A stretch of DNA of 64,000 nt from the NCBI GenBank assembly GCA_003282485.1, contig QBZD01000002.1, positions 4,769 to 68,768 of the forward strand. The letters are read 5' to 3'. A program made the position numbers and the translations under genes. The notes under the pieces were generated by a model that saw only the letters and a program-made list of their open reading frames with translations, did no database searches and was not told the origin of the DNA. Origin of the DNA: Pelagibacteraceae bacterium AG-333-C14. Its GTDB lineage: Bacteria > Pseudomonadota > Alphaproteobacteria > Pelagibacterales > AG-422-B15. Positions within the stretch are counted from its first letter, which is position 1. Each line of letters starts with the position of its first letter. Positions 1 through 64,000 of this stretch are shown here, in pieces.

Positions 1-1
1 A

Positions 2-904
2 AACTTTATAGATATTAAAGATTTTACTGCTGAAGAAATTACTGAATTGCTTAATTCAGCGATAGAAAATAAAAATCAAAACGCTATCTCAGAAAAACTA
101 TTGTCTGGAAAAAACTTAATTTTATTTTTTGAGAAAAATTCTACAAGAACAAGACTTTCATTTGATCTTGCAGTTAAACAACTTGGTGGATCATCAATTA
201 TACTTAATGATTCAGATATTCATTTGAGTAGTGGCAAGGAAAGTCTCTCAGACACCATTAAGACTTTCAGTCTCTATTCTGACGGGGTTGTAATGCGAGT
301 AAATAATCACCAGACCATATTAGATACTTTAGAAGTTTCAAGTGTACCGATTATGAATGGACTTTCAAATTTATCTCATCCGTGCCAATGCATGGCGGGT
401 CTCATGACCATCATTGAAGAAAAAGGTTCTCTAGAAAATTTGAATATTACTTGGTTTGGGCCTATAACCAATGTAGCGCATTCATGGATTGAAGCTTATT
501 CTAAAAATTTAGGATTTAAACTAAGCATCTTTTCACCTGACAGGTCGAAAGATTTATACTTATCAAAAATTAGTAAACACAAAGAAAACATAAATGTAGA
601 AAGTATTATTCATAATCAAATTGACAATGAAATTTTATCTACAGCTGATGTGATTATGACAGATACGTGGCAGTCTATGGGTGAAAAATCTGACGAAAAT
701 GTGATTAAAGAGCTAAACGGCTTCAGAGTAACAAAATCCTTAATGGATAAGGCAAAAGACGATTGTATATTCACGCATTGCTTACCTGCAAATAGGGGTC
801 AAGAAGTTGAGGAGTCAGTAATTGATGGAGCAAACTCAAGAATTTGGGAAGAGGCGTCAAATAGACTCCATATACAAAAGCAAATTCTTAGAAGATTAAT
901 ATAG
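2..904 (+). CDS. argF: ornithine carbamoyltransferase, 5' end cut by the window edge
   Basis: The reading frame is open from nt 2 (NFIDIKDFTAEEITELLNSA...), so the TTG at 47 in the ORF track is internal. Carbamoyltransferase motifs are present: 'STRTR', 'HPCQ', the OTCase-type 'DTWQSMG' and 'HCLPANRGQEV'. Confidence 0.85.
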   Translation, partial: NFIDIKDFTAEEITELLNSAIENKNQNAISEKLLSGKNLILFFEKNSTRTRLSFDLAVKQLGGSSIILNDSDIHLSSGKESLSDTIKTFSLYSDGVVMRVNNHQTILDTLEVSSVPIMNGLSNLSHPCQCMAGLMTIIEEKGSLENLNITWFGPITNVAHSWIEAYSKNLGFKLSIFSPDRSKDLYLSKISKHKENINVESIIHNQIDNEILSTADVIMTDTWQSMGEKSDENVIKELNGFRVTKSLMDKAKDDCIFTHCLPANRGQEVEESVIDGANSRIWEEASNRLHIQKQILRRLI

Positions 905-2356
905 TTATTTTTTCCAGAAGGCGGGATGAAGAATTACGAGAACAGTCAGTATCTCAAGTCTTCCTAATAACATTGAAAAAATTAATACCCATTTTGCAAA
1001 TGTACTGATTTCATAAAAGGAATTCTCAGGACCAATCATTTCGCCAAGACCAGGCCCAACATTTGCAAGTGATGTCGCAGCAGCCGACAAACTAGTAACA
1101 AAATCTAGCTCTGTTGTAGAAAGTAATAATGTAATAACAATGAAACTCAAAATAAAAATAAAGAAAAAGCTCATTACTGAAGAAGTTACATCCTCTTCAA
1201 TTTTTTTATGATTATAGTGAGGAACAAAAACTCCGTGAGGATGAAGCAGTTTTTGAATTTGCATTTTTAATGTTTGAAATAAAATTTGAAATCTAAATAC
1301 TTTTATTCCACATGTTGTTGAGCCAGCACAACCGCCTATGAACATTCCAAAAAATAAAAGATAAATTGGAAAAGGTCCCCATAAATTATAATTATCAGAT
1401 GTATAACCAGTCCCAGTAACTATAGAAATAACATTAAATGCCCCACTTCTAATTGCTTCTTCAATATCTTTTATTTCCATGAACCATAAGTATAAAATTA
1501 CCAATAGGGAGCTAAATAATATTATACCAAGAAAAGTAATTATCTGTGTATCTGATATAATTCTTTTAAATCCATCTTTGAATGCTTCAAGATAAATTAA
1601 TATTGGAAGACTACTCAGTACCATAAAAATTATTGCGACATATTCTAAAGACTTACTGTTAAAACTAGCAAATGAATTATTTTGAGTTGAAAATCCCCCA
1701 GTTGCGATTGTGGTCATTGAGTGAACTAGTGCATCAAAGAAATTCATCCCTCCTAACCAATATGCAACCAAGCAAATGAATGTGAGTAGTAAATAAATCA
1801 AGATAACGGCAGAGGCTATCTGAGCTGTTCTAGGCAGAAGCTTATCTGTTGTGTCTGAGCTTTCTGCTCTGAACACCTGCATCCCTCCAACCCGAAGAAC
1901 TGGCAAAATACTTACAGCCATTACGATAATCCCGATGCCACCCATCCATTGCAATAAACCTCTCCATATTAATATTCCTCCAGTTAATGACTCAACATTT
2001 TGAATTACACTTGATCCAGTTGTAGTAATTCCTGACATTGATTCAAATACTGAATTGGTAATATTCAATCCGTTTTCAGAGAAGTAAAATGGTAAAGCAC
2101 CAAATATACTAATTGATAACCAAGATAATGATGTAATTAGGAATGCATCCTGCATCAAAATCTTATTATTTTCTTCGTTACGAGTGGAAATTAGGAATGT
2201 AACACCAAATCCAAATGTTATTATCGCACTAGTAATAAAAGATTTCCAAGTATCATTACCCATTCCAAGATCAATTATCACTGGAATAAGCATTACGAGA
2301 CTAAGGGCGATTAAAAGATACCCTAATACATTAAGTATTATCTTAAAATTTATCAT
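905..2356 (-). CDS. trkH: Trk-type K+ uptake membrane subunit TrkH
   Basis: 483-aa polytopic membrane protein with four repeated pore-loop-like segments ('SGITTTGSS', 'TIATGGFST', 'VTGTGYTS', 'TTCGIKV'), typical of TrkH/KtrB. It converges on argF with a 0-nt gap. Confidence 0.85.
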   Translation of the reverse strand: MINFKIILNVLGYLLIALSLVMLIPVIIDLGMGNDTWKSFITSAIITFGFGVTFLISTRNEENNKILMQDAFLITSLSWLSISIFGALPFYFSENGLNITNSVFESMSGITTTGSSVIQNVESLTGGILIWRGLLQWMGGIGIIVMAVSILPVLRVGGMQVFRAESSDTTDKLLPRTAQIASAVILIYLLLTFICLVAYWLGGMNFFDALVHSMTTIATGGFSTQNNSFASFNSKSLEYVAIIFMVLSSLPILIYLEAFKDGFKRIISDTQIITFLGIILFSSLLVILYLWFMEIKDIEEAIRSGAFNVISIVTGTGYTSDNYNLWGPFPIYLLFFGMFIGGCAGSTTCGIKVFRFQILFQTLKMQIQKLLHPHGVFVPHYNHKKIEEDVTSSVMSFFFIFILSFIVITLLLSTTELDFVTSLSAAATSLANVGPGLGEMIGPENSFYEISTFAKWVLIFSMLLGRLEILTVLVILHPAFWKK

Positions 2357-2368
2357 TAAAATAATTTA

Positions 2369-2974
2369 TTAATTTTTTTTGAGAATAGATCCTTGATTGA
2401 TCATACTATAAAACTCTCTTCTTGTAGAGGAGTCAGTTCTAAATTTACCTAAGAGTTGGCTAGTAACCATTGAAATACCAGGAGTACCTATTCCTCTAGT
2501 CGTCATACATTGATGTTGTGCTTCAACTACCACTGCCACACCTTTCGGTTTAAGGACATCCTGAATACAATTAGCTATTTGAGCGGTAAGCTTTTCCTGA
2601 ATTTGCATCCTTTTCATATAAATGCGAGTTATTCTTGCAAGCTTGCTTATTCCTACAACTCTTTTATTTGGAAGGTAGGCAACATGTGCGGAGCCGATAA
2701 AAGGAGCAATATGGTGCTCGCAGTGTGACTCAATCCTGATGTCTCGGAGCATAATAATTTCATCATAACCCTCAAGTTCATCAAAAGTTTTTTTTAAAAC
2801 TTCTTTAGGATCATCATTGTAACCTGCAAACCAGTCTTCATAAGCCTTGACGACTCTCTTAGGGGTTTCTAATAAACCAGGCCTATTAGCGTCTTCTCCG
2901 ACAAAAGATAATAAGGTTTTAACAGCAGCCTCTGCTTCTTGACGAGTTGGCTTTGTATTTTTCTTTTTTTTCAT
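2369..2974 (-). CDS. folE: GTP cyclohydrolase I
   Basis: 201 aa, with 'ESHCEHHIAPFIG' and 'QIQEKLTAQIA' FolE-type signatures. Confidence 0.9.
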   Translation of the reverse strand: MKKKKNTKPTRQEAEAAVKTLLSFVGEDANRPGLLETPKRVVKAYEDWFAGYNDDPKEVLKKTFDELEGYDEIIMLRDIRIESHCEHHIAPFIGSAHVAYLPNKRVVGISKLARITRIYMKRMQIQEKLTAQIANCIQDVLKPKGVAVVVEAQHQCMTTRGIGTPGISMVTSQLLGKFRTDSSTRREFYSMINQGSILKKN

Positions 2975-3108
2975 GATTTTGAAGTCAGATTACTATATGA
3001 AAATCCATAAAATATATAGTTTAATTATTTGCTAAAAAAACAAATAAATTATCTAAATAGTCAAAAATAGAAGAAATATGTTAATTTTTCAGTGATTTAA
3101 AGAATAAT

Positions 3109-4683
3109 ATGATAATGTCCAGAAGTATGTCTTCCATAGATGAAATCAGTAAAGATGCAAAAGCATGGCCTTTTATTGAGGCAAAAAAAATAATAAAAAA
3201 AGCTCAAGCAAATAATAAACACAAAATTAGATTGCAAACTGGGTATGGTCCAAGTGGATTACCACATATTGGAACATTTGGTGAGGTAGCCAGAACAACA
3301 ATGATTTTAAATGCCATAAAGTCATTATCAGAAATTGAAGTGGAACTCGTTGCTTTCTCAGATGATATGGATGGACTTAGAAAAGTTCCTGACAATGTTC
3401 CTAATAAAAATATATTAGAGGAACATCTTCATAAACCACTCACTTCAATTCCAGATCCATTTGAGACAAGTAAGAGTTTTGGAGATCACAATAATGAAAT
3501 GCTGCAGCAGTTTTTAGATAACTTTGGTTTTAAGTATACATTTAAAAGTGCTACTGAACTTTATACTTCAGGGTATTTTGATGAACAATTAATCAATGTA
3601 CTAAAAAATTATGAGTCGATAAAAAATATTATTCTTCCAACATTAGGCGAGGAACGAAGAAAAACATATAGTCCATTTCTTCCAATATGCCCAGAGTCTG
3701 GACATGTTCTTGAAGTTGAAATTATTTCAATTAATCCTGATAAAAATACAATTACATATGTAAATAAAAACAAAGAAGTTGAGCAATCTATCTTAAAAGG
3801 AAAATGCAAACTTCAATGGAAAGTTGATTGGGCAATGCGGTGGGGCGCTCTTGATATTGATTATGAGATGTACGGAAAAGATTTAATACCTACGTTTCAG
3901 CTTTCTGCAAAAGTAAGCCGAGCACTTGGTTATGCGCCTCCAGAAAATTATTTTTATGAACTATTTCTTGATCAAAATGGAGAAAAAATATCCAAATCTA
4001 AAGGCAATGGTCTCACTATAGAGGAATGGTTGTCATACGCACCTAAAGAAACATTAAGCTATTTTATGTATCAAAACCCAAGAAGAGCTAAGAAACTCTT
4101 TCATGACATCATTCCAAAGTCATCTGATGAGTTCTTAAGCCATTTAAACAAATTTAATACGCAATCTGATCAAGAGCAGATTGAAAACCCAGTTTGGCAC
4201 ATAATGAATGGTGAAAACTCTATAGGAAATGTAAATGTAACATACAACCTTATATTAAATCTTGTTGCTGCGAGTGGAAAAAATGATCCTGCAATTATTT
4301 TAGATTTTGTTAAGAAATATGATGAAAATATTAATAGTTCTAATAGGCAATTCATCAATGACTTAATAAAAGGGGCAATTAATTTTGAAAGAGACATTAC
4401 TTCAGAACAAATAAATTATAAGACCCCATCTAGCGAAGAAAGAAAAATCTTTGAGGATCTAATAAATAGATTGCGTAGTCAGGCAGAAAGTGCAGATGCC
4501 GAAACCATTCAAACTGAGATATATCAAATAGGAAAAGATCATGATTTTGAAAACCTCAGGGATTGGTTTAAACTTATTTATCAAGTGCTTTTTGGCAAAG
4601 AAGACGGACCCAGATTTGGAACTTTTATTGCGATATATGGAATAAAACAGACAATTGAGTTAATCGAAGAAAAATTAAAATAA
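3109..4683 (+). CDS. lysK: lysine--tRNA ligase, class I
   Basis: 524 aa. 'PSGLPHIGTFGE' is HIGH-like and 'KISKSKGNG' is KMSKS-like, giving the class I LysRS architecture. The true start may be one of the Met codons 2-5 residues downstream. Confidence 0.85.
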   Translation: MIMSRSMSSIDEISKDAKAWPFIEAKKIIKKAQANNKHKIRLQTGYGPSGLPHIGTFGEVARTTMILNAIKSLSEIEVELVAFSDDMDGLRKVPDNVPNKNILEEHLHKPLTSIPDPFETSKSFGDHNNEMLQQFLDNFGFKYTFKSATELYTSGYFDEQLINVLKNYESIKNIILPTLGEERRKTYSPFLPICPESGHVLEVEIISINPDKNTITYVNKNKEVEQSILKGKCKLQWKVDWAMRWGALDIDYEMYGKDLIPTFQLSAKVSRALGYAPPENYFYELFLDQNGEKISKSKGNGLTIEEWLSYAPKETLSYFMYQNPRRAKKLFHDIIPKSSDEFLSHLNKFNTQSDQEQIENPVWHIMNGENSIGNVNVTYNLILNLVAASGKNDPAIILDFVKKYDENINSSNRQFINDLIKGAINFERDITSEQINYKTPSSEERKIFEDLINRLRSQAESADAETIQTEIYQIGKDHDFENLRDWFKLIYQVLFGKEDGPRFGTFIAIYGIKQTIELIEEKLK

Positions 4684-4691
4684 AAATTTAA

Positions 4692-5735
4692 ATGATAAGG
4701 ATATTTTTTAATATACTTAAGAACCTTGACCCTGAAGTTGCTCACAAATTAACAATAAATGCACTTAAACTTCCAAATCCATTTATTGAAAGCTGTAATG
4801 ATATCTCTATTTTAAGCAATGATATTAACGGACTCAGGTTTAAGAACCCTATTGGAATGGCTGCAGGATTTGATAAAAATGCTGAAGTTATAAATCCATT
4901 ATTCAATTTAGGATTTGGTTTCACCGAATGTGGGACTGTTACACCAAGGCCTCAATTTGGAAATGCTAAACCAAGAGTATTCCGGCTTGCATCAGATAAA
5001 GCGATTATAAATAGACTGGGATTTAATAATAATGGTATCGAAAAATTTTTGATGAATATGAGTAAATCAAATAAAAATGGAGTCCTTGGGGCAAACATTG
5101 GACCGAACAAAGACACAGAAAATTTTATTGATGATTATATTAAGCTATACACTCAAGTAATTGATTATTCAGATTACGTTACAGTAAATGTCTCTTCGCC
5201 AAACACCAAAAATTTAAGAGAGATACAAGAACACGATACACTAAACGCATTACTTAGCGAGTTGTCTCAATTAAGAGAAAACATGAAGACACAAAAAAAA
5301 ATCATCCTAAAAATTGATCCTGATAGTACGAAACAGCATTACAGCATGATACTTAATTTAGTTCAGAAATATAAAATTGACGGTTTAATAGCTACTAATA
5401 CCACTATTTCTCGTCCTCATGATTTAATGGACGAGTATAAAGATGAAGAGGGAGGCATATCAGGACAGCCACTTAAAGAATTATCGAATAAAGTGTTAAG
5501 CTTTCTTTCAAAAGAAACAAATAGAGAATTGTTGCTTATTGGTGCTGGAGGTATTTCAAACGCAGAGGATGTTTATACTAAAATTAAGTTAGGTGCATCA
5601 TTAGTCCAATTGTATACAGCTCTTACTTTCAATGGACCACAAATGATAAATAAGATTAAAAAAGATTTATCATTACTTTTGCAAAATGATGGGTACAAAA
5701 ATATTGCAGATGCAGTAGGGATTATTCATTCATGA
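4692..5735 (+). CDS. pyrD: dihydroorotate dehydrogenase (quinone), class 2
   Basis: 347 aa with 'GFDKNAE', 'GTVTPRPQFGNAKPRVFRL', 'NRLGFNNNG' and 'NVSSPNT'. Confidence 0.9.
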   Translation: MIRIFFNILKNLDPEVAHKLTINALKLPNPFIESCNDISILSNDINGLRFKNPIGMAAGFDKNAEVINPLFNLGFGFTECGTVTPRPQFGNAKPRVFRLASDKAIINRLGFNNNGIEKFLMNMSKSNKNGVLGANIGPNKDTENFIDDYIKLYTQVIDYSDYVTVNVSSPNTKNLREIQEHDTLNALLSELSQLRENMKTQKKIILKIDPDSTKQHYSMILNLVQKYKIDGLIATNTTISRPHDLMDEYKDEEGGISGQPLKELSNKVLSFLSKETNRELLLIGAGGISNAEDVYTKIKLGASLVQLYTALTFNGPQMINKIKKDLSLLLQNDGYKNIADAVGIIHS

Positions 5736-6346
5736 ACAAAATAATGGATATTCCATTTCATCAAAGAAAAAGACAAATTAACAAAAAAAATAACCGAGAG
5801 TCCATTATAACTTCCTCAAGAAAAATTCTTACAGAAAAAGGCATTGATAATGCAAGCGTTAGAGAAATCGTATCAATCGCCAACCTTGGTTCTGGTACAT
5901 TCTATAACTACTTTGATGACAAAAATGCTGTTTTTTTGATAATTATTGAAAGACTTGTAAGTGAATTTAGTGATTATTTTATGAAAAAAATAAATGAAGC
6001 TCGAACTTTTGATCAGATTGTTGAGATAGCCTTTAGTAGTTGGTTTAATTGGATTTTAGATGAAGAAGAAAATTACTTATTCATAAAGAATAACAGAAAA
6101 TACATACTGGATTTAAAGTGGCTTTCCGCTAATTCAAAGGAGTATGCAAGATTTAATAATAATCTATATGAATTTGTGATAGATATTTCAAAAAAAACAA
6201 AATTTCCTCAAAACGATATTTCTTTTATGATTACATCTGTCATGGCAGTATGTATAAATCTCGGCGATGAAATGTTGACACGAAGTGATGTATCACCTGA
6301 TGATGCTTCAAACTTTGCGACCAAACTTTTTTTGAAGGGTTTATAA
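5732..6346 (+). CDS. TetR/AcrR family transcriptional regulator
   Basis: 204 aa. N-terminal HTH 'ASVREIVSIANLGSGTFYNYFDDK' is typical of TetR. 4-nt overlap with pyrD. Confidence 0.75.
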   Translation: MNKIMDIPFHQRKRQINKKNNRESIITSSRKILTEKGIDNASVREIVSIANLGSGTFYNYFDDKNAVFLIIIERLVSEFSDYFMKKINEARTFDQIVEIAFSSWFNWILDEEENYLFIKNNRKYILDLKWLSANSKEYARFNNNLYEFVIDISKKTKFPQNDISFMITSVMAVCINLGDEMLTRSDVSPDDASNFATKLFLKGL

Positions 6347-6349
6347 TTT

Positions 6350-7153
6350 ATGGTAAAAAGTATATTTATTACCGGGGCGGCCTCTGGCATTGGTAAAGCA
6401 ACCGCAATATCATTTGCTGAAAAAGGCTGGAATGTTGGTTTGTTTGATATTAATGAGGAAGGTCTCAAAGATGTAGCTAATCTAATTGGACATAACAAAT
6501 GTATGTATCAAAAGCTAGATGTGACCAGTATTCAAGACTGGAAAGAAGCTGAAAAAAACTTTTCAGAATATACATCTGGAACATGCAATATTTTTTTTAA
6601 TAATGCAGGTATAGCAAATTTTGCTGGAGCTTTTGAAGATGTACCTGTTGATGAAATTCATAAAATTATAGATGTAAATTTTAAAGGCGTTGCAAATGGA
6701 TGTATTTCAATGCTGAGCTTGTTAAAGAATACAGAGAATAGCCTTCTTTTGAATACCAGTTCTGTAGCAGGTTTAGTGCCTACGCCCGGTATCGCAATCT
6801 ATGGGGCAACAAAGCACGCTGTAACTTCATTAACTGAATCTTTGAGAATTGAATATGAAAGATATGGTGTAAGAGTCTCAGAAATTAATCCCTGGTTCAC
6901 AGAGACGCCAATACTTGAAGCTAGAAATGTTTCATCTGATATGAAAAGCCAATGGGAAAGAGATTTTGTAAATGAGCGAACTAAGATATACCCAGTCTCA
7001 AAAGTTGTTGAAAAAGTTTGGCTGGCTTATCAAAGCAAGAAAATACACCATACTATAGGATTAGAAGCAAATCTTGCTTCGTTCTTTATGCGTTTTATGC
7101 CTTCTTTTGTTCGAAGAATGAGCAATAAACTTTTTAAAGATACTTTTATTTAA
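6350..7153 (+). CDS. short-chain dehydrogenase/reductase (SDR)
   Basis: 'ITGAASGIGKA' is the TGxxxGxG cofactor motif, with 'NNAG' and 'YGATKHAV' (YxxxK). Confidence 0.8.
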   Translation: MVKSIFITGAASGIGKATAISFAEKGWNVGLFDINEEGLKDVANLIGHNKCMYQKLDVTSIQDWKEAEKNFSEYTSGTCNIFFNNAGIANFAGAFEDVPVDEIHKIIDVNFKGVANGCISMLSLLKNTENSLLLNTSSVAGLVPTPGIAIYGATKHAVTSLTESLRIEYERYGVRVSEINPWFTETPILEARNVSSDMKSQWERDFVNERTKIYPVSKVVEKVWLAYQSKKIHHTIGLEANLASFFMRFMPSFVRRMSNKLFKDTFI

Positions 7154-8043
7154 ACTGATCTTTTTGCTTTGTCAGCATCATTTGATGATTTAATCATATT
7201 TCTAAGCATTTCCCATTCTTGATCTGTAACATCTTTTAACATTTCATAGAAATTTCCTGCATGATTTAGCCATTGAGCACCATCTATTGCAACGATTTCA
7301 CCTGTTAAATATTCACAGCCATCTGCCATTAAAAAAGTTGCAAGATTTGCGAGCTCGCTTAACTCACCAGTTCTTTTCATTGGAACTGAATTCATCAAGT
7401 CAGCCCCCTTACCTCCAGGTGCCAATCGATCCCAAGCTCCCTTTGTAGGAAATGGCCCAGGAGCAATTCCATTTAGTCTTATTCCTCTATTTCCCCACTC
7501 AGCTGCAAGTGATCTTGTCATTGTTGCCAAGCCAGATTTCGACATCGCAGATGGAACTGTATAAGGTCCACTACTGTCAACCCAAGTAGTTAGAATAGAA
7601 ATAATGCTTCCTTTTAGGTTTTCTTTTAACCATCTTTTACCAATGGCATTAGTCATATAAAAAGTTCCATTGAAAACAATATTCGAAATGGCAGTAAAAG
7701 CTCTTGGAGATAAATCTTCTGTTCTAGAAATAAAATTACCTGCTGCATTGTTTAGCAGTCCTGTAAGAGGTCCCTCATTCCAAATTTCATTAACCATATC
7801 CTCGATTGCTTCTGGGACTTTTATATCACATGAAATAGCTTTTACGGACCCACCGTGTAGATCCATTAATTCTTTTGCAGTTTCATCTAAAACTGATTTT
7901 CTTCGGCCGCAAATATAAATATCAGCCCCAAGCTCTAAATATCTTGTAGCCATTGCCTTTCCCAGACCAGATCCTCCACCAGAAACTAAAATTCTTTTAT
8001 CTTTTAATAAATCTTTTTGAAACATATTTACTCCTTTATCCAA
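7150..8043 (-). CDS. SDR family oxidoreductase, 2,4-dienoyl-CoA reductase-like
   Basis: 'VSGGGSGLGKA' Rossmann motif and 'NNAAGNF', about 290 aa. The start is more likely the Met at 8025 (MFQKDLL...), which removes the overlap with ccdA. Confidence 0.65.
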   Translation of the reverse strand: MDKGVNMFQKDLLKDKRILVSGGGSGLGKAMATRYLELGADIYICGRRKSVLDETAKELMDLHGGSVKAISCDIKVPEAIEDMVNEIWNEGPLTGLLNNAAGNFISRTEDLSPRAFTAISNIVFNGTFYMTNAIGKRWLKENLKGSIISILTTWVDSSGPYTVPSAMSKSGLATMTRSLAAEWGNRGIRLNGIAPGPFPTKGAWDRLAPGGKGADLMNSVPMKRTGELSELANLATFLMADGCEYLTGEIVAIDGAQWLNHAGNFYEMLKDVTDQEWEMLRNMIKSSNDADKAKRSV

Positions 8044-8767
8044 ATTGCGTTAAGAATGGAAGATACTTTATAAAAAAGAAAGCCAATTCTTGAATTCTAT
8101 TAGTTAAGATGAGAATACCAAATATTACCAGTAATATACCAGTAAAAATTTCTATAACACGAATATAATTTCTAATTTTTGTTAAAAATTTCATGAAGCT
8201 GTTTATAGCATATGCGGCGAGTAGAAATGGAATACCAAGGCCTGCTGAGTAGAGCATTAAAAGAACAATCCCATAAGTAATTGTTTCTGAGCTTGCCGCA
8301 ATTGATAGGACACTGCCTAAAATTGGCCCTATACATGGTGTCCATCCGAACGCAAAAGAGAGGCCAATTACGTATGATCCTACTATTCCAGGTCTATAGC
8401 TTTCAATTTGGTACCTTGTATCTCTATTTAGGAATGGAAGTTGGATAATTTGCATAAAATGAATACCAAAAATAATAATTATAATTCCACCAACAATTCT
8501 TAAAATATCTAAGTGTTCATAAATTAAGCCACTTAATAAAGTTGCTGACGCACCCAATAAAATGAATACAGTGGAAAATCCAAAAACAAAACTTAAAGCA
8601 AAATAAAATACATTCCTTTCTTTTGAAGCATCTTCACCTGAGGCAATCTTATCTAAGCTTGTACCAGCTAAAAAACATAAGTAGCCAGGCACAATAGGTA
8701 ATACGCAAGGTGATAAGAAACTAAGTAGTCCTGCTAGGACAACATAAAAATATGATATTTCAGCCAT
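8036..8767 (-). CDS. ccdA: cytochrome c biogenesis / thiol-disulfide transfer membrane protein, CcdA (DsbD-core) family
   Basis: 243 aa, about 6 TM, with the conserved Cys-containing TM motifs 'LSPCVLPIVPGYL' and 'WTPCIGPILG'. Confidence 0.8.
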   Translation of the reverse strand: MAEISYFYVVLAGLLSFLSPCVLPIVPGYLCFLAGTSLDKIASGEDASKERNVFYFALSFVFGFSTVFILLGASATLLSGLIYEHLDILRIVGGIIIIIFGIHFMQIIQLPFLNRDTRYQIESYRPGIVGSYVIGLSFAFGWTPCIGPILGSVLSIAASSETITYGIVLLMLYSAGLGIPFLLAAYAINSFMKFLTKIRNYIRVIEIFTGILLVIFGILILTNRIQELAFFFIKYLPFLTQFG

Positions 8768-9555
8768 TAAACTTTTCTAAATCTTTTAAATACTTCAGCG
8801 CCGCTCCAGCCTATAAGTATAGCGATTAGCAGGGAAATCAATCCATAAATTAAAGGATAGTTTTTTGAGAAGGAATAGATTGCCTCTTCAATACCTACTC
8901 TGGTTACCTTAAAATTATAAGAATATTCATTTGAAATTTTATTATCTATAATCAGGTATAAATTAACTTTATACTGACCAACAGGAACAGTATTCGGTAT
9001 CTCAATATAAGATCTAAATAAATTTCCATCAATTATATCAATTTCTCCATTAACCTTTCTGTATACATCTTCAATCTCTTTTGTTCTTATAAGTGCATCA
9101 TAAAAAGATTCTTTATCCTTTTCATTTTTGATATTTCCCCAGTCAATATTTAACACACTCCAGTCTATAAGCTGGGTGTCTTTTTTATTTAATAGACCAA
9201 TGTTGTTTTCATTCAAAAATTCATTGGTTATCTCATTTGTACTTGAAAGATAGTAAAATCCAGGCACGTCGTTAAAACCAACACTTTTTGAATTCAGCCA
9301 GAAACCAAAGAAAGATTCCTTTTTCCTTATGATCACATCTTCCGATGGACCGACTACTTCAATCAGAATGTCACTTTTATCATCTCTTGCTTGTGAGGGA
9401 TCTGAATAAAAGGCCCCAAATACAAGAAGATTTTTTCCAGAAAAATTTGCATCAATGTATATCTCCTCTTCATCAGATCCTATGACAAGCGCTGAGGCAG
9501 ACGAGATAAAAGCCAATACTAATAATGTAATAAAAAAGAATATTCTCAAATTCAT
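8767..9555 (-). CDS. conserved alphaproteobacterial exported/membrane-anchored protein (TIGR02186-like)
   Basis: 262 aa with an N-terminal signal peptide and a single C-terminal TM. It lies immediately downstream of a TauE/DUF81 gene, a pairing I recall for the TIGR02186 family. The family assignment is from memory. Confidence 0.5.
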   Translation of the reverse strand: MNLRIFFFITLLVLAFISSASALVIGSDEEEIYIDANFSGKNLLVFGAFYSDPSQARDDKSDILIEVVGPSEDVIIRKKESFFGFWLNSKSVGFNDVPGFYYLSSTNEITNEFLNENNIGLLNKKDTQLIDWSVLNIDWGNIKNEKDKESFYDALIRTKEIEDVYRKVNGEIDIIDGNLFRSYIEIPNTVPVGQYKVNLYLIIDNKISNEYSYNFKVTRVGIEEAIYSFSKNYPLIYGLISLLIAILIGWSGAEVFKRFRKV

Positions 9556-9556
9556 A

Positions 9557-10480
9557 TCAGAACAAAGCCCTTATGACAGAAATATTGAAAATCTCACTTG
9601 GCTCCACTAGTAAGTCTAATGCTATTTTAGTTGCAACACCTAACACTATAATTGCAAGAAGCGCTCTAATTTCTTCACCTCGAAGTTTATTAGCAGCCAA
9701 TACACCTACCTGAGCTCCGATTACTGAAGAAATTATTAAAAAGAATGCGAGAACAGCATCAACTGCGAATGTAGTAGTAGCGTGCAATAATGTGACAAGC
9801 GCAGTAACAAAAATAATTTGAAACAATGAAGTACCAATTACTTTTGATGTAGGCATTCCAAGAAAATAAATCATAGCAGGAATTAAAATAAATGTTCCTC
9901 CAATTCCCATTGTTGCTGATAAAATACCAATTACGAATCCGATGATGATAGGAGGTATGGCACTAATATATAGTTTAGATTTATAGAATTTAATTTTGAA
10001 GGGTAGTTTATGTGCCCAATTATGGTAATGAATTTTTCTCTTTACCGTTTTCCTTCTTACTCGATCCCTAATCACTTGAGAACTTTCAATGAGCATAATC
10101 AACCCAATTGAGGTAAGGAGAGAAAAATATAAAATTGATATAACAGTATCAATCTGACCTAGCGCTACTAATTTACTGAAGATCCATACCCCTAAAATTG
10201 ATCCAAAAAATGAGCCAATTAGCAATACCCCTCCCATTTTAAAATCAACCAACCCCTGGCGCCAATAGCCTATTGTTCCTGAAATTGAAGAAGCTACAAT
10301 TTGGTTAGCAGATGTGGCAACGGCTACATTTGTTGGAATCCCCATAAAAATGAGGATTGGAGTCATTAAAAAACCTCCACCCAAACCAAACATCCCTGAC
10401 AAAAAACCGACTACGCCACCTAAAGATAGCAATAAAAAAATATTTACTGAGAGCTCTGCAATTGGCAGATAAATACTCAT
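9557..10480 (-). CDS. TauE/SafE (DUF81) family anion/sulfite exporter
   Basis: 307 aa, about 8 TM, with an internal duplication carrying 'GLGGGFLMTP' and 'GIGGTFILIP'. Confidence 0.75.
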   Translation of the reverse strand: MSIYLPIAELSVNIFLLLSLGGVVGFLSGMFGLGGGFLMTPILIFMGIPTNVAVATSANQIVASSISGTIGYWRQGLVDFKMGGVLLIGSFFGSILGVWIFSKLVALGQIDTVISILYFSLLTSIGLIMLIESSQVIRDRVRRKTVKRKIHYHNWAHKLPFKIKFYKSKLYISAIPPIIIGFVIGILSATMGIGGTFILIPAMIYFLGMPTSKVIGTSLFQIIFVTALVTLLHATTTFAVDAVLAFFLIISSVIGAQVGVLAANKLRGEEIRALLAIIVLGVATKIALDLLVEPSEIFNISVIRALF

Positions 10481-10595
10481 ACCTTCACACTTTTCAGACT
10501 TTCCCCTATGATATGGATAGCAAAATTAGAAATTTGCAATTTATTAGACAATGGTTATATATTTAAATTAAATTACAATAATTATTCATAAACCT

Positions 10596-12365
10596 ATGTC
10601 ATACAAAAGTCCAATAGAAGATTTCAAATATAACCTAGCAATGCTCAATTATGATGAGATCATTGCAGGCATAGATAAATTCAAGGATTATGACTCAGAC
10701 ACACTGATGAGTGTTGTAAGTGAGATAGGTCGTCTCAATGAATTAGAGGTTGTTGATAGCAACAAAATTGGTGACCGCGAAGGTCTCAAGTATATTCCAG
10801 ACGGCCCTGAGGGCCCAGAAGTCCATACTCCTGAAGCTTTTAAAAAAATATATGAAGTTGTTAAAAGTTCAGGGTACGTAGGTGCTACGATGCCAACACA
10901 ATATGGTGGAGGTGGGGCTCCCTTTACAACAGCTATTCTTGCAGGAGAGATTGGCATTGCATCTAATATGGCATTCTATATGGGTCCAGGACTAAGTCAT
11001 GGCGCAATGAAAACAATATTAAAAAAGGCGACTGAAGAATTAAAAGATAAGTATTTACCAAACATGACTTCTGGCGAGTGGATGGGAACTATGTGTCTTA
11101 CTGAGCCACAATGTGGAACTGATCTAGGATTAATAAAATCAACAGCAAAACCAGTTGATGATCATTATGAATTAAATGGTCAAAAAATCTGGATTTCATT
11201 TGGCGAGCATGATCTTACAGAAAATATAATCCATCTTGTCCTAGCTCGAACACCTAATGCACCAGCAGGAATTAAAGGGATAAGCCTTTTCTTAGTTCCT
11301 AAGAGATTAGATGATAATTCAAGAAACCCAATTTTTTGTGGTGGTTTAGAGCATAAACTTGGCATTAATTCATCGCCAACATGTGTAATGAACCTTGATA
11401 ACGCAAAAGGTTGGCTTGTGGGTGAAGAAAATAAAGGTATGGAAGCAATGTTTCTAATGATGAATGATGCAAGACTTAAGGTTGGCTTACAAGCAATAGC
11501 TATGTCAGAAATTTCTTATCAAAATGCATTAGAGTTTGCAAAAGAGCGCAAGCAAATGAGATCAGTAGTAAAGGAAAAACAAGATCCTGATAGCAAAGCG
11601 GATAGCATTCTTGTTCACCCTGACGTTAGACGAATGTTAATGAATGTTAAATCAACTACTGAAGCAATGAGAGCACTTTGTATATATACCGCTATGAAAA
11701 TTGATCTTGCAGAAGATCATCCTGATGAGCAAGTGAGGCAGGATGCTGATGATTTTGCTGCTTTAATGACACCAATAATAAAAGCTTATTGTACTGAAAA
11801 AGGTTTCATGAATTGCTCTGAAAGTCTTCAAGTTCTTGGAGGAAGTGGCTTTACACAGGAATATCCTCTGGAACAGTATTTAAGAGACGTCAGGATTACG
11901 ATGATTTACGAAGGAACAAATGGTATTCAAGCATTAGATTTAGTGGGAAGAAAACTTACAATGCATAAAGGAAGAATGTTGCAAAACTTCCAAAAAGAAG
12001 TCCAGAGTTTTTTAAATGAAAATAAAGATAATACTGAAATAGAAACTTTCATTAAGCCACTTGAAAATGCTTTAAAAGAAGTAACGACTTCAACAATGTG
12101 GTTAATGCAAAATGGAATGCAGGACCCTGAAAATGCATTATCATCTGCAACAGATTATCTTAATTTAATGGCTTTATCTTCGATGACTTACATGTGGGCA
12201 AGAATGGCCAAGTTCTCTGTGGGCAAAAATGAGCCAATTCATAAAAACAAAATTAAAACTGGTACTTATTTTGTTGAAAAAATTATGCCTGAATTAGCAA
12301 TGTATTCTAAGAAGGTTCAGGCAGGAAAATCATCTATGATGGATATGGAAGTAGCAGAATTTTAA
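10596..12365 (+). CDS. acyl-CoA dehydrogenase, long form with C-terminal extension
   Basis: 589 aa with 'GTMCLTEPQCGTDL', 'QVLGGSGFTQEYP' and 'YEGTNGIQ'. Confidence 0.85.
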   Translation: MSYKSPIEDFKYNLAMLNYDEIIAGIDKFKDYDSDTLMSVVSEIGRLNELEVVDSNKIGDREGLKYIPDGPEGPEVHTPEAFKKIYEVVKSSGYVGATMPTQYGGGGAPFTTAILAGEIGIASNMAFYMGPGLSHGAMKTILKKATEELKDKYLPNMTSGEWMGTMCLTEPQCGTDLGLIKSTAKPVDDHYELNGQKIWISFGEHDLTENIIHLVLARTPNAPAGIKGISLFLVPKRLDDNSRNPIFCGGLEHKLGINSSPTCVMNLDNAKGWLVGEENKGMEAMFLMMNDARLKVGLQAIAMSEISYQNALEFAKERKQMRSVVKEKQDPDSKADSILVHPDVRRMLMNVKSTTEAMRALCIYTAMKIDLAEDHPDEQVRQDADDFAALMTPIIKAYCTEKGFMNCSESLQVLGGSGFTQEYPLEQYLRDVRITMIYEGTNGIQALDLVGRKLTMHKGRMLQNFQKEVQSFLNENKDNTEIETFIKPLENALKEVTTSTMWLMQNGMQDPENALSSATDYLNLMALSSMTYMWARMAKFSVGKNEPIHKNKIKTGTYFVEKIMPELAMYSKKVQAGKSSMMDMEVAEF

Positions 12366-13553
12366 TTAAGATCTGTATCCTAATTGTCTAGCGGCTAAAT
12401 CATACATAATTTCTTCTGAACCGCCACCAATTGCGTTCACTCTAACTTCTCTGTAAATTCTCTCAACTTTACCTGGACCACTATTAGCCCTGAGGTATCC
12501 TGCGCCTCCAAGTATTTGCATTGCTTCTCGTGCGCACAATTCCATAGCCTTACTTGCGTGAACTTTTAGCATAGCTAAATCGGCAATAGGACTCTCTCCA
12601 TTCATGACTCTCCAAGATAATAATTCAGTCCATGCACGAGACGTTCTTACAACTCTATTCATTTCAACGAGTTTATGTTTAATAACTTGATTATCGATGA
12701 GTGGCTTACCAAAAGTTTTTCTCTCTCTAGCCCAAGCAACAGCTTCATCAATACAAATTTGTGAATATGCATTCATTCCTGCAGCCATACCTAATCTTTC
12801 TTGACTGAAATTACCCATCACTCCAATCCAACCACTATTTTCGCCACCAATTAAATTTTCAACAGGAACTTTGCAATCATCAAAATATAGAACAGCAGTA
12901 TCAGAACTTAACCATCCCATTTTTTTAAGAGGAGTTTGAGTAAATCCAGGTGTATCTTTTTCAATTACAAGCACAGAAATTCCCGAGGCTCCTTCGCCAC
13001 CTGTTCTTACTCCAACAACAAAAGTGTCTGCTCTCATCCCGCTTGTGATGAACATTTTTGAACCGTTGACTACGAAATGGTCATCTTTTCTTACAGCTTT
13101 TGTTTTTAAGCTTGCAACATCAGAGCCACCTGAAGGTTCGGTCATTGCAAGGGCTGCTATTTTTTCTCCTTTCACAACAGGTGGAATAAATTTCTCTTTT
13201 TGCTCTTCAGTTCCAAGAGACTGAATCAAAGGAATAGCAATATTATGTGAAAGTAGACTTGCAGAAACACCGCCACACCCTTGAGCAAACTCTTCTGCGG
13301 TTACAATACCGTGGAATATATCAATGCCTTCTGTAGTACCACCGTATTTTTCATCATAACCCATGCCCATCAGACCAACCTCGGCGGCTTTTTTGTATAA
13401 TTCTCTTGGGAATTCTCCTGCTTCTTCCCATTCCTCTACAAATGGGGCTATTTCTTTAGCTACAAACTTTCTAACTTCATCTCTCCAAGCGTGATGGGAG
13501 TCATTATAAAATAAAGGTTTTTTTCCTTCTGCTATTCCAACTTTTGGTATCAT
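12366..13553 (-). CDS. acyl-CoA dehydrogenase
   Basis: 395 aa with 'ALAMTEPSGGSDV', 'QILGGAGY' and 'IGGGSEEI'. Converges on the previous gene with a 0-nt gap. Confidence 0.85.
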   Translation of the reverse strand: MIPKVGIAEGKKPLFYNDSHHAWRDEVRKFVAKEIAPFVEEWEEAGEFPRELYKKAAEVGLMGMGYDEKYGGTTEGIDIFHGIVTAEEFAQGCGGVSASLLSHNIAIPLIQSLGTEEQKEKFIPPVVKGEKIAALAMTEPSGGSDVASLKTKAVRKDDHFVVNGSKMFITSGMRADTFVVGVRTGGEGASGISVLVIEKDTPGFTQTPLKKMGWLSSDTAVLYFDDCKVPVENLIGGENSGWIGVMGNFSQERLGMAAGMNAYSQICIDEAVAWARERKTFGKPLIDNQVIKHKLVEMNRVVRTSRAWTELLSWRVMNGESPIADLAMLKVHASKAMELCAREAMQILGGAGYLRANSGPGKVERIYREVRVNAIGGGSEEIMYDLAARQLGYRS

Positions 13554-14398
13554 GTTATTTCACTTACTCCATTCTTAATTACAATTTTTTCTCGCTCTTT
13601 TACTTTAGATTGATAGTAAACCTTACTGCCGTTCTTCCACATTTCAGTAACGATTGTTTCACCAGGATATACAGGGGATGAAAAACGGCAATCAAATTTT
13701 TTTAACCTTTTAGAATCACCCTCACATACACTTTCGACGAGTGAGCGGCACGCTATACCATAAGTGCACATACCATGAAGGATAGGCTTTTCAAATCCTG
13801 CAGTCTTTGCAAAATTAGGATCGGAGTGTAGCGGATTATAATCACCTGAAAGTCTAAAAATCAGAGCTTGGTCAGGTTTAGTTTTAATTTCGTGAACAAA
13901 ATCTGGATCACCTTCTGGTCTAAATATTTCACTCTTTGGAGACTCTGGACCTCCAAAACCTCCATCACCTCTCGCAAACGTGGTACTTACAAGTTTACAG
14001 ATTTCAGTATTATCTTTTTTTAGGTTGATTGTAGTCTCAACATCTATTATTGCACCTTTGCCTGCACCTTTATCATAGCATCCTATTACTTTTGCATTAG
14101 AAATAAAATCTCCAGATACCGGCAGAGGATTTGAAAAAGACAGTTTTTGCTCACCATGCACTACTAAAATGAAATTTATATTTGCTTTTAAAAGTAGAGG
14201 TGAATGATATTGGAAGTTTGTAGCCATTGAAGGTAAAGCAACTTGTGAATTCTCATAAACATATTTTAACTCTGCCATATTCATTGGGTCATTACCTAGT
14301 CCAACTCCAAGGCTATAAAGAATTGAATCCTTATCAGAGTAAGAAATTTCAACATTCTCAGATGTCATAGACATTATTTCATCGTAATTAATAGGCAT
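13550..14398 (-). CDS. MaoC-like (R)-specific enoyl-CoA hydratase / hydroxyacyl dehydratase (double hot-dog)
   Basis: 282 aa with the hydratase-2 motif 'RLSGDYNPLHSDPNFAKTAGF'. 4-nt overlap with the downstream acyl-CoA dehydrogenase. Confidence 0.8.
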   Translation of the reverse strand: MPINYDEIMSMTSENVEISYSDKDSILYSLGVGLGNDPMNMAELKYVYENSQVALPSMATNFQYHSPLLLKANINFILVVHGEQKLSFSNPLPVSGDFISNAKVIGCYDKGAGKGAIIDVETTINLKKDNTEICKLVSTTFARGDGGFGGPESPKSEIFRPEGDPDFVHEIKTKPDQALIFRLSGDYNPLHSDPNFAKTAGFEKPILHGMCTYGIACRSLVESVCEGDSKRLKKFDCRFSSPVYPGETIVTEMWKNGSKVYYQSKVKEREKIVIKNGVSEIT

Positions 14399-14457
14399 TT
14401 TTTATGTATTTTAGTACGTTTTAAATATATATATAGTTTATATAGTTCAAATATTTA

Positions 14458-15327
14458 ATGCGAGTAAAAAATATGTCTAAACCATTTGATGTAGAAATAA
14501 ATAATTCCATAGCCCACATAAGGTTTAACAGGCCTGAAAAAAGAAACTCAATGAATGAGGATTTTTGGAATTTGTTTCCCAAAGAAGTTGAAGAATTAGA
14601 TAGTAGTGGTGAAATAAGAGCCTTGGTTGTTTCGTCAACAGGCCCTCACTTTTCATCTGGTATAGATTTGAATATGTTTAAGGATGATGTAGTTGAAAAC
14701 CAAAGTGAAAATGAACTTGGAAGAAGCAGAGGTTACTTCTTACAACAATTACATTATTTGCAGAACGCGGCTACGTGTCTAGAAACAGCTCGTTTTCCAG
14801 TAATTGCCGCTGTTCAAGGAGGTTGCATTGGTGGAGGAATAGATTTAATAACTGCAGCTGATATAAGATTATGCACAAAAGACGCTTTCTTTTTAATAGA
14901 AGAAATTAATGTTGGACTCGCTGCAGATATAGGCACTATTCAAAGACTCCCAAAAATCATCCCTGCTGGTATTGCAAGAGAATGGACAATGATGGGAGAG
15001 AAAGTTTCTGCAGATAGAGCGAAAGAGGTAGGACTTGTAAGTTCTCTGCATGAAAATCAGGAAGAAATGTTGGAAAGTGCATTTAAAATTGCTGAAAGAC
15101 TTGCTTCTAAAACGCCTTTGGCCATGTGGGTTACCAAAGAAGTTCTAAATTATTCAAGAGATCATTCAGTGAAAGAAGGGTTAGAAAATGTAGCTTTATG
15201 GAATGCGGCGACCCTTCACAAAGAAGATGTGATGAATACCATGATGGCAAAAATGCAAAAAAAAGAGCCAGAATATAGGAACTTACGAAATAAAAATTTT
15301 CTGAAACGTAAATCTGATAAGCAGTAA
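14458..15327 (+). CDS. enoyl-CoA hydratase/isomerase (crotonase family)
   Basis: 'STGPHFSSGIDL' and 'AAVQGGCIGGGIDL' oxyanion-hole segments. The start may be the Met at 14473. Confidence 0.8.
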   Translation: MRVKNMSKPFDVEINNSIAHIRFNRPEKRNSMNEDFWNLFPKEVEELDSSGEIRALVVSSTGPHFSSGIDLNMFKDDVVENQSENELGRSRGYFLQQLHYLQNAATCLETARFPVIAAVQGGCIGGGIDLITAADIRLCTKDAFFLIEEINVGLAADIGTIQRLPKIIPAGIAREWTMMGEKVSADRAKEVGLVSSLHENQEEMLESAFKIAERLASKTPLAMWVTKEVLNYSRDHSVKEGLENVALWNAATLHKEDVMNTMMAKMQKKEPEYRNLRNKNFLKRKSDKQ

Positions 15328-15346
15328 ATCAGATATAAAAAGTTAA

Positions 15347-16216
15347 ATGAGATTCAAAAAAGGAATTATTCTTGCCGCTGGTAAAGGCACTCGTTTGTTC
15401 CCATCGACTGAAGCAACACCTAAGCCCTTATTACCCTTGTATGATAAGCCATTGCTTTATTATGCTCTGTCAAATCTAATGAGCGCGGGCATTAAGGAAG
15501 TATTATTTATTTCACGTAAACAGGACATGCTTAGTTTTAAAAAACTGTTTGGCACAGGTAATCAGTTAGGGATGCGTTTTAAATATACTTTTCAGGCAAA
15601 ACAGAAAGGCATACCTGATGCAATAAATGTTGCCAATAAATTTATTGCTCAACAGCCATTTATCTTAGCCTTGGCGGACAATCTTTTTATTGGGAACAGT
15701 TTTCAAAAAACTCTAAAGCAAGTGCAATCGATAAAGTCTGGTGCAGCGGTCTTAGCTGTAAAAACTAAGTATCCTTCAAAATCTGCTGTAATTGATTTGG
15801 GGAAAAAAGGGAAAATCAAGTCAATTATCGAAAAACCAAAAAAACCTAAAAGTAATTTAACGATACCAGGATTATATTTTTATGACTCAGAATCTAAAAC
15901 GGCAGTTAGGAAACTCAAACCTTCTAAAAGAGGAGAATTGGAAATAGTTGACGTACATCTTGATTATTTAGAGAAACAACAACTCAAAGTATTCTCGCTC
16001 AAAAAAGATATAAAATGGTTTGATACAGGTGATGCTGAAGAAATGCTTGAGGCTTCCAACTATGTTCATAGATACCAAAAAAATAAGAAAACCCTTGTGG
16101 GTTCAATTGAATTAGTTGCCTTAAAAAATGGCTGGATCTCAAAAAATAAATTCAAATTAATGATTAGCAGATACTCAAACTCACAATACAAAAAAAATCT
16201 TCAAAAATTCTGTTAA
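15347..16216 (+). CDS. sugar-1-phosphate nucleotidyltransferase, RmlA-like (glucose-1-phosphate thymidylyltransferase family)
   Basis: 'GIILAAGKGTRLFPSTEATPKPLLPLYDKPLLYYALSNLMSAGIKEVLFIS' closely follows the RmlA N-terminal consensus. No rmlBCD genes are nearby. Confidence 0.75.
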   Translation: MRFKKGIILAAGKGTRLFPSTEATPKPLLPLYDKPLLYYALSNLMSAGIKEVLFISRKQDMLSFKKLFGTGNQLGMRFKYTFQAKQKGIPDAINVANKFIAQQPFILALADNLFIGNSFQKTLKQVQSIKSGAAVLAVKTKYPSKSAVIDLGKKGKIKSIIEKPKKPKSNLTIPGLYFYDSESKTAVRKLKPSKRGELEIVDVHLDYLEKQQLKVFSLKKDIKWFDTGDAEEMLEASNYVHRYQKNKKTLVGSIELVALKNGWISKNKFKLMISRYSNSQYKKNLQKFC

Positions 16217-16218
16217 TA

Positions 16219-16716
16219 ATGAATCGAGGTGATTTAATTAACTTACTTAATAAGAAATCTATTCGATTTAAGTTAACTGAACACAAACCATTATTCACAG
16301 TTGAGGACTCAAAAAATTTAAGAGGTCAGATCGAAGGAGCTCATTCAAAGAATCTCTTCTTAAAGGATAAAAAAGATAATTTTTACTTAGTCAGCTTTAT
16401 AGAAGATATTGTTGCTGATCTTAAGAAAGCTGCAATCCAACTAGGCTCAAAGAAACTATCATTTGCAAGAGAAGAATATCTTATGCAATATTTAGGAATC
16501 AAGCCAGGATCTGTATCTCCATTTGGATTAATTAATGATAATGAAAAAAAAGTTAAATTCTTCTTTGACTCAGAATTTATGAACTTCGATATAGTTAACT
16601 TTCATCCATTGGTTAATACTGCAACAGTTTCAATTGCACCAAGTGATCTGATTAATCTTATTGAAGAGCATCATTCAAAAGTAGAATTTATTAATATGCG
16701 TCAATTTCAAAAATAA
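16219..16716 (+). CDS. YbaK/ProX-type aminoacyl-tRNA editing (deacylase) domain protein
   Basis: 165 aa with 'HSKNLFLKDKK' and 'PGSVSPFG', typical of free-standing ProX/YbaK domains. Confidence 0.7.
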   Translation: MNRGDLINLLNKKSIRFKLTEHKPLFTVEDSKNLRGQIEGAHSKNLFLKDKKDNFYLVSFIEDIVADLKKAAIQLGSKKLSFAREEYLMQYLGIKPGSVSPFGLINDNEKKVKFFFDSEFMNFDIVNFHPLVNTATVSIAPSDLINLIEEHHSKVEFINMRQFQK

Positions 16717-16717
16717 A

Positions 16718-17245
16718 ATGAAAAAAGCAAAATTCATTAAAACAAAAAAAAGTATTGAAACGAGTGTATTTAAACTTCAGCTCGACGAAGTCATTTGGGT
16801 TAACGGTAGAAGAGCTATAAGAGATGTTATCCGTCATAATGGGATAACTGCTATAGTGCCAATTATAGAAAAGAAATATATTATCTTGATCAAGCAGTAC
16901 AGGTATGGAGCTGACAAAATTATGTTAGAAGTGCCAGCAGGAACAATTGACTCTGGTGAAAAACCATTACAGTGTGCAAAACGTGAATTGACTGAAGAAA
17001 CTGGTTATCATGGGAAGCAATGGAGACTTATAGGTAAATATTTTCCTACTCCAGCTTACAACACATGTATTATTCATTCATATTTAACACATTGTTATAA
17101 ACAAACAGAAACAAATTATGATGAAGATGAAGTTCTAGAAACAAAAATCTTCTCAGTAAGTGAAATTAAAAAAATGTTAAGGAATAATAAGTTTTCTGAT
17201 ATTAAAACCTATATAAGCCTAGAGAGATTTATAAAATATTATTGA
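16718..17245 (+). CDS. NUDIX hydrolase (ADP-ribose pyrophosphatase-like)
   Basis: Complete Nudix box 'GTIDSGEKPLQCAKRELTEETGY' (Gx5Ex7REUxEExGU). Confidence 0.85.
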   Translation: MKKAKFIKTKKSIETSVFKLQLDEVIWVNGRRAIRDVIRHNGITAIVPIIEKKYIILIKQYRYGADKIMLEVPAGTIDSGEKPLQCAKRELTEETGYHGKQWRLIGKYFPTPAYNTCIIHSYLTHCYKQTETNYDEDEVLETKIFSVSEIKKMLRNNKFSDIKTYISLERFIKYY

Positions 17246-17676
17246 TTTAGTATTTTCCAGATCCCTGAAGCTGACAAAATAATTTTATCTTTTGAAATTA
17301 AGTTTCCTTCTACAAATACAAGAGATTTTGTTGTTTTGGTAACTTTTCCATCACACTCAATAATGTCATCTTGAAGACCTGGGCTTACAAAATTACAGTT
17401 TAAAGAGATAGTACTGCAAGGTTTCTTTCCACAAGCAGTAAACACCATTGATCCTAAAAAAATATCTGCTAATGACATTGAGTATCCACCATGCGCAATT
17501 CCATGAGCATTTAAATGCTTATCTAAAATTTTTGTAATGAATTTAAAGTTTCCATCATTTTCTTTTTTGAAATACATAGGGCCAATGAGCACATCAAAAC
17601 CTGCATGCCATCCAAGTTTTTTATACTCTTCAGGAACCCAGTTAGGAAGAGACGTTTCTGTTTTAAGCATTACCAT
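17239..17676 (-). CDS. PaaI/hot-dog fold acyl-CoA thioesterase
   Basis: 145 aa with the PaaI-type motif 'NAHGIAHGGYSMSLADIFLG'. 3' ends overlap the NUDIX gene by 7 nt. Confidence 0.75.
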   Translation of the reverse strand: MVMLKTETSLPNWVPEEYKKLGWHAGFDVLIGPMYFKKENDGNFKFITKILDKHLNAHGIAHGGYSMSLADIFLGSMVFTACGKKPCSTISLNCNFVSPGLQDDIIECDGKVTKTTKSLVFVEGNLISKDKIILSASGIWKILNQ

Positions 17677-17865
17677 TTTAGAATCGTATGTTATAAGAAT
17701 GCGAATTTTTAGCCTCGTAATTAAATATGGTCAAGCTTTATAAAGAAATTTATATGCCAAAATTTGAGGGTATTTTTAACATCTGTAGATATATTAAATT
17801 TTAACTTTTTTTTTTATATAAAAAGTTTATGTTACATTTTTTAATATTTTCAGGAAAATATCGGT

Positions 17866-19047
17866 ATGAGAGAAGCTGCAATAATATCAACTGCTAGAAC
17901 TGGTTTAGCAAAAGCTATGCGTGGAGGATTTAATAAAACTCATGGAATTACAATGGGTGGTCATACTGTAAAACATGCAATTGAACGAGCTGGAATTGAG
18001 TCTGGTGAAGTAGAAGATATTATATTTGGTTGTGGGCAACCTGAAGCTGCAACTGGTCATAACATTGGAAGAAACGTAGCGATAGCTGGCGGATGTCCTG
18101 TTACTGTTCCTGGTACAACAATCAATAGATTCTGCTCATCAGGACTTCAAAGTATTGCTGTTGCAGCCCAAAGAATTATTGTTGATGGCATTAAAGTTGC
18201 AATAGGCGGCGGCGTTGAGTCAATTTCAATGACACAGCAGAACTTAAATATGAAACATCTGATCGAGCCTGAATTACAAAAAATATGTCCTGCCTTATGG
18301 ATGCCAATGATTAATACAGCAGACATTGTTGCTGATAGATACAAAGTAAGTAGAGAACAGCAGGATGAGTACTCGCTTCAAAGTCAGCAGCGTACAGCTG
18401 AAGCACAAAGCGCTGGAAAATTTGCTGATGAAATCGTTCCTTTGAAAACAAAAATGGACGTAATGAACAAAGAAACAAAGGAAGTTACTGAGCAAGAGGT
18501 AACAGTTGATAAGGATGAATGTAATAGACCTCAAACAACATTGGAAAGTTTAGCTGGATTAATGCCTGTCATGGGACCTGAGAAATATGTGACTGCAGGA
18601 AATGCAAGTCAGTTATCTGATGGAGCATCATCATGTGTCTTAATGGATTTGAAAGAAGCAGAAAAAAGAAATATTGAACCAATGGGAATTTTTAGAGGAT
18701 TGTCCGTTGCAGCGTGCGAGCCTGATGAAATGGGAATTGGCCCAGTTTTTGCTGTACCGAAATTGTTAGAACAACACGGCTTATCCGTTGATGATATTGA
18801 CATTTGGGAACTAAATGAAGCTTTTGCTGTTCAAGTCTTATATTGCCGTGATAAACTTGGCATAGATAATGAGAAGTTGAATGTTAATGGTGGTTCAATT
18901 TCAATTGGACACCCATATGGTATGACAGGCTCACGTATGACTGGTCATATTTTAATAGAGGGTAAAAGAAGAAACGCAAAATACGGTGTTGTCACTATGT
19001 GTGTCGGTGGCGGAATGGGAGCAGCAGGACTTTTTGAGATTTTATGA
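17866..19047 (+). CDS. acetyl-CoA C-acyltransferase (thiolase)
   Basis: 393 aa with 'NRFCSSGLQSI' (nucleophilic Cys), 'GNASQLSDGA', 'NEAFA', 'GGSISIGHPYGMTGSR' and 'MCVGGGMG'. Confidence 0.9.
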   Translation: MREAAIISTARTGLAKAMRGGFNKTHGITMGGHTVKHAIERAGIESGEVEDIIFGCGQPEAATGHNIGRNVAIAGGCPVTVPGTTINRFCSSGLQSIAVAAQRIIVDGIKVAIGGGVESISMTQQNLNMKHLIEPELQKICPALWMPMINTADIVADRYKVSREQQDEYSLQSQQRTAEAQSAGKFADEIVPLKTKMDVMNKETKEVTEQEVTVDKDECNRPQTTLESLAGLMPVMGPEKYVTAGNASQLSDGASSCVLMDLKEAEKRNIEPMGIFRGLSVAACEPDEMGIGPVFAVPKLLEQHGLSVDDIDIWELNEAFAVQVLYCRDKLGIDNEKLNVNGGSISIGHPYGMTGSRMTGHILIEGKRRNAKYGVVTMCVGGGMGAAGLFEIL

Positions 19048-19415
19048 TTGATGCTATTAAATATATTGAGAAAATTGCTTTAGTAATTATTATTTTTGCG
19101 ACTGTCATTGCTATTGGCTACGAGATTTTTGCAATGTATGAGAAATCACTTGTTGAGTTAGCTGATCTATTGTTACTTTTCATTTATTTAGAAGTCATTC
19201 AAATGATCAGAGAGTATTGGACGCTCAACAGGATCAGAATAAGCATTCCATTATTTATTGCAATCACTGCGGTAGCTAGATTAATCATACTCCAGGGCAA
19301 AACAATGGATCCAAGTATGTTGCTATATGAGGGTGGTGCAATATTGCTTATAGCAATTGCAGTGCTTATTCTTAAAGCAAGAAAACTAAAAATGTTTTCT
19401 GATGTTGACGACTAA
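19044..19415 (+). CDS. small 4-TM membrane protein, PsiE-like
   Basis: 123 aa with four hydrophobic segments. The resemblance to the phosphate-starvation-inducible PsiE family is from memory only. Confidence 0.4.
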   Translation: MIDAIKYIEKIALVIIIFATVIAIGYEIFAMYEKSLVELADLLLLFIYLEVIQMIREYWTLNRIRISIPLFIAITAVARLIILQGKTMDPSMLLYEGGAILLIAIAVLILKARKLKMFSDVDD

Positions 19416-19833
19416 AATATTTAACTATTTACAAATATTTATTTTATCTTTCCTAATTCAGAACGGGGCATATGCCATTACTTCTTCAGATGAAGAAGAA
19501 ATAATATCAGTGGTAAATGCACAGCTGCAGGCATTTCAAGATGACGATTTTGAAAAAGCTTATTCATATGCGTCTCCTACAATTAAAACAATTTTTTCTG
19601 ATTATAAAAAATTTAGAGATATGGTAGTCGGTCAGTACCAAGCAGTGTATAGGCCAAAAAGTATAAATTTTGGAAACGTTACAACGCAAGGGGGAACGAC
19701 TTTTCTTGAGGTATATTTAGTTGATCCAGATGGCATATTTGTAACTGCAATTTATACGATGCAACAGCAAGAAGATGACAGTTGGCTTATTAATGGTTGT
19801 TTTCTCAATCAAGCTAAAAGTGATCAGATTTAA
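19402..19833 (+). CDS. exported DUF4864-like protein
   Basis: 143 aa, signal peptide ('...IQNGAYA'), NTF2/SnoaL-like size. The family assignment is tentative. Confidence 0.4.
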   Translation: MLTTKIFNYLQIFILSFLIQNGAYAITSSDEEEIISVVNAQLQAFQDDDFEKAYSYASPTIKTIFSDYKKFRDMVVGQYQAVYRPKSINFGNVTTQGGTTFLEVYLVDPDGIFVTAIYTMQQQEDDSWLINGCFLNQAKSDQI

Positions 19834-21078
19834 TTATGAAGATTTTTCTATAATCTCTTGATAAAATTTTAGACTTTTTTTACTTTTCCTCGCAAGAGTT
19901 TCTCTGTTAACTTCAATGAGGCCAAATCTTGGTTTATATCCATACAACCATTCGAAATTGTCTAGAAATGACCAATAGTAATAACCTCTGATATCGAGAC
20001 CATCATCAATACACCGCTGAAGACCCTCTAATGCTGTTTTGACATAGCTTATTCTTTGTTCATCGTCATCAGTACCAATTCCATTTTCAGTAACAATCAT
20101 AGGACAGTTAATTTTTGGAGCTACATACCTCAACACATTCTCAAGTGATTCTGGATAATACTCATATCCCATCACGAGCATAGTTGAATCATTTGTATTA
20201 GGTTTTATAATTCCCTCTGGGCCATATGTATGACGTGTGTATGTTTGTATACCTATAAAGTCATCATTTTTTACCTGATCTAGGCATATATCTACAGACT
20301 CAGCATGAGCCTTATCTCTCATTTCTTCTCCACCATCAATACATTGGTAATCCATAATTGAAAGCGTGATGCCAACTGGCTGATTATGATCTAAATTACC
20401 TTTGATAACTGGAAAAGACTTTACGTGAGCTTCCATCATGCAATCTCTTATTTTAAATGGGTGCCCAAATAAAAAAGGACCAAAGTTCTCAAGGTTTGAT
20501 CCACATGATTTTGCTGCTTCACTAACAAAAGGCATAATTGTTTTCATCCCACCCTCCGGGTAGCTTGGAAAACTATGAGCAAAACAAGAGGTTAGGTTTG
20601 CCTCATTAATTGTACATACTGTATCTATGTAATCATCTAACTCTTTTGATACTTTTTCTGAGTATCTCACAAATAAATCGACATTATCTTGATTTTCCCA
20701 GCCGCCTCTTGCAGTAAACCACAGTGGTGATGTAAAGTGTTGAAATGTTACACAAGTTTTCAAACCTTTCTCTCGACAATAATCTAGAACCTTTTTGTAG
20801 TGATCAATTGCTTCTTGAGAAAATTCACCTTCACCGATTTCGATACGAGCCCATTCAACTGATAGGCGATAAGCCTGGATGGAATGATCAGCCATAATGT
20901 CTATATCTTCTTCATATTTATTCCATTGATCGCAAGCAATACCGGAAGGTTCGGCAAACGTAGTATCTTTAGTATGCTCTAAGTGCCAAAAATCTGAATT
21001 AGTGTTATTTCCTTCAACTTGGTGTGCTGCAGTTGCAGTACCCCATATAAAATCTTTAGGTAAATTTTTTAATATCAT
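19834..21078 (-). CDS. glycoside hydrolase family 1 beta-glucosidase/beta-galactosidase
   Basis: 414 aa with 'TFQHFTSPLWF', 'TINEAN' (acid/base Glu) and 'IVTENGIG' (nucleophile Glu). Confidence 0.85.
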   Translation of the reverse strand: MILKNLPKDFIWGTATAAHQVEGNNTNSDFWHLEHTKDTTFAEPSGIACDQWNKYEEDIDIMADHSIQAYRLSVEWARIEIGEGEFSQEAIDHYKKVLDYCREKGLKTCVTFQHFTSPLWFTARGGWENQDNVDLFVRYSEKVSKELDDYIDTVCTINEANLTSCFAHSFPSYPEGGMKTIMPFVSEAAKSCGSNLENFGPFLFGHPFKIRDCMMEAHVKSFPVIKGNLDHNQPVGITLSIMDYQCIDGGEEMRDKAHAESVDICLDQVKNDDFIGIQTYTRHTYGPEGIIKPNTNDSTMLVMGYEYYPESLENVLRYVAPKINCPMIVTENGIGTDDDEQRISYVKTALEGLQRCIDDGLDIRGYYYWSFLDNFEWLYGYKPRFGLIEVNRETLARKSKKSLKFYQEIIEKSS

Positions 21079-22109
21079 ATGAATTTTGCTTTATTATATC
21101 TCTCTATTATATTTTTTTTGAATTCACTTACTTTATCATTTTCTACCAGTGTTACAACAGCGCCCCCAAAACCTGCTCCTGTGAGTTTAGCTCCATATGC
21201 ACCAAACTCATTACACAAGCTCACTATGGTATCTAGTTCATCAATTGAAACTTCAAAATCTTTTGCTAAGGAATTATGACTCTCTGTCATAAGTCTACCA
21301 AAGTATTTATCGTTATTAGTTATTAAGGCATCTTTTCCATTTTTAGTTCTTTTATTTTCAGTCACCACATGTTTTGCTACTTTATATTCATTTTTGTTTA
21401 ATGAGTTTGAATCAATAATCTCGATATCAGAAATATTTGATAAAAAATCAACTTTTAATTTTTTTGCGGCTGAAATACAGAGGTCTTTTTTCTTATTAAA
21501 GTCACTTTGTTCTAAAATACGTTTTATACCACTGTCTATAATGAGAAAAGTTGAGGTGTTAAATAGAGGTATTTTTTCATAGTCATTATTTAGAGTATTT
21601 AAATAGAGTACCTTGCCACTTTCTCCAAAGACTGATGCATATTGATCCATCATACCTCCACCGACTCCAACAAATTTATTTTCGACGTCAAATGCTGCGT
21701 TGGCCAATTCAACTTCGCTAATTTCAATTTGAAAATATTTTACAAGAGATTTTAGAATACTTATATTTGTTGCGGCAGAGGATGATAAGCCAATACCTAT
21801 AGGTAAATCACTTGATATATCGATACTTATATCTTTAATCTCAATATGGTATTTATCTCTTATATACTTGCAAGATCCCAGAGCAAAATCTGACCAATGA
21901 TGATTTTTACTTTCCAGATTATATGCTTCAAAAATATCATCGTAATCATTTGATCTTATAGTTATGTTATTAGATTGTTTGTTTTCAGAGATCTTTGTCT
22001 CGACCCCTAACTTTATTTGAAGAGGCATTACATAGCCACCATTATAGTCTAAGTGCTCACCTAATAGATTAACTCTGCCAAAACTTTTACCAATAGCATT
22101 ATTTTGCAT
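21075..22109 (-). CDS. galK: galactokinase (GHMP kinase)
   Basis: 'GRVNLLGEHLDYNGG' galactokinase signature, 'PIGIGLSSSAA' GHMP motif and 'GAKLTGAGFGGA'. Confidence 0.85.
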   Translation of the reverse strand: MQNNAIGKSFGRVNLLGEHLDYNGGYVMPLQIKLGVETKISENKQSNNITIRSNDYDDIFEAYNLESKNHHWSDFALGSCKYIRDKYHIEIKDISIDISSDLPIGIGLSSSAATNISILKSLVKYFQIEISEVELANAAFDVENKFVGVGGGMMDQYASVFGESGKVLYLNTLNNDYEKIPLFNTSTFLIIDSGIKRILEQSDFNKKKDLCISAAKKLKVDFLSNISDIEIIDSNSLNKNEYKVAKHVVTENKRTKNGKDALITNNDKYFGRLMTESHNSLAKDFEVSIDELDTIVSLCNEFGAYGAKLTGAGFGGAVVTLVENDKVSEFKKNIIERYNKAKFI

Positions 22110-22116
22110 AGATCAA

Positions 22117-23466
22117 TTAACTTTTTCTTTTTGAGTTCAAGCTTGAGAATACTTTGTCGTAAAAACTACTGTCATATCTATGAAAAATCATAATTGACAT
22201 TGCAATTGTTCCAGCAACTGCAGGAAATATATATCCCATGACAAAGAGTCCCTCCAAAGTTTCAGAGCTTTGAACTATTGCATTGGGTTTATAATTAGTA
22301 CTTTCCAGAATTATTCCAGCCAACCAACCACTAAAGCCTATGCTAAGCTTGAAAATGCACACAAACGAAGAATTAATTATTCCCTCAGATCTAAATCCTG
22401 ATTTCCACTCTCCAAACTCAACAGAGTCCGCAAGCATTGACCATGTCGCTACGCCTGCCATCCCAAAACCAATGAAACCAAACGATCCAATAAAAGCGAA
22501 TAACCAAAAATTTTCATAACCAGTTATAAAATATATAATTAAATCAGTTATAACATAGAGGACTGTACCAATTATAAAAATAATTTTCTTCTCAAACATA
22601 TTTTTGATTAAATTTGCTGCTAAGGCGCCCAACATAATTTGTAAAATGACACCTAATAGAATTAATCCAAAATAAGGTTCAAGTTGGAGATTATATTTAA
22701 TGAAATAAACTACAGTTACTTGCTTAACATTGTTTGCGATCCATGTTCCTAACAGTGCAAAAATTATAAACTGCAGTGCAAAATTATTTGCCAGCATATT
22801 AATTATCTTTTTAAAGCTAATTCTTTTTTCATAGACTTTGGAATAAACTTCTTTTGTATTGAAGAAGCACAGAAAACAAAAGATAGCCCCCAGTAATGCA
22901 AAACAAGCAACAACAATTGGAAATCCTAATTGAGGACTTACAAAATATTCATCTTCTAGAAGTTTTACTAATGTTAGAGTTAATGCAGCAACAACCACTG
23001 AGCCCAAGGATCCTCCTATATATCTAAACGATGCTAACGACGTTCGTTCGTTCATATCTTGTGTCATAGCTGCAGTCATTGAGCCAAATGGAATAGCCAT
23101 AATTGTATATAAAGTTGTAAAAGAAATATAAGTGAATAGTGCCCAGTAAAATTTTCCGTCATCTGATAAGTTAGGTGAAGTAAAGCAAAGAATAATTGCC
23201 AGCAATGCTGGAATTGATCCAAACAATATATACGGTCTAAACTTACCCCAACGTGAGGAAGTATTATCTGCTATGTATCCCATAATCGGGTCAGTGAAAG
23301 CATCCCATGCTTTAGCTAAAAGAAAAACTAATCCTGCATTTGAGGGTGAAAGACCAAATACATCTGTGTAAAAAAAAAGTAGGTAAAATACAGTCAGCTG
23401 CCACATAATATTTATAGCAAAGTCACCTCCACCATAAAAAAACTTTGTTCTAAAACTTAGTTTCAT
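22117..23466 (-). CDS. glycoside-pentoside-hexuronide (GPH)/MFS sugar:cation symporter
   Basis: 449 aa, about 12 TM. N-terminal 'GGGDFAINIMWQ...DAFTDPIMGYIADNTSSRWGKFRPY' is typical of MelB/GPH carriers. Confidence 0.8.
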   Translation of the reverse strand: MKLSFRTKFFYGGGDFAINIMWQLTVFYLLFFYTDVFGLSPSNAGLVFLLAKAWDAFTDPIMGYIADNTSSRWGKFRPYILFGSIPALLAIILCFTSPNLSDDGKFYWALFTYISFTTLYTIMAIPFGSMTAAMTQDMNERTSLASFRYIGGSLGSVVVAALTLTLVKLLEDEYFVSPQLGFPIVVACFALLGAIFCFLCFFNTKEVYSKVYEKRISFKKIINMLANNFALQFIIFALLGTWIANNVKQVTVVYFIKYNLQLEPYFGLILLGVILQIMLGALAANLIKNMFEKKIIFIIGTVLYVITDLIIYFITGYENFWLFAFIGSFGFIGFGMAGVATWSMLADSVEFGEWKSGFRSEGIINSSFVCIFKLSIGFSGWLAGIILESTNYKPNAIVQSSETLEGLFVMGYIFPAVAGTIAMSIMIFHRYDSSFYDKVFSSLNSKRKS

Positions 23467-24605
23467 AAATTTTTATAAGTTGCTTCTACTAACTTTAAAG
23501 CCCTTTGATCGCCCAGCATCGAGCCAGTAAGTAGATTCATAGTGTAAGCAAAACTCAGCCCATTTTCAGGATCACCAAAAGCCATAGAGCCACCCCAACC
23601 AGTATGACCGAATGCTTTACTGCTGTTTCCAAAAAGTTTACCACCTCCAACACTGTATCCTGTAAAGCTCCATTGCATGGGTGATTTCATAACATTGTCA
23701 TCACCACTGACAGCAACTGCTGTTACCAATTTAAAAGTTTCATTCGATATGAAGTTATTTGATTGATGATTTATAAAATGATCATAAATTTTAGCGATCG
23801 ATCTTGAGTTTGCATGACAATTCATTGCTGGTATTTCGGCCAGTCTCCATTCAGTAGTATTTGCTGTTTTGGTTCTGTTAGCTGGATTGAGGAATGCGGT
23901 TACCAAATAATTATCAACATTTTCTGGATTACTAAATGCTTTACGTAAACTTTCAGAACTTATTAACTCAGCAATATTGTTGTGGTATATCTCAGGGGTT
24001 CCAATAAAACATTTTGCATCCAGCGGTTTACTGAGAAGTTCATGCAAATTTTTTCCAACTGATTTTTTTGTAATTCTTTTAATTAATTCTCCAACAAGAA
24101 AACCAATAGTTTTTGGATGATAACAAATTTCTTTATTGGGTTCATGAAAAGGTTTTTGTTTTGCAAGTAACTCACAAACATAATCCCATTTATAAAAGTC
24201 TGTTTCATCAAGAGGTTCCCTCCAACCATAAAGACCTGCCTGATGAGTTAAAAGTGTTTTTACCTTAATATCATTTTTTCCATTTTCAGAGAATTCTGGC
24301 CAATAATCGCAAACTCTTTTATCTAATTCTAAATCACCATTATCAATTAGTTTTGCAACTACCATGGCGACAATTCCTTTGCTGGTTGAATGAACATTGA
24401 CTAAGGTGTCTTTATTCCAGCTAATTTTTTTGTCACGGTCTTGAAAACCACCATAAAGATCTATGATAGGCTTACCATCTTTGTACACAGCAAATGACGC
24501 ACCAGCTTCCTCATCACTTTCAATATTTCTCTTGAAAAGTTCATAGGTTTCTTGGAACTTTTCATCAAATTCCCCATACTCTGTAACAGAATTCATAGTG
24601 CTCAT
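23463..24605 (-). CDS. serine hydrolase, class C beta-lactamase/esterase family
   Basis: 380 aa with the 'HSTSKG' S-x-x-K active-site motif and no signal peptide. 4-nt overlap with the GPH gene. Confidence 0.7.
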   Translation of the reverse strand: MSTMNSVTEYGEFDEKFQETYELFKRNIESDEEAGASFAVYKDGKPIIDLYGGFQDRDKKISWNKDTLVNVHSTSKGIVAMVVAKLIDNGDLELDKRVCDYWPEFSENGKNDIKVKTLLTHQAGLYGWREPLDETDFYKWDYVCELLAKQKPFHEPNKEICYHPKTIGFLVGELIKRITKKSVGKNLHELLSKPLDAKCFIGTPEIYHNNIAELISSESLRKAFSNPENVDNYLVTAFLNPANRTKTANTTEWRLAEIPAMNCHANSRSIAKIYDHFINHQSNNFISNETFKLVTAVAVSGDDNVMKSPMQWSFTGYSVGGGKLFGNSSKAFGHTGWGGSMAFGDPENGLSFAYTMNLLTGSMLGDQRALKLVEATYKNL

Positions 24606-24651
24606 TTATAGTGTAATAAAATTAAATTTATATATTCTTCATTTAGATTAT

Positions 24652-25560
24652 ATGAGTGAAGTAAATAACAAAACATATTTAATTGGATTTATTCTTGCCT
24701 TATCTGCTGGTTTGATATGGAGTTTTGGCGCACCTACTGTTCGCTATATGGTCGATGCTGAAATCTATCAATGGCATTATCTATTTTGTAGAGGCATTGT
24801 AGTAGCAACAATTCTCCTAATATTTTTAATATATCAAGAAGGATTAGCATTCAGACATAATTTTAAAAGAGTAGGTATATCAGGTTTAATTGGTGGTTTA
24901 GGTCTAGCTTCAGCATTTATTTTTTTCATATTTGGAATGACTTTTACTTCTGCTGCAACAACGTTATTTATGATTGGAACCCAACCTTTATTTGCAGGAC
25001 TGTTTGCTTATATTTTTCTTAGAGAGAAAGTTGGAATAACCACAGCTATTGCATGTTTTGTATCATTATTTGGAATGTTTTTAATGGCTTACAATGATTG
25101 GTTTGCAGGCACATTTTTAGGTTGGACTTTTGGTTTGTTTTGCTCAATTGGTTTTGCAATATTTGCAACAACTTTAAGATGGCAACCTGATACACCAAAA
25201 TTTACAACGATCATTATTGCTGGGATTGCATGTTCATTATTTTCAATGTGCATGATTATTTATCTTAATGATGGTTATACTATGCCGCTTAGAAATATAT
25301 TATTAAGTATGATGCATGGTTCTTTTGTAGCAATAGGGTTAATACTTTTAAGTATAGGCGCACGTTATTTGCCAGCAGCTGAATTCATGCTTCTTTCTCT
25401 TACTGAAGTAGTAGGAGGAGTCATATGGTGTTGGATACCTCTTTTTGGAGTTAACGAGGTGCCTTCAACATTCACCCTTATAGGAGGTATGATAATAATT
25501 ATTGCAATCAGCTTCTACGCTTTAGGTTCAAAACAGAAAACATCACCGCCAACTTTATGA
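24652..25560 (+). CDS. EamA/DMT family transporter
   Basis: About 10 TM with two EamA-like halves. I moved the start to the Met at 24652 (MSEVNNK...), because the 24598 start would overlap the divergent gene. Confidence 0.7.
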   Translation: MSEVNNKTYLIGFILALSAGLIWSFGAPTVRYMVDAEIYQWHYLFCRGIVVATILLIFLIYQEGLAFRHNFKRVGISGLIGGLGLASAFIFFIFGMTFTSAATTLFMIGTQPLFAGLFAYIFLREKVGITTAIACFVSLFGMFLMAYNDWFAGTFLGWTFGLFCSIGFAIFATTLRWQPDTPKFTTIIIAGIACSLFSMCMIIYLNDGYTMPLRNILLSMMHGSFVAIGLILLSIGARYLPAAEFMLLSLTEVVGGVIWCWIPLFGVNEVPSTFTLIGGMIIIIAISFYALGSKQKTSPPTL

Positions 25561-25577
25561 GTATAAGAGTTTGTTGA

Positions 25578-26741
25578 ATGAATGATATAGTATCGACCAA
25601 CTGGAATTATCCTACCCCCATATGGTTTGGGCTTTCACGCAGACTTGAAATTATAGAAGCGCTCAATGAGTTATCTATAGCCAAACCAATGATTGTTACA
25701 GATCCAAATTTTGCAGAAAATGAAAATTTTGTTGATATCCTTGCTATTCTTAAAAAGAGTCAGGTCAAATTCTCAGTATTTTCAAATATAAAAGGTAATC
25801 CCACGGGTAAGAATGTTTCAGATGGTGTTGCTCAATTTAATTCAACCAAAAGTGATGGTATAATTATAATTGGTGGAGGGAGTTCGTTGGATGCTGGAAA
25901 AGCCATTGCTTTCATGTCGAAGCAGAAAGAGAACTTATGGTTTTTTGAAGATGTCAGCGACAATTGGAAACAAGCTGTAACTGACAATCTGCCAAAAGTA
26001 ATTGCAATCCCAACAACCTCAGGAACTGGTTCAGAAACAGGACGAGCCTCACTTATTGTGGATGAAGCAGATATGACAAAAAAAATTATTTTCCATCCAT
26101 CTTTCCTGCCCAATTTAGTCGTTCTTGATCCTGAGTTGACTTTGAGTTTACCTCCTCACTTAACTGCTGCGACGGGAATGGATGCACTTGCACATTGCCT
26201 AGAAGCCTATTGCGCACGAGGGTTTCATCCAATGGCAGATGGGATAGCTATAGAGGGAATTAAAAATGTTAAGGATCAATTAGTTACTGCTTATAAAGAG
26301 CCAAAAAACATTCATGCCAGAAGTAAGATGTTAGTAACCTCATCTATGGGTTCCACAGCTTTTCAAAAAGGATTAGGAGCTATTCATTCATTGTCACATC
26401 CGATAAATGCAGTAAATGACATTCATCATGGTTTATCAAATGCTATTTTCATGCCTTATGTTCTTAACTTTAATAAAGATGTAATTGAAGATAGAATTAT
26501 TTCTTTATCAAAATATCTAGACCTTAATAAGAAATCATTTGACGGATTCATGGAATGGATCTTGAACCTGAGAAGTAATCTTTCTATACCTCATACACTT
26601 AAAGAGTTGAATGTTGATTTTGATTTTGATTTACTATCAGAAATGGCCATAAAAGATCCATCCACCCAACCTAATCCCAAAGATATATCTTTAGATCAAA
26701 TGAAGAATCTTTACATAAATTCATACGAAGGTATTCTTTAA
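25578..26741 (+). CDS. iron-containing (group III) alcohol dehydrogenase
   Basis: 387 aa with 'GGGSSLDAGKAI' and the His cluster 'ALAHCLE...HSLSHPI...HHG'. Confidence 0.85.
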   Translation: MNDIVSTNWNYPTPIWFGLSRRLEIIEALNELSIAKPMIVTDPNFAENENFVDILAILKKSQVKFSVFSNIKGNPTGKNVSDGVAQFNSTKSDGIIIIGGGSSLDAGKAIAFMSKQKENLWFFEDVSDNWKQAVTDNLPKVIAIPTTSGTGSETGRASLIVDEADMTKKIIFHPSFLPNLVVLDPELTLSLPPHLTAATGMDALAHCLEAYCARGFHPMADGIAIEGIKNVKDQLVTAYKEPKNIHARSKMLVTSSMGSTAFQKGLGAIHSLSHPINAVNDIHHGLSNAIFMPYVLNFNKDVIEDRIISLSKYLDLNKKSFDGFMEWILNLRSNLSIPHTLKELNVDFDFDLLSEMAIKDPSTQPNPKDISLDQMKNLYINSYEGIL

Positions 26742-26743
26742 CT

Positions 26744-27484
26744 ATGATAAAAACAGAAAAATTAATCTATGGCGCACTTAATTCTGATCAAAAATATGAA
26801 GGCTCAATCAGTTATGATGATAGTATAAGTACTCCTCGTCCCGGTATCCTCGTTTGCCATGCGTATGGAGGACATTCATCTTTTGATATCGAGAAATCTG
26901 AAAAATTGGCTGAATTAGGTTATTTTGCTTTTGCAATTGATCTCTATGGTCTGGGTAGACGAGGTTCCAACCCAGAAGAATCAATGGCACTAATGAATGA
27001 ATTTAATTCTGACCGAGTGTTGCTTCAAGAACGCATGATAAATGCGTTTGAAACTCTTAAAAACTTTGATCAAGTTGATAAGAATAAAACAGGGGCCATC
27101 GGGTTTTGTTTTGGTGGCAAGTGCGCTCTTGATCTTGCAAGATCTGGAGAAGACATTAAGGGAGTTGTAAGTTTTCATGGACTCTATGATGCTCCAACAG
27201 CGAGTACTGGAAAGCAGTTAAAAGGCACATTAAAAATTGATAGTTCGATATTAATTTTGCATGGTTATGATGATCCTATGGCTACTCCAAAAAGTATGGT
27301 CGAACTCGCTGATGAACTAAATTCAAAGAAAGCTAAATGGCAAATTCACGCATATGGTAATGTGGGCCATGCCTTTACTAATCCAGAAGCCAATCAGAGA
27401 GAAAGCGGATTATTTTATGACCAATATGCTGATGAGCATTCTTGGAATGAAATGAAAAATTTCTTTTCAAAATTATTTTTATAA
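26744..27484 (+). CDS. dienelactone hydrolase family protein
   Basis: 246 aa with 'GAIGFCFGG' (nucleophile Cys elbow) and 'LHGYDDP...GHAF'. Confidence 0.75.
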   Translation: MIKTEKLIYGALNSDQKYEGSISYDDSISTPRPGILVCHAYGGHSSFDIEKSEKLAELGYFAFAIDLYGLGRRGSNPEESMALMNEFNSDRVLLQERMINAFETLKNFDQVDKNKTGAIGFCFGGKCALDLARSGEDIKGVVSFHGLYDAPTASTGKQLKGTLKIDSSILILHGYDDPMATPKSMVELADELNSKKAKWQIHAYGNVGHAFTNPEANQRESGLFYDQYADEHSWNEMKNFFSKLFL

Positions 27485-27487
27485 ATC

Positions 27488-28555
27488 TCAATTAATATTA
27501 GTAATTTCTACTTTGTCAGAACCAACTGGTAGTATTGCTATAGTTCCATCATCTGCTAATGTCCAATTGTTTGGACGTACTTCATTAACACCTCTCACAA
27601 AAATTATTTTCGCAATGAAATTTTGAGGGGCTGGCGTCAAATGATAAAATATTAACTCTTTTACATTTGCTTCATTGGCAGCTTGGGCAGCCTCAATTGG
27701 AGAAGCATGATAATCCTGAATATCATAAAAGACTGTAGATAATAAGGGGTTAACGTCTTCAGAAATTTCTTCTAATCTTCCTATCATATTTTGAGAGAGA
27801 GCATCATGAAATAGTAAGTCTGCATTTTTAGCTTGTTCAACTAAGTTTTCACTGTAGTCGGTATCACCACTTATCACTATGGATCTGCCTTTATAATCGA
27901 AACGAAAACCTAGCGAGGGATCAACTGGAAAATGCTCAACTTCAAAAGCTGTTATTTTAAGTTCACCATCATCAAAAATAACTGGATTATTTAAATTAAT
28001 TATTTTTGTGTCAAAGCCGGCAAAGTCAGAGGGAGCTACTTCTTCTCCATGATGAAGTGTTCTCCACTCAGTGTCTAACTCATAAGCTTTTGTTATTCCA
28101 TCAGTCACGAGAGTGGTACCAAATGGCCCATACACTGGCAGTTTTTTGCCTCTATTTTGGGTTACCCATGAATAGAGGTGAAAGTCAGCCAAATCAGAAA
28201 TATGATCTGAATGCAAGTGAGTTAATAAGACTGCATCTAAATTACCAAGATTAATACTCCAATTTATAAGGTTTTGCCTGCTACCATCTCCAGTATCAAC
28301 TACAAACATATGATCAGGAGTCTTTATCATTATGCAGGGCTCGGCTCTTCCCTTGCCAGGTAAGGGTCCCCGTGATCCACAAACAAGACCAATAATATAA
28401 TCGCCATCAAAACTTATTAATTTATCCTGATTATTCCATTGTCTATCAAAATCAAAATCTATCAAAAGATTTTGAACAGTAGTAGTTCTTATTCCGATAA
28501 GTGCAATAATGAGTATTAAAATTGCGGTTATCAAAAAAAAATAAATTTTTTTCAT
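27488..28555 (-). CDS. MBL-fold metallo-hydrolase, membrane-anchored or exported
   Basis: 'LLTHLHSDHISD' (HxHxDH) with an N-terminal hydrophobic anchor. Confidence 0.75.
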   Translation of the reverse strand: MKKIYFFLITAILILIIALIGIRTTTVQNLLIDFDFDRQWNNQDKLISFDGDYIIGLVCGSRGPLPGKGRAEPCIMIKTPDHMFVVDTGDGSRQNLINWSINLGNLDAVLLTHLHSDHISDLADFHLYSWVTQNRGKKLPVYGPFGTTLVTDGITKAYELDTEWRTLHHGEEVAPSDFAGFDTKIINLNNPVIFDDGELKITAFEVEHFPVDPSLGFRFDYKGRSIVISGDTDYSENLVEQAKNADLLFHDALSQNMIGRLEEISEDVNPLLSTVFYDIQDYHASPIEAAQAANEANVKELIFYHLTPAPQNFIAKIIFVRGVNEVRPNNWTLADDGTIAILPVGSDKVEITNIN

Positions 28556-28557
28556 AT

Positions 28558-28935
28558 TTATTGGCTAGACATTCTCTTCGATGTTACAAGCAATAAAGTA
28601 ATAAGTAATATTTCAATAATAATAAATTGAGTTGCAAAGGTTGCATCATGTGCTACCCATGAGATCACTCTAAATAAAGCAGTAAAACCCAAAAGCATCG
28701 CAGGCGCATAAAACCAAATACTCCTTAAAGTATAAGCTGCAAGTATCATCATCAAACCAATGCAAAAAAAATAGCTTCCTACATCACCAATTAGACTACT
28801 TCGACCTAAACCTTCGGAAATTTCTAAGATACCAAAGTTAGCTCCAGCTTCGTAGGGAGAAATCACCCAGAGGAGACCAATTGCAATAAACAAGATCCCA
28901 TTGATAGCATTTAAAACAACTAAAAATTTATTCAT
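28558..28935 (-). CDS. small 4-TM membrane protein (DUF4345-like)
   Basis: 125 aa with four hydrophobic helices. The family guess is tentative. Confidence 0.4.
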   Translation of the reverse strand: MNKFLVVLNAINGILFIAIGLLWVISPYEAGANFGILEISEGLGRSSLIGDVGSYFFCIGLMMILAAYTLRSIWFYAPAMLLGFTALFRVISWVAHDATFATQFIIIEILLITLLLVTSKRMSSQ

Positions 28936-29000
28936 AATCTTTCTCCTTTAGTATTATTAAATAATGTTTATTTTTATTATAATCAATAATAAGGTTCAAT

Positions 29001-29423
29001 ATGGAAGTTAAGAATAAAGTTTATCCCAGTAAAGATCAGATGAGGGGTTTCTTTGAAACTGCAACTGATAATGAACCAATCTATATGGTTAACTTATTAA
29101 AGTTTAAAGATAAAGCTGAATACAAAGATGGAAGAAAAACAAAATTGACCGGTAGAGAAGCATACAAAATCTATGCAGAATTTGTTAAGAAGCATTTACA
29201 AAATATTGGTGGAGATCTTATTTTACACACAGATGTGACACGTATGGCAGTTGGGCAAGTTGAGGAATTGTGGGATGTAGTTGCTATCGCTAAATGGCCT
29301 TCAAGACAAATTATGGGTGAGAATATGATGCCAAATGACCCAACGTATCTTGAAGCGTACCAACATCGAGAAGCAGGTTTAGCGGGCCAACTGAATATTG
29401 AAACTAAAGAAATAAATGATTGA
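29001..29423 (+). CDS. DUF1330 family protein
   Basis: 140 aa with 'EPIYMVNLLKFKDKAEY...', a dimeric alpha/beta-barrel-like size and N-terminal pattern. Confidence 0.55.
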   Translation: MEVKNKVYPSKDQMRGFFETATDNEPIYMVNLLKFKDKAEYKDGRKTKLTGREAYKIYAEFVKKHLQNIGGDLILHTDVTRMAVGQVEELWDVVAIAKWPSRQIMGENMMPNDPTYLEAYQHREAGLAGQLNIETKEIND

Positions 29424-30102
29424 ACTATATACTTCGCCTACACCAAATGGATATAAGATTTCCGTCGCATTAGAGGAACTTGAAATACCTTACAATGTTC
29501 ACGTTGTTAATCTACAAGCTGGAGATCAAAAAAAACCTGAATTCTTAGCAATGAATCCAAATGGACGCATTCCTGTGATTGTTGATATAGAAAATAATAA
29601 TCTTTCAATTATGGAAAGTGGTGCTCAACTCATTTATTTAGCTGAGAAAGCAGGAAAACTTTTACCTACTGAAACAATTGCTCGTTTTAAAGTGATTCAA
29701 TGGTTGATGTTTCAAATGGGAGGAATTGGTCCCATGATGGGGCAGGCAAATGTTTTTTTTCGGTATTGGCCTGGCGATAAAATCCAAGCGGCTGTAGATC
29801 GTTATCAAAATGAAGGTCGACGATTATTTGAAGTAATGGAAACACGTTTAAAGGATAATGAATTTTTAGCTGATGATTTTAGTATTGCTGATATTGCTAA
29901 CTGGTGCTGGGTAAGAACGTATAAATGGTCAGGTATTAAAATAGATGGCCTGACAGGTCTTCAAAGATGGATGCAAATGATGGAAGATCGACCGGCATGT
30001 AAAAAAGGTGTAGCTGTTCCAATTGATATTATGGAGCTGATGAGAAATATGAAACAATCAAAAGACTTAACGGATACAGGATCGAAAATTATACAGAAAT
30101 AG
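29416..30102 (+). CDS. glutathione S-transferase, Nu-class (YfcG/YghU-like)
   Basis: 'LYTSPTPNGYKISVALEELEIPY...NPNGRIPVIVD' matches the Nu-class GST N-domain. Confidence 0.8.
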   Translation: MIELYTSPTPNGYKISVALEELEIPYNVHVVNLQAGDQKKPEFLAMNPNGRIPVIVDIENNNLSIMESGAQLIYLAEKAGKLLPTETIARFKVIQWLMFQMGGIGPMMGQANVFFRYWPGDKIQAAVDRYQNEGRRLFEVMETRLKDNEFLADDFSIADIANWCWVRTYKWSGIKIDGLTGLQRWMQMMEDRPACKKGVAVPIDIMELMRNMKQSKDLTDTGSKIIQK

Positions 30103-30111
30103 ATAGATATT

Positions 30112-31149
30112 ATGAGTTTACCAAATCCATTAGTAGTACTTGGCGGAGTGGGGTCACCTTATACTCGAAAAATGCTCTCCTACCTAAGATATAAAAGAAT
30201 TCCTCTTAAAATGATCTGGGGAGACCCTTCAAAATATCTAGATCAGGAAGGAATAGAAAAACCAAAACCTAGTTTGCTGCCAACGTTTGTGTTGCCTGAT
30301 GAAGATGGAAATTTGAAAGCAGTAACTGACTCCACTCCATTGATAAGAAGGATTGATAAAAAAGTCAGTGAACGAAGTACGATACCATCTGACCCAGCCC
30401 TTGCGTTCATTAATTATCTAATAGAAGATTTTGCCGATGAGTGGGGTACTAAATATATGTTTCATTATCGATGGCACGATCAAAAAGATGCAAATAATGC
30501 AGGTACTATTTTACCGCTTCAGACTATAGGAATGATGCCAGATGACATGCTAAAAAATGTTAGAGAAATGATCAGTAAAAGGCAAATTGATAGATTATGG
30601 GTAGTGGGCTCAAACAATGATACAGCGCCAATAATAGATGCAAGTTTAAGGCGCTTATTAGCTATTCTTGAAAAGCATTTTGCATCTGCATCTTACCTAT
30701 TAAGTAAAAGACCTTCTTCCAGTGATTTTGCTTTATACGGTCAACTGTCTCAGCTTGTTAACTTTGATCCAACTCCCAGAGAAATTTGCCATGAGGTTTC
30801 TTTGAGAACAGTCGCATGGGTTGGTTTAATCGAAGATCAGTCTGGCATTGAAGTTACCGATGAACAATGGGGGTCAATTGAAAGTTTACCATCGACGGTA
30901 AAAGATTTACTTATTGAAATTGGAAATGGGTATGTGCCTGCACAATTAGCAAATGCAAAAGCTATAGAAAATGGCGATAAAGAATGGGAAACAAAAATCG
31001 ATAATTGCCTTTGGAAGCAAAAATCATTTCCCTACCAGGCAAAGTGTCTTAAATGGGTTAATGAAGAATATAGTGCACTTGAAGAAAATGATCGGAAAAA
31101 AGTCAATAACCTGCTTGATGGTACAGGATGTGAAAGGTTAATATTATAA
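30112..31149 (+). CDS. glutathione S-transferase-like protein (long form)
   Basis: 345 aa with a thioredoxin-like N-domain ('GSPYTRKMLSYL') and a helical C-domain. Confidence 0.55.
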   Translation: MSLPNPLVVLGGVGSPYTRKMLSYLRYKRIPLKMIWGDPSKYLDQEGIEKPKPSLLPTFVLPDEDGNLKAVTDSTPLIRRIDKKVSERSTIPSDPALAFINYLIEDFADEWGTKYMFHYRWHDQKDANNAGTILPLQTIGMMPDDMLKNVREMISKRQIDRLWVVGSNNDTAPIIDASLRRLLAILEKHFASASYLLSKRPSSSDFALYGQLSQLVNFDPTPREICHEVSLRTVAWVGLIEDQSGIEVTDEQWGSIESLPSTVKDLLIEIGNGYVPAQLANAKAIENGDKEWETKIDNCLWKQKSFPYQAKCLKWVNEEYSALEENDRKKVNNLLDGTGCERLIL

Positions 31150-31151
31150 TT

Positions 31152-31793
31152 ATGAAGGTGGATTTATATTTCTCTTTTAGAAGTCCCTATTCGTATTTAA
31201 TTTTGCCACGCATGGTTGAATTGAGAGATAAACATGGGGTAGATGTTAATTTTAAGCAAGTTTACCCTCTTGCAATAAGGGAACCAGAATTTTTTAAAGG
31301 TAAAAATCTCTTTACTTACTTTTTAATCAGAAGAATTGATTATGTTAGACAAGCAAAAAAAAATAATATGGTTTTTGTCAAACCAAATCCTGATCCAATA
31401 AATCAAAACTTGGTGACTGGAAAAATTTCTGACCATCAGCCTTATATTTTTAAATTGGCACACTATTGTCAAGCCATTGAAAAAAGTAAGCAGCTTGATT
31501 TTGCTGTTGTGGTTTCAAATAAAATTTGGAGCGGTCTCAAGAATTGGAATACAGATGAGTCAATAGCAGATGCTACTTCAAAAGTTGGACTTAAGTTTGA
31601 AGATATTGAAAAAATACGTATTGAAAACGAACAAGCGTTAATTGATGAAATTAAGTTAAATCAAAAAGAACAGCTTGAGGCGGGACATCACGGAGTTCCC
31701 TTGTCTGTTTACAAAGATAAATTCTTTTTTGGCCAAGACCGTTTTGATGATCTGGTTAGTGAATTAAAAAAAGATGGATTAGTGATAAGTTGA
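31152..31793 (+). CDS. DsbA-family 2-hydroxychromene-2-carboxylate isomerase-like protein
   Basis: 213 aa. 'DLYFSFRSPYSYL' replaces CxxC as in the HCCA isomerase/kappa-GST family. C-terminal 'GVPLSVYKDKFFFGQDR'. Confidence 0.7.
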   Translation: MKVDLYFSFRSPYSYLILPRMVELRDKHGVDVNFKQVYPLAIREPEFFKGKNLFTYFLIRRIDYVRQAKKNNMVFVKPNPDPINQNLVTGKISDHQPYIFKLAHYCQAIEKSKQLDFAVVVSNKIWSGLKNWNTDESIADATSKVGLKFEDIEKIRIENEQALIDEIKLNQKEQLEAGHHGVPLSVYKDKFFFGQDRFDDLVSELKKDGLVIS

Positions 31794-31827
31794 TCAGAAA
31801 TAAGTATTTCCTGGTTCACAATTAATA

Positions 31828-32700
31828 CTATTGTGCTGATATTCCTCTTATTCTCTCAGATCTTCTTCGTAATAACTCTGTTACGATCAGAATTAATGTT
31901 GAAAGAACAATTAAGCACGTAGCTACAGCCATAATTGTTGGACTAAGCTGCTCTCTTAATCCTGTCCACATCTGAAGAGGTATAGTTGTTAAGTTCCTAT
32001 CGCCTCCAGCAACAAATAAGATAACAACTATCTCATCAAATGATGTAACGAATGCAAAGAGTGCACCCGAAATAATTCCTGGTGTAATAAGAGGCAGAGT
32101 AATTTTAAAAAATGTATTAGTTGGCGTACTACCAAGACTTGAAGCAGCTCTAGTAATACTGTCATCAAAACCACTTAAGGTGGCCGTTACAGTAATTACA
32201 ACAAATGGAGTTCCTAATATTATATGAGCGATTACTATGCCAGGAAACGTTGCAGCGAGACCTAATTTAGCGAGTGAAAAGAAAATTGCCGAGCCAGAAA
32301 TGATAAGTGGGATGATCATTGGTGATATCAAAATACTCATGATCAATTGCTTGTAAGGCATATACCGACTGCTGAGTCCAAGGGCAGCAACGGTCCCTAA
32401 AACTGTAGCACCAATAGTTGCGAAGAAGGCATAATAGATACTATTTCGAGCAGCTATTCCCCATGGATTTTTGGTACCATAAACCATATCTTCATACCAT
32501 CTAAGCGAGAAGGCTTCAGGTTGAAGAGCCAACATTCCATCTGAAAAGTGAATGTATTGTTCCGCATTAAATGAGAGTGGAATGATGACAAATAGTGGAG
32601 CTATTAGAAAAAAGAAAACTGCAGTACAAATAATAATATATGAGTAGTGCCAGACCCTGTATCTTGTTTCTGTATATTTAGGTAAAGCCATCTTATCCAA
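31828..32700 (-). CDS. ABC importer permease (PotC-like)
   Basis: 290 aa, 6 TM, EAA loop 'AASSLGSTPTNTFFKITLPL'. Confidence 0.8.
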   Translation of the reverse strand: MDKMALPKYTETRYRVWHYSYIIICTAVFFFLIAPLFVIIPLSFNAEQYIHFSDGMLALQPEAFSLRWYEDMVYGTKNPWGIAARNSIYYAFFATIGATVLGTVAALGLSSRYMPYKQLIMSILISPMIIPLIISGSAIFFSLAKLGLAATFPGIVIAHIILGTPFVVITVTATLSGFDDSITRAASSLGSTPTNTFFKITLPLITPGIISGALFAFVTSFDEIVVILFVAGGDRNLTTIPLQMWTGLREQLSPTIMAVATCLIVLSTLILIVTELLRRRSERIRGISAQ

Positions 32701-33940
32701 GCCTCATGTTATCTATGCCGACAATTTTATTATAGAGCCAATAAACTATTAAAACGGCCACCAACAAAACAGCTGCCATAGCAGTTGCCAGAGACCAATC
32801 AAGTGATTGCTGCATATGGTATGCAATTCTATTACTAATTAATGTTCCCTTAGCACCCCCAACTAACGCAGGAGTGATGTAATATCCAATAGAAAGAACA
32901 AAAACCAAAATCGATCCTGCACTTATGCCAGCATATGTGAGTGGAAAGTAAATTTTTCTAAATGCAAGGAAAGGAGTAGCCCCCATTGACGTTGCAGCTC
33001 TCATTAAACTTGGGGGTATAGTTTTCATTACACTGTAAAGTGGAAGAACCATAAATGGTAACAGTATTTGTGTCATCGCGATAAATGTACCAGTCATGTT
33101 GTACATTAATTCAAGCCTTCCTTCGTCTGCAACAATCCCAAGAGAGACGAGAGTATCATTTAAGACTCCCTGTTTTTGTAGTAGAACCATCCAACTGGAG
33201 GTACGCACGAGAAGTGAAGTCCAAAATGGAAGTAAAACACAAATCATAAGTAAATTTGAATATCGAGTTGGTAAAACAGAAAGCAAATGTGATATAGGGT
33301 ATGCTAGTAAGAAACAGCAGAATGTAACACCTGCGGCAACAAAAATAGTTCTTAACCAAAGAGTTACATTTATTCGTTTCTTTTCAGGTATTCGTTCAAT
33401 CGAGCCATCAAATTTTTGCTCATAGTCAAATGTTGTTAAATACTTACGGTAATGATAAGCGTCCGTTCCTCTTTTTAATGCCAGCCAATACTCAATATCA
33501 CCCCATTTTTTATGAACATCAATAAACTGATCTAGAAAATTTCCATTCTCATCGAAATCTTTAAGTTTTCTTGAAGTCTTTTTTATAAGGCTTGTGAAGC
33601 CCCCTTTTTCATAATTGAGTCTGGTCGCAATTTTGCCGTGATTCTTTTCTTCTACTAATCCTTTAAGTTCATAAAAAAAAGTCGAGGTTACATCTTCTCC
33701 AGGCATTTCACTGCCATCCCAAGATTGCATAGCTTCATGCGTATTACTTAAAAATTCATTCATTTGAACGTTATCGACACTTCGCCCAAGCATTTGGAAT
33801 ATTGGAATCACATAGGCAAAAACGATAAAAAAGAGTAATGGCGCTGCCAATAAGAAAGCTGTTGCTCTTCGTCTTCTCTCAACTTTTCTGAGTTTTACAG
33901 AGAGAAGTTCTCCATCTGATGTTCTTATTTCTGCTGACAT
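32693..33940 (-). CDS. ABC importer permease (PotB-like) with a large extracytoplasmic insert after TM1
   Basis: 415 aa, EAA loop 'AATSMGATPFLAFRKIYFPL'. A hydrophilic segment of about 140 aa separates TM1 (aa ~27-50) from TM2 (aa ~192). Confidence 0.8.
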   Translation of the reverse strand: MSAEIRTSDGELLSVKLRKVERRRRATAFLLAAPLLFFIVFAYVIPIFQMLGRSVDNVQMNEFLSNTHEAMQSWDGSEMPGEDVTSTFFYELKGLVEEKNHGKIATRLNYEKGGFTSLIKKTSRKLKDFDENGNFLDQFIDVHKKWGDIEYWLALKRGTDAYHYRKYLTTFDYEQKFDGSIERIPEKKRINVTLWLRTIFVAAGVTFCCFLLAYPISHLLSVLPTRYSNLLMICVLLPFWTSLLVRTSSWMVLLQKQGVLNDTLVSLGIVADEGRLELMYNMTGTFIAMTQILLPFMVLPLYSVMKTIPPSLMRAATSMGATPFLAFRKIYFPLTYAGISAGSILVFVLSIGYYITPALVGGAKGTLISNRIAYHMQQSLDWSLATAMAAVLLVAVLIVYWLYNKIVGIDNMRLG

Positions 33941-33968
33941 TAAGTAAGAGGATACTTAATTTAAAGGA

Positions 33969-33994
33969 CTTGGGCAACCCATAGGTTGCCCAAG
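33969..33994 (-). terminator. intra-operon stem-loop (attenuator or mRNA-stabilising hairpin) between the binding-protein and permease genes
   Basis: Perfect 11-bp GC-rich stem CTTGGGCAACC/GGTTGCCCAAG with a 4-nt loop, 10 nt downstream of the binding-protein stop. On the - strand it is followed by a partly U-rich tract (UCCUUUAAAUU). Confidence 0.55.
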
Positions 33995-34004
33995 TTTTAG
34001 TCTT

Positions 34005-35126
34005 TTATAAGTTAGCTTTCCAAGCTTCCCATGCGTCGTTGATATCAGTATTGTTATCAGCGTACCACTCTGGGTTCATAAGAACATAGTTCTTAGTGTT
34101 TGCTGGAGCTGTAGGCATGTGAGGCATAATCTCAACTGCACCTGCTTGAGGTGAATTAAACCAAGGCTCATCAGCCATGATTATGTCTAGCGATGAGATT
34201 CTGAAAGGTGCGTAAGCAATATGTTTTGCACTTCCAGCCAATCCTTCAGAGCTTGTGAAGTATTTTAATGCTTCCATTGCTTCAGCTTGGTTAGGACCAC
34301 CTTTTACAAGTACGAAGTACTCATAATCAAGAATTTGACCATCCCAAACCATTTTCATTGGTGAACCTTCGTTCACAATGGCGTTGAAATGACGTCCGTT
34401 CCAACCAGTAGCCATAATAGCTTCACCAGAAACTAACTGCTCAGGTGGTTGTGCACCAGCTGACCAGAATATGCAACCACCATTAGGGTCGTTACAAAGT
34501 TCTGAAAGCTTATCAAGAGCTCTATCGATTCCATTTTCTTCCATGTAGTCATACACGTCAGCTCCTGGAACACCATCTGCAACTAATGCAAACTCAAGGT
34601 TTGACATTGCAGAGCTATACAGAGATCTTACTCCTGGATATTTGCTTGGATTGAAGAAGTCTTCCATTGAGTCAGGATAACTTCCGTCAAAATTTATGTT
34701 ATCAGTGTTGTAAGCGTAGTTCCATGAGTAAAGAATGTTACCCACAGCACAGTCACTTGGCATTGGAGCAAAGAAGTCGTCACTTGCTTTCATGCCGTTT
34801 ACACCTGCTGGGAAGTCATTGTCGAAATCAAATTCTACAAACAATCCTTCGTCACAACCGATAATTGTATCACGTGCATACACATCGATGATGTCCCAAG
34901 TAATTGCTCCAGACTCGACTTGAGCTTTAACTTCACTCAAACCTCCACTGTAGTCGATCCAGTTTACTTGAACACCACTCTTCTCTTGATATGGGTCCCC
35001 GTAACCTAGTTTTTGACTTTCTGTATAAGCGCCACCCCAAGATACTACATTTACTTCCGCAGCTGTAGCCATTGTAGGAGCCGCTAATAAAGCAGCCAAA
35101 GACATTATTTTTGTTAATCTTAACAT
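34005..35126 (-). CDS. ABC importer periplasmic substrate-binding protein (PotD/PotF-like)
   Basis: 373 aa. Signal peptide 'MLRLTKIMSLAALLAAPTMATAAE', an aromatic/acidic-rich mature protein, and its position within the importer operon. Confidence 0.75.
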   Translation of the reverse strand: MLRLTKIMSLAALLAAPTMATAAEVNVVSWGGAYTESQKLGYGDPYQEKSGVQVNWIDYSGGLSEVKAQVESGAITWDIIDVYARDTIIGCDEGLFVEFDFDNDFPAGVNGMKASDDFFAPMPSDCAVGNILYSWNYAYNTDNINFDGSYPDSMEDFFNPSKYPGVRSLYSSAMSNLEFALVADGVPGADVYDYMEENGIDRALDKLSELCNDPNGGCIFWSAGAQPPEQLVSGEAIMATGWNGRHFNAIVNEGSPMKMVWDGQILDYEYFVLVKGGPNQAEAMEALKYFTSSEGLAGSAKHIAYAPFRISSLDIIMADEPWFNSPQAGAVEIMPHMPTAPANTKNYVLMNPEWYADNNTDINDAWEAWKANL

Positions 35127-35248
35127 GATTAATCGTCTCCTTTTTTTATATAAAGAAGATATTACATAGGGGCTTTAACAAAAACGCAACAAAAAAAAGT
35201 AAATTTTTTCAATATTTTAGGTTTGAATCTATATGTAGTATCAAATGT

Positions 35249-36337
35249 TTAGTAATCTAGTGCTCGACAGTCCTGGGAAGACCAGCCCAAATTTAATTTA
35301 TCACCAAGATTAAGCTTTGAATTACTGCTCGCGTTTGGAACTTTTAAAATAAAATCATCGTTACCCAGCAAATTTACACGTACTCTTGTATGATCGCCGT
35401 GGTAGATAATTTCTTTTATTTCAGCTTCAAATCGATTTTCAATCTGCTCAGTCGGATTAATGCTAACCCTTTCAGGTCTGAGAGAAATTCTTGATTTTTC
35501 ACCAGCAGAAGATACTGCTATTGGGTTAGCTATTATTATCTCTCCAGTGCTGGTTTCAACTTTTGCAGAACCAGAAGCTAGTTCTTTTACAGTGCCGGTA
35601 AAAGTATTATTTTCACCAATAAAGCCAGCAACAAAAGAATTAACCGGCGTCTCGTACAATTCATTTGGACCAGAAAGCTGTTGAACTTTACCATCATTAA
35701 AGACAGCAATTCTATTTGACATTGTTAATGCTTCGCCTTGATCGTGTGTAACATATACGACTGTAACACCCAATGTTTCATGAATATGTTTTAATTCGTA
35801 TTGCATACTCTCACGCAAGTTTTTGTCTAACGCACCTAAAGGTTCATCCATTAAAACTAATTTAGGATCAAATACTAATGCTCTTGCAACAGCGACACGT
35901 TGCTGTTGACCACCAGATAGTTGTGCAGGCATTCTGTTTTCAAAGCCCGTTAGTGAAACCATTTTTAAGGTCTTATTTATACGTTCTTCAATTTCTGACT
36001 TATCAATTTTTCTAACTTTTAATGGAAAGGCTAAATTTTCAAATACTGATAGGTGAGGAAAAAGAGCGTAGTTTTGAAAAACCATACCAATACCTCTTTT
36101 GTGAGGAGGTATATTATTGATTGGGTTTCCATCGAAATATATCTCTCCATTAGTAGGCGTCTCAAAGCCGGCGAGCATCATTAACGTAGTTGTTTTACCT
36201 GAACCTGATGGCCCCAATAGAGTTAAAAATTCCCCTTCAGCAATATCAAGGTCCAAACCTTTTACGACCAGTTCTTTACCGTCGTAACTTTTGTCAACCT
36301 GTTCAAATTTAACAAAATCTGACTTTTTTCCACTCAT
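35249..36337 (-). CDS. ABC importer ATP-binding protein (PotA-like)
   Basis: Walker A 'GPSGSGKTT', signature 'LSGGQQQRV', Walker B 'LVLMDEP' and a C-terminal TOBE-like domain. Confidence 0.9.
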   Translation of the reverse strand: MSGKKSDFVKFEQVDKSYDGKELVVKGLDLDIAEGEFLTLLGPSGSGKTTTLMMLAGFETPTNGEIYFDGNPINNIPPHKRGIGMVFQNYALFPHLSVFENLAFPLKVRKIDKSEIEERINKTLKMVSLTGFENRMPAQLSGGQQQRVAVARALVFDPKLVLMDEPLGALDKNLRESMQYELKHIHETLGVTVVYVTHDQGEALTMSNRIAVFNDGKVQQLSGPNELYETPVNSFVAGFIGENNTFTGTVKELASGSAKVETSTGEIIIANPIAVSSAGEKSRISLRPERVSINPTEQIENRFEAEIKEIIYHGDHTRVRVNLLGNDDFILKVPNASSNSKLNLGDKLNLGWSSQDCRALDY

Positions 36338-36455
36338 GATTTCAGACTAAGGTAAAAATAGGTGGGAATCTAGGGTTATTTACACTAAATTAATTATAGA
36401 TAAAAATTATAATAAAGTTCGTTAATTAACCAAAACAAGATATTACAAAGTATAA

Positions 36456-37889
36456 ATGAAAAAATATCAACACTACATAAATGGAGAGTGGATTGACTCC
36501 ACAGGTAATGAACTTATTGCCGTTTTAAATCCAGCAACAGAAGAAGTAATAGGAGAAATTTTAGCTGCTAATAAAGATGATATTGGTCTAGCTGTTGCGG
36601 CTGCAAAAGCAGCTTATGATTCACGAGTACTCGTCGATATGAATCCTATGGAGAGAGCAAAGTTGATGCGCAGTATTGCAGATGAGCTTAGAAAAGTCAG
36701 CAAAGACGGTGGCGCACTGTTATGTGAAGAGAATGGGAAATTGCTAGGTGCATCTGAGTATGAATTTTTGGACGCCGCAAACTATTTTGACTATTACAGT
36801 GGATTGACTGACAAAATTGAAGGTCAAACTATACCAGTGAACAATCAGGTCATGGATTATACCTTGTATGAACCATATGGCGTTTCAGGTCACATTGTTC
36901 CTTGGAACTTTCCGATTTCAATGTTGGCACGCTCACTTGCCTGTTCATTTGCTGCGGGAAATTCAACAGTTATAAAACCTGCTGAGCTTACTCCTCTTGC
37001 AACTACATCATTTTTTGCTCAGGCTATTCACAATGCAGGCGTACCGAAGGGACTTATAAATATAGTAACTGGATACGGCGTTGAAGCAGGAGCTGCATTG
37101 ACATCAAATGCTGATGTTGCTCAAATCACATTCACTGGTTCTGTGAAAACTGGAAAGACTATACTTCACGCAGCTGCCGAAAGAGCTGTGCCAGCAGTAG
37201 TAGAGTTAGGTGGTAAATCAGCTGCTGTTGTATTGCCAGACGCTGATATAGATAAAGTTGTTAACGCAACAAAAGTTGGAATATTTAGTCAAGCCGGACA
37301 AATATGTTCAGCAATGTCACGCATGATTGTTCATAAATCTATTAAAGATGAGGTATTAGATAAGTTATCAGAATTAGCAAAGTCAATAAAAGTTGGTCCA
37401 GGAAATGAAGAAGGTGTTGACCTAACACCTGTAATTTCAGAAGAACAGCTTCAAAAAGTAGAAAACTTCGCAAGATCAGGATTGCAAGCTGGAGCGACTG
37501 CAATATCAGGAGGTAATCGAGTTGATCGTAAAGGATATTTCTTTGAGCCAACAATTTATGCTGATGTAAAGCCAGATATGACAATTGCTCAAGAAGAAAT
37601 TTTTGGCCCATTCCTATCTGTGCTCGAATATGAAGATCATGAAGAAGCAATTCATATTGCAAATGATACAGACTACGGTTTAGCTGCGGGTGTATTTACA
37701 AAAGACGTTGATATGGCAACAAAGACAGCGGCTAAACTTAATGGTGGACAAGTTTATGTGAATAGTTGGTTTACCGGCAGTGTTGCAACTCCTTTTGGTG
37801 GGTACAAACAATCAGGCTATAGTCGTGAAAAAGGTCAGCAAGCTATAAAGAGCTATTTGCAATTAAAGAATGTTGGAATTCAACTTTAA
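36456..37889 (+). CDS. NAD(P)+-dependent aldehyde dehydrogenase
   Basis: 477 aa with 'PWNFP', 'ELGGKSA', 'QAGQICSAMSR' (catalytic Cys) and 'EEIFGP'. Confidence 0.9.
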   Translation: MKKYQHYINGEWIDSTGNELIAVLNPATEEVIGEILAANKDDIGLAVAAAKAAYDSRVLVDMNPMERAKLMRSIADELRKVSKDGGALLCEENGKLLGASEYEFLDAANYFDYYSGLTDKIEGQTIPVNNQVMDYTLYEPYGVSGHIVPWNFPISMLARSLACSFAAGNSTVIKPAELTPLATTSFFAQAIHNAGVPKGLINIVTGYGVEAGAALTSNADVAQITFTGSVKTGKTILHAAAERAVPAVVELGGKSAAVVLPDADIDKVVNATKVGIFSQAGQICSAMSRMIVHKSIKDEVLDKLSELAKSIKVGPGNEEGVDLTPVISEEQLQKVENFARSGLQAGATAISGGNRVDRKGYFFEPTIYADVKPDMTIAQEEIFGPFLSVLEYEDHEEAIHIANDTDYGLAAGVFTKDVDMATKTAAKLNGGQVYVNSWFTGSVATPFGGYKQSGYSREKGQQAIKSYLQLKNVGIQL

Positions 37890-38504
37890 TTAATCATTAT
37901 CTTCAAGACCAGCTCCGGCAGCTGTGCTCTTTAATTTTTCATTTTCTTCAACAAAAGTATTTGTTGATAATTCATACAACTCATCCCAAACCTCTTGAGA
38001 AAATGAATCCTCATTTTCAAATACAATTATTCTAACGTTTTTAGCATTTTCTAATATTAATGAATTAATATCACTATTACTAAACATGTACTTATCTAAA
38101 TTAAATTTAAAATTGTATTCGTCAATCTCAATGCTGACTCTTTTCCCAATAAGAAATGAAAGTCTACTTATGAAAGGAATTATAAGGAGAGGGAAGCTAA
38201 CATTATAAAAAATAATTTCTTTTAAAATTTCTATATTTTTAAAATCATCTATCAGACATACTCCTGTCAAAATAGGGCAAAGACTTTCATTATCTATTTT
38301 GTTTTGGGACTTTATGACATTAGGACCAATTGGTTTTTTATTTTTTATTTCACTTAAATAGGATTTTAAATTTTCAATACCAGCAATTCCTATTAATTCT
38401 AATACATCAATATTTTTTCCAACTTCTTCAGCTATACCCCACGAGTATCCTGCAGCTTTAGTAGCTCTTTTTGAAACTGTAATGATTTCACTCGAGGACC
38501 TCAT
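37890..38504 (-). CDS. DUF3726-like protein of unknown function
   Basis: 204 aa. The N-terminal 'KRATKAAGYSWGIAEEVGKN' and C-terminal 'AAGAGLEDND' resemble what I recall of DUF3726 proteins. It is the last gene of a tightly coupled trio. Confidence 0.45.
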   Translation of the reverse strand: MRSSSEIITVSKRATKAAGYSWGIAEEVGKNIDVLELIGIAGIENLKSYLSEIKNKKPIGPNVIKSQNKIDNESLCPILTGVCLIDDFKNIEILKEIIFYNVSFPLLIIPFISRLSFLIGKRVSIEIDEYNFKFNLDKYMFSNSDINSLILENAKNVRIIVFENEDSFSQEVWDELYELSTNTFVEENEKLKSTAAGAGLEDND

Positions 38505-38508
38505 GGAA

Positions 38509-40167
38509 TTATGAATAGATCCATCTGTCGTTAGTTTGACTTATTTCATTCATTAGAGGAGCTCCTTGATACATGCATATTCTCAACCATTTATCAGAAC
38601 GTGGGTCAAATTTTTGTGCCCCAAAAAAAGATAACTTTAATCTTAGCATATCAATGGGCATTAAATTTGAACCGATTGAATTATCTTGAATTTCCGAATA
38701 GGGTAACTTCTCAGCTATAAAGCATCTTCTTACCACATGTCTTAAATCGTTATTGTTCCTTAAAAACTCAGACAAAATTTGGTCTTCAGGAACATCCAAA
38801 AGACGATAATACAGATCATTTATATCACGAGCGATGGCAAGAGGCTGTTCCAACTCAGATCCATCGTCATCAAATCTGTTTGCTAACCTTGGCTCCTCTT
38901 TATTTTTTGAGATAAACCAGAATTTTTCGTTTGGCTCATTTTTTGAGAAATCAATCTCTATAATATCTTTGTAACCTTTAGAAATTATATTCTTTAATTC
39001 ACTTACTTTTTTATAAGTCGGTATATTGAAATATAAATCTTCATTGGAACTCATATTTGATATCAAAGGGTTAATAATAGAGTCGTAAGGCTCCATCATT
39101 AGCGAAATGATAAATTCAATACCTTCAAAACTTAAATGTTTTTCAATCCATGTATAAAGATGATCCCAAAGATTATCTTTATCTACAGATAAGGTTGAAA
39201 GATATTCACTTTCAAATTTTTCAATATCATTCCTTAAATCTTTTATTTTTTTTATTTGATACTCACTTTCTGTTTCCCAAGTACTAATCATATTTTTAGA
39301 AAGCTTGAGGCATTCCCTAAATATGCTTAGGTCACTTTCTTTAACCTTGCTTATTTCTCTAATCTGTTTTAAAGCTTCTTCTTTAGCAAAAATCCACTGA
39401 TGCAACAGAGATGGATGATTAATAATAAAAGGAGCCATGCCAAGCCCTGTAGAATTTCCTATTCCTAGTTTACGTGCTATTGACTGATCAAGTTTGATAG
39501 CCAATTTAGGATTCTTCTTTTTAGCAATATGATTAACCTGGTCAAACGTAAACTGACGCACTAAATAGACCAACATCATTTCAAGTCGAAAGGGACCATT
39601 AATTTCTTTACGGTCTTTAATTCTATATCGATCAGCTAATCCGAATTTACCAGATCCATAAACCGCCGTGGTTCTATAGAGGTAGCCAACTTTTTTTATC
39701 AAAGATAAATCAGGTTGAATTCCTTTTGAAAGTTTTTCAACAACATGATTAAAAATTCTTACAGATTTATTTGCTCTCGATAATGTTAATTCTTTATAAC
39801 TGCATCGGCCAACTTCCTGCTTAGGAACATTCAATTTTAATCTTTGAATATCTTTTTCTGTTGGTATTCCATCGTGAAGAACAAATGCTGCATCCCACTT
39901 CGTAGCAATTACTCTGTCGGACCTTTCTGAGGCATCAAGTTCATTAGCAAAGCAAATCAATGAATAGGTGCGGCTATCTTTATTAACTGAATAAACAGCA
40001 GTTCCAAAACCTTGGTCATCAAGATCAAATAAATCACATTTAAATGTCCAACTTTTAAATTCTCTCACAAAGCTTCTTAGAAAAGATAGCTTTGTTTGAT
40101 GAAAGGAGCCCAATCGCTTTAGTGTCATGACTTCATGGGGATCGCGGCGCTTAATTTGATTACGCAT
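38509..40167 (-). CDS. hypothetical protein, 552 aa, no family recognised
   Basis: Long uninterrupted ORF with no TM and no signal peptide. Its start overlaps the dipeptidase stop, and it lies 4 nt upstream of the DUF3726-like start. I recognise no catalytic motif. Confidence 0.7.
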   Translation of the reverse strand: MRNQIKRRDPHEVMTLKRLGSFHQTKLSFLRSFVREFKSWTFKCDLFDLDDQGFGTAVYSVNKDSRTYSLICFANELDASERSDRVIATKWDAAFVLHDGIPTEKDIQRLKLNVPKQEVGRCSYKELTLSRANKSVRIFNHVVEKLSKGIQPDLSLIKKVGYLYRTTAVYGSGKFGLADRYRIKDRKEINGPFRLEMMLVYLVRQFTFDQVNHIAKKKNPKLAIKLDQSIARKLGIGNSTGLGMAPFIINHPSLLHQWIFAKEEALKQIREISKVKESDLSIFRECLKLSKNMISTWETESEYQIKKIKDLRNDIEKFESEYLSTLSVDKDNLWDHLYTWIEKHLSFEGIEFIISLMMEPYDSIINPLISNMSSNEDLYFNIPTYKKVSELKNIISKGYKDIIEIDFSKNEPNEKFWFISKNKEEPRLANRFDDDGSELEQPLAIARDINDLYYRLLDVPEDQILSEFLRNNNDLRHVVRRCFIAEKLPYSEIQDNSIGSNLMPIDMLRLKLSFFGAQKFDPRSDKWLRICMYQGAPLMNEISQTNDRWIYS

Positions 40168-41138
40168 TAATGAATATTCTCTCTATAAAAATTAAACCAG
40201 TTGTCGCCTAATATTGCATCTACTTCTTTATCATCAAAGCCTACTTCTTTTAAGCCTAATTCAAGATTGTTAAACCCTAGAGTATTTTCAAACCAATCCG
40301 GCTGTCTTGGAAATGCTGCATCACTTTTAGACCCTTCTCCATAATCCTTAGTTTTTGTCCAGGTCCCATTTCTCATCCACTCAACAACAGAGTCAGGTTG
40401 ATCAAGACATAAATCTGATCCAATACCTACATGATCAATTCCCATTAGATCTACAGTCTTTGCTGTCATTTCACAAAAACTTTTAAGAGTACAATTAGTT
40501 CCTCCAAGAAGATGGTGAGGATAAAGTGAGAGACCTATTATACCTTTTGACTGACTGAGTGCTTTTAATATTTCATTTGATTTATTCCTCTTCGCTGGAT
40601 GCCAAAAAGAAGGATTGGCATGAGTGATAGCAATGGGTTTTTCTGAAATGGTAATTGCATCTAGTGTTGACTGCTCAGCTGAGTGCGACATGTCTACAAC
40701 GATTCCAACACTATTCATTTCCTTAATGACTTCTCTACCCATTCGGGTTACCCCACTATCGTTATCTTCATAACAGCCTGTAGCGAGTAGAGACTGATTA
40801 TTATAAGTGAGCTGCATAAAGACTGCTCCCAGATCATGTACTGATTTAACAAGACCAATATCATCTTCAATGGGCGAGCAATTTTGAAAGCCAAAAAAAA
40901 CTGCAGTTTTATTTTCCTCTTTTGCTTTTTCTATATCTTTGTACGTTCTGCCATGTATCAATAAATTATCAAATTTTTCAAAATAAGTATTCCACTGCTC
41001 TACATTATTTTTTACTTCATCAAAATCTTCATGATAAGCGATAGTTACATGAATTGCATGTAAACCAGCTTCATTGTTGGTTTTAAAAATTTCTTCTGAC
41101 CAATTGCAATATTGTAAATTATCGATTCTATAGGTCAT
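40167..41138 (-). CDS. membrane (renal) dipeptidase family M19 metallopeptidase
   Basis: 323 aa with 'VVDMSHSAEQSTLDAI', 'ITHANP' and 'IDHVGIGSDL', giving the M19 TIM-barrel zinc hydrolase pattern. Confidence 0.8.
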   Translation of the reverse strand: MTYRIDNLQYCNWSEEIFKTNNEAGLHAIHVTIAYHEDFDEVKNNVEQWNTYFEKFDNLLIHGRTYKDIEKAKEENKTAVFFGFQNCSPIEDDIGLVKSVHDLGAVFMQLTYNNQSLLATGCYEDNDSGVTRMGREVIKEMNSVGIVVDMSHSAEQSTLDAITISEKPIAITHANPSFWHPAKRNKSNEILKALSQSKGIIGLSLYPHHLLGGTNCTLKSFCEMTAKTVDLMGIDHVGIGSDLCLDQPDSVVEWMRNGTWTKTKDYGEGSKSDAAFPRQPDWFENTLGFNNLELGLKEVGFDDKEVDAILGDNWFNFYRENIH

Positions 41139-41347
41139 ATAATTCTAATTCGTTGATCATTGTTTCTACTCATATACTATGAAAGCGTTGAGAGGGGAAA
41201 CAATGCTAAGAAAATCAATTTTTGAGCTATTCTAATGTTTTTTTGGCGAAACTGCGACAATTTTGGCCCTAATTCTCATACTGAACTTCTTTCTTTCTTT
41301 ATTTAAGATATTATATTCAAAGAGATACTAATTTTAATAACTACATT

Positions 41348-41947
41348 ATGTACACCCCTATTAACCAATATATCGAGAGACTGGAGAATATCTCCTTTAA
41401 TGTTGATGAACTGAACAAAGCGGTATCTGACCTTGTAAAGATTAGACCGTTTGAAAATGAAAACTTAAAACCTGGCATGTTAAAATCTAATGCCATCTGC
41501 TTAAACTACGATGAGAAAGAACTTGATGAGTGGTTCGGTGGAAATATAAGAGGCAAATATTGGACAAAGCCTGACTCTTCTTTCGAGGAAATGGAGCGTG
41601 AACCATATATTGATGAGACGAGATATACATTATTTAACCCAAAGTTAGACAATACTTACTTTAAATATGTTTATGAAAAAATTAATGAGTACTTTGAAGT
41701 TGGAAGATGCAGAGTAATTAAAATGCCTCCAAGAACTACACTAAGCTGGCATCGAGATCCTGAGAAACGTATCCACGTTGCAATTAAAACAAATTATGGA
41801 GCTAGGATGTTTATTGAGCATACAGGTCATCATATTCCTGCTGATGGAAATATTTATCTAACAGATAATACTAAGTACCACACAGCGATCAATGGTGGTG
41901 AGGAAGATCGAATTCATTTAGTGGCTACCGTTTTAGGTACAAAGTAG
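41348..41947 (+). CDS. aspartyl/asparaginyl beta-hydroxylase-like Fe(II)/2-oxoglutarate oxygenase (cupin)
   Basis: 199 aa. 'LSWHRDPEKRIHVAIKTN...TKYHTAINGGEEDRIHLV' fits the HxD...H facial triad and the C-terminal R-x-H-L of that family. Confidence 0.6.
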   Translation: MYTPINQYIERLENISFNVDELNKAVSDLVKIRPFENENLKPGMLKSNAICLNYDEKELDEWFGGNIRGKYWTKPDSSFEEMEREPYIDETRYTLFNPKLDNTYFKYVYEKINEYFEVGRCRVIKMPPRTTLSWHRDPEKRIHVAIKTNYGARMFIEHTGHHIPADGNIYLTDNTKYHTAINGGEEDRIHLVATVLGTK

Positions 41948-41949
41948 CT

Positions 41950-43290
41950 TTAGCAATCAATAATATTTTTTCTTTCCCAATCTTTTTTATTTTCATCGCT
42001 TACTTTATTGTGTTCTGCGATTTCTCTTTTTTTAAGTTTTATATACTGAGAGACAACTTTTGAGCCTATAGATTTTTTTACAATCTCACTGGCTTTAAAT
42101 TTATTAAGTGACTCTATAAGAGAGTGAGGTAGCTTTTTTATTCTCTTTAACCTGTGACCTTGTGAATACATATTAACATCTATCCTCTTACCAGGATTTC
42201 TTTTATTTTTTATTCCATCCAATCCCATAGCAATTAGCCCAGCTTGCAAAAGATATGGATTAACGGCACCATCAGCAGGTCTAAATTCTATTCTTCCTGC
42301 ATCTGGTATTCTAATCATATGAGTCCGATTATTTCCAGAATAGGTTACAGCAGTAGGTGAATACGTTGATCCTGAATTGGTTGTTCTCGCATTCAAACGA
42401 TCATAACTATTTAATGATGGGTTGAACCAAGCAGAAAATGAATCAACAGATTTCATTATTCCACCAATAAAGTGGTAGCCCATTTTGGATAAGCCAAGTT
42501 CATTATCCTGATCAAGAAAATGATTTTGCTTCTTCTTTGAGTCCCATAAAGATGCGTGTGCATGACAACCATTTCCGGTTAATTCATCAAATGGCTTGGG
42601 CATAAACGTTGCCCTTAATCCGTGTTTTTCAGCAATAGATTTTACCATAAATTTAAAAAAAACATGTCGATCTGCAGTTGTGAGAGAATCTGTGTAATCC
42701 CAATTCATTTCATACTGCCCATTAGCATCCTCATGATCATTTTGATAGGGCTTCCACCCAAGCTTGATCATGGAGTCGCAAATTTCCTTTAAAATATCGT
42801 AGCGCCTCATCAATGCTGCCACATCATAGCAAGGCTTTTGAGCATCATCCCTTGAATCAGCAACCTCAGTTCCAGCTTCATTAAGTATGAAAAATTCGCA
42901 CTCTACTCCCGTCATCATTTTAAAATTGAGATCTGTCATTTGACTAATTTGTTTTTTGAGAATGACACGTGGGCATTGATCCATGGGCGCATTGTTAATA
43001 ACCAGATCACTAGCTAACCAACCAACATCAGGTTGCCATGGTAATTGTATGAGACTTTCTGGGTCTGGAACAGCAAACATGTCAGGGGCTGCAAAATCAA
43101 GGTCTAAGTAAGTTGCAAAACCGCCAAATCCAGCACCAGTTTTTTGCATTTCAGAAATAGCGCGGGCTGGCACTAATTTTGCACGTTGGATACCGAACAA
43201 ATCAACAAAACTGATTAAGAAGTATTTGATTTTCTTTTGTTGAGCGATCTTAGCTAAACTGCTTTTCATAATTAGAATTATGACTTCCAA
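41950..43290 (-). CDS. glutamine synthetase family gamma-glutamyl-amine ligase (PuuA/GmaS-like)
   Basis: 446 aa with 'GVECEFFI', 'NGCHAHASLW', 'NSYDRL' and 'NRTHMIRIP'. The start is probably the Met at 43269 (MKSSLAK...). The substrate cannot be read from the sequence. Confidence 0.8.
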   Translation of the reverse strand: MEVIILIMKSSLAKIAQQKKIKYFLISFVDLFGIQRAKLVPARAISEMQKTGAGFGGFATYLDLDFAAPDMFAVPDPESLIQLPWQPDVGWLASDLVINNAPMDQCPRVILKKQISQMTDLNFKMMTGVECEFFILNEAGTEVADSRDDAQKPCYDVAALMRRYDILKEICDSMIKLGWKPYQNDHEDANGQYEMNWDYTDSLTTADRHVFFKFMVKSIAEKHGLRATFMPKPFDELTGNGCHAHASLWDSKKKQNHFLDQDNELGLSKMGYHFIGGIMKSVDSFSAWFNPSLNSYDRLNARTTNSGSTYSPTAVTYSGNNRTHMIRIPDAGRIEFRPADGAVNPYLLQAGLIAMGLDGIKNKRNPGKRIDVNMYSQGHRLKRIKKLPHSLIESLNKFKASEIVKKSIGSKVVSQYIKLKKREIAEHNKVSDENKKDWERKNIIDC

Positions 43291-43364
43291 AATATTAAAT
43301 TCAATAATGAATTATAAGCTATATTTATGTTACATAAAACCCAATTTGGGCATACTATCATATT

Positions 43365-44432
43365 ATGGATCCAAACTTAGAAGCAAAAAAAGACAAAGTT
43401 ATTGATCTCATTAACAATCTAGAAGACAGCAACTTTGCATTGTTGCTCTTAATTCATATTTCTCGGTATCAAAATTTATTTTTGCATACAGAACCTGATT
43501 GGTCAAACAGCCCAAATAATTGGATAACTAAAGACAGACGACTCCAAGATGAGTCTATTGGAGTTCTTTCGTTCATCATTCTTTATTCTCTTACCAATGC
43601 ACATGTAGATGAAAATCTTTTTCCTGAATATAGAAAGCAAATTAAGGCAATGAAGCTTGAAGATTTCTTAGATAATAATTTTTTTATTACTCCATTTACT
43701 AATTTTATTGGAAAAAAAATATCTCTCAAAGTTCTTGAGGCATTTTTTTCAATTCCCCGTGAAAATATAAGACGATATATAAATTCTTTGATAGAGGCTG
43801 GATTTATTAGTAAAGACAAAACGTATGGCTATCTTGTAAACATGGAGGCGTATGTTCAATATATATTTACTGACTCTCTTAGTAAAATTATGAAGTCACT
43901 CATGAGAACATTCGATGATATTATTGCTAACCTTGAGGAAAAGTACCAACTAAAATTAAATTTAAAACCAATCTCATCGATAGATTTAGGAAAGACAAAA
44001 CCAGACGTATGGAATCGAATTAGATTGCCTATGTATCATTTTTGGGTAAGAGTTCTAACACTAGAAGGCAATGATCACCTTTTAAGCCCTAATGATAGAG
44101 TTGTCTTGTCTGCATCGATCTATTTTAGGAAACGTACAGGAATATTAAATTTCGCTAATATTTCTGAGTTATACGAAAATGATTATTTATTGCCAACAAA
44201 TATTTCGTCAATTGCAGAGGCATCTAAAATGCCACGAGAAACTGTGAGGAGGTGTAGTAATAAATTAATAAAGATGGGACATTTTGAAAAAAAAGGACGT
44301 CAATTGTTTAGAACTAATTACGCTCATAAAAAAGATGGAGAAATAGCAACATTTATCAAGAATAAAGCAGTTACAACTCGCGACATGATGAATTTTTATT
44401 TTAGAATCTATGAAGATTTAGTTCAGATTTAA
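43365..44432 (+). CDS. hypothetical protein with two winged-helix-like modules (putative DNA-binding regulator)
   Basis: 355 aa with an internal duplication: 'FSIPRENIRRYINSLIEAGFISKDKTYGY' (aa ~128-156) and 'SKMPRETVRRCSNKLIKMGHFEKKGRQLF' (aa ~288-316). Confidence 0.55.
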   Translation: MDPNLEAKKDKVIDLINNLEDSNFALLLLIHISRYQNLFLHTEPDWSNSPNNWITKDRRLQDESIGVLSFIILYSLTNAHVDENLFPEYRKQIKAMKLEDFLDNNFFITPFTNFIGKKISLKVLEAFFSIPRENIRRYINSLIEAGFISKDKTYGYLVNMEAYVQYIFTDSLSKIMKSLMRTFDDIIANLEEKYQLKLNLKPISSIDLGKTKPDVWNRIRLPMYHFWVRVLTLEGNDHLLSPNDRVVLSASIYFRKRTGILNFANISELYENDYLLPTNISSIAEASKMPRETVRRCSNKLIKMGHFEKKGRQLFRTNYAHKKDGEIATFIKNKAVTTRDMMNFYFRIYEDLVQI

Positions 44433-47167
44433 ATTGAGCACATTAAAATAATTTCTTCATTACACACTAGTTCAGCTTCAACAATTGAGCTGTTTTGAGC
44501 GCTTAATTGTGTATCAAGAGCTTCCAGCATAGACTTTGCTTCATTCATTGGCACCGGACCTACAATTATGGAATAGTCGTTTTTATCTAATTTATCGACA
44601 TTGATATCATATTTGAGAAATCTGCTGTCAAATCCCATGACATCGTAAATATAATTCATAAAACTGAATGCAGAATTGCCACGTGTATAGGATCCAATTT
44701 TTATATAAACAAATTCAGCATCGCTGGTATCAATTGATAATTCAGCTTCTTCAATATCACTTGCTTGGGCACTAAATGCATTCGATACAACTTCTGTAGG
44801 CTCTTCGATGAGTTGAGTGAGATCTTCTAATGCTTGAGTTGCTTCTTCAGCTAATTTATTTTCTAATTCAGCAGCATTGCTAAGTTCTGTAAGTAAATCT
44901 CTTGCAGCAGTAGCTTCTTCTACAAGACTATTCTCATCAACAGTATTTAAAATTTTCTTTTTTGGTAAAACACTAACTAATTCTAATGTTTCTTCAGTAT
45001 TATCAACTATAGCCTCATCATTTGGTAAGAGTGGTGCATCTAGTTGACTCTCCATGTCATCAACTTCTGTAATGGCTGCTTCTTCATTATCAACAGAAGC
45101 ATCATCAAGTATATTTTGAGCTTTTTGAAGAGTGTTATCAACAGAGTCTAATAAATCATTAAGACTATCAGCATCATTAATGACCATCTCATTTGAAACG
45201 ACATAATCATCTAAATCAATACTTGGCTCATCGATAATTTCTGTAATCTCTGGAATTTCGTCATCTGTTGTAATGTTGTTCGCTTCTTTTTTATCCAGAC
45301 CCAATTGGATAAGTTTTTTTCTTGCACCTTCACCTTCTTGGGCAAGAAATTCACCCTCATCCATAAATTGAAGTGTAAAATTGTCCTCAACTGAAACAAG
45401 AGCATTTGCAACTGAAACTTTTAACTTAATTCCTGACACATCACTTGGTGGATTGCCCACAAACGATAAATCAGAAGTTAAAAAAGCAAGCCATCTGGGC
45501 AAAGGAGTTCCATCTTCTTGCGTAGCTTGAAAACGTAATTTACCTGGCCCACTGATATTGAAAGTATTTTCCGAAATTTGAAATTTATTACTCGTTTGCT
45601 GTGTATTGATTGGATCATTTATAATCAGAAGCATGGGATCTTGCTCGCTGATAGGAAGATTTACGGCTGCTTGGTAAACTTCTCCCCATTCGGAAAGATT
45701 GGTTTCAATATTTTTACTTACATCCTCAATCGATAAATTTTGATGATTATCAGGAAGAATATCTTTTCCTATTGATGCATAGATTTGACCGATACTATGC
45801 TGCATTTCAGAAAATGCTAGATCTCGTCTGAGTTCCGCAACGAGTAAACTCGCTTCTTCTCGAATAACTTCAAGTTCACCAAATCTTGAGACTTTTTGGG
45901 CATTTTGAACTTGTTTACTTATCCTTTGTGCAACATCTAAATATCTTTGTGCGGTATCATATTCTTCAATGGCCAAGGCATAATTCATATTTGAGAGGTG
46001 TACTTGAGACAGTACTGTCATGGCTATCGCAAGATGACGTTCTGCAATTAAATCTTTACTTGCTTCTGATGATTTTCTTACGGCGCCTAGAGAAAATACG
46101 TTAAAAAGATTAGCTCCAATTGAAGCTCCGTATTCTGTCGTATCTTGGTTTAATAAATATTCATTATCAGAATATCCATACGTGGCATTGAATTTTATAC
46201 TAGGGATCAAACCTAATATAGCTGCTTTAGTATCCTTACTGGTAATTCTTTTTTGATATCGACTTTCCATGAGTTCAGGTCTTGAAACGAGAGCCATCTC
46301 TTCCATTGTTTCTATGCGCATATTTATATTGGTGAGGTAAGTATCGTCGCTTGATAAACTAAACTTTTGGCCAGGTAGTAATCCCATGAGTATTGCAAGC
46401 TCATTTTTAGAATTTATTAATGCCCTTTGTTGAGTTTGTAGCGTTCTCTGTACGTCAAGTAATTCTTTTTGATAAAGCAACGAGTCCATAGGTGCAGATA
46501 TGAGTAGTTCTTCAATATATTGTGAATCTGCAAGAGCAGTTTCAACTCTATCAAGAAGTGGATTCAATTTTTTTAAGAGATTTTCTGACGCTTGCGCTTT
46601 CCAGTAAGCACGAATGATGTCTCGTGTGATATTTTGAGTTGCCTTTCGCTCAAGTTCTTTTGCAATTAAGTAGCGATCTGCTTGCTGTCCAGCACGTATG
46701 TAAGATAATCCAAAGTCAAGAGCATTCCATGTAAATTCAATGTTTCTAGTTTCCAAACCTTTATCTCTTGAAATTGTATAAGACTGTGTTCCATCTAATG
46801 CCGGAGCATCTCCCATATCATTATCTACGCCAACACTTGTTGATGGTTGCAATTCATTAAACTCAGAGTAACCTGCATTGAGTGCAATATCAGGCAGCAT
46901 ATCAAATCGTTGAAGATCACTTTGTCTTTGAGCTAATGCTGACTCCATAACACTTATTCTTAAGTCACGGTTGTTTTTAATTCCAATAGCAATTGCAGTG
47001 TGCAGGTCTATGTTTTCTAGAGGTGCCTCAACTGCAAGCAAAGATAAATCCTTTTGAACACTTACATTTAATTTTTCTGCGTCGATAACATTTGGTGTTC
47101 GAGCGCAGGCGCTGAGTGCGATGAATAGGAAAAATATAATTATTTTTGTACCAATTATTCTCATCAA
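44429..47167 (-). CDS. TolC-family outer-membrane lipoprotein with a C-terminal extension (cadherin-like Ig domain, acidic linker, SPOR-like domain)
   Basis: 912 aa with lipobox 'FIALSAC' (Cys21). The region aa ~30-480 is coiled-coil/beta-barrel like TolC/OEP. 'PLPRWLAFLTSDLSFVGNPPSDVSGIKLKVSV' is a dystroglycan-type cadherin-like motif. A D/E-rich linker of about 200 aa follows. The C-terminus 'YIKIGSYTRGNSAFSF...YSIIVGPVPMNEAKSMLEAL' is SPOR-like. Confidence 0.8.
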   Translation of the reverse strand: MMRIIGTKIIIFFLFIALSACARTPNVIDAEKLNVSVQKDLSLLAVEAPLENIDLHTAIAIGIKNNRDLRISVMESALAQRQSDLQRFDMLPDIALNAGYSEFNELQPSTSVGVDNDMGDAPALDGTQSYTISRDKGLETRNIEFTWNALDFGLSYIRAGQQADRYLIAKELERKATQNITRDIIRAYWKAQASENLLKKLNPLLDRVETALADSQYIEELLISAPMDSLLYQKELLDVQRTLQTQQRALINSKNELAILMGLLPGQKFSLSSDDTYLTNINMRIETMEEMALVSRPELMESRYQKRITSKDTKAAILGLIPSIKFNATYGYSDNEYLLNQDTTEYGASIGANLFNVFSLGAVRKSSEASKDLIAERHLAIAMTVLSQVHLSNMNYALAIEEYDTAQRYLDVAQRISKQVQNAQKVSRFGELEVIREEASLLVAELRRDLAFSEMQHSIGQIYASIGKDILPDNHQNLSIEDVSKNIETNLSEWGEVYQAAVNLPISEQDPMLLIINDPINTQQTSNKFQISENTFNISGPGKLRFQATQEDGTPLPRWLAFLTSDLSFVGNPPSDVSGIKLKVSVANALVSVEDNFTLQFMDEGEFLAQEGEGARKKLIQLGLDKKEANNITTDDEIPEITEIIDEPSIDLDDYVVSNEMVINDADSLNDLLDSVDNTLQKAQNILDDASVDNEEAAITEVDDMESQLDAPLLPNDEAIVDNTEETLELVSVLPKKKILNTVDENSLVEEATAARDLLTELSNAAELENKLAEEATQALEDLTQLIEEPTEVVSNAFSAQASDIEEAELSIDTSDAEFVYIKIGSYTRGNSAFSFMNYIYDVMGFDSRFLKYDINVDKLDKNDYSIIVGPVPMNEAKSMLEALDTQLSAQNSSIVEAELVCNEEIILMCSI

Positions 47168-47350
47168 TTAAGGATATCTGTTTACTAGCTGTTATGAGAA
47201 GGGAATATAGACAAATGGCTTAAAACTCTAAAAAAAATTTGCCCAAAATGGGTATTTCAAGCTTATGAGAGTACCTTTAGAATTTTAGTCATGTATAAAG
47301 AAAAGGCTAAATGCCAATAATCATACTGGTGCGAAAAACTATATATATAA

Positions 47351-50300
47351 ATGAGCAATAAACTTATTCAGGCCTTGGAACCCCGTCTTATGCTTGACGG
47401 TGCAGCAGTCGCAACTGCAATTGATGCGGTTGATGATTTAGCTCAGTTTCAAAAATCCGAAAGCGACAAGTCATCTAAAGCAGATCACTTCAAAGTTGAT
47501 AAAGACACAAAGTTACCTTTTGTAAATTTAGATGCATCAACTCAAAATGCAAAATCAAGGCAGATTGTATTTATCGATAGTACGGTTGAAGATATTGAAA
47601 CTCTAATTAACAGTTTTGACAACAATACAGACGTGCATGTCATACAAAGTGATCAAGATGGATTTGTTACTATGCAAAATATTTTATCATCGCAAGAAAA
47701 TATAGATGCGGTTCATGTCATTGGTCACGGTAGTGTAGGACAGATTGCCTTTGGTACAGCTGTATTAAACAGTGACACATTAAATACTTATGAAAACATT
47801 CTCCAAGAGATTGGAAATAGTCTCTCAGAAAATGGAGACATTTTATTTTACGGTTGTAACGTAGCCGCAGATCAAAGTGGTGAGATCTTAATCAAACAAA
47901 TTGCAGATATTACTGATGCAGATGTAGCGGCATCAGATGATGTGACTGGTAAGGGTGGCGACTGGGATTTGGAGAAACATACAGGCATCATCGAGACAAA
48001 AAATATTACAGTTGCAGATTATGATTATGCACTTGATGCATACGGAGTAGATTCAATTAATTCAAGTGTTGTTGCTATCCATGATGCGACAAACTATGAG
48101 GCACGTTGGACAGGTGATAGTACTAACCGAGACGGACAACAGGATCCAAGTTCAGATCGATTTGTTTTATCTCAGGAAAGAGCCAGCGTCACTAGTGGCA
48201 CAGGCACATTAAATTTTGACGTCTCTGCTGGAGCAAGTTCATTCACACCCAGTGCAAGTAATCCAGTCCATGTTTATTTGCTTTTCTCTAATGATGAAAC
48301 AAATAGCAATTCGAGAAGACAGGGTAGCAGAGTTGGTCAAGTAACTTTTGATAATGAAATTCTTGGTATTTTTACAAACCCACTAAATACCATTGCAATG
48401 ACAGGGATTTCAAAATCAGGTGCCACATACCCAACATCGAGTTCAGATAAAATTGGAATGAGGGATTTAGAATATAAGAATGACAATGCTCCAGGACAAA
48501 GTGGAAATGGTGACTGGTTTGCAATATCAAACAGTAACAAGACCATTCAAATTGGTACTAAAAACGGTTTAAAAGGTGACTTTGTTCGTATCATTACCAG
48601 AGCACCAGTTTCAAACAATGACCCTGTTGGTAACAATGATACTGGCGCAGTTAATGAAGATGCAAGTGTCTCAGTAAGTTCAGGTAGTGGCGTCTTGTCA
48701 AATGATACAGATGCTGATGGAGATTCACTCACTGTAAGTGCAATATCAGGAGGATCTCTTGGATCAGCTCTAAATGGCACATATGGACAGCTAACCATGA
48801 ATGCAAATGGTAGCTACACGTATACCGCAAATAGAGATGCTGCAGACCCTCTTGATCCAGGCGATACAGTAACAGATACATTTACATACACCGTATCCGA
48901 TGGAACCGATACAGACACCGCAACGCTCACGATTACTATCACAGGAGTTAACGATCCAATAACAGCCGTGAATGATACAGATGCCGTAAATGAAGATGCA
49001 ACCATCAATCGAAGCACTTCAGACTCTCAAGAATTGGACCATGATGATACCGACCCTGATGCCGATGATGCATCTGGAAGCTTCACCATAACAGCAATTC
49101 GAACAGGCAGAGAAAGTGCAAGTGGAACCAGTGGTACGGTTGGACAAGCGCTTACTGGTACCTATGGTGTGTTAACTGTTGCTGCGGACGGTAGTTATAG
49201 TTATGCAGCGACAACAAGTGGTGCAGATGGCTTAGCTCACGGAGCGACAGCAATTGATTACTTCACCTACACAGTCAGGGATCATTCTAGTAGTCCCAAT
49301 GATACAGATACAGCTGAACTTGCAATTACAGTTACAGGAGTTGGACCAGTGGCATCGAATGATACGGGAGCAGTTAATGAAAATGCAACGCTATCTAAAA
49401 ACGCAGGTGCAGGCGTCACTGCAAATGATACAAGCGGTGATACAGAGAGTCTCGATGTAACTGCTATTTCGTCTAATGGTACTGGAACTTCTGGCACAGT
49501 AGGGCAAGCCTTAACTGGGACTTATGGTGTTTTAACATTGAATGCTGATGGAAGTTATTCATATGTTGCAAATACTGCAGCTGCTGAAGCGTTAGATGCT
49601 GGAGACAGTGTAACAGATGTCTTTACTTATACTGTGGCAGATGATGATGATGCAAGTACAGACACGGGAACATTAACAATCACCATTACAGGAGTAGATG
49701 ATGATCCAGTTGGCGTTAACGATACTGGTGCTGTTAACGAGGATGCAACACTTGAAGTTAACCAGGTAAGTAGCGGTGTTTTAGCAAACGATACCGATGC
49801 TGATGCTGATGCAAGTTTAACAGTTTCAGCAATTTCTGGTGGAACTGTAGGACAAGCAAAAAATGGCACATATGGCGCACTTACCTTAGCTTCTAATGGT
49901 ACTTATACTTATGTGGCCAATCAAAGTGGGGCTGACGGCCTTGCTGCTGGTGCCACTGCAACAGACACCTTCACATATACAGTGAGTGATGGAGCAGGAA
50001 CCACTGATACAGCTACTTTAACAATAACTGTTACAGGAATTGGACCACAAGCTGTAGATGATACAGGCGGCGTCAATGAAGATGCAACTCTCACCGTTAA
50101 TGAAGCATCTGGAGTGATCAGTAATGATGATGATAACAGTAGCTTTGATAGTGAAAGTTTAGCAATAACAGGCATTAGAACTGGTACTGAGTCTGGAAGC
50201 GGTTCGGCTGGAACAGTTGGAGCTGCATTAACAGGCACATACGGTCAATTGACAATCGCTGCTGATGGAAGTTATGAGTATGTTGCTAACCAAGCTGCGG

Positions 50301-53300
50301 CCGATGCTCTTGACCCAGGCGATACTGTTACGGATACATTTACTTACACCGTAAAAGATGATGATAATAAAAATGCTGATACTGGTGAGCTTGTTATTAC
50401 GGTAACGGGTATTAATGATGACATCACTGCAGTCAATGATACAGATGCACTAAATGCTGGTGCAACAATTACTCGAAGTACCTCAGATACACAAGAGTTA
50501 GACCATGATGATACAGACCCAGATGCGGATGATGTTTCAGGATCATTTACAATTACAGCAATTCGAACTGGGGCAAGTGAAGGCGCTGGAACCGCTAAAA
50601 CTATCGGACAAGCTTTTACAACGACTTACGGTACTATGACAGTCAATGCAGATGGATCATATACCTATGCTGCTGATCAAAACGGCTCAACAAGTTTGAG
50701 TAATGGAGCAACTGCAACAGATAGTTTCAACTATACTGTACAAGACCACAATAGTGGAGATACAGATACTGCAACTCTCGTGATTACCATTACTGGATCA
50801 AACAATAGAAACCCTGTCGCATCAAATGATACTGGAGTCATTATTGAGGATGGCACACTTACTGTTGCAGATGGTGGTTCTGCAGTTACAGGCTCTGATA
50901 GCAATAACAACAATGAAAGTGGTGACACTACAGGTGATGTCTTAGTCGGGGATACTGATCCTGATGGTGATACCTTAACAGTTACTGCTATTTCAGGAGG
51001 AACAGTTGGAGATGCCGTTACAGGTACATTTGGTACACTGACAATTCATTCAAATGGACGTTACACATATGAGGCTGATCAAGCCGCAGCTGATGCTCTT
51101 GATCCAGGTGATACTGGAACTGATACTTTTACATATACGGTAGGGGATGGAAATGATGGATTTGATACTGCAACACTAACCTTTACAATAATTGGTGCTG
51201 ACGATGATCCAGTTGGAGTGAATGACACAGGGTACATTAACGAAGATGCGACTTTAAGTGTTTCAGATGGCGGTTCTGCAGTAACTGGTTCTGATAGCAA
51301 TAATAACAATGAGAGCGGCGATACAACAGGAGATGTTCTTGCGAATGACACGGATGCGGATGGGGATGCAAGTCTTGTAGTTTCTGCGATTTCTGGTGGA
51401 ACATTAGGCCAAGGAGTAGCGGGCACTTATGGTACTCTGACTTTAAATGCAAATGGTAGTTATTCATATGTAGCTAATCAAAGCGGCGCAGATGGACTTG
51501 CAGCAAATGCAACTGCAACTGATGTGTTCACTTATACCGTAAGTGATGGTACTGGGACAACAGACACAGCAACGCTTACAATTACAGTAAAAGGGGTTGG
51601 TCCAGTTGCAAGCAATGATACGGGCAGTGTGAATGAAGATGCAACGTTATCTGTAAATGCAGGTTCAGGAGTTACGTCAAATGATACTGGCGGTGATACT
51701 GAAAGTCTAGCGGTCACAGCAATTAGAACAGGCACTGAATCAGGCAGTGGATCTTCGGGTACTGTTGGTCAATCATTAACAGGTACTTATGGTACACTTA
51801 CCATCAATGCTGATGGATCATATACATACGTTGCTGATCAAGCAGCTGCCGATGCTTTAGATCCAGGGGACTCTGCTACAGATACTTTTACTTATACTGT
51901 GGCAGATGATGACGATAAAAATACAGATACAGGTGAGATTGTCATAACTGTTAATGGAACAAACGATGATATTGTTGCAGTTAATGACACTGACGCTGTG
52001 AATGAAGATGCGACAATCTCCCGATCAACCAGTGATACACAGGAGCTTGATCATGATGATACAGATGCTGACGGTGATGATGTTCCAGGATCATTCACAA
52101 TTACAGCTATTAGAACAGGATCAGAGAGTGGATCTGGAACGTCCGGAACTATTGGGCAAGCTTTAACAGGCACATACGGCACACTTACGGTTAATGCTGA
52201 TGGATCATACACATATGTGGCTGATCAAAATGCAGCTGACAGTATTGTAACTGGACAGACAGCAACGGATACATTTACTTACACGGTTAGAGATCACAAC
52301 AGTGGATCCACAGATACAGCAGAGCTTATCTTTACAGTAACAGGTATTAATGATGAAAACCCTGTGGCTGTTGATGATACAGACACTGTACCGAAAGGTG
52401 AAACAATTACGAGAGCAGCCGATACAACTTTTGCACTTAACGCAGACGACACTGATGCAGATGGGGAGTCGTTAACAATTTCTGCAATTAGAGTAGGACA
52501 AACTGAAGGCGGTGGAGATTCAGGTACACTCGGTTCAGGTCTTGTAGGCACATATGGTACTCTTACTCTTAATGCTGATGGAAGCTATAGTTACGTTGCT
52601 GATCAGACTGCAGCAGATAGGCTTAAACGAGGAGAGAGTGCAATTGAATATTTTAATTACACTGTAACAGATGGAACAAATGAGGACATTGGTGTGCTTG
52701 CAATTACTGTTACTGGTAAAAGTGATCCACCCGTACCGGTTGATGATACTCTTGCAATTGATGCTGGTGCAACCGGAATAAAAGATGCAACTAATGGTGT
52801 TTTAAATAATGATACGGACCCCGACGGTGACAGTTTAACAGTAGACACTATAAGAACTGGTGAAGAGTCAGGTACTGGCACATCCGGTACAATTGGATCA
52901 CCTCTAACAGGAACGTATGGTGACTTAACTATAAATTCTGATGGTGGCTATGAATACAAGGCTAATAATGCGAAGGCATTAAATCCAGGTCAAACAGCAA
53001 CAGAATACTTTACGTATACCGCAACAGATGGAGAAACGCCTGTAGAAGCTCAGATAGCCATTACTGTGACTGGTATCAATGATCCACCTGAAGTAATTAA
53101 TCCAATTGAAGTGCCTGTATTAGTACAAGGGCAAAAGATTACAATCAGACACAAACAAACCTTTGATGATCCAGATACTGGTATTTATGATATTACTGAA
53201 TACAAAATTATTGATCCTGAGACAGAAGCAGAAACCAGTCTACCAGAAGGTCTTTCATTAAGGGAAAATAAACTTACAGGAAGACTTACTACACCAGGTA

Positions 53301-54454
53301 CATACACTATTACTATTAGAGCAATCGATGGTGCAGGACTCTATGCAGATCATACATTCACCATCACTGTTATTCCAAAGGTCATTATTGAGCCAGAGGT
53401 CGAACAGGCAGAAGGAGATTCATTTTCACTTGAGCCAATTGAACCTATAAAAGTAAAGCCTGCTAAAATGCAGGAAGTCATTAATGAGGTGAATATTATT
53501 GATGATGAAGGCTTTACTCTTGATACAATTTCAATTGCAGATACCGCATCCCTATCTAAGCCGCTTAAGTTTAATGGCGGCCTAAGATTGATGGATGCTG
53601 TTGCGAGCGAGGTATCGGGTGATGATAATACAGATTTAGCGATTGGTGTTAAATTAAATGACGATAATCAAAAGAATGTTGAACTATATTCAGGACAATT
53701 ATCCGACGGACAATCATTGCCTGAATGGATTAAAGTTGATCCTGAAACAGGTGAGACAACTGCAGAAATGCCAGATGGGATTGATCAGGTAGAAGTTCAA
53801 CTTGTTGCGTTAGATAAAGATGGAAATACTCGTGATATAAACATCGTTTTAGACAAAGCTAAAATCAAGAATGACCGAGACTTCACTCGTGGTACTGTTG
53901 GTCAAACTAGAGTTGTTGTTGATAATGACGCAAACGTAAACTTGATCAGAGAGAACAACAATGCATCTAATCAAACAGCAAATAATAACTTAAACGCTCA
54001 AACAGATTTTGAAGGCACAATGAAGTTAAGCAGTCTTCAAATGGATGCAGGCCAATACACAGTTGATGTAATTGATGACAATCAATCGAATGTAAAAATG
54101 TATAAAGCTGAGCTAAAAGGTGGTGTTGAACTTCCAGATTGGATTACGATTGATCCTCAAACAGGAAAAATAGCAGCCGACCCATCTAAAGGTCGAACTG
54201 GATCAGCTGCTCCCTCATTCTTAACAGATAGTCTTCAGGTTCTTGAACTAAAGATTATTGCTGAAGATGAAGACGGAAAAGAAAGAGTTATTGAAGTTGA
54301 GATTGATCTTAATGAAATAACGGGTGCTGAGACAGATGATGAAAATTCAGCATCAGATGACGAAATTTCTTTTATTCCACTTGATGAGCAATTAAAGCTA
54401 CACGCTAAGAGAGCGGATAGCTATGGCGAAAAGATTATATCTCTAGTAAGCTAA
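47351..54454 (+). CDS. giant surface/adhesin-like repeat protein (LEPR-XLL N-terminus, DUF4347, 12 VCBS/cadherin-like modules, 3 dystroglycan-type cadherin-like domains)
   Basis: 2367-aa uninterrupted ORF. N-terminus 'ALEPRLMLDGAAVA', DUF4347-like aa 71-208 ('VFIDSTVED...VHVIGHGSVGQIAFG...ILFYGCNVA...GGDWDLE'), 12 modules of about 105-135 aa ('NDTGAVNEDATL...NDTDADGD.LTV.AI.GG..G....GTYG.LT.NA.GSY.Y.A...AAD.L..G...TD.FTYTV.D......T.TITVTG.ND'), then 'LPEGLSL', 'LPEWIKVDPETG' and 'LPDWITIDPQTG' domains. No GGxGxD RTX nonapeptides. Confidence 0.9.
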   Translation: MSNKLIQALEPRLMLDGAAVATAIDAVDDLAQFQKSESDKSSKADHFKVDKDTKLPFVNLDASTQNAKSRQIVFIDSTVEDIETLINSFDNNTDVHVIQSDQDGFVTMQNILSSQENIDAVHVIGHGSVGQIAFGTAVLNSDTLNTYENILQEIGNSLSENGDILFYGCNVAADQSGEILIKQIADITDADVAASDDVTGKGGDWDLEKHTGIIETKNITVADYDYALDAYGVDSINSSVVAIHDATNYEARWTGDSTNRDGQQDPSSDRFVLSQERASVTSGTGTLNFDVSAGASSFTPSASNPVHVYLLFSNDETNSNSRRQGSRVGQVTFDNEILGIFTNPLNTIAMTGISKSGATYPTSSSDKIGMRDLEYKNDNAPGQSGNGDWFAISNSNKTIQIGTKNGLKGDFVRIITRAPVSNNDPVGNNDTGAVNEDASVSVSSGSGVLSNDTDADGDSLTVSAISGGSLGSALNGTYGQLTMNANGSYTYTANRDAADPLDPGDTVTDTFTYTVSDGTDTDTATLTITITGVNDPITAVNDTDAVNEDATINRSTSDSQELDHDDTDPDADDASGSFTITAIRTGRESASGTSGTVGQALTGTYGVLTVAADGSYSYAATTSGADGLAHGATAIDYFTYTVRDHSSSPNDTDTAELAITVTGVGPVASNDTGAVNENATLSKNAGAGVTANDTSGDTESLDVTAISSNGTGTSGTVGQALTGTYGVLTLNADGSYSYVANTAAAEALDAGDSVTDVFTYTVADDDDASTDTGTLTITITGVDDDPVGVNDTGAVNEDATLEVNQVSSGVLANDTDADADASLTVSAISGGTVGQAKNGTYGALTLASNGTYTYVANQSGADGLAAGATATDTFTYTVSDGAGTTDTATLTITVTGIGPQAVDDTGGVNEDATLTVNEASGVISNDDDNSSFDSESLAITGIRTGTESGSGSAGTVGAALTGTYGQLTIAADGSYEYVANQAAADALDPGDTVTDTFTYTVKDDDNKNADTGELVITVTGINDDITAVNDTDALNAGATITRSTSDTQELDHDDTDPDADDVSGSFTITAIRTGASEGAGTAKTIGQAFTTTYGTMTVNADGSYTYAADQNGSTSLSNGATATDSFNYTVQDHNSGDTDTATLVITITGSNNRNPVASNDTGVIIEDGTLTVADGGSAVTGSDSNNNNESGDTTGDVLVGDTDPDGDTLTVTAISGGTVGDAVTGTFGTLTIHSNGRYTYEADQAAADALDPGDTGTDTFTYTVGDGNDGFDTATLTFTIIGADDDPVGVNDTGYINEDATLSVSDGGSAVTGSDSNNNNESGDTTGDVLANDTDADGDASLVVSAISGGTLGQGVAGTYGTLTLNANGSYSYVANQSGADGLAANATATDVFTYTVSDGTGTTDTATLTITVKGVGPVASNDTGSVNEDATLSVNAGSGVTSNDTGGDTESLAVTAIRTGTESGSGSSGTVGQSLTGTYGTLTINADGSYTYVADQAAADALDPGDSATDTFTYTVADDDDKNTDTGEIVITVNGTNDDIVAVNDTDAVNEDATISRSTSDTQELDHDDTDADGDDVPGSFTITAIRTGSESGSGTSGTIGQALTGTYGTLTVNADGSYTYVADQNAADSIVTGQTATDTFTYTVRDHNSGSTDTAELIFTVTGINDENPVAVDDTDTVPKGETITRAADTTFALNADDTDADGESLTISAIRVGQTEGGGDSGTLGSGLVGTYGTLTLNADGSYSYVADQTAADRLKRGESAIEYFNYTVTDGTNEDIGVLAITVTGKSDPPVPVDDTLAIDAGATGIKDATNGVLNNDTDPDGDSLTVDTIRTGEESGTGTSGTIGSPLTGTYGDLTINSDGGYEYKANNAKALNPGQTATEYFTYTATDGETPVEAQIAITVTGINDPPEVINPIEVPVLVQGQKITIRHKQTFDDPDTGIYDITEYKIIDPETEAETSLPEGLSLRENKLTGRLTTPGTYTITIRAIDGAGLYADHTFTITVIPKVIIEPEVEQAEGDSFSLEPIEPIKVKPAKMQEVINEVNIIDDEGFTLDTISIADTASLSKPLKFNGGLRLMDAVASEVSGDDNTDLAIGVKLNDDNQKNVELYSGQLSDGQSLPEWIKVDPETGETTAEMPDGIDQVEVQLVALDKDGNTRDINIVLDKAKIKNDRDFTRGTVGQTRVVVDNDANVNLIRENNNASNQTANNNLNAQTDFEGTMKLSSLQMDAGQYTVDVIDDNQSNVKMYKAELKGGVELPDWITIDPQTGKIAADPSKGRTGSAAPSFLTDSLQVLELKIIAEDEDGKERVIEVEIDLNEITGAETDDENSASDDEISFIPLDEQLKLHAKRADSYGEKIISLVS
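47375..47395 (+). other. LEPRxLL motif (LEPRLML) at residues 9-15 of the giant protein
   Basis: Direct translation: ttg gaa ccc cgt ctt atg ctt, followed by DGAAVA. It matches the N-terminal motif I recall as the 'LEPR-XLL domain' of very large repetitive proteins, which is frequently followed by DUF4347. Confidence 0.7.
48610..53089 (+). repeat. in-frame tandem array of 12 VCBS/cadherin-like coding modules with a 4-module super-repeat
   Basis: Module boundaries are marked by recurring '...TITVTG(I/V)(N/G/D)D/P' then '(V/I).(A/V)(N/D)DT'. The subtype starting 'I(T/V)AVNDTDA(V/L)N...RSTSD.QELDHDDTD' recurs at 48959, 50423 and 51971, a spacing of 1464 and 1548 nt. Confidence 0.9.
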
Positions 54455-54464
54455 GAAAAACCAT

Positions 54465-55184
54465 ATGAACAACATTGTAACATTTGCAGTTATTGCTTGC
54501 TGTATCTTTTTTCCATTTAATTTACTAGCTGAAGAATATTCAACACGTGTTTTGGTAACTGCAACTGAAGAGGCAACAATATCAAGTGAACTTGCCTCAA
54601 AAGTTGAGTCTATTCCATTTGCAGAAGGTACAAATTTTAAAAAATCAGATGTATTAATTAAGTTGGACTGTTCTTTTTTTGAAGCCCAAAAAGATGTAGT
54701 ACAAGCGGAGTTAGAAAGTGCCATCGTAACCTTGAAGAGCAATCAAGAACTTGCAACGATGAGGTCCATTGGTGAGTATGAAGTTCAATTGTCACAAATA
54801 GCAGTAGATAGGGCTAAGTCAGAGTTGAAAATTGCTCAGCTTAATACAGATCGTTGCATTATACGTGCTCCCTATGACGGAACAATGTCCAAAGTGTTTG
54901 TAAATGAATATGAAAGCATTGAAAGGCAACAACCGATGATTCAAATTATTGGCTCTGGAATATTGGAAGCAAAACTTATGATTTCAAGTAAATGGTTGTC
55001 ATGGTTGTCTGAGGGCCATCCATTGACCATTTTAATTGATGAAAATGGTTTAAAATATAGTGCTACAGTGAATACCTTGGGGGCGAATATTGATCCAGTA
55101 AGTCAAACTATTGACGCTACTGCAAAATTTGATGAAAATTATGAAACATTACTTCCTGGAATGAGTGGGACGGCAACATTTTGA
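54465..55184 (+). CDS. small periplasmic membrane-fusion (HlyD/RND-adaptor-like) protein
   Basis: 239 aa. Signal peptide 'MNNIVTFAVIACCIFFPFNLLAEE', a lipoyl/barrel-sandwich pattern ('ATISSELASKVESIPFAEGTNFKKSDVLIKLD ... IIRAPYDGTMSKVFV') and a short coiled-coil hairpin. It starts 11 nt after the giant gene's stop. Confidence 0.75.
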   Translation: MNNIVTFAVIACCIFFPFNLLAEEYSTRVLVTATEEATISSELASKVESIPFAEGTNFKKSDVLIKLDCSFFEAQKDVVQAELESAIVTLKSNQELATMRSIGEYEVQLSQIAVDRAKSELKIAQLNTDRCIIRAPYDGTMSKVFVNEYESIERQQPMIQIIGSGILEAKLMISSKWLSWLSEGHPLTILIDENGLKYSATVNTLGANIDPVSQTIDATAKFDENYETLLPGMSGTATF

Positions 55185-56524
55185 ATGATAATTCCTCTAT
55201 AAAAATTGCGCGACTAATAACACTTGAGAAAAAGTTTCGTAATGCAGAAACTGAAACTGAGCTTACTTTTATTTGTGCCAATGAACTGCGAAGCATAGTT
55301 GATTATAATTTTTTATTCCTTCTCAACAGATCAAGTATAAATCGATTAAAAGTACATACTATTTCTGACCTATCAATTATCGATAGAACAGCACCAACGG
55401 TTACTTTTGTTGAAACATTAATAAATAAAAAAGATCTAGTCAGCTTTGAGGATATTTCGGAATTTAATCTCAACGATACTTCAATAAAAGACTTAAATCT
55501 TATTACTCCTGATAATTTTCCTAAACAATTAATATTTATTCCTCTACGTTCGCGGATTGAAAAAAATATTGGGTATCTAGTCATGGTTAGATCAGAAGTA
55601 ATCAGCAACTCTGAAAAAGATCTTTTACTTCATATTTCAGAAACTTTTAGTCATGCACTCAACTCTTTTAGGTCAAAAAATACAATCATTTCAAATATCA
55701 ACCGTTTATTTACTGGATGGATTAAATGGGCAGTGATTGCTTCTGTAACGGCAGTAATGTTTTTTCCAATTAGTATGACAGCTTTAGCGCCCGTTGAAGT
55801 AGTTGCAAAAGATCCAACCGTTGTGACTTCACCTGTAAATGGCGTGGTAAAAGAAGTTTTAATTAAGACCAATGAAAACGTAAAGCCAGGGACAGAACTT
55901 GTCAGATTGGATGATTTAAATTTTAAAAATCAGTATGAAATTGCGCTTCAAGAGCTTGAAGTGGCAGAAGCAGAGCTTTTACGCATCAAGCAGTCATCAT
56001 TTACAAATCCAGATGACAAAGCTCGTTTAGTTGAGCTATCAACAGAAGTAGGATTGAGAAAAAAAGAAGCAGCATATGCTGAAGAACAATTGAAATACTC
56101 AATCATCTATGCAGACAGAGAAGGTATTGCTGTTGTTGAAGACTTTACTGATTGGCAAGGGAGGCCAGTTAACATTGGAGAAAAAATATTAACCATAGCT
56201 GATCCTGAACAAATTGAATTTCAAATCTTCTTACCCACTAAAGACTCTCTTTTGATTAAAAAAGAAGCAAGAGTAAAAGTTTTTTTAGATAGTGACCCTC
56301 TCAATTCTTTAGACGGTAAGGTATTGCGTACTTCATATAAACCCGCACTTACATCTGAGAATATTTTAGCTTATAAGATCGTTGCAAATTATCATGACAG
56401 TCAAGGTGAGGTTCCAAGGATTGGTTTACGTGGTACCGCTAAGATTTATGGCGAAAAGACAAGTATTTTTTATTACATATTCCGTGTTCCTATAAATCTC
56501 ACGAGACAGTTTTTAGGATTTTAA
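55181..56524 (+). CDS. membrane-fusion (HlyD-like) protein with a cytoplasmic GAF-like N-domain
   Basis: 447 aa. A soluble N-domain of about 170 aa is followed by one TM ('WIKWAVIASVTAVMFFPISM'), then 'VVTSPVNGVVKEVLIKTNENVKPGTELVRLDD', a coiled coil and 'IIYADREGIAVVEDF'. 4-nt overlap with the upstream gene. Confidence 0.75.
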   Translation: MNDNSSIKIARLITLEKKFRNAETETELTFICANELRSIVDYNFLFLLNRSSINRLKVHTISDLSIIDRTAPTVTFVETLINKKDLVSFEDISEFNLNDTSIKDLNLITPDNFPKQLIFIPLRSRIEKNIGYLVMVRSEVISNSEKDLLLHISETFSHALNSFRSKNTIISNINRLFTGWIKWAVIASVTAVMFFPISMTALAPVEVVAKDPTVVTSPVNGVVKEVLIKTNENVKPGTELVRLDDLNFKNQYEIALQELEVAEAELLRIKQSSFTNPDDKARLVELSTEVGLRKKEAAYAEEQLKYSIIYADREGIAVVEDFTDWQGRPVNIGEKILTIADPEQIEFQIFLPTKDSLLIKKEARVKVFLDSDPLNSLDGKVLRTSYKPALTSENILAYKIVANYHDSQGEVPRIGLRGTAKIYGEKTSIFYYIFRVPINLTRQFLGF

Positions 56525-58630
56525 ATGATCGTTCCATATCTAAGACAAGATTTAAAATTGAGCGAGGGTCCCAAAAAAGAGGATGGCTCTTCATCATGGC
56601 TTCTATATGACTCTTTAAGAAATAAATATTTTTCGATAAATAAAAATGCTTTTGATCTTTTAAATAATTGGTCAAGTGGATCTCAATTAGAAGATTTTAT
56701 AAAAAAAATTAATGAAACTAAATTATTAGTAACTAAAGAAGAAATAAGTGAGTTCATAAATTTTCTTGATCAAAATAATTTAACGATCAAAAAAACAAGT
56801 GAAGAAATTAAATCTTTAGTAGTTCAAAAAAACAAAACCAATAAACATTGGTTGCTCAAACTTATTCACAATTATCTATTTTTCAAAATACCGTTAGTAA
56901 GACCTGGTACTTGGCTTCAAAGAAGTTTACCCATTGCCTTATTCTTGAGCTCATTAACAATCAGACGTATTATTTATGGGCTAGGTTTAATCGGAATATT
57001 TTTGACAATAACTAATTATGAGAATTTCCTTTCAACCTTTTCATATTTCTACAACATTAATGGTCTGATCTTATTTGGAATTACAATTGTTTTTGTAAAA
57101 GCATTACATGAGTTGGGTCATGCATATGTAGCTACATACTATAAGTGTAAAGTTTCATCAATTGGCTTAGCCATGTTGGTTTTCTTTCCATTCTTGTATA
57201 CGGATACATCCGATGCCTGGAAACTCACTGATCACAGAAAGCGTTTACTAATAAATTTTGCAGGCATGTTAACTGAACTGCACCTAGCCTTAATTGCTAC
57301 ATTTGCATGGGCCGTATTTCCTGAGGGCATCATGAAAAGTGCAGCATTTTTCATTGCTACATCAAGCTGGATCTCATCTTTATTGATCAATATAAGTCCT
57401 TTTATGAGGTTTGATGGCTATTATGTGCTATCAGACTTTCTTAAAGCTGAAAATTTGCAACCACGCTCATTTGCTTTAGGTCGATGGCAGATAAGAGAGT
57501 GGCTTTTTGGTTTTAAATTTCAACCACCTGAACAGTTGATAGCTAACAGAAGGTGGACTTTTATAATTTACGCATGGGCTACGTGGATTTATCGTTTCTT
57601 CATTTTTATTGGTATTGCATTATTGGTTTACTATTTAACATTTAAAATATTAGGAATTATTTTATTTGTAATAGAAATTGTATGGTTCATTTTATTGCCG
57701 ATTGTCAGAGAAGTCATACAATGGTGGAAGCTTAGAAAATCTATGAAATTCAATAGATCTTCTATGAGGTCAATGATCTTATTTGCAGTTTTTATGTTTG
57801 CTATGCTTGTTCCATGGCGCACATCCCTTAGTTTGCCAGCTGTTATTGAAGAAGGTGTTGTTCTTGATATCTTTGCCTCTGAAGATTCAAAGATAAGAAA
57901 GGTTTTTGTTTCGCATGATCAATACGTAGCTGAAGGAGACTTGCTTGTTATTATGGCCAACCCATTGATCTCTAATAAAGTCGAAAAAGCAATTGACCGC
58001 GTGAAAATGATTCAGCAAAAACTTGATCGTAGAGTGGGATCAGAACTTGATCTTAGCAATCTACTAATACTTGAGAACGAATTACAAAAAGAGATTGAAA
58101 TTCTGAATTCATTGAAAGAAGAAAACAAAGCTTTATCAATTTATGCACCATCAGATGGCATAATAAAAGATTTGATAAGTCTAACCGCTAATCAATGGGT
58201 AAATAAAAAAGATAAGCTATTTTCAATTGTTCAGTCAGAAGAAGTGCAAGTGAAAGCTTTTGTTAGCGAGACGGATCTTGATAAAATAAAAAAAGTTTCA
58301 AGTGGTTACTTTCATGCAAAAAATAATGAATTTGCGAAAGTCAAAGTCGAATTAGTATCATCAAATGTAACTTCAACCGAAGAGTTGCCGTATTTGGCTC
58401 TGACCTCAACTTATGGAGGCACAATTGCATCAAGAGAAATACTTGGAAAGAAACAGGTTCAGAGACCTGAAAATGCTGTTTATCAACTAAATTTCACTTC
58501 CTTAGAAAACCTAAAAGATTTGCAATGGCAGACAGCTGGATCTGTTAAAATAGATTCTGAGAATTATAATATTTTTCAAAATATATTTAATGCTACTACC
58601 TCAATACTCATCCAGGAAAGTGGGTTCTAG
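56525..58630 (+). CDS. fusion protein: PqqD/RRE-like N-domain, polytopic M50 (site-2-protease family) zinc metalloprotease and C-terminal HlyD-like adaptor domain
   Basis: 701 aa. 'KALHELGHAYVA' gives HExxH in a TM helix and 'FMRFDGYYVLSD' is a candidate third zinc-ligand motif, with about 8 TM. C-terminal 'DIFASEDSKIRKVFVSHDQYVAEGDLLVIMANP', a coiled coil and 'IYAPSDGIIKDLI'. The N-terminal 'WLLYDSLRNKYFSINKNAFDLLNNWSSGSQLEDFIKKI...EFINFLDQNNL' is PqqD-like. Its ATG directly abuts the upstream stop. Confidence 0.8.
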   Translation: MIVPYLRQDLKLSEGPKKEDGSSSWLLYDSLRNKYFSINKNAFDLLNNWSSGSQLEDFIKKINETKLLVTKEEISEFINFLDQNNLTIKKTSEEIKSLVVQKNKTNKHWLLKLIHNYLFFKIPLVRPGTWLQRSLPIALFLSSLTIRRIIYGLGLIGIFLTITNYENFLSTFSYFYNINGLILFGITIVFVKALHELGHAYVATYYKCKVSSIGLAMLVFFPFLYTDTSDAWKLTDHRKRLLINFAGMLTELHLALIATFAWAVFPEGIMKSAAFFIATSSWISSLLINISPFMRFDGYYVLSDFLKAENLQPRSFALGRWQIREWLFGFKFQPPEQLIANRRWTFIIYAWATWIYRFFIFIGIALLVYYLTFKILGIILFVIEIVWFILLPIVREVIQWWKLRKSMKFNRSSMRSMILFAVFMFAMLVPWRTSLSLPAVIEEGVVLDIFASEDSKIRKVFVSHDQYVAEGDLLVIMANPLISNKVEKAIDRVKMIQQKLDRRVGSELDLSNLLILENELQKEIEILNSLKEENKALSIYAPSDGIIKDLISLTANQWVNKKDKLFSIVQSEEVQVKAFVSETDLDKIKKVSSGYFHAKNNEFAKVKVELVSSNVTSTEELPYLALTSTYGGTIASREILGKKQVQRPENAVYQLNFTSLENLKDLQWQTAGSVKIDSENYNIFQNIFNATTSILIQESGF
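57107..57121 (+). other. HExxH zinc-binding motif (HELGH) of the M50 protease domain
   Basis: cat gag ttg ggt cat, in frame with the 56525 ORF (residues 195-199), inside a hydrophobic segment. Confidence 0.8.
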
Positions 58631-58636
58631 TATAAT

Positions 58637-60679
58637 CTAATTTTTATATTTTTCTAAACAGAGTAAAAAAGCATTATCGAGACAACTTTCCTCTAAAGCA
58701 TTTAATCGTCCACTCTTACCGGCATGACCACCTACTAAATTCATCTTCATTAATATTGGATTATCTGAGGTACTATTTTCTCTTAGTTTTGGGACATATT
58801 TGGCTGGTTCGTAATACTGAACTTGAGAGTCATAAAGGCTGGATGTCACTAAGACAGCAGGATAATTTGACGGTCTAATATTATCGTAGGGGGAGTAACT
58901 TTTAATATAATTATACTCATCCTCATTCGCTGGATTACCCCATTCTTTATATTCAAAAGTAGTTAGGGGAATCGTTTCATCTGACATCGTAGTCACTACA
59001 TCTACAAAAGGAACTGCTGCTATAATGCCTGTATATAATTCTGGCTCCATATTAATGATTGCTCCCATTAAAAGACCGCCAGCACTTCCACCCATTGCAT
59101 ATATATTTTTAGAATTGCCATACCCTTGATTGACTAGTGATTTTGTTGCATCAATAAAATCATAAAATGTATTTTTTTTATTAAAGATTTTACCATCATC
59201 GTACCACTGCCGACCCATCTCAGATCCACCTCTGATATTGGCGACAGCAAATACGAAACCCCGATTGAGTAGGGGTAAGATGGACGTTCTAAAAGCTGCA
59301 TCAATTATAATGCCATAAGAACCATAGCCATAAATAAGGATAGGAGCTTGAGATAAGTTAGTCCCTCTTTTATATACTAGTGATACAGGAACTTTTGTAT
59401 CATCACGGGCAGTAATTTTAAGTCTTTCCACCTCATATAGATTTTCATCGTAATTGTTTACAGGCTGCTGCCATGCCAACTCAATCCTACCTGACTCAAT
59501 ATCCTCTTTGAATATTGAACTAGGTTTCTTTGGACTCGAATACCCATAGTAAAATTCAGTATCAAGGTACTCATTATTGGTTGCTAAATAGCAGGAAAAG
59601 GCAGGGTCAGTAAATTCAATATAATTCCTATCGAGTGTTTCTCTGTTAATTTTTACTATCTTGGGCAGTCCGTCTTCTCTTATCTCTAAATAAAGATATT
59701 GAGGAAAAGTGACAAAATCTTCAATTAAAATAGCATCATCATGCTCAACAACAGTTTGCCAACTATTAAAACTATTAATTTGATCTATGGTAAATTTTAA
59801 AATTGAGAAATTTTTTTTATTTTCTGCATTACTGCTGACGTAGAAACACCCTGGTGTGTCTTCAATGGAATAAAGATGCTTATCGGAACGTTTGAGTACA
59901 CAAAACGGTTGACCGATTTCATCATCTAGATCAAGTAACCATGTCTCTGAAGACTCAGTTTTACTAGTATAGATATTTAAATATTTTTTTGTACGTGATT
60001 CATAAATATGAAGATGAAACTCTGAATCATTTTCCTCATAGATAAGAACATCTTCTTTTGGATCAGTTCCAATTTTGTGTTTAAAAACCTTATTTTCTAT
60101 CAAAGTAACAGGATCTTTTTGAGCATAGTAGAATGAAGTATTCTTCTTGTCCCAAACAATGCTCCCAGAGCTCCTCTCAACTTTACTGTCTATAATTTTG
60201 CTGGTCGTTAGATCTTTAACTTTTATGTTGTATTCTCTTCGACCCGATAGATCTTCTGCATAAGCAATTAAAAGATTATTTGGCGATGGCGTTATTGATG
60301 TAATATTTATATAATCTAAGCCCTCAGCCAGCGCATTTACATCAATAACTAACTCTTTATTTCCATTGAGCTCTCGATAGTATGTTTTATATTGCTGTTC
60401 TGAGTTAATTTCAGAGTAATACAGATAATCTCCGTATTTAATTTTTATTGAAACCTCTTTTGGTGGTATGAAACTAACTAATTCATCATAAATTTCTTTA
60501 CGGCAATCATTATTTTTTTCAAACCAATCTTCTAAGTAATTATTTTCTTCCTCTAAATAAGAAATAATTTCTGGATCTTTACGCGTATCATCTCTGAGCC
60601 AGTAATAATTATCAACACGTTCTTCGCCATGGGCAATATGAATTTTAGGAATCTTTTTTGGTTGTGGAGGTCTCATCAT
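58637..60679 (-). CDS. ptrB: oligopeptidase B (protease II), S9 prolyl oligopeptidase family
   Basis: 680 aa. The N-terminus 'HGEERVDNYYWLRDD' is the PtrB hallmark. Also a beta-propeller region, 'GGSAGGLLMG' (nucleophile Ser), and downstream Asp/His segments ('YDSQV', 'GGHAG'). Confidence 0.85.
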   Translation of the reverse strand: MMRPPQPKKIPKIHIAHGEERVDNYYWLRDDTRKDPEIISYLEEENNYLEDWFEKNNDCRKEIYDELVSFIPPKEVSIKIKYGDYLYYSEINSEQQYKTYYRELNGNKELVIDVNALAEGLDYINITSITPSPNNLLIAYAEDLSGRREYNIKVKDLTTSKIIDSKVERSSGSIVWDKKNTSFYYAQKDPVTLIENKVFKHKIGTDPKEDVLIYEENDSEFHLHIYESRTKKYLNIYTSKTESSETWLLDLDDEIGQPFCVLKRSDKHLYSIEDTPGCFYVSSNAENKKNFSILKFTIDQINSFNSWQTVVEHDDAILIEDFVTFPQYLYLEIREDGLPKIVKINRETLDRNYIEFTDPAFSCYLATNNEYLDTEFYYGYSSPKKPSSIFKEDIESGRIELAWQQPVNNYDENLYEVERLKITARDDTKVPVSLVYKRGTNLSQAPILIYGYGSYGIIIDAAFRTSILPLLNRGFVFAVANIRGGSEMGRQWYDDGKIFNKKNTFYDFIDATKSLVNQGYGNSKNIYAMGGSAGGLLMGAIINMEPELYTGIIAAVPFVDVVTTMSDETIPLTTFEYKEWGNPANEDEYNYIKSYSPYDNIRPSNYPAVLVTSSLYDSQVQYYEPAKYVPKLRENSTSDNPILMKMNLVGGHAGKSGRLNALEESCLDNAFLLCLEKYKN

Positions 60680-60717
60680 TGTCTAATATATTACTGATAT
60701 TTTTTTCTTCAATCTTG

Positions 60718-60791
60718 TGGTGCCCCATACCGGTTACGCTCCGGTGGCTGACCATTACCAATGGCCTGCTTTACTATTAAGCGAATGGGGC
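60718..60791 (-). tRNA. tRNA-Thr(GGU)-like cloverleaf with a non-canonical T-loop and encoded CCA (possible atypical tRNA, pseudo-tRNA or tRNA-like leader)
   Basis: Hand fold of the - strand, 74 nt. Acceptor GCCCCAU/AUGGGGC is 7 perfect bp. U8. D-stem GCUU/AAGC with loop AAUAGUA. Anticodon stem GGCCA/UGGUC has one G-U, with loop UUGGUAA (U33, anticodon GGU, A37). Variable loop AGCC. T-stem ACCGG/CCGGU (G53-C61). T-loop is AGCGUAA rather than UUCRANY. Discriminator A, then CCA. G1-C72, C2-G71 and G35U36 fit known ThrRS identity elements. G19, T54, psi55 and A58 are not canonical. Confidence 0.5.
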
Positions 60792-60980
60792 AGAGTTTTT
60801 ACGCTTCATATCAATAACTTATAAAGTAGATTTTGTAAATTTTTGGAGAATACCATGAGGCCAATCTACTTTTTAATCGGGGACAATTGTTTTCACAAAA
60901 TATGCTATGGTAATTGCTATTTGATAGGTTAAGTGAGTATATTTTCATGTATAATAAACAATATTTAAGCGGGAGATAAT

Positions 60981-62237
60981 TTGAAAAAATATTCAGTATT
61001 TAGTCTTTTTAAGAATGCTCTTAATCATCATGAGGATTGGGATGTGGCATGGAGAGATCCTGAGCCCAAGAAAGAATATGAAGCCGTTATTATTGGTGGA
61101 GGTGGTCATGGTTTAGCGACGGCTTATTATTTGGCAAAATATTACAATCTTAGAAATATTGCTATCCTTGAAAAAGGTTGGATTGGTGGAGGAAACGTTG
61201 GAAGAAATACAACAATTTTAAGATCAAATTACATGCACGATGCAAATAATTTGTTTTATGAAAAAGGTATGCAGATGTGGAGAGACTTAAGTCAGGAATT
61301 GAATTACAACGTCATGTATTCACCAAGGGGAATCTTAAATCTTGCTCATTCAGACGCTCAGCTAAGTGCATACGCTAGGAGAGGTAACTCAATGAAGTTG
61401 AATGGTATCGATGCATCTCTATTGGGTCGGGAAGAAGTAAGAAAGAAAATTCCATTTGCGGATTTTACTGAAAATGCTCGCTTTCCTATTTTTGGGGGAC
61501 TGCTCCAACCAATTGGTGGAACAGCCAGACACGATGCTGTCGCATGGGGATACGCTAGGGCGGCCGATGACATGGGAGTGGACATTATTCAACATTGTGA
61601 GGTTACTGGCTTTGATGTCGATAATGGCAAAGTTAGTGGAGTTCAAACATCTAAGGGATATATCAAAACACACAAAGTTGGGCTGTGTGTAGCTGGAAGC
61701 ACTTCAATTTTAGCTGAGAAATTAAATATGACTCTTCCCATTGAAGCGCACGTACTTCAAGCTTGTGTTTCAGAACCTGTAAAACCTTTGCTTGATGGAG
61801 TAGTGACTTTCGGCGCAGGACACTTTTATTGCAGCCAGTCTGATAAAGGTGAAATGGTTATGGGAGGAGATTTAGATGGTTATAATAGTTATGCTCAAAG
61901 AGGAAATTTGCCAACTATTCAACATGTGCTAACTGAAGGTGTTGCACTTTTCCCAAATTTAAGCCGATTAAAAATTTTAAGAACATGGGGTGGGATTATG
62001 GACATGTCCATGGACGGGTCTCCTATCATTGATAAAACTCATATTGAAGGAGTATACTTGAACTGCGGTTGGTGTTATGGTGGCTTTAAAGCAACTCCCG
62101 TTTCAGGGTTAACGTTTGCCCACACAATGGCATGTAATGAACCTCACGAATTAAATATTCCATTCAAATTAAATCGATATCACACAGGGCACTTAATTGA
62201 TGAAAAAGGACTAGGTACAAAAACCTGGATTAGTTAA
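60981..62237 (+). CDS. soxB: sarcosine oxidase subunit beta
   Basis: 418 aa with the 'VIIGGGGHGLATAYYLA' FAD fold and SoxB-like N-terminus 'YSVFSLFKNAL...W'. TTG start preceded by a GGGAGA Shine-Dalgarno sequence 5 nt upstream. Confidence 0.85.
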   Translation: MKKYSVFSLFKNALNHHEDWDVAWRDPEPKKEYEAVIIGGGGHGLATAYYLAKYYNLRNIAILEKGWIGGGNVGRNTTILRSNYMHDANNLFYEKGMQMWRDLSQELNYNVMYSPRGILNLAHSDAQLSAYARRGNSMKLNGIDASLLGREEVRKKIPFADFTENARFPIFGGLLQPIGGTARHDAVAWGYARAADDMGVDIIQHCEVTGFDVDNGKVSGVQTSKGYIKTHKVGLCVAGSTSILAEKLNMTLPIEAHVLQACVSEPVKPLLDGVVTFGAGHFYCSQSDKGEMVMGGDLDGYNSYAQRGNLPTIQHVLTEGVALFPNLSRLKILRTWGGIMDMSMDGSPIIDKTHIEGVYLNCGWCYGGFKATPVSGLTFAHTMACNEPHELNIPFKLNRYHTGHLIDEKGLGTKTWIS

Positions 62238-62240
62238 AAA

Positions 62241-62507
62241 ATGTTAGAAATTAAATGTCCATATTGTGGAAATAGATCTCAAAATGAATTTGCTTATGGT
62301 GGAGATGCTACAGTTAAAAGGCCAGAACTTAACAGTATGATCTCTGATCAAGAATGGGATGAGTTTGTTTATTATCGTAAAAATCCAAGAGGTAACCATT
62401 TAGAATTATGGCATCATGTATCGGGCTGCCGCCAATGGTTTAAAGTTTTTAGGAACACAGCTACACATGAAATTATCCAAACAATGGAAATGAAAGAAAA
62501 CCCTTAA
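62241..62507 (+). CDS. soxD: sarcosine oxidase subunit delta
   Basis: 88 aa. 'IKCPYCGNRSQNEFAYGGDA ... HVSGCRQWF' is the SoxD zinc-ribbon pattern. Positioned between soxB and soxA. Confidence 0.85.
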   Translation: MLEIKCPYCGNRSQNEFAYGGDATVKRPELNSMISDQEWDEFVYYRKNPRGNHLELWHHVSGCRQWFKVFRNTATHEIIQTMEMKENP

Positions 62508-62508
62508 A

Positions 62509-64000
62509 GTGCATCAAGAATTTAGAACATCATCAGGCGGTTTTATTGATAGAAGCAAAGAAATAAGCTTTATTTTTAATGGAAAAAAATATTATGGGCA
62601 TAGAGGGGACACTCTAGCGTCAGCTCTACTTGCAAACGGCATTCACCTGATTGGAAGAAGCTTTAAATATCATAGACCAAGAGGTATTTTTGCAGCAGGC
62701 GTTGAAGATGCAAATGGAAAGGTTCAACTATATAAAGACAACATTACAGAGCCTAATGTCAATGTTACTGAGGTTGAATTAGTTGAAGGCCTAAGAATAG
62801 AGAGTCAAAATTGTTGGCCATCAGTTGGCTTTGATATTGGTGGAATCAATAATTTTTTTAGCCGTTTTTTTCCTGCAGGATTTTACTATAAAACATTTAT
62901 GTGGCCAAAAAGTTTTTGGTACTATGTCTACGAGCCCTTCATAAGAAAAGCTGCAGGAATGGGAAAGGCACCTCTAGACCCTGACCCTGATCGATACGAA
63001 CATCAGTACGAGCATTGTGATATTCTTGTTGTTGGTTCAGGACCTTCTGGTATCGCAAGCGCTTTATCAGCTGCAAAAAATGGAGCACGAGTTATTCTTG
63101 CTGAAGATAAATCAAGATTTGGTGGATCTTTACTCACCGACAATGTAACTATTGGCAATAAAAATGGAGATGAGTGGGTTGAAGACTCTATTGCTGAATT
63201 AGAGTCAATGCCAAATGTAACAGTAAGAAAACGTTCTCAAGTTTTTGGTTATTATGATCATAATATGCTCGTCATGTTTGAAAGATGTAAAGATCATCTT
63301 AAAAATCCTGCACCTTATACACCTCGTCAGAGACTTTGGTATATCCGAGCTAAACATGTGATTATATCTACAGGTTCTATTGAACGACCTCTAATTTTTG
63401 CTAACAATGACAGACCTGGTATTATGCTGGCGAATTCTGCTCGAGAATATCTAAAAGTGTACGGAGTTCTACCTGGAAAAAATCCAATTGTTTTTACAAA
63501 TAACGATACAGCCTATGAAACAGCTATAGAATTTAAAGCTAAGGGAATAAATACAACTATTTTAGATACAAGAAAATCATCCAATGCTGGGGTTGTGCAA
63601 GAAGCTAAAAATCTTGGAATAGAAATAAAATTTAACCATGGCATTGCAAATACGTCAGGTTATAAAAAAGTAAATTCTGCAACTATTGGTGAATTAAATA
63701 ACACAAAAGATGGATATAAAAATTTACAAACGTTACCCTGTGACTCTATTTTTGTTTCTGGAAACTGGACGCCTACAGTTCACCTTGCGTCTCAATCAGG
63801 CAATAAACTCAAGTATGAAGTTGAAACAGATACATTCTTGCCCCACCAATCTAGACAGAAAGAGACTGTTATTGGTTCAGCCAATGGCTCGTTTACATTA
63901 AAGGAAAGTTTAGCTGATGGCTTTAAAAAGGGATTTCAAATTTCTGATGAAATTACAAAAAACAGCAAAGAGCTGTCAGTGCCAATATCAGATGAAAAGG
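62509..64000 (+). CDS. soxA: sarcosine oxidase subunit alpha, 3' end cut by the window edge
   Basis: Absent from the ORF track because it has a GTG start and no stop in the window. My translation from 62509 reads VHQEFRTSSGGFIDRSKEISFIFNGKKYYGHRGDTLASALLANGIHLIGRSFKYHRPRGIFAAG... and then 'DILVVGSGPSGIASAL', which is typical of SoxA. The frame stays open to 64000. Confidence 0.8.
   Translation, partial: MHQEFRTSSGGFIDRSKEISFIFNGKKYYGHRGDTLASALLANGIHLIGRSFKYHRPRGIFAAGVEDANGKVQLYKDNITEPNVNVTEVELVEGLRIESQNCWPSVGFDIGGINNFFSRFFPAGFYYKTFMWPKSFWYYVYEPFIRKAAGMGKAPLDPDPDRYEHQYEHCDILVVGSGPSGIASALSAAKNGARVILAEDKSRFGGSLLTDNVTIGNKNGDEWVEDSIAELESMPNVTVRKRSQVFGYYDHNMLVMFERCKDHLKNPAPYTPRQRLWYIRAKHVIISTGSIERPLIFANNDRPGIMLANSAREYLKVYGVLPGKNPIVFTNNDTAYETAIEFKAKGINTTILDTRKSSNAGVVQEAKNLGIEIKFNHGIANTSGYKKVNSATIGELNNTKDGYKNLQTLPCDSIFVSGNWTPTVHLASQSGNKLKYEVETDTFLPHQSRQKETVIGSANGSFTLKESLADGFKKGFQISDEITKNSKELSVPISDEK

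Follow-up and report, generated by a model that had tools for sequence, protein, structure and literature searches.

A widespread gene module pairing a protease-adaptor fusion with LEPR-tagged giant proteins is a candidate for a previously undescribed type of protein secretion apparatus

Type I secretion systems (T1SSs) are composed of an inner-membrane ABC transporter, a HlyD-family MFP and TolC; their substrates carry a C-terminal signal that is not cleaved, and RTX repeats are common in these substrates, though not obligatory. The genes encoding the ABC transporter, the MFP and the substrate are usually linked. Analysis of a 64,000-nucleotide stretch of DNA from Pelagibacteraceae bacterium AG-333-C14 (the window) revealed a cluster of five genes (Table 1), encoding a TolC-family outer-membrane factor (OEP, two stretches), three proteins with HlyD_3/HlyD_D23 domains and a giant repeat protein. 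The five ORFs, their spacing and their domains, as given in a preliminary description of this DNA, were confirmed to the base by ORF calls and by Pfam and NCBIfam searches, and a profile-HMM check upheld the OEP, HlyD_3, Peptidase_M50, DUF4347, VCBS, Cadherin and He_PIG assignments. Gene order and spacing suggest a single operon, flanked upstream by genes for a wHTH-like protein and a type III glutamine synthetase, and downstream by a convergent ptrB and a soxB-family gene.

Table 1. Features of the cluster; nucleotides are counted from the first letter of the window, residues within each protein.
Feature	Nucleotides	Residues	Strand	Basis or remark
TolC-like gene	44429-47167		-	912 aa; likely ATG 47164
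Giant repeat protein gene	47351-54454		+	2367 aa; presumed substrate
LEPR motif, proposed leader/recognition signal	47372-47416	8-22	+	ALEPRLMLDGAAVAT
DUF4347 domain	47564-48007	72-219	+	Pfam 6.4e-49
Cadherin-like/VCBS/Big_9 repeat array with one He_PIG	48614-53371	~422-2007	+	Pfam, NCBIfam
C-terminal tail motif, possible secretion signal	54371-54451	2341-2367	+	FIPLDEQL...DSYGEKIISLVS
MFP1 gene	54465-55184		+	239 aa; 10-nt gap after giant gene
MFP2 gene	55181-56524		+	447 aa; 4-nt overlap with MFP1 gene
MFP2 cytoplasmic GAF-like N-domain	55181-55690	1-170	+	Family-level GAF matches
RRE-S2P-adaptor fusion gene	56525-58630		+	701 aa; 0-nt gap after MFP2 gene
Fusion, predicted RRE fold	56525-56794	~1-90	+	AF2 model, Foldseek
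Fusion, M50/S2P membrane core	56879-57814	~119-430	+	Pfam, NCBIfam, Foldseek
Fusion, HExxH	57107-57121	195-199	+	Invariant in alignment
Fusion, NxxPxMRFDG		289-298	+	NxxPxxxxDG invariant in alignment
Fusion, periplasmic lipoyl/alpha-hairpin/beta-barrel adaptor		431-701	+	HlyD_3; Foldseek

The last gene encodes a fusion protein that scored 37.2 bits against Pfam Peptidase_M50 (cut-off 27.2) and also matched HlyD_3. Across 43 sequences, H195/E196/H199 and N289/P292/D297 were invariant, and a TM hairpin bearing R357, K374, E384 and E396 was found to be strongly conserved. AF2 models of the fusion had pLDDT values of 82 and 79. Foldseek searches with the N-terminal half returned mjS2P (3b4r) and SpoIVFB (8vjl) at ranks 1-3 and RseP (7w6x) at rank 13, and the protein has both the zinc-binding motifs and the fold of site-2 proteases (S2P); judged from its sequence, the S2P core carries intact catalytic motifs. 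The C-terminal part matched MacA, EmrA and MexA at about 1e-11 in Foldseek and has an alpha-hairpin. The name given to the fusion by JGI is ‘putative peptide zinc metalloprotease’.

RiPP recognition elements (RREs), the domains that bind leader peptides in RiPP pathways, have a three-stranded sheet and then three helices (a winged helix), the leader adding a further strand. Foldseek ranks 4-12 of the same N-terminal half were all RREs (TbiB1, TfuB1, CteB and PqqD), several of them solved with bound leader peptides. Per stand-alone target, these matches had probabilities of 0.75-0.99 and TM values of 0.59-0.67, with modest E-values of 0.13-0.7 owing to the small size of the domain. The modelled topology of the N-domain (b10-15, b24-29, b34-38, a40-47, a55-64, a71-83) is predicted to be that of a RiPP-recognition-element (RRE) fold, best matched by the leader-bound lasso-peptide B1 proteins. 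This domain had previously been called PqqD-like, a reading for which the sequence support is weak (Pfam PqqD in 2 of 25 family members) but which the predicted structure confirmed. The presence of an RRE fold on an M50 protein makes the analogy with the C39 leader peptidases of bacteriocin exporters an apt one. Residues 23-390 additionally matched NCBIfam daptide_HExxH (NF041824) at 7.7e-38, with 130.6 bits against an equivalog cut-off of 300; given this score and the absence of nearby RiPP enzymes, assignment as a daptide intramembrane metalloprotease was rejected, and the fusion is regarded as homologous to that family and not a member of it.

The remaining envelope components comprise the TolC-like protein and two further adaptors. 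The TolC-like protein (Pfam OEP, 9.6e-34) has a signal with the lipobox LSAC, indicative of a lipoprotein, and a C-terminal extension of ~440 aa in which a He_PIG Ig domain (1.3e-5) is accompanied by an acidic segment of low complexity and by a small domain at the C-terminus; the SPOR domain once proposed there had no Pfam match at E<0.1. MFP1 is a small secreted periplasmic adaptor (TIGR01730 RND_mfp 105.7 bits, cut-off 94.9; HlyD_3 1e-12) with a signal peptide at residues 4-22. In MFP2, a periplasmic HlyD-type adaptor part (HlyD_3, 8.7e-14) lies behind a single TM helix (181-199), as had been described, and its best PDB sequence match was 6vej, a hetero-adaptor chain in which TriA and TriB are fused. 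The cytoplasmic domain of MFP2 is now read as a divergent GAF domain from matches elsewhere in its family (Pfam GAF in 10 and GAF_2 in 4 of 28 members; best 2.9e-5), the MFP2 of the window having no Pfam GAF match at E<=1.

No Sec-type hydrophobic segment was detected in residues 1-120 of the giant protein. Its N-terminal MSNKLIQALEPRLMLDGAAVAT was compared with the NCBIfam LEPR models (LEPR-8K; LEPR-XLL, NF012209, for very large proteins with an N-terminal LEPRxLL motif) and scored 16.5 bits, just under the cut-off of 17; the motif is plainly visible, however, and conserved among the giants. A consensus of A-L-E-(P/S/Q)-R-x-x-F-D-(G/A)-A-A-x-A-T, with L, E, R and D invariant, was present in 35 of the 37 giants whose N-terminus was visible, in lineages as far apart as SAR11 and Nitrospira. 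Between this motif and DUF4347 the giants have a low-complexity linker of 40-110 aa (48 aa in the protein of the window). DUF4347 itself has a conserved His...Gly and Tyr-Gly-Cys pattern; in the alignment C163 and D157 were invariant and H116 near-invariant, and some Nitrospira sequences have Glu or Asp in place of the His of ‘SHG’. Peptidase C80 is the self-cleaving CPD of MARTX and large clostridial toxins; its fold belongs to clan CD, and His and Cys form its catalytic dyad. Five of 24 DUF4347 members gave weak matches to the Pfam Peptidase_C80 model, the best of them (8e-4) falling short of the cut-off, suggesting a weak resemblance of the domain to this protease. A DUF4347 protein has been solved (PDB 9qpe_G). 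Further occurrences of DUF4347 in RTX-linked cyanobacterial proteins and in one small T6SS effector candidate demonstrated that it is not specific to, or diagnostic of, the system, which corrects the preliminary description. It is the LEPR motif that tracks with the module, being present in all module-linked giants on plasmids and missing from two cyanobacterial DUF4347 proteins that lack the module.

The repeat array of the giant matched Cadherin_4 (8e-147, 12 stretches), VCBS and Big_9, and a BapA/Bap/LapF-family adhesin model at 444 bits. Neither an RTX nonapeptide array nor a Pfam HemolysinCabind match was found in the giant of the window, regex and profile being in agreement with the original observation; across the giants, RTX regex matches numbered at most one each, except at one locus (L066) with five. 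The preliminary description had also held that a conserved N-terminal motif takes the place of a C-terminal one. Its first half stands, but a tail pattern, Phi-x-x-Q-Phi, was shared by 29 of 48 giant C-termini, compared with 8% of interior 50-aa windows. The pattern sits 6-45 residues before the end of the protein (19-33 in most); by the regex used, neither the Nitrospira giants nor one Rhizobiaceae group has it. Such a tail resembles a trait of T1SS substrates, and is easier to reconcile with export that starts at the C-terminus than with an N-terminal export leader that is cut off.

The fusion was found in at least 594 species-representative genomes (2,647 clusters at 50% identity), including those of SAR11, Nitrospira, Azospirillum, Burkholderia, Hyphomicrobium and marine gammaproteobacteria. 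The module also occurs in Pelagibacter and, according to PLSDB gene tables that are incomplete, on E. coli IncF, Kosakonia, Niveispirillum, Azospirillum and Burkholderia plasmids; IS-flanked plasmid copies occur in E. coli and Citrobacter. The E. coli copies of the module, which come from 24 genomes and occupy 21 plasmid and 4 chromosomal sites, share at least 99% identity. From the species-representative matches, 80 loci were taken for a census of ±10 kb, in which MFP2 was present at 76, MFP1 at 59 and an adjoining TolC gene at 52; some marine gammaproteobacterial loci were without adjacent MFP1 and TolC. At 46 of the 47 loci with enough flanking sequence, spanning several phyla, a LEPR-tagged giant lay upstream of, downstream of or divergent from the core, which bears out the suspected co-occurrence of the M50-adaptor fusion, extra adaptors and TolC with such giants. 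Clustering of the remaining neighbour ORFs yielded no family in more than five loci, each being lineage-specific, and neither RiPP-modifying enzymes nor recurrent families of at least 110 aa (labelled families down to 70 aa) were found near the module. The cluster is a widespread module, not a local oddity.

The T1SS component without a counterpart is the ABC transporter, none being encoded in the operon, in the window apart from an importer ATPase, next to the 80 loci or, by annotation, on a whole 69-kb E. coli plasmid carrying an IS-flanked module. The claim that the conserved unit includes no ABC, RND or MFS exporter was upheld: none recurred within ±10 kb of the 80 loci, and the 69-kb plasmid has no annotated transporter. 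The 18 ABC-motif ORFs near the loci were lone ATPases of 133-367 aa, mostly on the opposite strand. In the window, the sole ABC protein was an importer-type ATPase (ABC_tran + TOBE_2, 35249-36337) and the sole MFS protein a sugar symporter 24 kb away. A unit without such partners implies that the membrane domain of the protease, with its conserved TM hairpin, would be the inner-membrane passage, and that the drive would be other than a dedicated ATPase. We know of no secretion system that moves a chain of 2,000-9,000 residues over the inner membrane without an ATPase, nor, to our knowledge, are S2P proteases known to translocate proteins.

Our preferred reading, for which we consider the case evenly balanced, is that the five genes constitute a self-contained apparatus resembling a T1SS, by which the giant is secreted or displayed, with a leader-reading intramembrane protease as its inner-membrane part. 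At the inner membrane, the RRE would hold the giant by its LEPR leader, and the S2P active site would cut at or directly after the motif. The three adaptor paralogues, probably in two copies each, would form a hexameric periplasmic tunnel that opens TolC, through which the unfolded repeat protein would exit, and the GAF domain of MFP2 may gate the process on a cytoplasmic ligand. Transport without a dedicated ATPase could be driven by proton-motive force, or by ratcheting through extracellular Ca-dependent folding of the cadherin/VCBS repeats; energisation is the weakest part of the model. More tentatively, and with some doubt, the module may represent a new class of Gram-negative secretion system, in which a protease-adaptor engine without an ATPase pump, acting with the two other adaptors and TolC, recognises, cuts and exports LEPR-tagged giants on proton-motive force or outside folding. 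No publication on the module was found, and it appears to be a type of secretion machinery not described before. If the new-class reading is true, the system would be at work in SAR11 and Nitrospira, which rank among Earth's most abundant bacteria.

The conserved C-terminal tail makes C-terminus-first export, with the N-terminus as an anchor or release site, a live alternative. We regard it as unlikely, though to be taken seriously, that the same machine performs LapA-like retention and regulated release, in which the giant, guided by its tail, would leave C-terminus first whilst its LEPR segment stays on the RRE/S2P part. The linker and DUF4347 would then act as a tether or plug in the adaptor-TolC tunnel, and the adhesin displayed on the surface would be released by GAF-gated S2P cleavage or by self-cleavage of a C80-like DUF4347. 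The enrichment of the tail pattern over background and the adhesin-family score of the giant are in keeping with this, as are the low-complexity linker, the invariant Cys and weak C80 similarity of DUF4347, the family-level GAF sensor domain on MFP2, and a diguanylate cyclase on the E. coli plasmid. However, the tail is missing from the Nitrospira and Rhizobiaceae giants noted above, a 48-aa linker would, from its length, be too short for the full adaptor-TolC tunnel, and in some Nitrospira sequences another residue takes the place of the His in the putative dyad of DUF4347. Nor do LapG- or LapD-like genes recur among the clustered neighbour ORFs, and the energy problem remains.

A more improbable explanation is that the cluster is an accessory to an ordinary type I system, with an ABC exporter elsewhere in the genome (candidates being a T1SS ABC protein, MsbA or MacB) providing channel and energy, the M50 fusion trimming or quality-controlling the substrate, and the extra adaptors acting as specificity factors. 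The giants do have a C-terminal tail, the exporter search covered the window, ±10 kb of the 80 loci and the 69-kb plasmid, and all characterised TolC-adaptor systems depend on an energised inner-membrane transporter, according to a Chem Rev review (PMC8277102). Within the regions searched, however, no exporter-type ABC protein was found, despite the usual linkage of T1SS genes. Moreover, small IS-flanked plasmids carry the five genes between E. coli and Citrobacter as one set, which includes a TolC but no transporter, and the fusion places the protease under the adaptor, where a transporter normally sits. It is highly improbable that the giant is a bystander, and that the RRE-S2P-adaptor/TolC set instead matures and exports a small RiPP-like peptide or other cargo, or performs regulated intramembrane proteolysis for signalling. 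The homology of the RRE-M50 half to RiPP leader proteases, seen in the daptide match, and the peptide-protease name from JGI are compatible with such a role; the adjacency of the giant despite rearranged gene order, the tracking of the LEPR motif and the lack of RiPP-modifying enzymes or other recurrent families (110 aa or more; labelled ones down to 70 aa) in the neighbourhood all argue against it.

Taken as a T1SS-like machine with a leader-reading protease, the module shares traits with several described systems. The leader-bound lasso-peptide B1 RREs TbiB1 and TfuB1 are the best small-domain structural matches of the fusion N-domain, and the elements used in lasso leaders are YxxPxL at positions -17 to -12 and a Thr at position -2 (PMC10368454). 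As possible counterparts, the giant motif has P-x-(I/L/M) and, 11 residues beyond its Pro, a Thr, but it has no equivalent Tyr and its Pro-to-Thr spacing is off by one; the module also has no lasso cyclase or B2 protease. The RiPP M50 leader proteases (daptide NF041824; EpeP/YydH; TglG/TmoG) are homologous over residues 23-390, through the RRE-like N-domain and M50 core. They have neither an adaptor domain nor a TolC partner, and their clusters encode peptide-modifying enzymes and short precursors. For one of them, EpeP, a double role in cleaving and exporting its peptide has been proposed (PMC10885120). In TriABC-OpmH, paralogous adaptors jointly form a periplasmic tunnel to the outer-membrane factor, as would those of the module, but TriABC is RND-driven and exports small molecules, whereas the module has no RND protein.

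Bacteriocin/lanthipeptide PCATs likewise have a leader-specific protease built into the export apparatus, and couple recognition, cleavage and export as the module may do. In PCATs, the protease is a C39 cysteine peptidase that lies in the cytoplasm as part of an ABC pump, and it acts on small peptides with a double-glycine leader; in the module, an RRE and an M50 intramembrane metalloprotease are joined to an adaptor, an ATPase is lacking, and the presumed cargo is thousands of residues long. LapA-type retention and release systems comprise a LapG-type periplasmic cysteine protease, the c-di-GMP receptor LapD and, in the substrate, an N-terminal retention module that has a di-alanine site. 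Membership of these systems was rejected, since LapG/LapD-like families are not among the recurrent neighbours in the ORF clustering and the N-terminal element is LEPR plus DUF4347, not the LapA retention module. With the adhesin T1SSs in general (LapA/LapBCE, BapA and MpIBP type), the module shares a TolC-family exit, a HlyD-family adaptor, an Ig/cadherin/VCBS giant without a Sec signal and linkage of the substrate gene to the machinery, and perhaps also a signal in the C-terminal tail and an N-terminus with a special function. Unlike these systems, it lacks an ABC transporter and encodes three distinct adaptors where they have one, and its inner-membrane part is an intramembrane metalloprotease.

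The open reading frame (ORF) map of the window reproduced exactly the five-ORF cluster of the preliminary description, and profile-HMM searches of the five proteins recovered the OEP, HlyD, Peptidase_M50, DUF4347, VCBS, cadherin-like and He_PIG domains that had been attributed to them (see table). A SPOR domain proposed for the tail of the TolC-like protein was not recovered, with no Pfam match there at E<0.1. In the same profile searches the 2367-aa repeat protein, referred to here as the giant, also passed the BapA/Bap/LapF large-adhesin model. Residues 23-390 of the 701-aa M50-adaptor fusion were homologous end to end to the NCBIfam daptide intramembrane-protease model (7.7e-38), below its equivalog cut-off. 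The cluster is flanked by housekeeping genes, namely those for a wHTH protein and a type III glutamine synthetase, ptrB and a soxB-family gene. The cluster had been described as lacking an ABC, RND or MFS energiser, and this was borne out: the sole ABC protein in the 64-kb window is a TOBE-domain ATPase of importer type, and the sole MFS protein is a sugar symporter encoded 24 kb from the module. Scanning for promoters and terminators in the divergent region and at the operon end returned nothing informative.

Features of the module, its surroundings and related loci (positions are those of the window unless another locus is named; the last column gives occurrence among the best 80 of at least 594 loci)
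Feature	Locus	Position	Strand	Length	Content	Loci
Type III glutamine synthetase (TIGR03105); soxB-family oxidase	window	41950-43290 and 60981-62237			neighbours of module
ORF adjoining TolC gene	window	43365-44432		355 aa	two weak winged-helix/HTH-like regions (~120-185, ~270-315), nothing else
TolC-like ORF	window	44429-47167	-	912 aa	OEP x2 and He_PIG Ig domain (profile search); signal peptide with lipobox LSAC; divergent from four + strand ORFs	52/80
TolC-like, C-terminal part	window	44429-45750		~440 aa	He_PIG (516-600), very acidic low-complexity stretch, ~90-aa terminal domain
Giant	window	47351-54454	+	2367 aa	starts MSNKLIQALEPRLMLDGAAVAT, then DUF4347 (6e-49), then 12 Cadherin_4/VCBS/Big_9 repeats (profile search)	56/80 (recognisable giant)
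DUF4347 of giant	window	47564-48007
Giant, G+C-rich part	window	48001-54000			40-43% G+C vs 33-36% in flanks
MFP1 (secreted adaptor)	window		+	239 aa	10-nt gap after giant; signal peptide; passes RND_mfp model	59/80
MFP2 (GAF-like/TM/HlyD adaptor)	window		+	447 aa	4-nt overlap with MFP1; 170-aa N-domain, one TM helix (181-199), HlyD adaptor	76/80
Fusion	window		+	701 aa	no gap after MFP2; Peptidase_M50 above gathering threshold; C-terminal HlyD adaptor
Pelagibacter neighbours	L001-L004	12100-22103			glutamine synthetase (Gln-synt_C), Glu_synthase-like, GATase and ammonium transporter genes
Split module, Ca. Pelagibacter sp. Uisw_114 (complete genome)	L020, CP159818.1	1025320-1047422			giant as four ORFs (388, 91, 997, 94 aa); MFP2 as two (358 and 94 aa)
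Giant, Qingshengfaniella alkalisoli plasmid	L012	19830-35180		5,116 aa	motif variant M-ELEQRIAFDAAA; no module within 20 kb
Diguanylate cyclase, IncF plasmid NZ_CP081687.1	L094	8006-9388			on same 69-kb plasmid as module
Tail fiber genes	L007	23053-25160
Tail fiber genes	L008	39510-40409
Tail fiber genes	L009	26143-28002
Tail fiber genes	L010	15823-16437
Tail fiber gene	L084			~202 aa	before giant

The 355-aa ORF beside the TolC gene lies outside the conserved module in other lineages. The G+C content of the window is 34%, and the higher value within the giant gene may reflect either its Gly/Asp/Thr/Val-rich repeats or a foreign origin; in other marine bacteria, clusters for giant proteins have been described as flexible genomic islands that can be replaced (PMC4033161). 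The module adjoins genes of nitrogen and one-carbon amine metabolism both here and in Pelagibacter, and could be an insertion into this conserved region.

Comparison across genomes revealed that the cluster is a conserved, mobile module. The closest relatives of the fusion (92-97% identity) were found in single-cell genomes of 'uncultured Pelagibacteraceae', followed by Ca. Pelagibacter proteins at 48-49%; the window, at 34% G+C, therefore derives from an alphaproteobacterium of SAR11 type. On Pelagibacter contigs the operon consists of the giant, which attains over 9,000 residues, and proteins of 237, 444 and 700 aa, with differing genes downstream. An exhaustive HMMER search placed the fusion family in 2,647 clusters at 50% identity (E<=1e-30), and most of the top 150 matches were end-to-end proteins of about 700 aa. 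A scan of one genome per GTDB species returned at least 594 confirmed matches, the best 80 of which included loci from Pelagibacteraceae, Colwellia, Marinomonas, Salinisphaera, Hyphomicrobium, Rhizobiaceae, Azospirillum, Micavibrio, Zetaproteobacteria, Methylococcaceae, Pseudomonas, Halomonas, Nitrosospira, Desulfonema and many Nitrospira, including Ca. N. defluvii. In the complete genome of Ca. Pelagibacter sp. Uisw_114, both the giant and MFP2 are split, through either module decay or long-read indel errors.

Of 72,556 plasmids searched with tblastn, 78 replicons carried the fusion, and the DUF4347 N-terminus matched the same replicons, 10-50 kb upstream on the same strand. Five annotated plasmid examples (E. 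coli IncF, Kosakonia, Niveispirillum, Azospirillum and Burkholderia anthina) had a single gene order: giant (DUF4347 or Ig-like), TolC, RND-type adaptor, HlyD adaptor and HlyD/M50 fusion. The module of the 69-kb E. coli plasmid lies between ISKpn26 and IS1B. Machinery genes of at least 99% identity were present in 24 of 5,426 complete E. coli genomes, at 21 plasmid and four chromosomal places. The 69-kb IncF plasmid also encodes a diguanylate cyclase; the display of large adhesins is often under c-di-GMP control, and MFP2 carries a GAF-like sensor domain on its cytoplasmic side.

The neighbourhoods of the best 80 of the at least 594 loci were surveyed with our own ORF calls, the components being labelled by BLAST. 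Absences of components fell mostly at contig ends; where 3 kb or more could be seen on each side, a giant was present in 46 of 47 loci (no more than two genes from the core in 43, slightly further away in three), in agreement with the proposed association between the module and LEPR giants, named for their N-terminal motif. Gene order was variable, with the giant upstream in most Proteobacteria and downstream in Nitrospira, and TolC divergent in SAR11; that linkage was kept despite these rearrangements argues for functional coupling. Six loci (L026, L027, L049, L073, L031 and L074), from Colwellia, Marinomonas, Marinobacterium and some alphaproteobacterial MAGs, had the order giant, MFP2, M50 fusion with no adjacent MFP1 or TolC, and could represent a minimal variant that borrows a housekeeping TolC. 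The TolC partners on plasmids and in Nitrospira are shorter, at ~500-640 aa. In soil and rhizosphere Proteobacteria (Kosakonia, Niveispirillum, Azospirillum, Burkholderia and Pseudomonas) the module is adjoined by one to three small 'tail fiber protein' genes (Phage Tail Collar, PF07484, ~200-330 aa), with none in SAR11 or Nitrospira; they might encode an additional cargo, or a protein that acts together with the giant.

Clustering of all unlabelled neighbouring ORFs at the 80 loci uncovered no hidden conserved energiser. No other ORF family occurred in more than five loci, and each reflected lineage-specific synteny. The 18 ORFs with ABC motifs near the module were lone ATPases of 133-367 aa, all of them 0.8 kb or more from it and most encoded on the other strand; a fused TMD-NBD exporter was not among them, consistent with the predicted absence of an ABC gene around the module. 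An unlinked ABC exporter elsewhere in the genome may nonetheless serve the module. Against this, the IS-flanked plasmid copies bring a TolC of their own but no transporter, and the annotation of the whole 69-kb E. coli plasmid lists no transporter at all.

Across 43 fusion sequences, from SAR11 to Burkholderiales, the HExxH (H195/E196/H199) and NxxPxMRFDGY (N289/P292/D297) motifs were invariant, and the best-conserved stretch beyond them was a TM hairpin at 340-402 with R357, K374, E384 and E396. An AF2 model of the fusion (pLDDT 82) comprised a beta-beta-beta-alpha-alpha-alpha unit at 10-83, a helical membrane core at 119-428 and, C-terminally, a lipoyl domain, an alpha-hairpin (480-535) and a beta-barrel; in Foldseek this C-terminal third resembled MacA, EmrA and MexA at about 1e-11. 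Adaptor matches dominated the full-length fold search, and the N-terminal half was resolved by modelling residues 1-432 alone (pLDDT 79). That model matched the site-2 proteases (S2P) mjS2P, SpoIVFB and RseP, and ranks 4-12 were all RiPP recognition elements (RREs), comprising TbiB1 and TfuB1 (with leader peptides), the CteB RRE and PqqD (probable to near-certain matches by the Foldseek score, TM 0.59-0.67 on stand-alone targets of 83-94 residues). The suggested PqqD-likeness of the fusion therefore holds for the predicted fold; sequence-only PqqD/RRE tests, including a PDB profile search, gave nearly no matches. The TM segments indicated by hydropathy are odd in number, and the last is preceded by a loop rich in Lys and Arg, so that the RRE would be cytoplasmic and the adaptor periplasmic. 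According to these models, a leader-binding fold, a predicted intramembrane protease and a TolC-docking adaptor are thus joined in one protein. The N-domain of MFP2 gave a divergent GAF match in 10 of 28 family members and nothing in a PDB profile search. The best PDB sequence match of MFP2 was the fused TriA-TriB hetero-adaptor, a precedent for paralogous adaptors sharing one tunnel.

The five-gene unit is conserved, and its giants carry a module-specific, leader-like N-terminal motif. In 35 of 37 visible N-termini this motif read A-L-E-(P/S/Q)-R-(I/L/M)-(M/L)-F-D-(G/A)-A-A-x-A-T, with L, E, R and D invariant; outside the marine lineages (SAR11, Colwellia) it is usually preceded by a long basic or Ser-rich stretch, and it is followed by a low-complexity linker of 40-110 residues and then DUF4347. 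Sec-dependent export of the giant was rejected because residues 1-120 contain no Sec-type hydrophobic segment. Two cyanobacterial DUF4347 proteins without the module, one of which adjoins an RTX-type protein, also lacked the LEPR motif. Of the two proposed hallmarks, LEPR thus appears, from the sequences compared, to be specific to module giants, and DUF4347 does not. The giant of the Q. alkalisoli plasmid bears a motif variant that is module-linked in Endobacterium and Neorhizobium (L069, L089), suggesting that substrates can be encoded away from the machinery.

Within DUF4347 a Tyr-Gly-Cys is invariant and a His near-invariant (alignment A6), and 5 of 24 members gave weak matches to Peptidase_C80, a self-cleaving toxin protease; together these features are a mere lead towards a self-cleaving, clan-CD-like domain. 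The structure of one DUF4347 protein, of 201 aa, has been solved (PDB 9qpe chain G), and PA0256, a DUF4347 protein of P. aeruginosa, is a candidate T6SS effector carried by Hcp (PMC8262886). DUF4347 thus looks like a portable domain that serves in various secretion contexts. PDB 9qpe was rejected as a structure of the module machinery, profiles of the fusion and MFP2 matching no chain there, and may be a T6SS Hcp-effector type complex comparable to PA0256.

The preliminary description had an N-terminal motif replacing a C-terminal signal and RTX repeats. The N-terminal motif was present and no RTX arrays occurred in the giants, but a C-terminal tail motif was also found: Phi-x-x-Q-Phi, followed by a short helix, lay 6-45 residues from the end (19-33 in most) in 29 of 48 giant C-termini, against a background of 8% of interior 50-residue windows. 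The tail in the window reads FIPLDEQL...YGEKIISLVS. This tail motif is compatible with a LapA-like arrangement, in which the giant may be exported C-terminus first with its N-terminus anchored at the protease, cleavage serving for release.

Under the mechanism that we propose instead, the RRE would dock the LEPR segment of the giant and the S2P would cut it, three adaptors (2+2+2) and TolC would form the conduit, and the GAF domain of MFP2 would gate the process. The membrane domain of the protease would stand in place of a pump. Energy might come from the proton-motive force via the charged TM hairpin, or from ratcheting by the folding of extracellular repeats, both of which are guesses.

To our knowledge, the engine of a tripartite TolC system is in every case an ABC, RND or MFS protein. 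If our reading is correct, a widespread family with a site-2 protease as engine substitute would lengthen the list of bacterial secretion mechanisms, and would raise the question of how a protein of 2,000-9,000 residues moves when no ATPase is dedicated to the task. The orphan LEPR-XLL motif would gain a function, as would DUF4347 in part and thousands of genes labelled HlyD-type adaptor subunit or site-2 protease, and the RiPP leader-recognition principle would extend to giant proteins. Streamlined SAR11 cells, the nitrifier Nitrospira and the plant associate Azospirillum would also bring their largest protein to the cell surface in this way, with a bearing on particle attachment, on phage and grazer interactions and on the 'giant gene' islands of marine genomes. 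Because a copy exists on E. coli IncF plasmids, the system is open to direct testing in a standard laboratory organism.

Full-text literature searches (DUF4347, LEPR-XLL, SAR11 giants, M50/S2P with HlyD/TolC, RRE with M50) found no description of the system, and M50 matches in adaptor reviews were discarded as chance strings. Databases label the fusion 'HlyD family efflux transporter periplasmic adaptor subunit', 'site-2 protease family protein' or 'putative peptide zinc metalloprotease'. Lasso peptide leaders are read by B1 RREs at YxxPxL (-17 to -12), with a Thr at -2 guiding cleavage (PMC10368454); the L-E-P-x-(I/L/M)...G...T of the giants has the PxPhi core in common, and its Thr lies 11 residues after the Pro, as opposed to 12, a resemblance only. 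The giant belongs with the Bap/LapF-type adhesins, and the protease half of the fusion is homologous to the RiPP M50 leader proteases without being a member of them. The module would work like a T1SS or a PCAT hybrid, yet it has no ABC transporter, the defining component of a T1SS. It belongs to the tripartite TolC/adaptor kind, and there is a substantial chance that it represents a categorically new, ATPase-independent secretion mechanism.

Follow-up and report, generated by a model that had tools for sequence, protein, structure and literature searches.

A TolC-family outer-membrane lipoprotein of SAR11 bacteria with a C-terminal extension ending in a probably SPOR-derived module

TolC-family channels are normally regarded as free-standing outer-membrane ducts, and in the solved structures of OprM/TolC-type channels the C-terminus is located in the periplasm. 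Peptidoglycan anchors formed by an appended domain are known from the OmpA_C domain of OmpA, Pal and MotB, from the extension of TssL in type VI secretion, and from the AMIN domain of PilQ secretins. SPOR domains work in the periplasm, and He_PIG domains are usually found as tandem copies in secreted or surface proteins. SAR11 is widely held to be the most abundant bacterial group of the surface ocean, and one whose set of envelope genes is minimal. In the literature searched on this family, a TolC-SPOR fusion was not described.

The window, i.e. the whole stretch of 64,000 nucleotides that was analysed, is from a member of the Pelagibacteraceae (SAR11). The ORF listing gives a single ORF at 44429..47167 on the minus strand, 912 aa counted from TTG, in DNA with a G+C content of 34%. 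An ATG is present as codon 2, at 47164, and is likely the true start, giving a protein of 911 aa, because orthologue P0003 starts with MRII. The extension past the channel core, initially annotated as about 430 aa, comprises about 445 aa within one gene, and the three peptides quoted from it in that annotation were all recovered in this ORF at the places given for them: ISGPGKLRF...TLQF (aa 538-601, nt 45365-45556), a D/E-rich segment (aa 602-817, nt 44717-45364) and EFVYIKIG...MCSI (aa 818-912, nt 44432-44716). The features of the locus are as follows.

44429..47167, minus strand: whole channel gene, TolC-family outer-membrane lipoprotein with C-terminal extension (Pfam, ORF listing, orthologue start).
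47105..47167, minus strand: signal peptide and lipobox LSAC, aa 1-21, lipidated Cys21 (sequence; family alignment).
45767..47005, minus strand: TolC/OEP channel core, aa ~55-467, two OEP repeats (Pfam OEP).
45368..45766, minus strand: conserved junction, aa 468-515, and He_PIG Ig-like domain, aa 516-600 (Pfam; orthologues).
44717..45367, minus strand: acidic low-complexity spacer, aa ~601-817 (composition; alignment gaps).
44432..44716, minus strand: terminal module, probably SPOR-derived, aa 818-912 (profile alignment, models, orthologues).
44438..44467, minus strand: lineage-specific C-terminal hairpin VCNEEIILMC (cysteine census).
44429-44431, minus strand: stop codon of the channel gene.
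47168..47350, no strand: intergenic region separating the divergently transcribed channel and giant cargo genes (locus comparison).
47351..54454, plus strand: presumed cargo, 2367 aa, with a LEPR-XLL-like N-terminal motif, DUF4347, 12 Cadherin_4/VCBS repeats and one He_PIG domain.
54465..58630, plus strand: three genes for presumed inner-membrane/periplasmic partners (domain searches; synteny).

The Ala-Cys pair of the lipobox was invariant in a family alignment of 10 sequences, and the Ala at position +2 of the lipoprotein is consistent with sorting to the outer membrane. Pfam OEP (PF02321) matched the channel in two stretches ending at aa 467 (E 9.6e-34, 117.3 bits against a cut-off of 22), and the nearest solved relative of the core was OprM (E 8e-9). 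The NCBIfam cut-offs for NodT (TIGR01845, 39.5 against 210) and for type I TolC (TIGR01844, 30.5 against 225) were not reached. By these profile scores, the channel is a divergent branch of the TolC/outer-membrane factor superfamily, outside both curated subfamilies; homology to OprM predicts a trimeric beta-barrel with an alpha-tunnel and a periplasmic C-terminus.

A LEPR-XLL ORF begins upstream on the opposite strand in 72 of 73 loci, with a head-to-head gap of 90-240 bp, and the extension is tied to the TolC-like gene standing beside this giant LEPR-XLL/DUF4347 gene, which agrees with the cluster specificity raised initially. The three presumed partners are a HlyD-family protein of 239 aa, another of 447 aa with an N-terminal domain of ~175 aa, and a 701-aa fusion of Peptidase_M50 (HELGH motif) with HlyD. 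No ABC, RND or MFS pump is encoded in the gene cluster of the channel. The HlyD and M50 genes are syntenic across loci, while the outer flanking genes vary, and gene content looks alike in loci with the module of the window (window-type) and in those with a canonical SPOR domain (SPOR-type). In the preferred explanation the channel is the dedicated outer-membrane exit of a SAR11-wide export cluster, with the giant, adhesin-like cadherin-repeat protein as presumed cargo.

The genome scan yielded 124 relatives and 80 loci were kept, all of them (80/80) from assemblies of Pelagibacterales or uncultured marine Alphaproteobacteria. Among these 80 loci, 30 other intact window-type orthologues were detected, each in another SAR11 assembly, with an uninterrupted ORF of 910-996 aa; such orthologues were found also on contigs of 1.1-1.3 Mb, and one locus (L007) was 99% identical to the window. 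Some lineages have 632-aa forms devoid of the module, or a K/E-rich tail of another kind, and the putative tether would therefore be dispensable for the core function of the system. In the core dN/dS was 0.03-0.08, in the He_PIG region 0.02-0.09 and in the spacer 0.18-0.27; the terminal module, with 0.01-0.06, matched the core or fell below it. The terminal module is under very strong purifying selection. Two public contigs join the module to ribosomal protein S16.

The Ig-like domain annotated in the extension was recognized by Pfam as He_PIG (PF05345), with 25.9 bits (E 1.3e-5; cut-off 24) over aa 516-600, profile positions 8-94 of 96 covered and the L-P-x-W-L signature present. Orthologues scored 25.8, 25.3, 24.7, 23.5 and 21.1 bits at the equivalent position, several of them above the same cut-off. 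The junction and the He_PIG region are both present, with many invariant columns, in every lineage of the channel family; a sequence-profile search of the He_PIG region against the PDB returned nothing relevant. The domain had been described as of the same type as that of the giant protein, and this holds for the Pfam family, common to both, but not for a specific similarity between the two domains, which was not significant (BLASTP E 0.07). That the channel presents the domain is unlikely, since the C-terminus of OprM/TolC-type channels is periplasmic; by analogy, the domain is expected in the periplasm rather than displayed at the surface. The acidic linker is present as annotated: the spacer, of 217 aa, contains 28% D/E and 5% K/R, has a net charge of about -50, and differs between lineages in length and sequence, as seen from alignment gaps.

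The terminal module, of ~95 aa, has a core of the predicted order beta-alpha-beta-beta-alpha-beta that includes YIKIGSY (821-827), the invariant RFLKYDIN and YSIIVGP (865-871). The mature protein has no cysteines other than Cys902 and Cys910. A pair at positions -10 and -2 relative to the C-terminus, with no further cysteine, was present in 30 of 30 window-type orthologues; 30 canonical-SPOR orthologues had none. This pair, which brackets the terminal hairpin in all 30 orthologues, speaks for a periplasmic location of the extension.

The initial annotation had called this module SPOR-like. A direct Pfam match to SPOR (PF05036) was not obtained, with either the whole window protein or the isolated module, even at E 10 (cut-off 21 bits); PDB sequences gave no SPOR match to the module, and HMMER against 1.84 billion representative proteins gave neither a SPOR match nor relatives of the module beyond its lineage. 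Sister orthologues P0054, P0114, P0151, P0118 and P0140 carry a Pfam SPOR domain at the equivalent position (25.3, 25.3, 26.4, 21.9 and 21.9 bits, against the cut-off of 21), and the cores of SPOR-bearing orthologues are 66% and 52-55% identical to that of the window. A profile of SPOR-type modules retrieved only SPOR structures from the PDB (RlpA, E 0.008; DedD, 0.2; CwlC, 0.5). Window-type and SPOR-type modules were aligned by hhalign in register over 63 columns (E 1.6e-4), with a score of 28.2 against 10.9 ± 2.3 (maximum 22.1) in column shuffles, none of 200 reaching it, and the same register was obtained in the full-length MAFFT alignment. Sequence identity between the two module types is 14-23%, and both share I-x-I-G-x-aromatic, a mid-domain G and V-G-P. 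A neighbour-joining tree built from the core pairs the window type with one SPOR-bearing clade as its sister and places another such clade outside the pair, a topology that suggests that SPOR is ancestral in the channel family. Most likely, judging from profiles and orthologues, the window module descends from SPOR and has diverged past recognition by Pfam.

Two AlphaFold models of the module, each of low confidence at a pLDDT of ~61, showed the beta-alpha-beta-beta-alpha-beta order. The first model, from an alignment that did not contain SPOR-type rows, matched only generic ferredoxin-like folds. The second gave the SPOR domain of RlpA (6i05) as sole good superposition (probability 0.94, TM 0.69, 2.4 Å, 70 columns; weak Foldseek E of 0.36), a match partly guided by the SPOR-type orthologues included in its alignment. 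The SPOR descent of the annotated module is supported by hhalign and the orthologues, and its fold tentatively so, by the order of secondary structure and the superposition on RlpA.

In the SPOR domain of RlpA, glycan is contacted by a conserved Gln, Q270, and an Arg patch of R302, R309 and R311, and Q270, R309 and R311 grip the lactyl carboxylate of MurNAc (PMC6895207). Residues Q270, A273, F274, R309 and R311 of RlpA correspond to K823, S826, Y827, S866 and I868 of the window module. In these alignments the glycan-contacting Gln and Arg are absent from the window module, which has K823, S866 and I868 instead, and SPOR-type sister orthologues retain the Gln and the R309 equivalent. Compared with SPOR domains such as that of RlpA, the window module also has a 4-residue insertion ahead of strand 3 and a tail of ~25 aa with the two-Cys hairpin. 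The designation "peptidoglycan-binding" therefore does not stand as written; because the Gln and Arg contacting the glycan are lost, such binding can only be inferred in the window lineage.

The explanation that fits best, and that we hold to be right with a little more than an even chance, is an OprM/NodT-like export channel tethered to peptidoglycan by a SPOR-derived periplasmic tail. The tail probably serves to tie the channel to the cell wall from within the periplasm. If solved OprM/TolC structures are a guide, the chain would emerge from the core of the channel at its periplasmic equatorial region and continue as the He_PIG domain, the acidic spacer of variable length and the terminal module. 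The He_PIG domain would probably be a fixed collar touching adaptors or cargo, and the three modules of a trimer could hold the channel to the sacculus via the flexible spacer. In canonical lineages the module would attach to denuded glycan, at septa as well as new poles, and tethering there would fix the export site of the giant protein. The window lineage probably retains a cell-wall ligand via a remodelled basic surface formed by K823, R829, R849 and K852.

Alternatively, the SPOR-derived module may no longer bind peptidoglycan and may serve protein-protein interaction or oligomerisation, for example by docking onto the cargo, the M50 fusion or one of the three HlyD-family adaptors. Such a change would agree with the loss of the canonical Gln and Arg (PMC6895207) and the gain of an invariant two-Cys hairpin, with the strong purifying selection on a surface unlike that of SPOR, invariant RFLKYDIN included, and with the absent Pfam SPOR match. 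We consider it possible but the lesser chance: domain position and spacer are as in canonical-SPOR lineages, the like cluster content of both locus types makes no new partner evident, and several invariant basic residues could stand in for the lost Arg patch. Less probable still is an independent small ferredoxin-like domain, unrelated to SPOR, that displaced SPOR in the window lineage. The low identity to SPOR-type modules, the generic matches of the first model and the lack of HMMER relatives beyond the lineage would be explained in this way, but the in-register profile-profile match far exceeds shuffled controls, the shared motif positions and the best superposition, on RlpA, point to SPOR, and the core tree has a SPOR-bearing clade as sister of the window type.

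A surface-exposed extension, threading through or around the channel and pairing with the giant protein's own He_PIG domain, is very improbable. The occurrence of He_PIG in both proteins speaks for it; against it stand the periplasmic C-terminus in solved OprM/TolC-type channels, of which OprM is the nearest relative, the periplasmic action of SPOR domains and the lack of specific similarity between the two He_PIG domains. An artefact, in which a misassembled or frameshift-fused gene pair produced the long ORF, can practically be dismissed. Nothing in the window itself favours it, and the fusions to S16 are singleton contigs of 1.4-1.6 kb, joined exactly within a shared EKLAKEAEEA string, native S16 proteins having 142-175 aa. 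The same intact architecture occurs in the 30 other SAR11 assemblies and all parts are under purifying selection. Misassembly or frameshift fusion, considered in the initial annotation, was rejected since independent assemblies carry the intact ORF, and the 912-aa ORF was confirmed as one real gene. Overall, that annotation is partly supported: extension, Ig-like domain and spacer were recovered, the direct SPOR match and the Ig display were not.

If the channel is anchored, as in the preferred explanation, the family-wide periplasmic Ig domain and the SPOR or SPOR-derived module of most sampled lineages would constitute a built-in anchor or positioning device. A bolder reading, which we regard as doubtful, is that in SAR11 an ABC-less export machine, made up of two HlyD proteins and the PqqD-like/M50-protease-HlyD fusion, is positioned at the septum of dividing cells or at the new pole by the SPOR or SPOR-derived module that the TolC-family channel carries. 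The giant LEPR-XLL cadherin-repeat protein would thereby be delivered to one defined cell site, and the window lineage would have taken a new envelope ligand (Gln/Arg lost, disulfide hairpin gained, dN/dS ~0.03). The channel would serve an apparently uncharacterised export route for the largest proteins of SAR11. Its module, invisible to Pfam, the PDB and HMMER against more than a billion sequences, could yet be assigned via orthologues keeping the canonical form, and the family, whose members have a canonical SPOR, a remodelled SPOR, an alternative tail or no module at all, offers a natural experiment on the contribution of the anchor.

With OprM/NodT-type lipoproteins the SAR11 channel shares the lipobox Cys, the two OEP repeats and clustering with HlyD-family periplasmic adaptors. 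It differs from them in being ~445 aa longer, by the Ig-like domain, acidic spacer and terminal module, and in having the M50-protease-HlyD fusion as partner in a cluster devoid of ABC, RND and MFS pumps. He_PIG, a cadherin/dystroglycan-type bacterial Ig-like domain, is present here as a single copy at the periplasmic end of a channel. In comparison with the SPOR proteins RlpA, FtsN, DamX, DedD and CwlC, the window module has a like predicted order of strands and helices, a like position and in-register motifs, but it sits on an outer-membrane channel and not on a divisome protein or lytic enzyme. The logic of machines anchored by OmpA_C, TssL or AMIN, an envelope component with a linker and a peptidoglycan-binding module, is similar, the binding of the module being putative here; in the SAR11 system, however, the module type is SPOR and its carrier a TolC-family channel.

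The channel gene is a single ORF on the minus strand, 912 aa long when counted from a TTG codon. Its true start is probably the ATG at 47164 (codon 2), since the public protein P0003, 99% identical, begins with MRII; residue numbering follows the 912-aa (TTG) version throughout. The gene and its surroundings comprise the following features:

43365-44432, plus strand: convergent gene for a 355-aa helix-turn-helix protein
44429-47167, minus strand: channel gene
47351-54454, plus strand: giant ORF, 2367 aa, head to head with the channel gene
after the giant ORF: 239-aa HlyD-family protein
after the giant ORF: 447-aa HlyD-family protein with a ~175-aa N-terminal domain
after the giant ORF: 701-aa Peptidase_M50-HlyD fusion

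The N-terminus of the channel protein carries a lipobox (LSAC, Cys21), followed by a core of two OEP repeats (Pfam, 9.6e-34) that end at aa 467. Among solved structures, that of the lipoprotein channel OprM is closest to the core (E 8e-9). The protein scores far under the cut-offs of both the curated NodT and the curated type-I TolC subfamily models, which places it, by sequence, in a divergent branch of the outer-membrane-factor superfamily. The three C-terminal peptides quoted in the initial annotation were all recovered at their positions: the Ig-like peptide (aa 538-601), the D/E-rich stretch (aa 602-817) and the terminal peptide EFVYIKIG...MCSI (aa 818-912). The D/E-rich stretch forms an acidic spacer of 217 aa (28% D/E, 5% K/R, net charge about -50). 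Public annotation of the orthologues reads just 'TolC family protein'. The stop codons of the channel gene and the helix-turn-helix gene overlap by 4 nt (44429-44432), which leaves no room for a terminator; the identical overlap is present in another fetched locus, L003 (12214-12217).

The initial annotation had considered that the extension could be a mis-assembled fusion of two genes, and this was refuted by intact ORFs at 30 loci and by constraint on all parts of the gene. A search with the extension only returned full-coverage relatives with 43-51% identity, some of them on contigs of 1.1-1.3 Mb, and those named were Pelagibacteraceae or Pelagibacterales. A scan with one genome per species gave 124 relatives, from which 80 loci were kept, all from Pelagibacterales (SAR11) or uncultured marine Alphaproteobacteria and mostly from single-cell genomes; among them, AG-333-L20 shares 99% identity with the window. 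In 30 of the 80, an ORF of 910-996 aa runs without interruption, its architecture and C-terminus being those of the window gene. The dN/dS values (Nei-Gojobori, window against seven close orthologues) were as follows:

Channel core: 0.03-0.08
Junction and He_PIG: 0.02-0.09
Spacer: 0.18-0.27
Terminal module: 0.01-0.06

Since values were low in all four regions, every part is translated and constrained, and the constraint on the terminal module is as tight as that on the channel. In two of the loci, L013 and L014, the core is far more diverged from the window (dN 0.14, dS saturated), whereas the spacer and terminal module give dN 0.02-0.10 and dS 0.43-0.48, a contrast that suggests within-gene recombination between SAR11 lineages.

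Two public proteins, P0032 and P0036, join ribosomal protein S16 to the terminal module of the channel (L001, 642-1391, and L002, 744-1517; public metagenome contigs). Such fusions, if real, would point to a cytoplasmic role of the module, and they were rejected as assembly chimeras. Both lie on singleton contigs of 1.4-1.6 kb ending 38-41 bp past the stop codon, and in L001 the final 41 bp correspond to sequence that in L003 lies downstream of the channel gene. Native S16 proteins that match the S16 part of the fusions at 99-100% identity are 142-175 aa long and are found on longer contigs (up to 36 kb). The join in P0032 falls exactly within EKLAKEAEEA, a short K/E/A-rich string common to the native S16 tail and to the channel spacer of that clade, and the join in P0036 reads AKEAEEA, identical to the spacer string. 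The S16 parts of the two proteins are, by eye, far more diverged than their modules, which differ at few positions. Further odd S16 fusions, with L19 or other domains, were found in the same search, which suggests that misjoins are a frequent consequence of the low-complexity tail of S16.

The C-terminal tails of 74 complete ORFs (73 fetched loci and the window) were distributed as follows:

Window type (terminal module as in the window): 31 ORFs
Canonical SPOR: 30 ORFs
Ending directly after He_PIG (632 aa): 5 ORFs
K/E-rich helical without SPOR, including Candidatus Pelagibacter sp. HIMB1838: 8 ORFs

The 632-aa forms are L068, L070 and L073-L075. In L077-L086 (843-876-aa forms, including HIMB1838), the spacer and SPOR give way to a K/E-rich helical region plus a C-terminal segment of unrelated sequence. 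The He_PIG domain of the channel protein extends over aa 516-600 and scores 25.9 bits against a gathering cut-off of 24 (Pfam); matches at the same position in orthologues score 25.8, 25.3, 24.7, 23.5, 21.1, 16 and 12.7 bits. The junction and He_PIG region is kept in all lineages, with many invariant columns, and a PDB profile search with it returned a CdiI match alone, weak and irrelevant. As this region is kept across lineages whose tails vary, the Ig-like domain seems to belong to the core of this channel family and the SPOR-type anchor looks accessory, having been remodelled, lost or replaced. The SAR11 series of tail types would offer a natural test of the contribution of the anchor. The initial annotation had suggested that the Ig domain is of the same type as that of the giant protein; the two have the Pfam family in common and nothing beyond it, and a close copy was rejected (BLASTP E 0.07).

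Direct searches with the terminal module gave no family assignment. The isolated module matched no Pfam family even at E 10, a PDB sequence-profile search with six window-type modules matched nothing, and HMMER against 1.84 billion representative proteins returned the same SAR11 family and one outside match, the eukaryotic PAN-repeat protein P0043, which was discarded as spurious (six weak stretches). A first AlphaFold model, built with window-type rows only (pLDDT 61.5), had the order beta-alpha-beta-beta-alpha-beta-beta, and its Foldseek matches were limited to ferredoxin-like folds of generic or designed kind (E >= 2e-3, TM ~0.45). This model supports an alpha+beta sandwich and gives no specific support to SPOR.

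The orthologues provided the decisive connection. A search with the core recovered orthologues of ~800 aa with the same layout and cores 66% and 52-55% identical to that of the window, whose last ~70 residues match Pfam SPOR over profile positions 4-74 of 76 (25.3, 25.3, 26.4, 21.9 and 21.9 bits, cut-off 21). In the PDB, the profile of these SPOR-type modules found SPOR structures and nothing else (RlpA, E 0.008; DedD, 0.2; CwlC, 0.5). Window-type and SPOR-type profiles aligned with each other at E 1.6e-4 over 63 columns (hhalign), with a score of 28.2 against 10.9 +/- 2.3 (maximum 22.1) in 200 column-shuffled controls and 10.8 in the reversed-alignment control; with a larger but redundant module set the E value was 1e-3. 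Independently, in a full-length MAFFT alignment, YIKIGSY falls on F/Y-I-Q-I-G/A-A-F and YSIIVGP on H/Y-R-I-L-V-G-P. In the neighbour-joining tree of the core, the window type has one SPOR-bearing clade as its sister group and another branches outside the two, and the simplest history would be an ancestral SPOR domain remodelled in the lineage of the window. A second AlphaFold model, with both module types in the alignment (pLDDT 60.8), was superposed on the SPOR domain of Pseudomonas aeruginosa RlpA (6i05) with probability 0.94, target-normalised TM 0.69 and rmsd 2.4 Å over 70 columns, while all other Foldseek matches had rmsd > 4 Å and probability < 0.4. Because the SPOR-type rows partly steer this model and the Foldseek E value of the match is weak (0.36), the superposition is counted as supporting evidence, short of proof. 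Modelling, proposed as a check in the initial annotation, gave no specific support to SPOR similarity in the first case and some support in the second. The module of the window very probably descends from SPOR.

The giant ORF, the presumed cargo, contains DUF4347, 12 Cadherin_4/VCBS repeats and one He_PIG, with an LEPR-XLL-like motif at its N-terminus just under the cut-off (16.5 bits against 17). Its G+C content (0.40-0.43, window 48000-54000) exceeds that of the AT-rich remainder (~0.33-0.36), which probably reflects the G/D/T/A-rich composition of the repeats rather than foreign origin. An ORF starting ...LE(P/Q/A)R(I/L/M/V)M(L/F)DGA... lies on the opposite strand, 90-240 bp upstream of the channel gene, in 72 of 73 loci, the one exception having no upstream sequence. 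Two other lineages show synteny of the M50 and HlyD genes and have different outer flanking genes; the extended channel therefore belongs specifically to this cluster, a point on which the initial annotation had sought comparison. The M50 part of the 701-aa fusion has HELGH and a downstream N-x-x-P-x-x-x-x-D-G and is apparently an active intramembrane metalloprotease, which may recognise or cleave the LEPR-XLL N-terminus; a faint PqqD-like match was found at aa 23-87. In the 447-aa protein, the N-terminal domain (55181-55700, plus strand), presumably cytoplasmic, precedes a membrane helix and has no match in Pfam or NCBIfam. No ABC, RND or MFS transporter is encoded within the cluster (47351-58630, plus strand), and the gene content suggests a previously undescribed ABC-less export route. 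No literature on this M50-HlyD/LEPR-XLL export cluster was found, and it may be a more novel object than the channel. The latter is a TolC-family channel with an appended peptidoglycan-anchor-type module; the literature searched described no TolC-SPOR or TolC-He_PIG fusion and had nothing on this channel family.

Beyond the documented architecture, its conservation, the SPOR descent of the module and the selective constraint, an arrangement in the cell envelope may be proposed. In OprM and TolC structures, the C-terminus emerges from the core at the equatorial region on the periplasmic side, and for this reason the whole extension is predicted to be periplasmic. Three He_PIG domains per trimer could then form a fixed collar touching adaptors or cargo, the acidic spacer could act as a flexible leash, and the SPOR or SPOR-derived module would hold the channel on the sacculus. 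Denuded glycan, the ligand of canonical SPOR domains, is enriched at septa, so the division site or new pole may be where the export machine sits. For the lineage of the window, the chances that the module still binds the cell wall seem about even, or slightly better; the main rival is that a SPOR-derived module was repurposed for binding proteins.

RlpA holds denuded glycan via Q270, the A273 backbone, F274 and the arginine patch R302/R309/R311 (PMC6895207). According to the alignment of the SPOR-type profile with RlpA and the family alignments, the SPOR-type orthologues of SAR11 still have the Gln, the Ala-Phe and an equivalent of R309, whereas in the window K823, S826, Y827, S866 and I868 replace Q270, A273, F274, R309 and R311, respectively. 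The window type further differs from the SPOR type in a four-residue insertion ahead of strand 3 and in ~25 additional residues at the C-terminus, which ends VCNEEIILMCSI. The mature channel protein has no cysteines other than Cys902 and Cys910; 30 of 30 window-type orthologues carry exactly this pair, and the 30 SPOR-type orthologues have no cysteine. Such a unique conserved pair would fit a disulfide in the oxidising periplasm. The description 'SPOR-like' in the initial annotation thus holds for descent, tentatively for fold, and not for Pfam recognition or signature residues, and because of these two the module is best described as SPOR-derived rather than filed as a member of the SPOR family.

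Follow-up and report, generated by a model that had tools for sequence, protein, structure and literature searches.

The window, i.e., the entire 64,000-nucleotide stretch that was analyzed, encodes on its forward strand a giant adhesin-like protein of 2,367 aa (47351..54454; hereafter the cargo) that is composed of an N-terminal tag, a DUF4347 domain, 12 Cadherin_4/Big_9 repeats, and a He_PIG domain. Residues 1 to 208 of the open reading frame (ORF) are identical to those quoted in an original prediction made from the DNA letters alone, and its statement that the protein has no RTX domain is borne out over the full length, which yields zero HemolysinCabind matches and zero GGxGxD motifs. The putative export tag, LIQA-LEPR-LML-DGAAVATAI, occupies residues 5 to 24 (47363..47422, forward strand) and is of the "FDGAA" subtype of LEPR-XLL; the LEPR-XLL motif itself starts at residue 9, the extreme N terminus of this repetitive protein. 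It is followed by a variable acidic/polar linker (residues 26 to 70; 47426..47560, forward strand) that is predicted to be disordered (AF2 pLDDT of 42 to 56) and differs in length and sequence among homologues, and then by DUF4347 (residues 72 to 219; 47564..48007, forward strand). Toward the opposite end lies a conserved short motif, FIPLDEQL (residues 2341 to 2348; 54371..54394, forward strand), whose general form, [F/L]-x-[P/A/T]-L-x-x-Q-L, is common to SAR11, Colwellia, Pseudomonas, E. coli, Azospirillum, and Qingshengfaniella cargoes and which is situated about 25 to 40 residues before the C terminus in cargoes from distant taxa.

Flanking the cargo gene is a four-gene cassette encoding a TolC protein, a short adaptor (MFP), a GAF-type MFP, and a PqqD-like/M50/MFP fusion, which together supply three MFP domains plus the OEP protein. 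The TolC-family outer-membrane factor (912 aa; 44429..47167, reverse strand; OEP, 117 bits) is divergently transcribed; its N terminus is lipobox-like, and it is enlarged by an additional He_PIG domain and a lengthy extension at the C terminus. MFP1, a short periplasmic adaptor of 239 aa with a hydrophobic N terminus (54465..55184, forward strand; TIGR01730, 105.7 bits against a cutoff of 94.9), is kept beside the M50 fusion across loci, and MFP2, an adaptor of 447 aa (55181..56524, forward strand), consists of an N-terminal cytoplasmic domain of approximately 170 aa, a transmembrane (TM) segment, and an MFP domain; GAF matches occur in the N-terminal domain of its homologues at two loci (L091 and L099). 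The final gene (56525..58630, forward strand) specifies the 701-aa inner-membrane core, in which a PqqD-like N-domain (about residues 1 to 105; 56525-56839, forward strand) precedes a polytopic M50 metalloprotease and a C-terminal periplasmic MFP domain. The core matches Peptidase_M50 (PF02163; 37.2 bits, cutoff of 27.2) and HlyD_3 (45.7 bits), and its C-terminal domain matches MacA, EmrA, and HlyD in the PDB. Its HELGH motif (residues 195 to 199; 57107-57121, forward strand) is paired with a second M50 motif, N289...D297-G298, and 38 diverse homologues all retain H195, E196, H199, N289, D297, and G298. The top-scoring curated family for the core is daptide_HExxH, at 130.6 bits over residues 23 to 390 and against a family cutoff of 300. 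No cassette protein gave a match to a C39 or ABC domain. The possibility that the real substrate is a small RiPP precursor was considered and rejected, there being no space for one: 10 bp separate the cargo gene from the MFP1 gene, and within the cassette, neighboring genes overlap or directly adjoin one another.

PqqD-type domains are binders of RiPP leaders, and the window protein shows a weak PqqD signal. The core N-domain matches PqqD_rel_WgkC with E values of 1e-3 to 4.5e-5, the match of the window N-domain to NF050069 having an E value of 4.5e-5 and a score of 23 bits against a cutoff of 110. Pfam PqqD has no match to the window protein and recognizes 2 of 27 homologous N-domains, and an NCBIfam PqqD model recognizes 4 of 27. 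Comparison of the N-domain with a genuine (Klebsiella-type) PqqD alignment by hhalign was not significant, a search of the N-domain profile against PDB sequences returned zero PqqD/RRE matches, and the AF2 model of core residues 1 to 115 (pLDDT of 57) is unusable. The N-domains of a sister set of cassettes (type 2, as opposed to type 1 in the window) clear the Pfam PqqD threshold, with 28.7 and 27.3 bits against 23.4, and are collinear with type-1 N-domains (hhalign E value of 0.0017 over 99 columns).

The LEPR motif that the original prediction placed within residues 1 to 40 is recognized by NCBIfam NF012209 (LEPR-8K, "LEPR-XLL domain-containing protein"), which matches residues 6 to 25 at 19.4 bits (E value of 5.8e-4), above its curated cutoff of 17 bits. 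A 20-residue leader profile built from 30 distinct cassette-linked cargo N termini finds the tag as its sole match in a six-frame search of the 64-kb window (E value of 1.1e-9; runner-up, 1.7), and among 10,161 ORFs from 87 loci and part of the window, it matches cargo N termini only. In the giant ORFs, the tag conforms to the consensus hhxA-LE[P/S/Q]R-hh-F-D-G-A-A-x-A-T, with the Glu and Arg invariant (30/30) and the Asp nearly so (29/30) among the distinct cassette-linked cargoes. As to conservation among homologues, which the original prediction had proposed to examine, 56 of 102 homologous N-terminal fragments contain the motif, 4 to 45 residues from the called start (median, 15) and 37 to 87 residues before the first DUF4347 strand (median, 63). 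The absence of a Sec- or Tat-type structure, also part of that prediction, agrees with the composition of the N terminus: a twin-arginine motif is absent, the longest stretch without a charge within residues 1 to 70 is the 8-residue, Asp-flanked GAAVATAI (7 to 16 residues across the family; median, 10), and the invariant Glu and Arg and near-invariant Asp fall inside the would-be hydrophobic core. As judged from these features, the cargo appears to have no classical signal peptide.

To establish how the tag and cassette are distributed, we used homologues of the M50-HlyD fusion (32 to 97% identity) to gather 80 genome loci from taxa that include SAR11, Pseudomonas, Nitrospira, Halomonas, and Scalindua. 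An adjacent giant ORF whose N terminus matches the tag profile is present at 38 of the 80 loci, and a further 19 have a same-strand giant ORF that runs off the end of the locus; among loci whose flanks are complete, only 4 are without a tagged giant ORF. Tag-bearing giants lie beside the cassette in at least five phyla, and the order TolC, MFP, GAF-MFP, M50-MFP is conserved across loci, with a TolC homologue at 47 of 80. The M50 fusion belongs to a large family, comprising 2,647 clusters at 50% identity (E value of ≤1e-30), and the cassette is carried on plasmids of E. coli, Citrobacter, and Azospirillum. All-against-all ORF clustering of the 80 loci revealed no ABC ATPase at a conserved position, and we rejected the notion of an ABC transporter hidden in the cassette, as ABC genes are scattered and mostly on the opposite strand.

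In 37 of 38 type-1 cargoes, DUF4347 adjoins the tag, and the two can also be observed apart. Tagged proteins without DUF4347 have the cassette alongside in Halomonas (L055), in Methylosinus (8,847 aa) and Pseudohalocynthiibacter, and at one metagenome locus (L126). Untagged DUF4347 proteins include those of 40 Phaeobacter plasmids, none of which carries the cassette (in the one that was read, NZ_CP081226.1, the protein begins directly at DUF4347), an A. brasilense Sp7 p3 protein with C-terminal RTX repeats, an Acaryochloris protein with a Sec signal and a TPS domain, and a Dolichospermum protein; within the flanks examined, no cassette lies near any of the four examples read. Four tagged DUF4347 giants (L006, L092, L093, and L097) have no cassette within the flanks examined. 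Overall, the cassette tracks the tag, not DUF4347. The suggestion that the motif is recognized by the adjacent PqqD-like/M50 machinery gains strong comparative support from synteny across at least five phyla. An additional link, in which the released leader would be degraded by the neighboring oligopeptidase B, is not supported: opdB adjoins only the cassettes of the window and of one 94% identical relative (L008) and is absent at the other loci, and the link is coincidental.

The original prediction also put forward the motif plus DUF4347 as a possible sorting tag, but DUF4347 is not part of the tag. Pfam PF14252 matches residues 72 to 219 at 166.3 bits (cutoff, 24.6 bits), which confirms the domain where it had been recognized (residues 71 to 208), and H126, G168, C169, and G177 do not vary across 45 sequences, His126 (47726-47728, forward strand) and Cys169 (47855-47857, forward strand) forming a putative dyad. 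Peptidase_C80 matches weakly (E value of 0.0065), and in a Foldseek search with the AF2 model (residues 71 to 220; pLDDT of >90), the best match is Tce1 (9qpe_G; E value of 5.9e-6), followed by caspase-3/-7 and legumain (2e-4 to 3e-3). Tce1 (PA0256, PDB 9QPE) is itself a DUF4347 protein for which an equivalent dyad has been proposed and for which proteolytic activity is described only as "putative" (PMC13323088). DUF4347 is an independent module with, as modeled, a clan-CD (caspase/C80-like) cysteine-protease-like fold, and with an invariant His/Cys pair, and its role is probably in processing after export. The domain is found in cargoes of four different export routes, the untagged proteins having RTX repeats, a Sec-plus-TPS N terminus, or T6SS delivery. 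Certain "short" DUF4347 proteins that were looked up (L006, L007, and L091 to L093) are split giant genes, and contigs of 0.5 to 5 kb account for many of the rest; at least some of the short proteins are fragments of frameshifted giants and not a separate family.

Type-2 cassettes are distinguished by the addition of a truncated SecA-like ATPase, whose gene is directly downstream of the M50 fusion at 53 of the 71 type-2 loci with sufficient flank. The tags are partitioned in the same manner, "hhFDGAA" tags pairing with type-1 cassettes and "LEPRxLLSAD" tags with type-2 cassettes. In SecA, a two-helix finger engages SecY; the type-2 protein, with 638 aa and no match to the SecA wing or scaffold, probably lacks such a finger. 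Type-1 cassettes, including that of the window, encode neither an energy source nor a SecA-like gene. At one locus (L091), there is an apparent M50-SecA fusion of 1,383 aa. We rejected an assembly artifact as the source of this adjacency, which is real because, at the equivalent position of two finished plasmids, the SecA-like protein has a gene of its own, but a true fusion is doubtful, the assembly of this locus being noisy.

Given that the motif is conserved across phyla and lies, in dozens of unrelated bacteria, beside the same set of TolC, adaptor, and membrane-protease genes, it is most likely the address label of a widespread secretion route for giant adhesins, and we consider it reasonably probable that LEPR-XLL serves as a dedicated signal at the N terminus, either for targeting or as a leader, and sends the giant adhesin to the surrounding TolC-dependent export apparatus. 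The inner-membrane core of this apparatus would unite, in one polypeptide, a cytoplasmic PqqD-like peptide-binding domain, an intramembrane metalloprotease of the M50 (site-2-protease) type whose active site is intact, and a periplasmic HlyD domain, and would be joined by the two further adaptors and the TolC-like channel, all without an ABC, RND, or MFS transporter. We infer the binding, the cleavage, the direction of export, and the energy source of such a route as follows. The PqqD-like domain would capture the unfolded N terminus in the cytoplasm, as RRE domains do with RiPP leaders, and the tag would be removed or released by the M50 site, within the Ala-rich stretch or beyond it; removal of N-terminal pro-sequences or leaders is an established activity of M50 enzymes, e.g., of SpoIVFB on pro-sigma-K. 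The polypeptide would then be threaded, N to C terminus, via the adaptor/TolC conduit, and the cadherin-like repeats would fold extracellularly. We know of no M50 membrane domain that conducts protein. Because type-2 cassettes have a SecA-like ATPase of their own, a SecA-type motor is the most likely driver, which in the window would be the housekeeping SecA.

Three other readings of the tag were weighed against this one. The C-terminal motif of the cargoes, rather than the tag, could be the true export signal, in which case, by analogy with LapA/LapG, secretion would run from C to N terminus and the tag and folded DUF4347 would enter last, to be held by the PqqD-like/M50 core until M50 or DUF4347 cleavage releases the adhesin. 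N-terminal retention modules of T1SS adhesins plug TolC in this manner and are freed by a dedicated protease, and both the sharing of the C-terminal motif by cargoes from SAR11 to E. coli, Azospirillum, and Qingshengfaniella and the position of a folded domain of approximately 150 aa immediately behind the tag would fit; such an anchor is nevertheless unlikely, in that the cassette offers no ABC transporter by which a C-terminal signal could be read, some tagged cargoes have no DUF4347, and the SecA-like motor of type-2 cassettes favors N-to-C threading and an N-terminal signal. That motor would also suit a specialized Sec signal, read by SecA or its paralogue and passed through SecYEG, with the M50 protein only clearing or cleaving the signal (the action of RseP on signal peptides being a model) and the adaptors and TolC performing the step from periplasm to outside. 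Basic residues often precede the tag, the Ala-rich segment after it ends in A-x-A-like triplets, and mean hydropathy reaches 1.73 in the best 12-residue segment, but conserved Glu, Arg, and Asp residues interrupt the only hydrophobic stretch, leaving the short uncharged runs noted above, and conservation of the tag across phyla is far above that of Sec signals. Moreover, the type-2 SecA-like protein is short and unmatched in the wing and scaffold, and the PqqD-like domain, having no signal sequence of its own, is expected in the cytoplasm, and we regard a Sec signal as similarly unlikely.

Least probable, and in our estimation very unlikely, is that LEPRxx(F/L)|D-G-A is a cis cleavage site or pro-peptide of the DUF4347 cysteine protease and is unrelated to the cassette. 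C80 domains cut after Leu (P1) with a small P1' residue, and the C80-like fold and dyad of DUF4347, together with its position next to the tag in nearly all type-1 cargoes, would be in keeping with such autoprocessing; against it are the cassette-linked tagged cargoes that have no DUF4347, the untagged DUF4347 proteins, the long, variable, disordered linker between tag and domain, and the AF2 model, in which residues 1 to 30 (pLDDT of 50 to 63) are left undocked from the DUF4347 domain.

Returning to the tag as an N-terminal export signal, the proposed apparatus has partial counterparts among known systems. It resembles the double-glycine exporters of the CvaB/CvaA/TolC type in its N-terminal leader, in an inner-membrane component with a built-in protease that probably cuts the leader, and in a one-step MFP-plus-TolC route across the envelope, but its protease is an M50 zinc enzyme instead of a C39 cysteine peptidase, and an ABC domain is absent; of its three different MFPs, one forms a single polypeptide with the protease; cargoes range from 2,000 to more than 11,000 aa and are thus not peptides; and the leader is LExR...FDGAA, not GG/GA. 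With the T1SS giant RTX adhesins (LapA/LapBCE plus LapG, MpIBP, and SiiE), it shares a giant, repeat-rich, Ca-binding-type cargo, an MFP and a TolC-like channel encoded next door, and, as proposed here, an N-terminal cargo element that interacts with the machinery. It differs from them in having no ABC transporter, RTX nonapeptides, or recognized C-terminal T1SS signal, the conserved signal being N-terminal, and RTX-bearing DUF4347 proteins have neither tag nor cassette.

The combination of a putative PqqD-like domain, an intramembrane HExxH protease, and a conserved short N-terminal peptide that a dedicated binding domain would read recurs in RiPP leader systems, such as B. subtilis YydH and daptide MpaP (NF041824, named "daptide biosynthesis intramembrane metalloprotease" by NCBIfam), from which the present core departs in scoring below the daptide family cutoff, in its MFP fusion, TolC cassette, and giant substrate, and in having no modification enzymes. 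DUF4347 is likened to the C80 domains of MARTX, TcdA, and TcdB, and to Tce1, by its caspase-like fold, His/Cys dyad, and placement within large secreted proteins, although in sequence it is only marginally similar to C80; a free-living marine bacterium would not be expected to show dependence on InsP6. Type-2 cassettes are reminiscent of accessory SecA2 pathways, in which a dedicated SecA paralogue lies beside a dedicated substrate with an unusual N-terminal signal, but their paralogue is truncated and is paired with M50-MFP and TolC rather than with SecY2/Asp proteins, and the window cassette has no such gene.

Searches of the full-text literature returned no description of the cassette or of a system built on it and no function for LEPR-XLL, catalogue-type mentions being all that they yielded. 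More tentatively, and as a reading that we place somewhat short of probable, the tag and the PqqD-M50-MFP/GAF-MFP/MFP/TolC cassette may constitute an unnumbered secretion system for giant surface proteins, with an N-terminal signal, a core derived from a site-2 protease, no ABC, RND, or MFS component, and a SecA-type motor (dedicated in type 2, borrowed in type 1), distributed over SAR11, Pseudomonas, Nitrospira, anammox planctomycetes, and E. coli plasmids. Giant adhesin-like genes rank with the largest of bacterial genes, and to our knowledge, the majority lack an established export route, the well-known giant gene of SAR11, the most abundant marine bacterium, and the LEPR-XLL giants of phototrophic consortia included; if the proposal is true, the route to the surface would be explained for thousands of giant proteins, and cargoes would be predictable from sequence. 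It would also add a TolC-dependent route with an inner-membrane component outside the ABC, RND, and MFS classes, which are those given in the standard 2021 review (PMC8277102). The pairing of tag and cassette is directly testable because the full system is present in culturable Pseudomonas and Azospirillum and on E. coli IncF plasmids, where it occurs in 24 of 5,426 complete genomes.

Residues 1 to 208, as read in the original prediction, match exactly the translation of an ORF at 47351-54454 (+ strand), which encodes a giant adhesin-like cargo protein of 2,367 aa. Both N-terminal elements named in that prediction are present: residues 6 to 25 match NCBIfam NF012209 ("LEPR-XLL domain-containing protein") at 19.4 bits against a cutoff of 17, and DUF4347 spans residues 72 to 219 (Pfam, 166 bits). 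The remainder of the cargo after DUF4347 comprises 12 Cadherin_4/Big_9 repeats and one He_PIG domain; neither a HemolysinCabind match nor a GGxGxD motif was found anywhere in the protein, so the predicted lack of an RTX domain holds. Divergent from the cargo gene is a TolC-family gene (44429-47167, - strand), and on the + strand are genes for a 239-aa membrane fusion adaptor (MFP; 54465-55184), a 447-aa MFP whose N-terminal domain is cytoplasmic (55181-56524), and a 701-aa "M50 fusion" (56525-58630) that joins an N-terminal domain of ~105 aa to a Peptidase_M50 membrane domain, with HELGH at residues 195 to 199, and a C-terminal HlyD domain. An oligopeptidase B gene (58637-60679, - strand; NF007511, E value of 9e-190) is convergent with the M50 fusion.

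The closest relatives of this M50 fusion come from uncultured Pelagibacteraceae (up to 97% identity), but the family is large: among the candidates scored, 4,405 relatives have E values of ≤1e-10, and clustering at 50% identity leaves 2,647 representatives with E values of ≤1e-30, at least 150 of them full length (~700 aa). None of the HExxH and N...DG residues varies among 38 diverse members. With an alignment of M50 fusions as the query, we scanned a single genome from each species; of the first 600 stretches that matched, 571 encode a relative. From these at least 571 loci we took the best 80, each with flanks reaching up to 10 kb to either side, called their ORFs, and searched these with profiles. 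The 80 loci, which include Pelagibacteraceae, Colwellia, Marinomonas, Halomonas, Pseudomonas, Azonexus, Hyphomicrobium, Methylobacterium, Nitrospira, and Candidatus Scalindua, have a conserved gene order of TolC, MFP (~250 aa), MFP (~450 aa), and M50-MFP (~700 aa), and contain no ABC component of the cassette. A giant ORF whose N terminus matches a 20-residue tag profile is present in 38 loci; in 19 more, a same-strand giant ORF runs past the locus edge, leaving its N terminus outside, and in another 19 the flanks are too short for judgment. Only four loci lack a tagged giant ORF despite full flanks, and one of these has adhesin fragments upstream. This comparative pairing strongly supports the view, put forward in the original prediction, that the tag would be read by the neighboring PqqD-like/M50/HlyD machinery. 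The proposed link to oligopeptidase B proved to be a coincidence, as opdB adjoins the cassette only in the window and in a 94%-identical locus (L008); elsewhere in SAR11, the genes downstream of the M50 fusion encode a photolyase or belong to a Wzy_C/urease cluster.

Aligning the N termini of 102 relatives of cargo residues 1 to 220, many of which are short pieces of giant genes split in metagenome assemblies, places the motif LE[P/Q/S/A]R-h-h-[F/L] in 56, where it starts 4 to 45 residues (median, 15) after the called start, often behind a Lys/Arg-rich stretch, and 37 to 87 residues ahead of DUF4347. Some of the homologues begin right at DUF4347, and tag and DUF4347 are thus separable. Thirty distinct tags yield the consensus [L/S][L/I]x[A/S]-L-E-[P/S/A/Q/K]-R-[M/I/L/V]-[L/M/V]-[F/L]-D-[G/A]-A-[A/V]-[A/V]-A-T-[A/V]-A, in which every tag has the Glu and the Arg and 29 of 30 have the Asp. 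Across 10,161 ORFs, the 20-residue profile matches cargo N termini only, and its one site in the window is the N terminus of the cargo. The tag may instead be a Sec-type signal, but the conservation of Glu, Arg, and Asp within it and an uncharged run of 8 residues argue against this. In long-read metagenome assemblies, giant cargo genes fall apart into numerous short ORFs (loci L007 and L091 and many of the homologues P0001 to P0102), with the result that databases hold many "DUF4347 proteins" of 120 to 380 aa that are really N-terminal fragments.

The cassette goes with the tag and not with DUF4347. Tagged giants without DUF4347 adjoin a cassette in Halomonas litopenaei (L055; LEARVLLDAAS followed by Asp-rich repeats), in Methylosinus sp. 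C49 (8,847 aa; tag ...TLEPRVLLNADVLAV), in Pseudohalocynthiibacter (a gene spanning the plasmid origin; tag ...ETYEPRLLLSADLFP), and in metagenome locus L126. Untagged DUF4347 proteins take other export routes. Forty Phaeobacter plasmids encode a DUF4347 protein and lack a cassette; in the one that was read (NZ_CP081226.1), the protein begins at DUF4347. Nor, within the flanks examined, does a cassette lie near the untagged proteins of Azospirillum brasilense Sp7 p3 (C-terminal GGxGxD repeats), Acaryochloris (Sec signal and TPS domain), or Dolichospermum. Tce1, delivered by a T6SS, is a further DUF4347 protein of this untagged kind. Four tagged DUF4347 giants (L006, L092, L093, and L097, with RTX repeats in L093) also have no cassette within the flanks examined; it may lie elsewhere in the same genomes.

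Finished plasmids, which were annotated independently, contain the complete arrangement. On IncF plasmids of Escherichia coli and Citrobacter, a 4,459-aa protein beginning MTTIKNRRLRPRAHRFALESRQLFDGAALAETA and continuing into DUF4347 is followed by TolC, two MFPs, and M50-MFP; an A. brasilense plasmid has the same set, and the complete tag/DUF4347 giant and cassette also occur on IncF plasmids of Hafnia and Kosakonia (the E. coli plasmid loci L089 and L090 are from NZ_CP081687.1). The E. coli version is present in 24 of 5,426 complete E. coli genomes, in 21 places on plasmids and 4 on chromosomes (at least 99% identity), and its carriage on IncF plasmids offers a ready experimental model.

The original prediction had treated motif plus DUF4347 as a possible sorting tag; the motif remains a probable one, and DUF4347 does not. 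H126, G168, C169, and G177 are invariant in 45 aligned DUF4347 sequences, the Pfam match to Peptidase_C80 is marginal (E value of 0.0065), and an AF2 model is confident over residues 71 to 220 (pLDDT of >90), with residues 1 to 70 disordered. Its top Foldseek match in the PDB is the DUF4347 protein Tce1/PA0256 (9QPE chain G), followed by caspases-3/-7 and legumain. The 9QPE paper (PMC13323088) describes Tce1 as a putative cysteine protease loaded into Hcp3 of a T6SS, with the TcdB protease domain as its best structural match and the His/Cys dyad aligned. On these grounds, DUF4347 is a clan-CD, C80-like, protease-like module, separate from the tag and not a sorting element.

The cassettes of Methylosinus and Pseudohalocynthiibacter are paralogous to that of the window (~26% identity between M50 fusions) and define a second type, which also carries DUF3467, GAF-MFP, short MFP, and TolC genes. 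Directly downstream of its M50 fusion is a truncated, 638-aa SecA-like protein, with SecA_DEAD (347 bits; NBD1), a preprotein cross-linking domain, and a second nucleotide-binding domain (NBD2); a domain search found no match to the wing/scaffold domain. Genes for this ATPase of ~640 aa lie in type-2 cassettes at L099:9979-11895, L100:10051-12057, and 930-2777 (minus strand) in L091, a metagenome locus of type-2 arrangement whose cargo begins LEARLLFSAD and contains DUF4347; the Methylosinus gene is labeled "prepilin peptidase" in the plasmid table. Scanning metagenomes with these three M50 fusions gave 531 relatives in the first 600 matching stretches. In the best 80 of these at least 531 loci, 53 of the 71 with enough flank have the SecA-like gene right after the M50 fusion, and all five visible cargo N termini read LEPR[V/L]LLSAD, with DUF4347 after the tag in four (one a duplicate locus) and absent in the fifth. 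No type-1 locus contains a SecA-like gene, nor does the window; tag subtype thus covaries with cassette subtype. Because the type-2 cassette brings a protein-translocation ATPase, a genuine role in protein export is difficult to avoid. A ~106-aa DUF3467 protein (L099:5501-5821, L100:5661-6005, and L085:1837-2196) is encoded ahead of the GAF-MFP in type-2 cassettes, with 30 of the 80 metagenome loci having it, and adjoins a type-1 cassette once; it might be a cargo chaperone.

The linkage, the motif, the intact M50 site, the MFP and TolC parts, and the lack of an ABC component are observed; as for mechanism, we propose that the PqqD-like domain, placed in the cytoplasm because it has no signal sequence of its own, would catch the tag, that the M50 site would take off or free it, and that the cargo chain would move through the adaptor/TolC conduit, powered by a SecA-type motor. 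The PqqD assignment itself is weak for the window: NF050069 matches the N-domain at E values of 1e-3 to 4.5e-5, far under its cutoff, Pfam PqqD matches only 2 of 27 homologous N-domains, hhalign gave no significant match between the type-1 domain and true PqqD, and the AF2 model is poor. Type-2 N-domains exceed the Pfam threshold (28.7 and 27.3 bits versus 23.4 in Methylosinus and Pseudohalocynthiibacter), and PGAP names these fusions "PqqD family protein"; the collinear hhalign match between the two types (E value of 0.0017, 99 columns) is what most strongly suggests the assignment. In a less likely rival reading, the cargo would be retained in a LapA-like manner; some weight is lent to this by a short motif common to cargoes of distant taxa, [F/L]-x-[P/A/T]-[L/F]-x-x-Q-[L/V], 25 to 40 residues before the C terminus. 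The motif reads FIPLDEQL in the window (residues 2341 to 2348; 54371-54394), GAPTLGQQLQ in Pseudomonas, GAPSLAAQVD in E. coli, RPAFSRQVAQ in Azospirillum, and ARFSAQLD in Qingshengfaniella, and may act as an additional signal or as an anchor.

Functionally, the tag and cassette come nearest to T1SS adhesin systems and to leader-dependent bacteriocin exporters, which likewise combine a protease-bearing inner-membrane component with MFP and TolC, but the ABC transporter, C39 peptidase, GG leader, and RTX repeats that define those systems are absent from cassette and cargo. The core, the M50 fusion, is nearest to RiPP leader peptidases of M50 type (daptide_HExxH, 130.6 bits, short of the cutoff of 300). 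In the searchable literature, which leaves out most subscription-journal papers, LEPR-XLL figures only as an N-terminal domain catalogued for giant proteins (PMC10868602; bioRxiv 10.64898/2026.03.19.712371), and we found no description of the cassette. We regard tag and cassette as a variant form of secretion that depends on TolC and MFPs; there is a considerable chance that they merit counting as a secretion system in their own right.

Several features of individual loci deserve mention. Just past the TolC gene of the window lies a gene for a 355-aa protein (43365-44432) whose two halves each weakly resemble winged-helix/HTH domains; none of the other loci examined has an equivalent. The window TolC-family protein has a 430-residue C-terminal extension (residues 481 to 912; 44429-45727), made up of an Ig-like He_PIG domain, a long stretch that is acidic and of low complexity, and a terminal domain of ~100 aa; it resembles parts of giant cargo ORFs elsewhere (L057, E value of 5e-92; with weaker similarity in L074 and L027), as though the two proteins had a module in common. 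Residues 1 to 170 of the 447-aa MFP (55181-55690) form a cytoplasmic domain without Pfam matches, whereas the equivalent domains of L091 and L099 are of GAF type, which hints that the apparatus receives input from a small molecule or a signal. In Pseudomonas (L078:12216-12719, L073:13231-13848, and L077:14143-14988), genes for a GNAT acetyltransferase, a phage-tail-collar-domain protein, and a sulfotransferase lie between cassette and cargo, and in Azospirillum (L088:686-2765), the cargo gene has just upstream of it two "tail fiber protein" genes and another for a GNAT; all of these are candidates for conserved genes with an accessory or modifying role.
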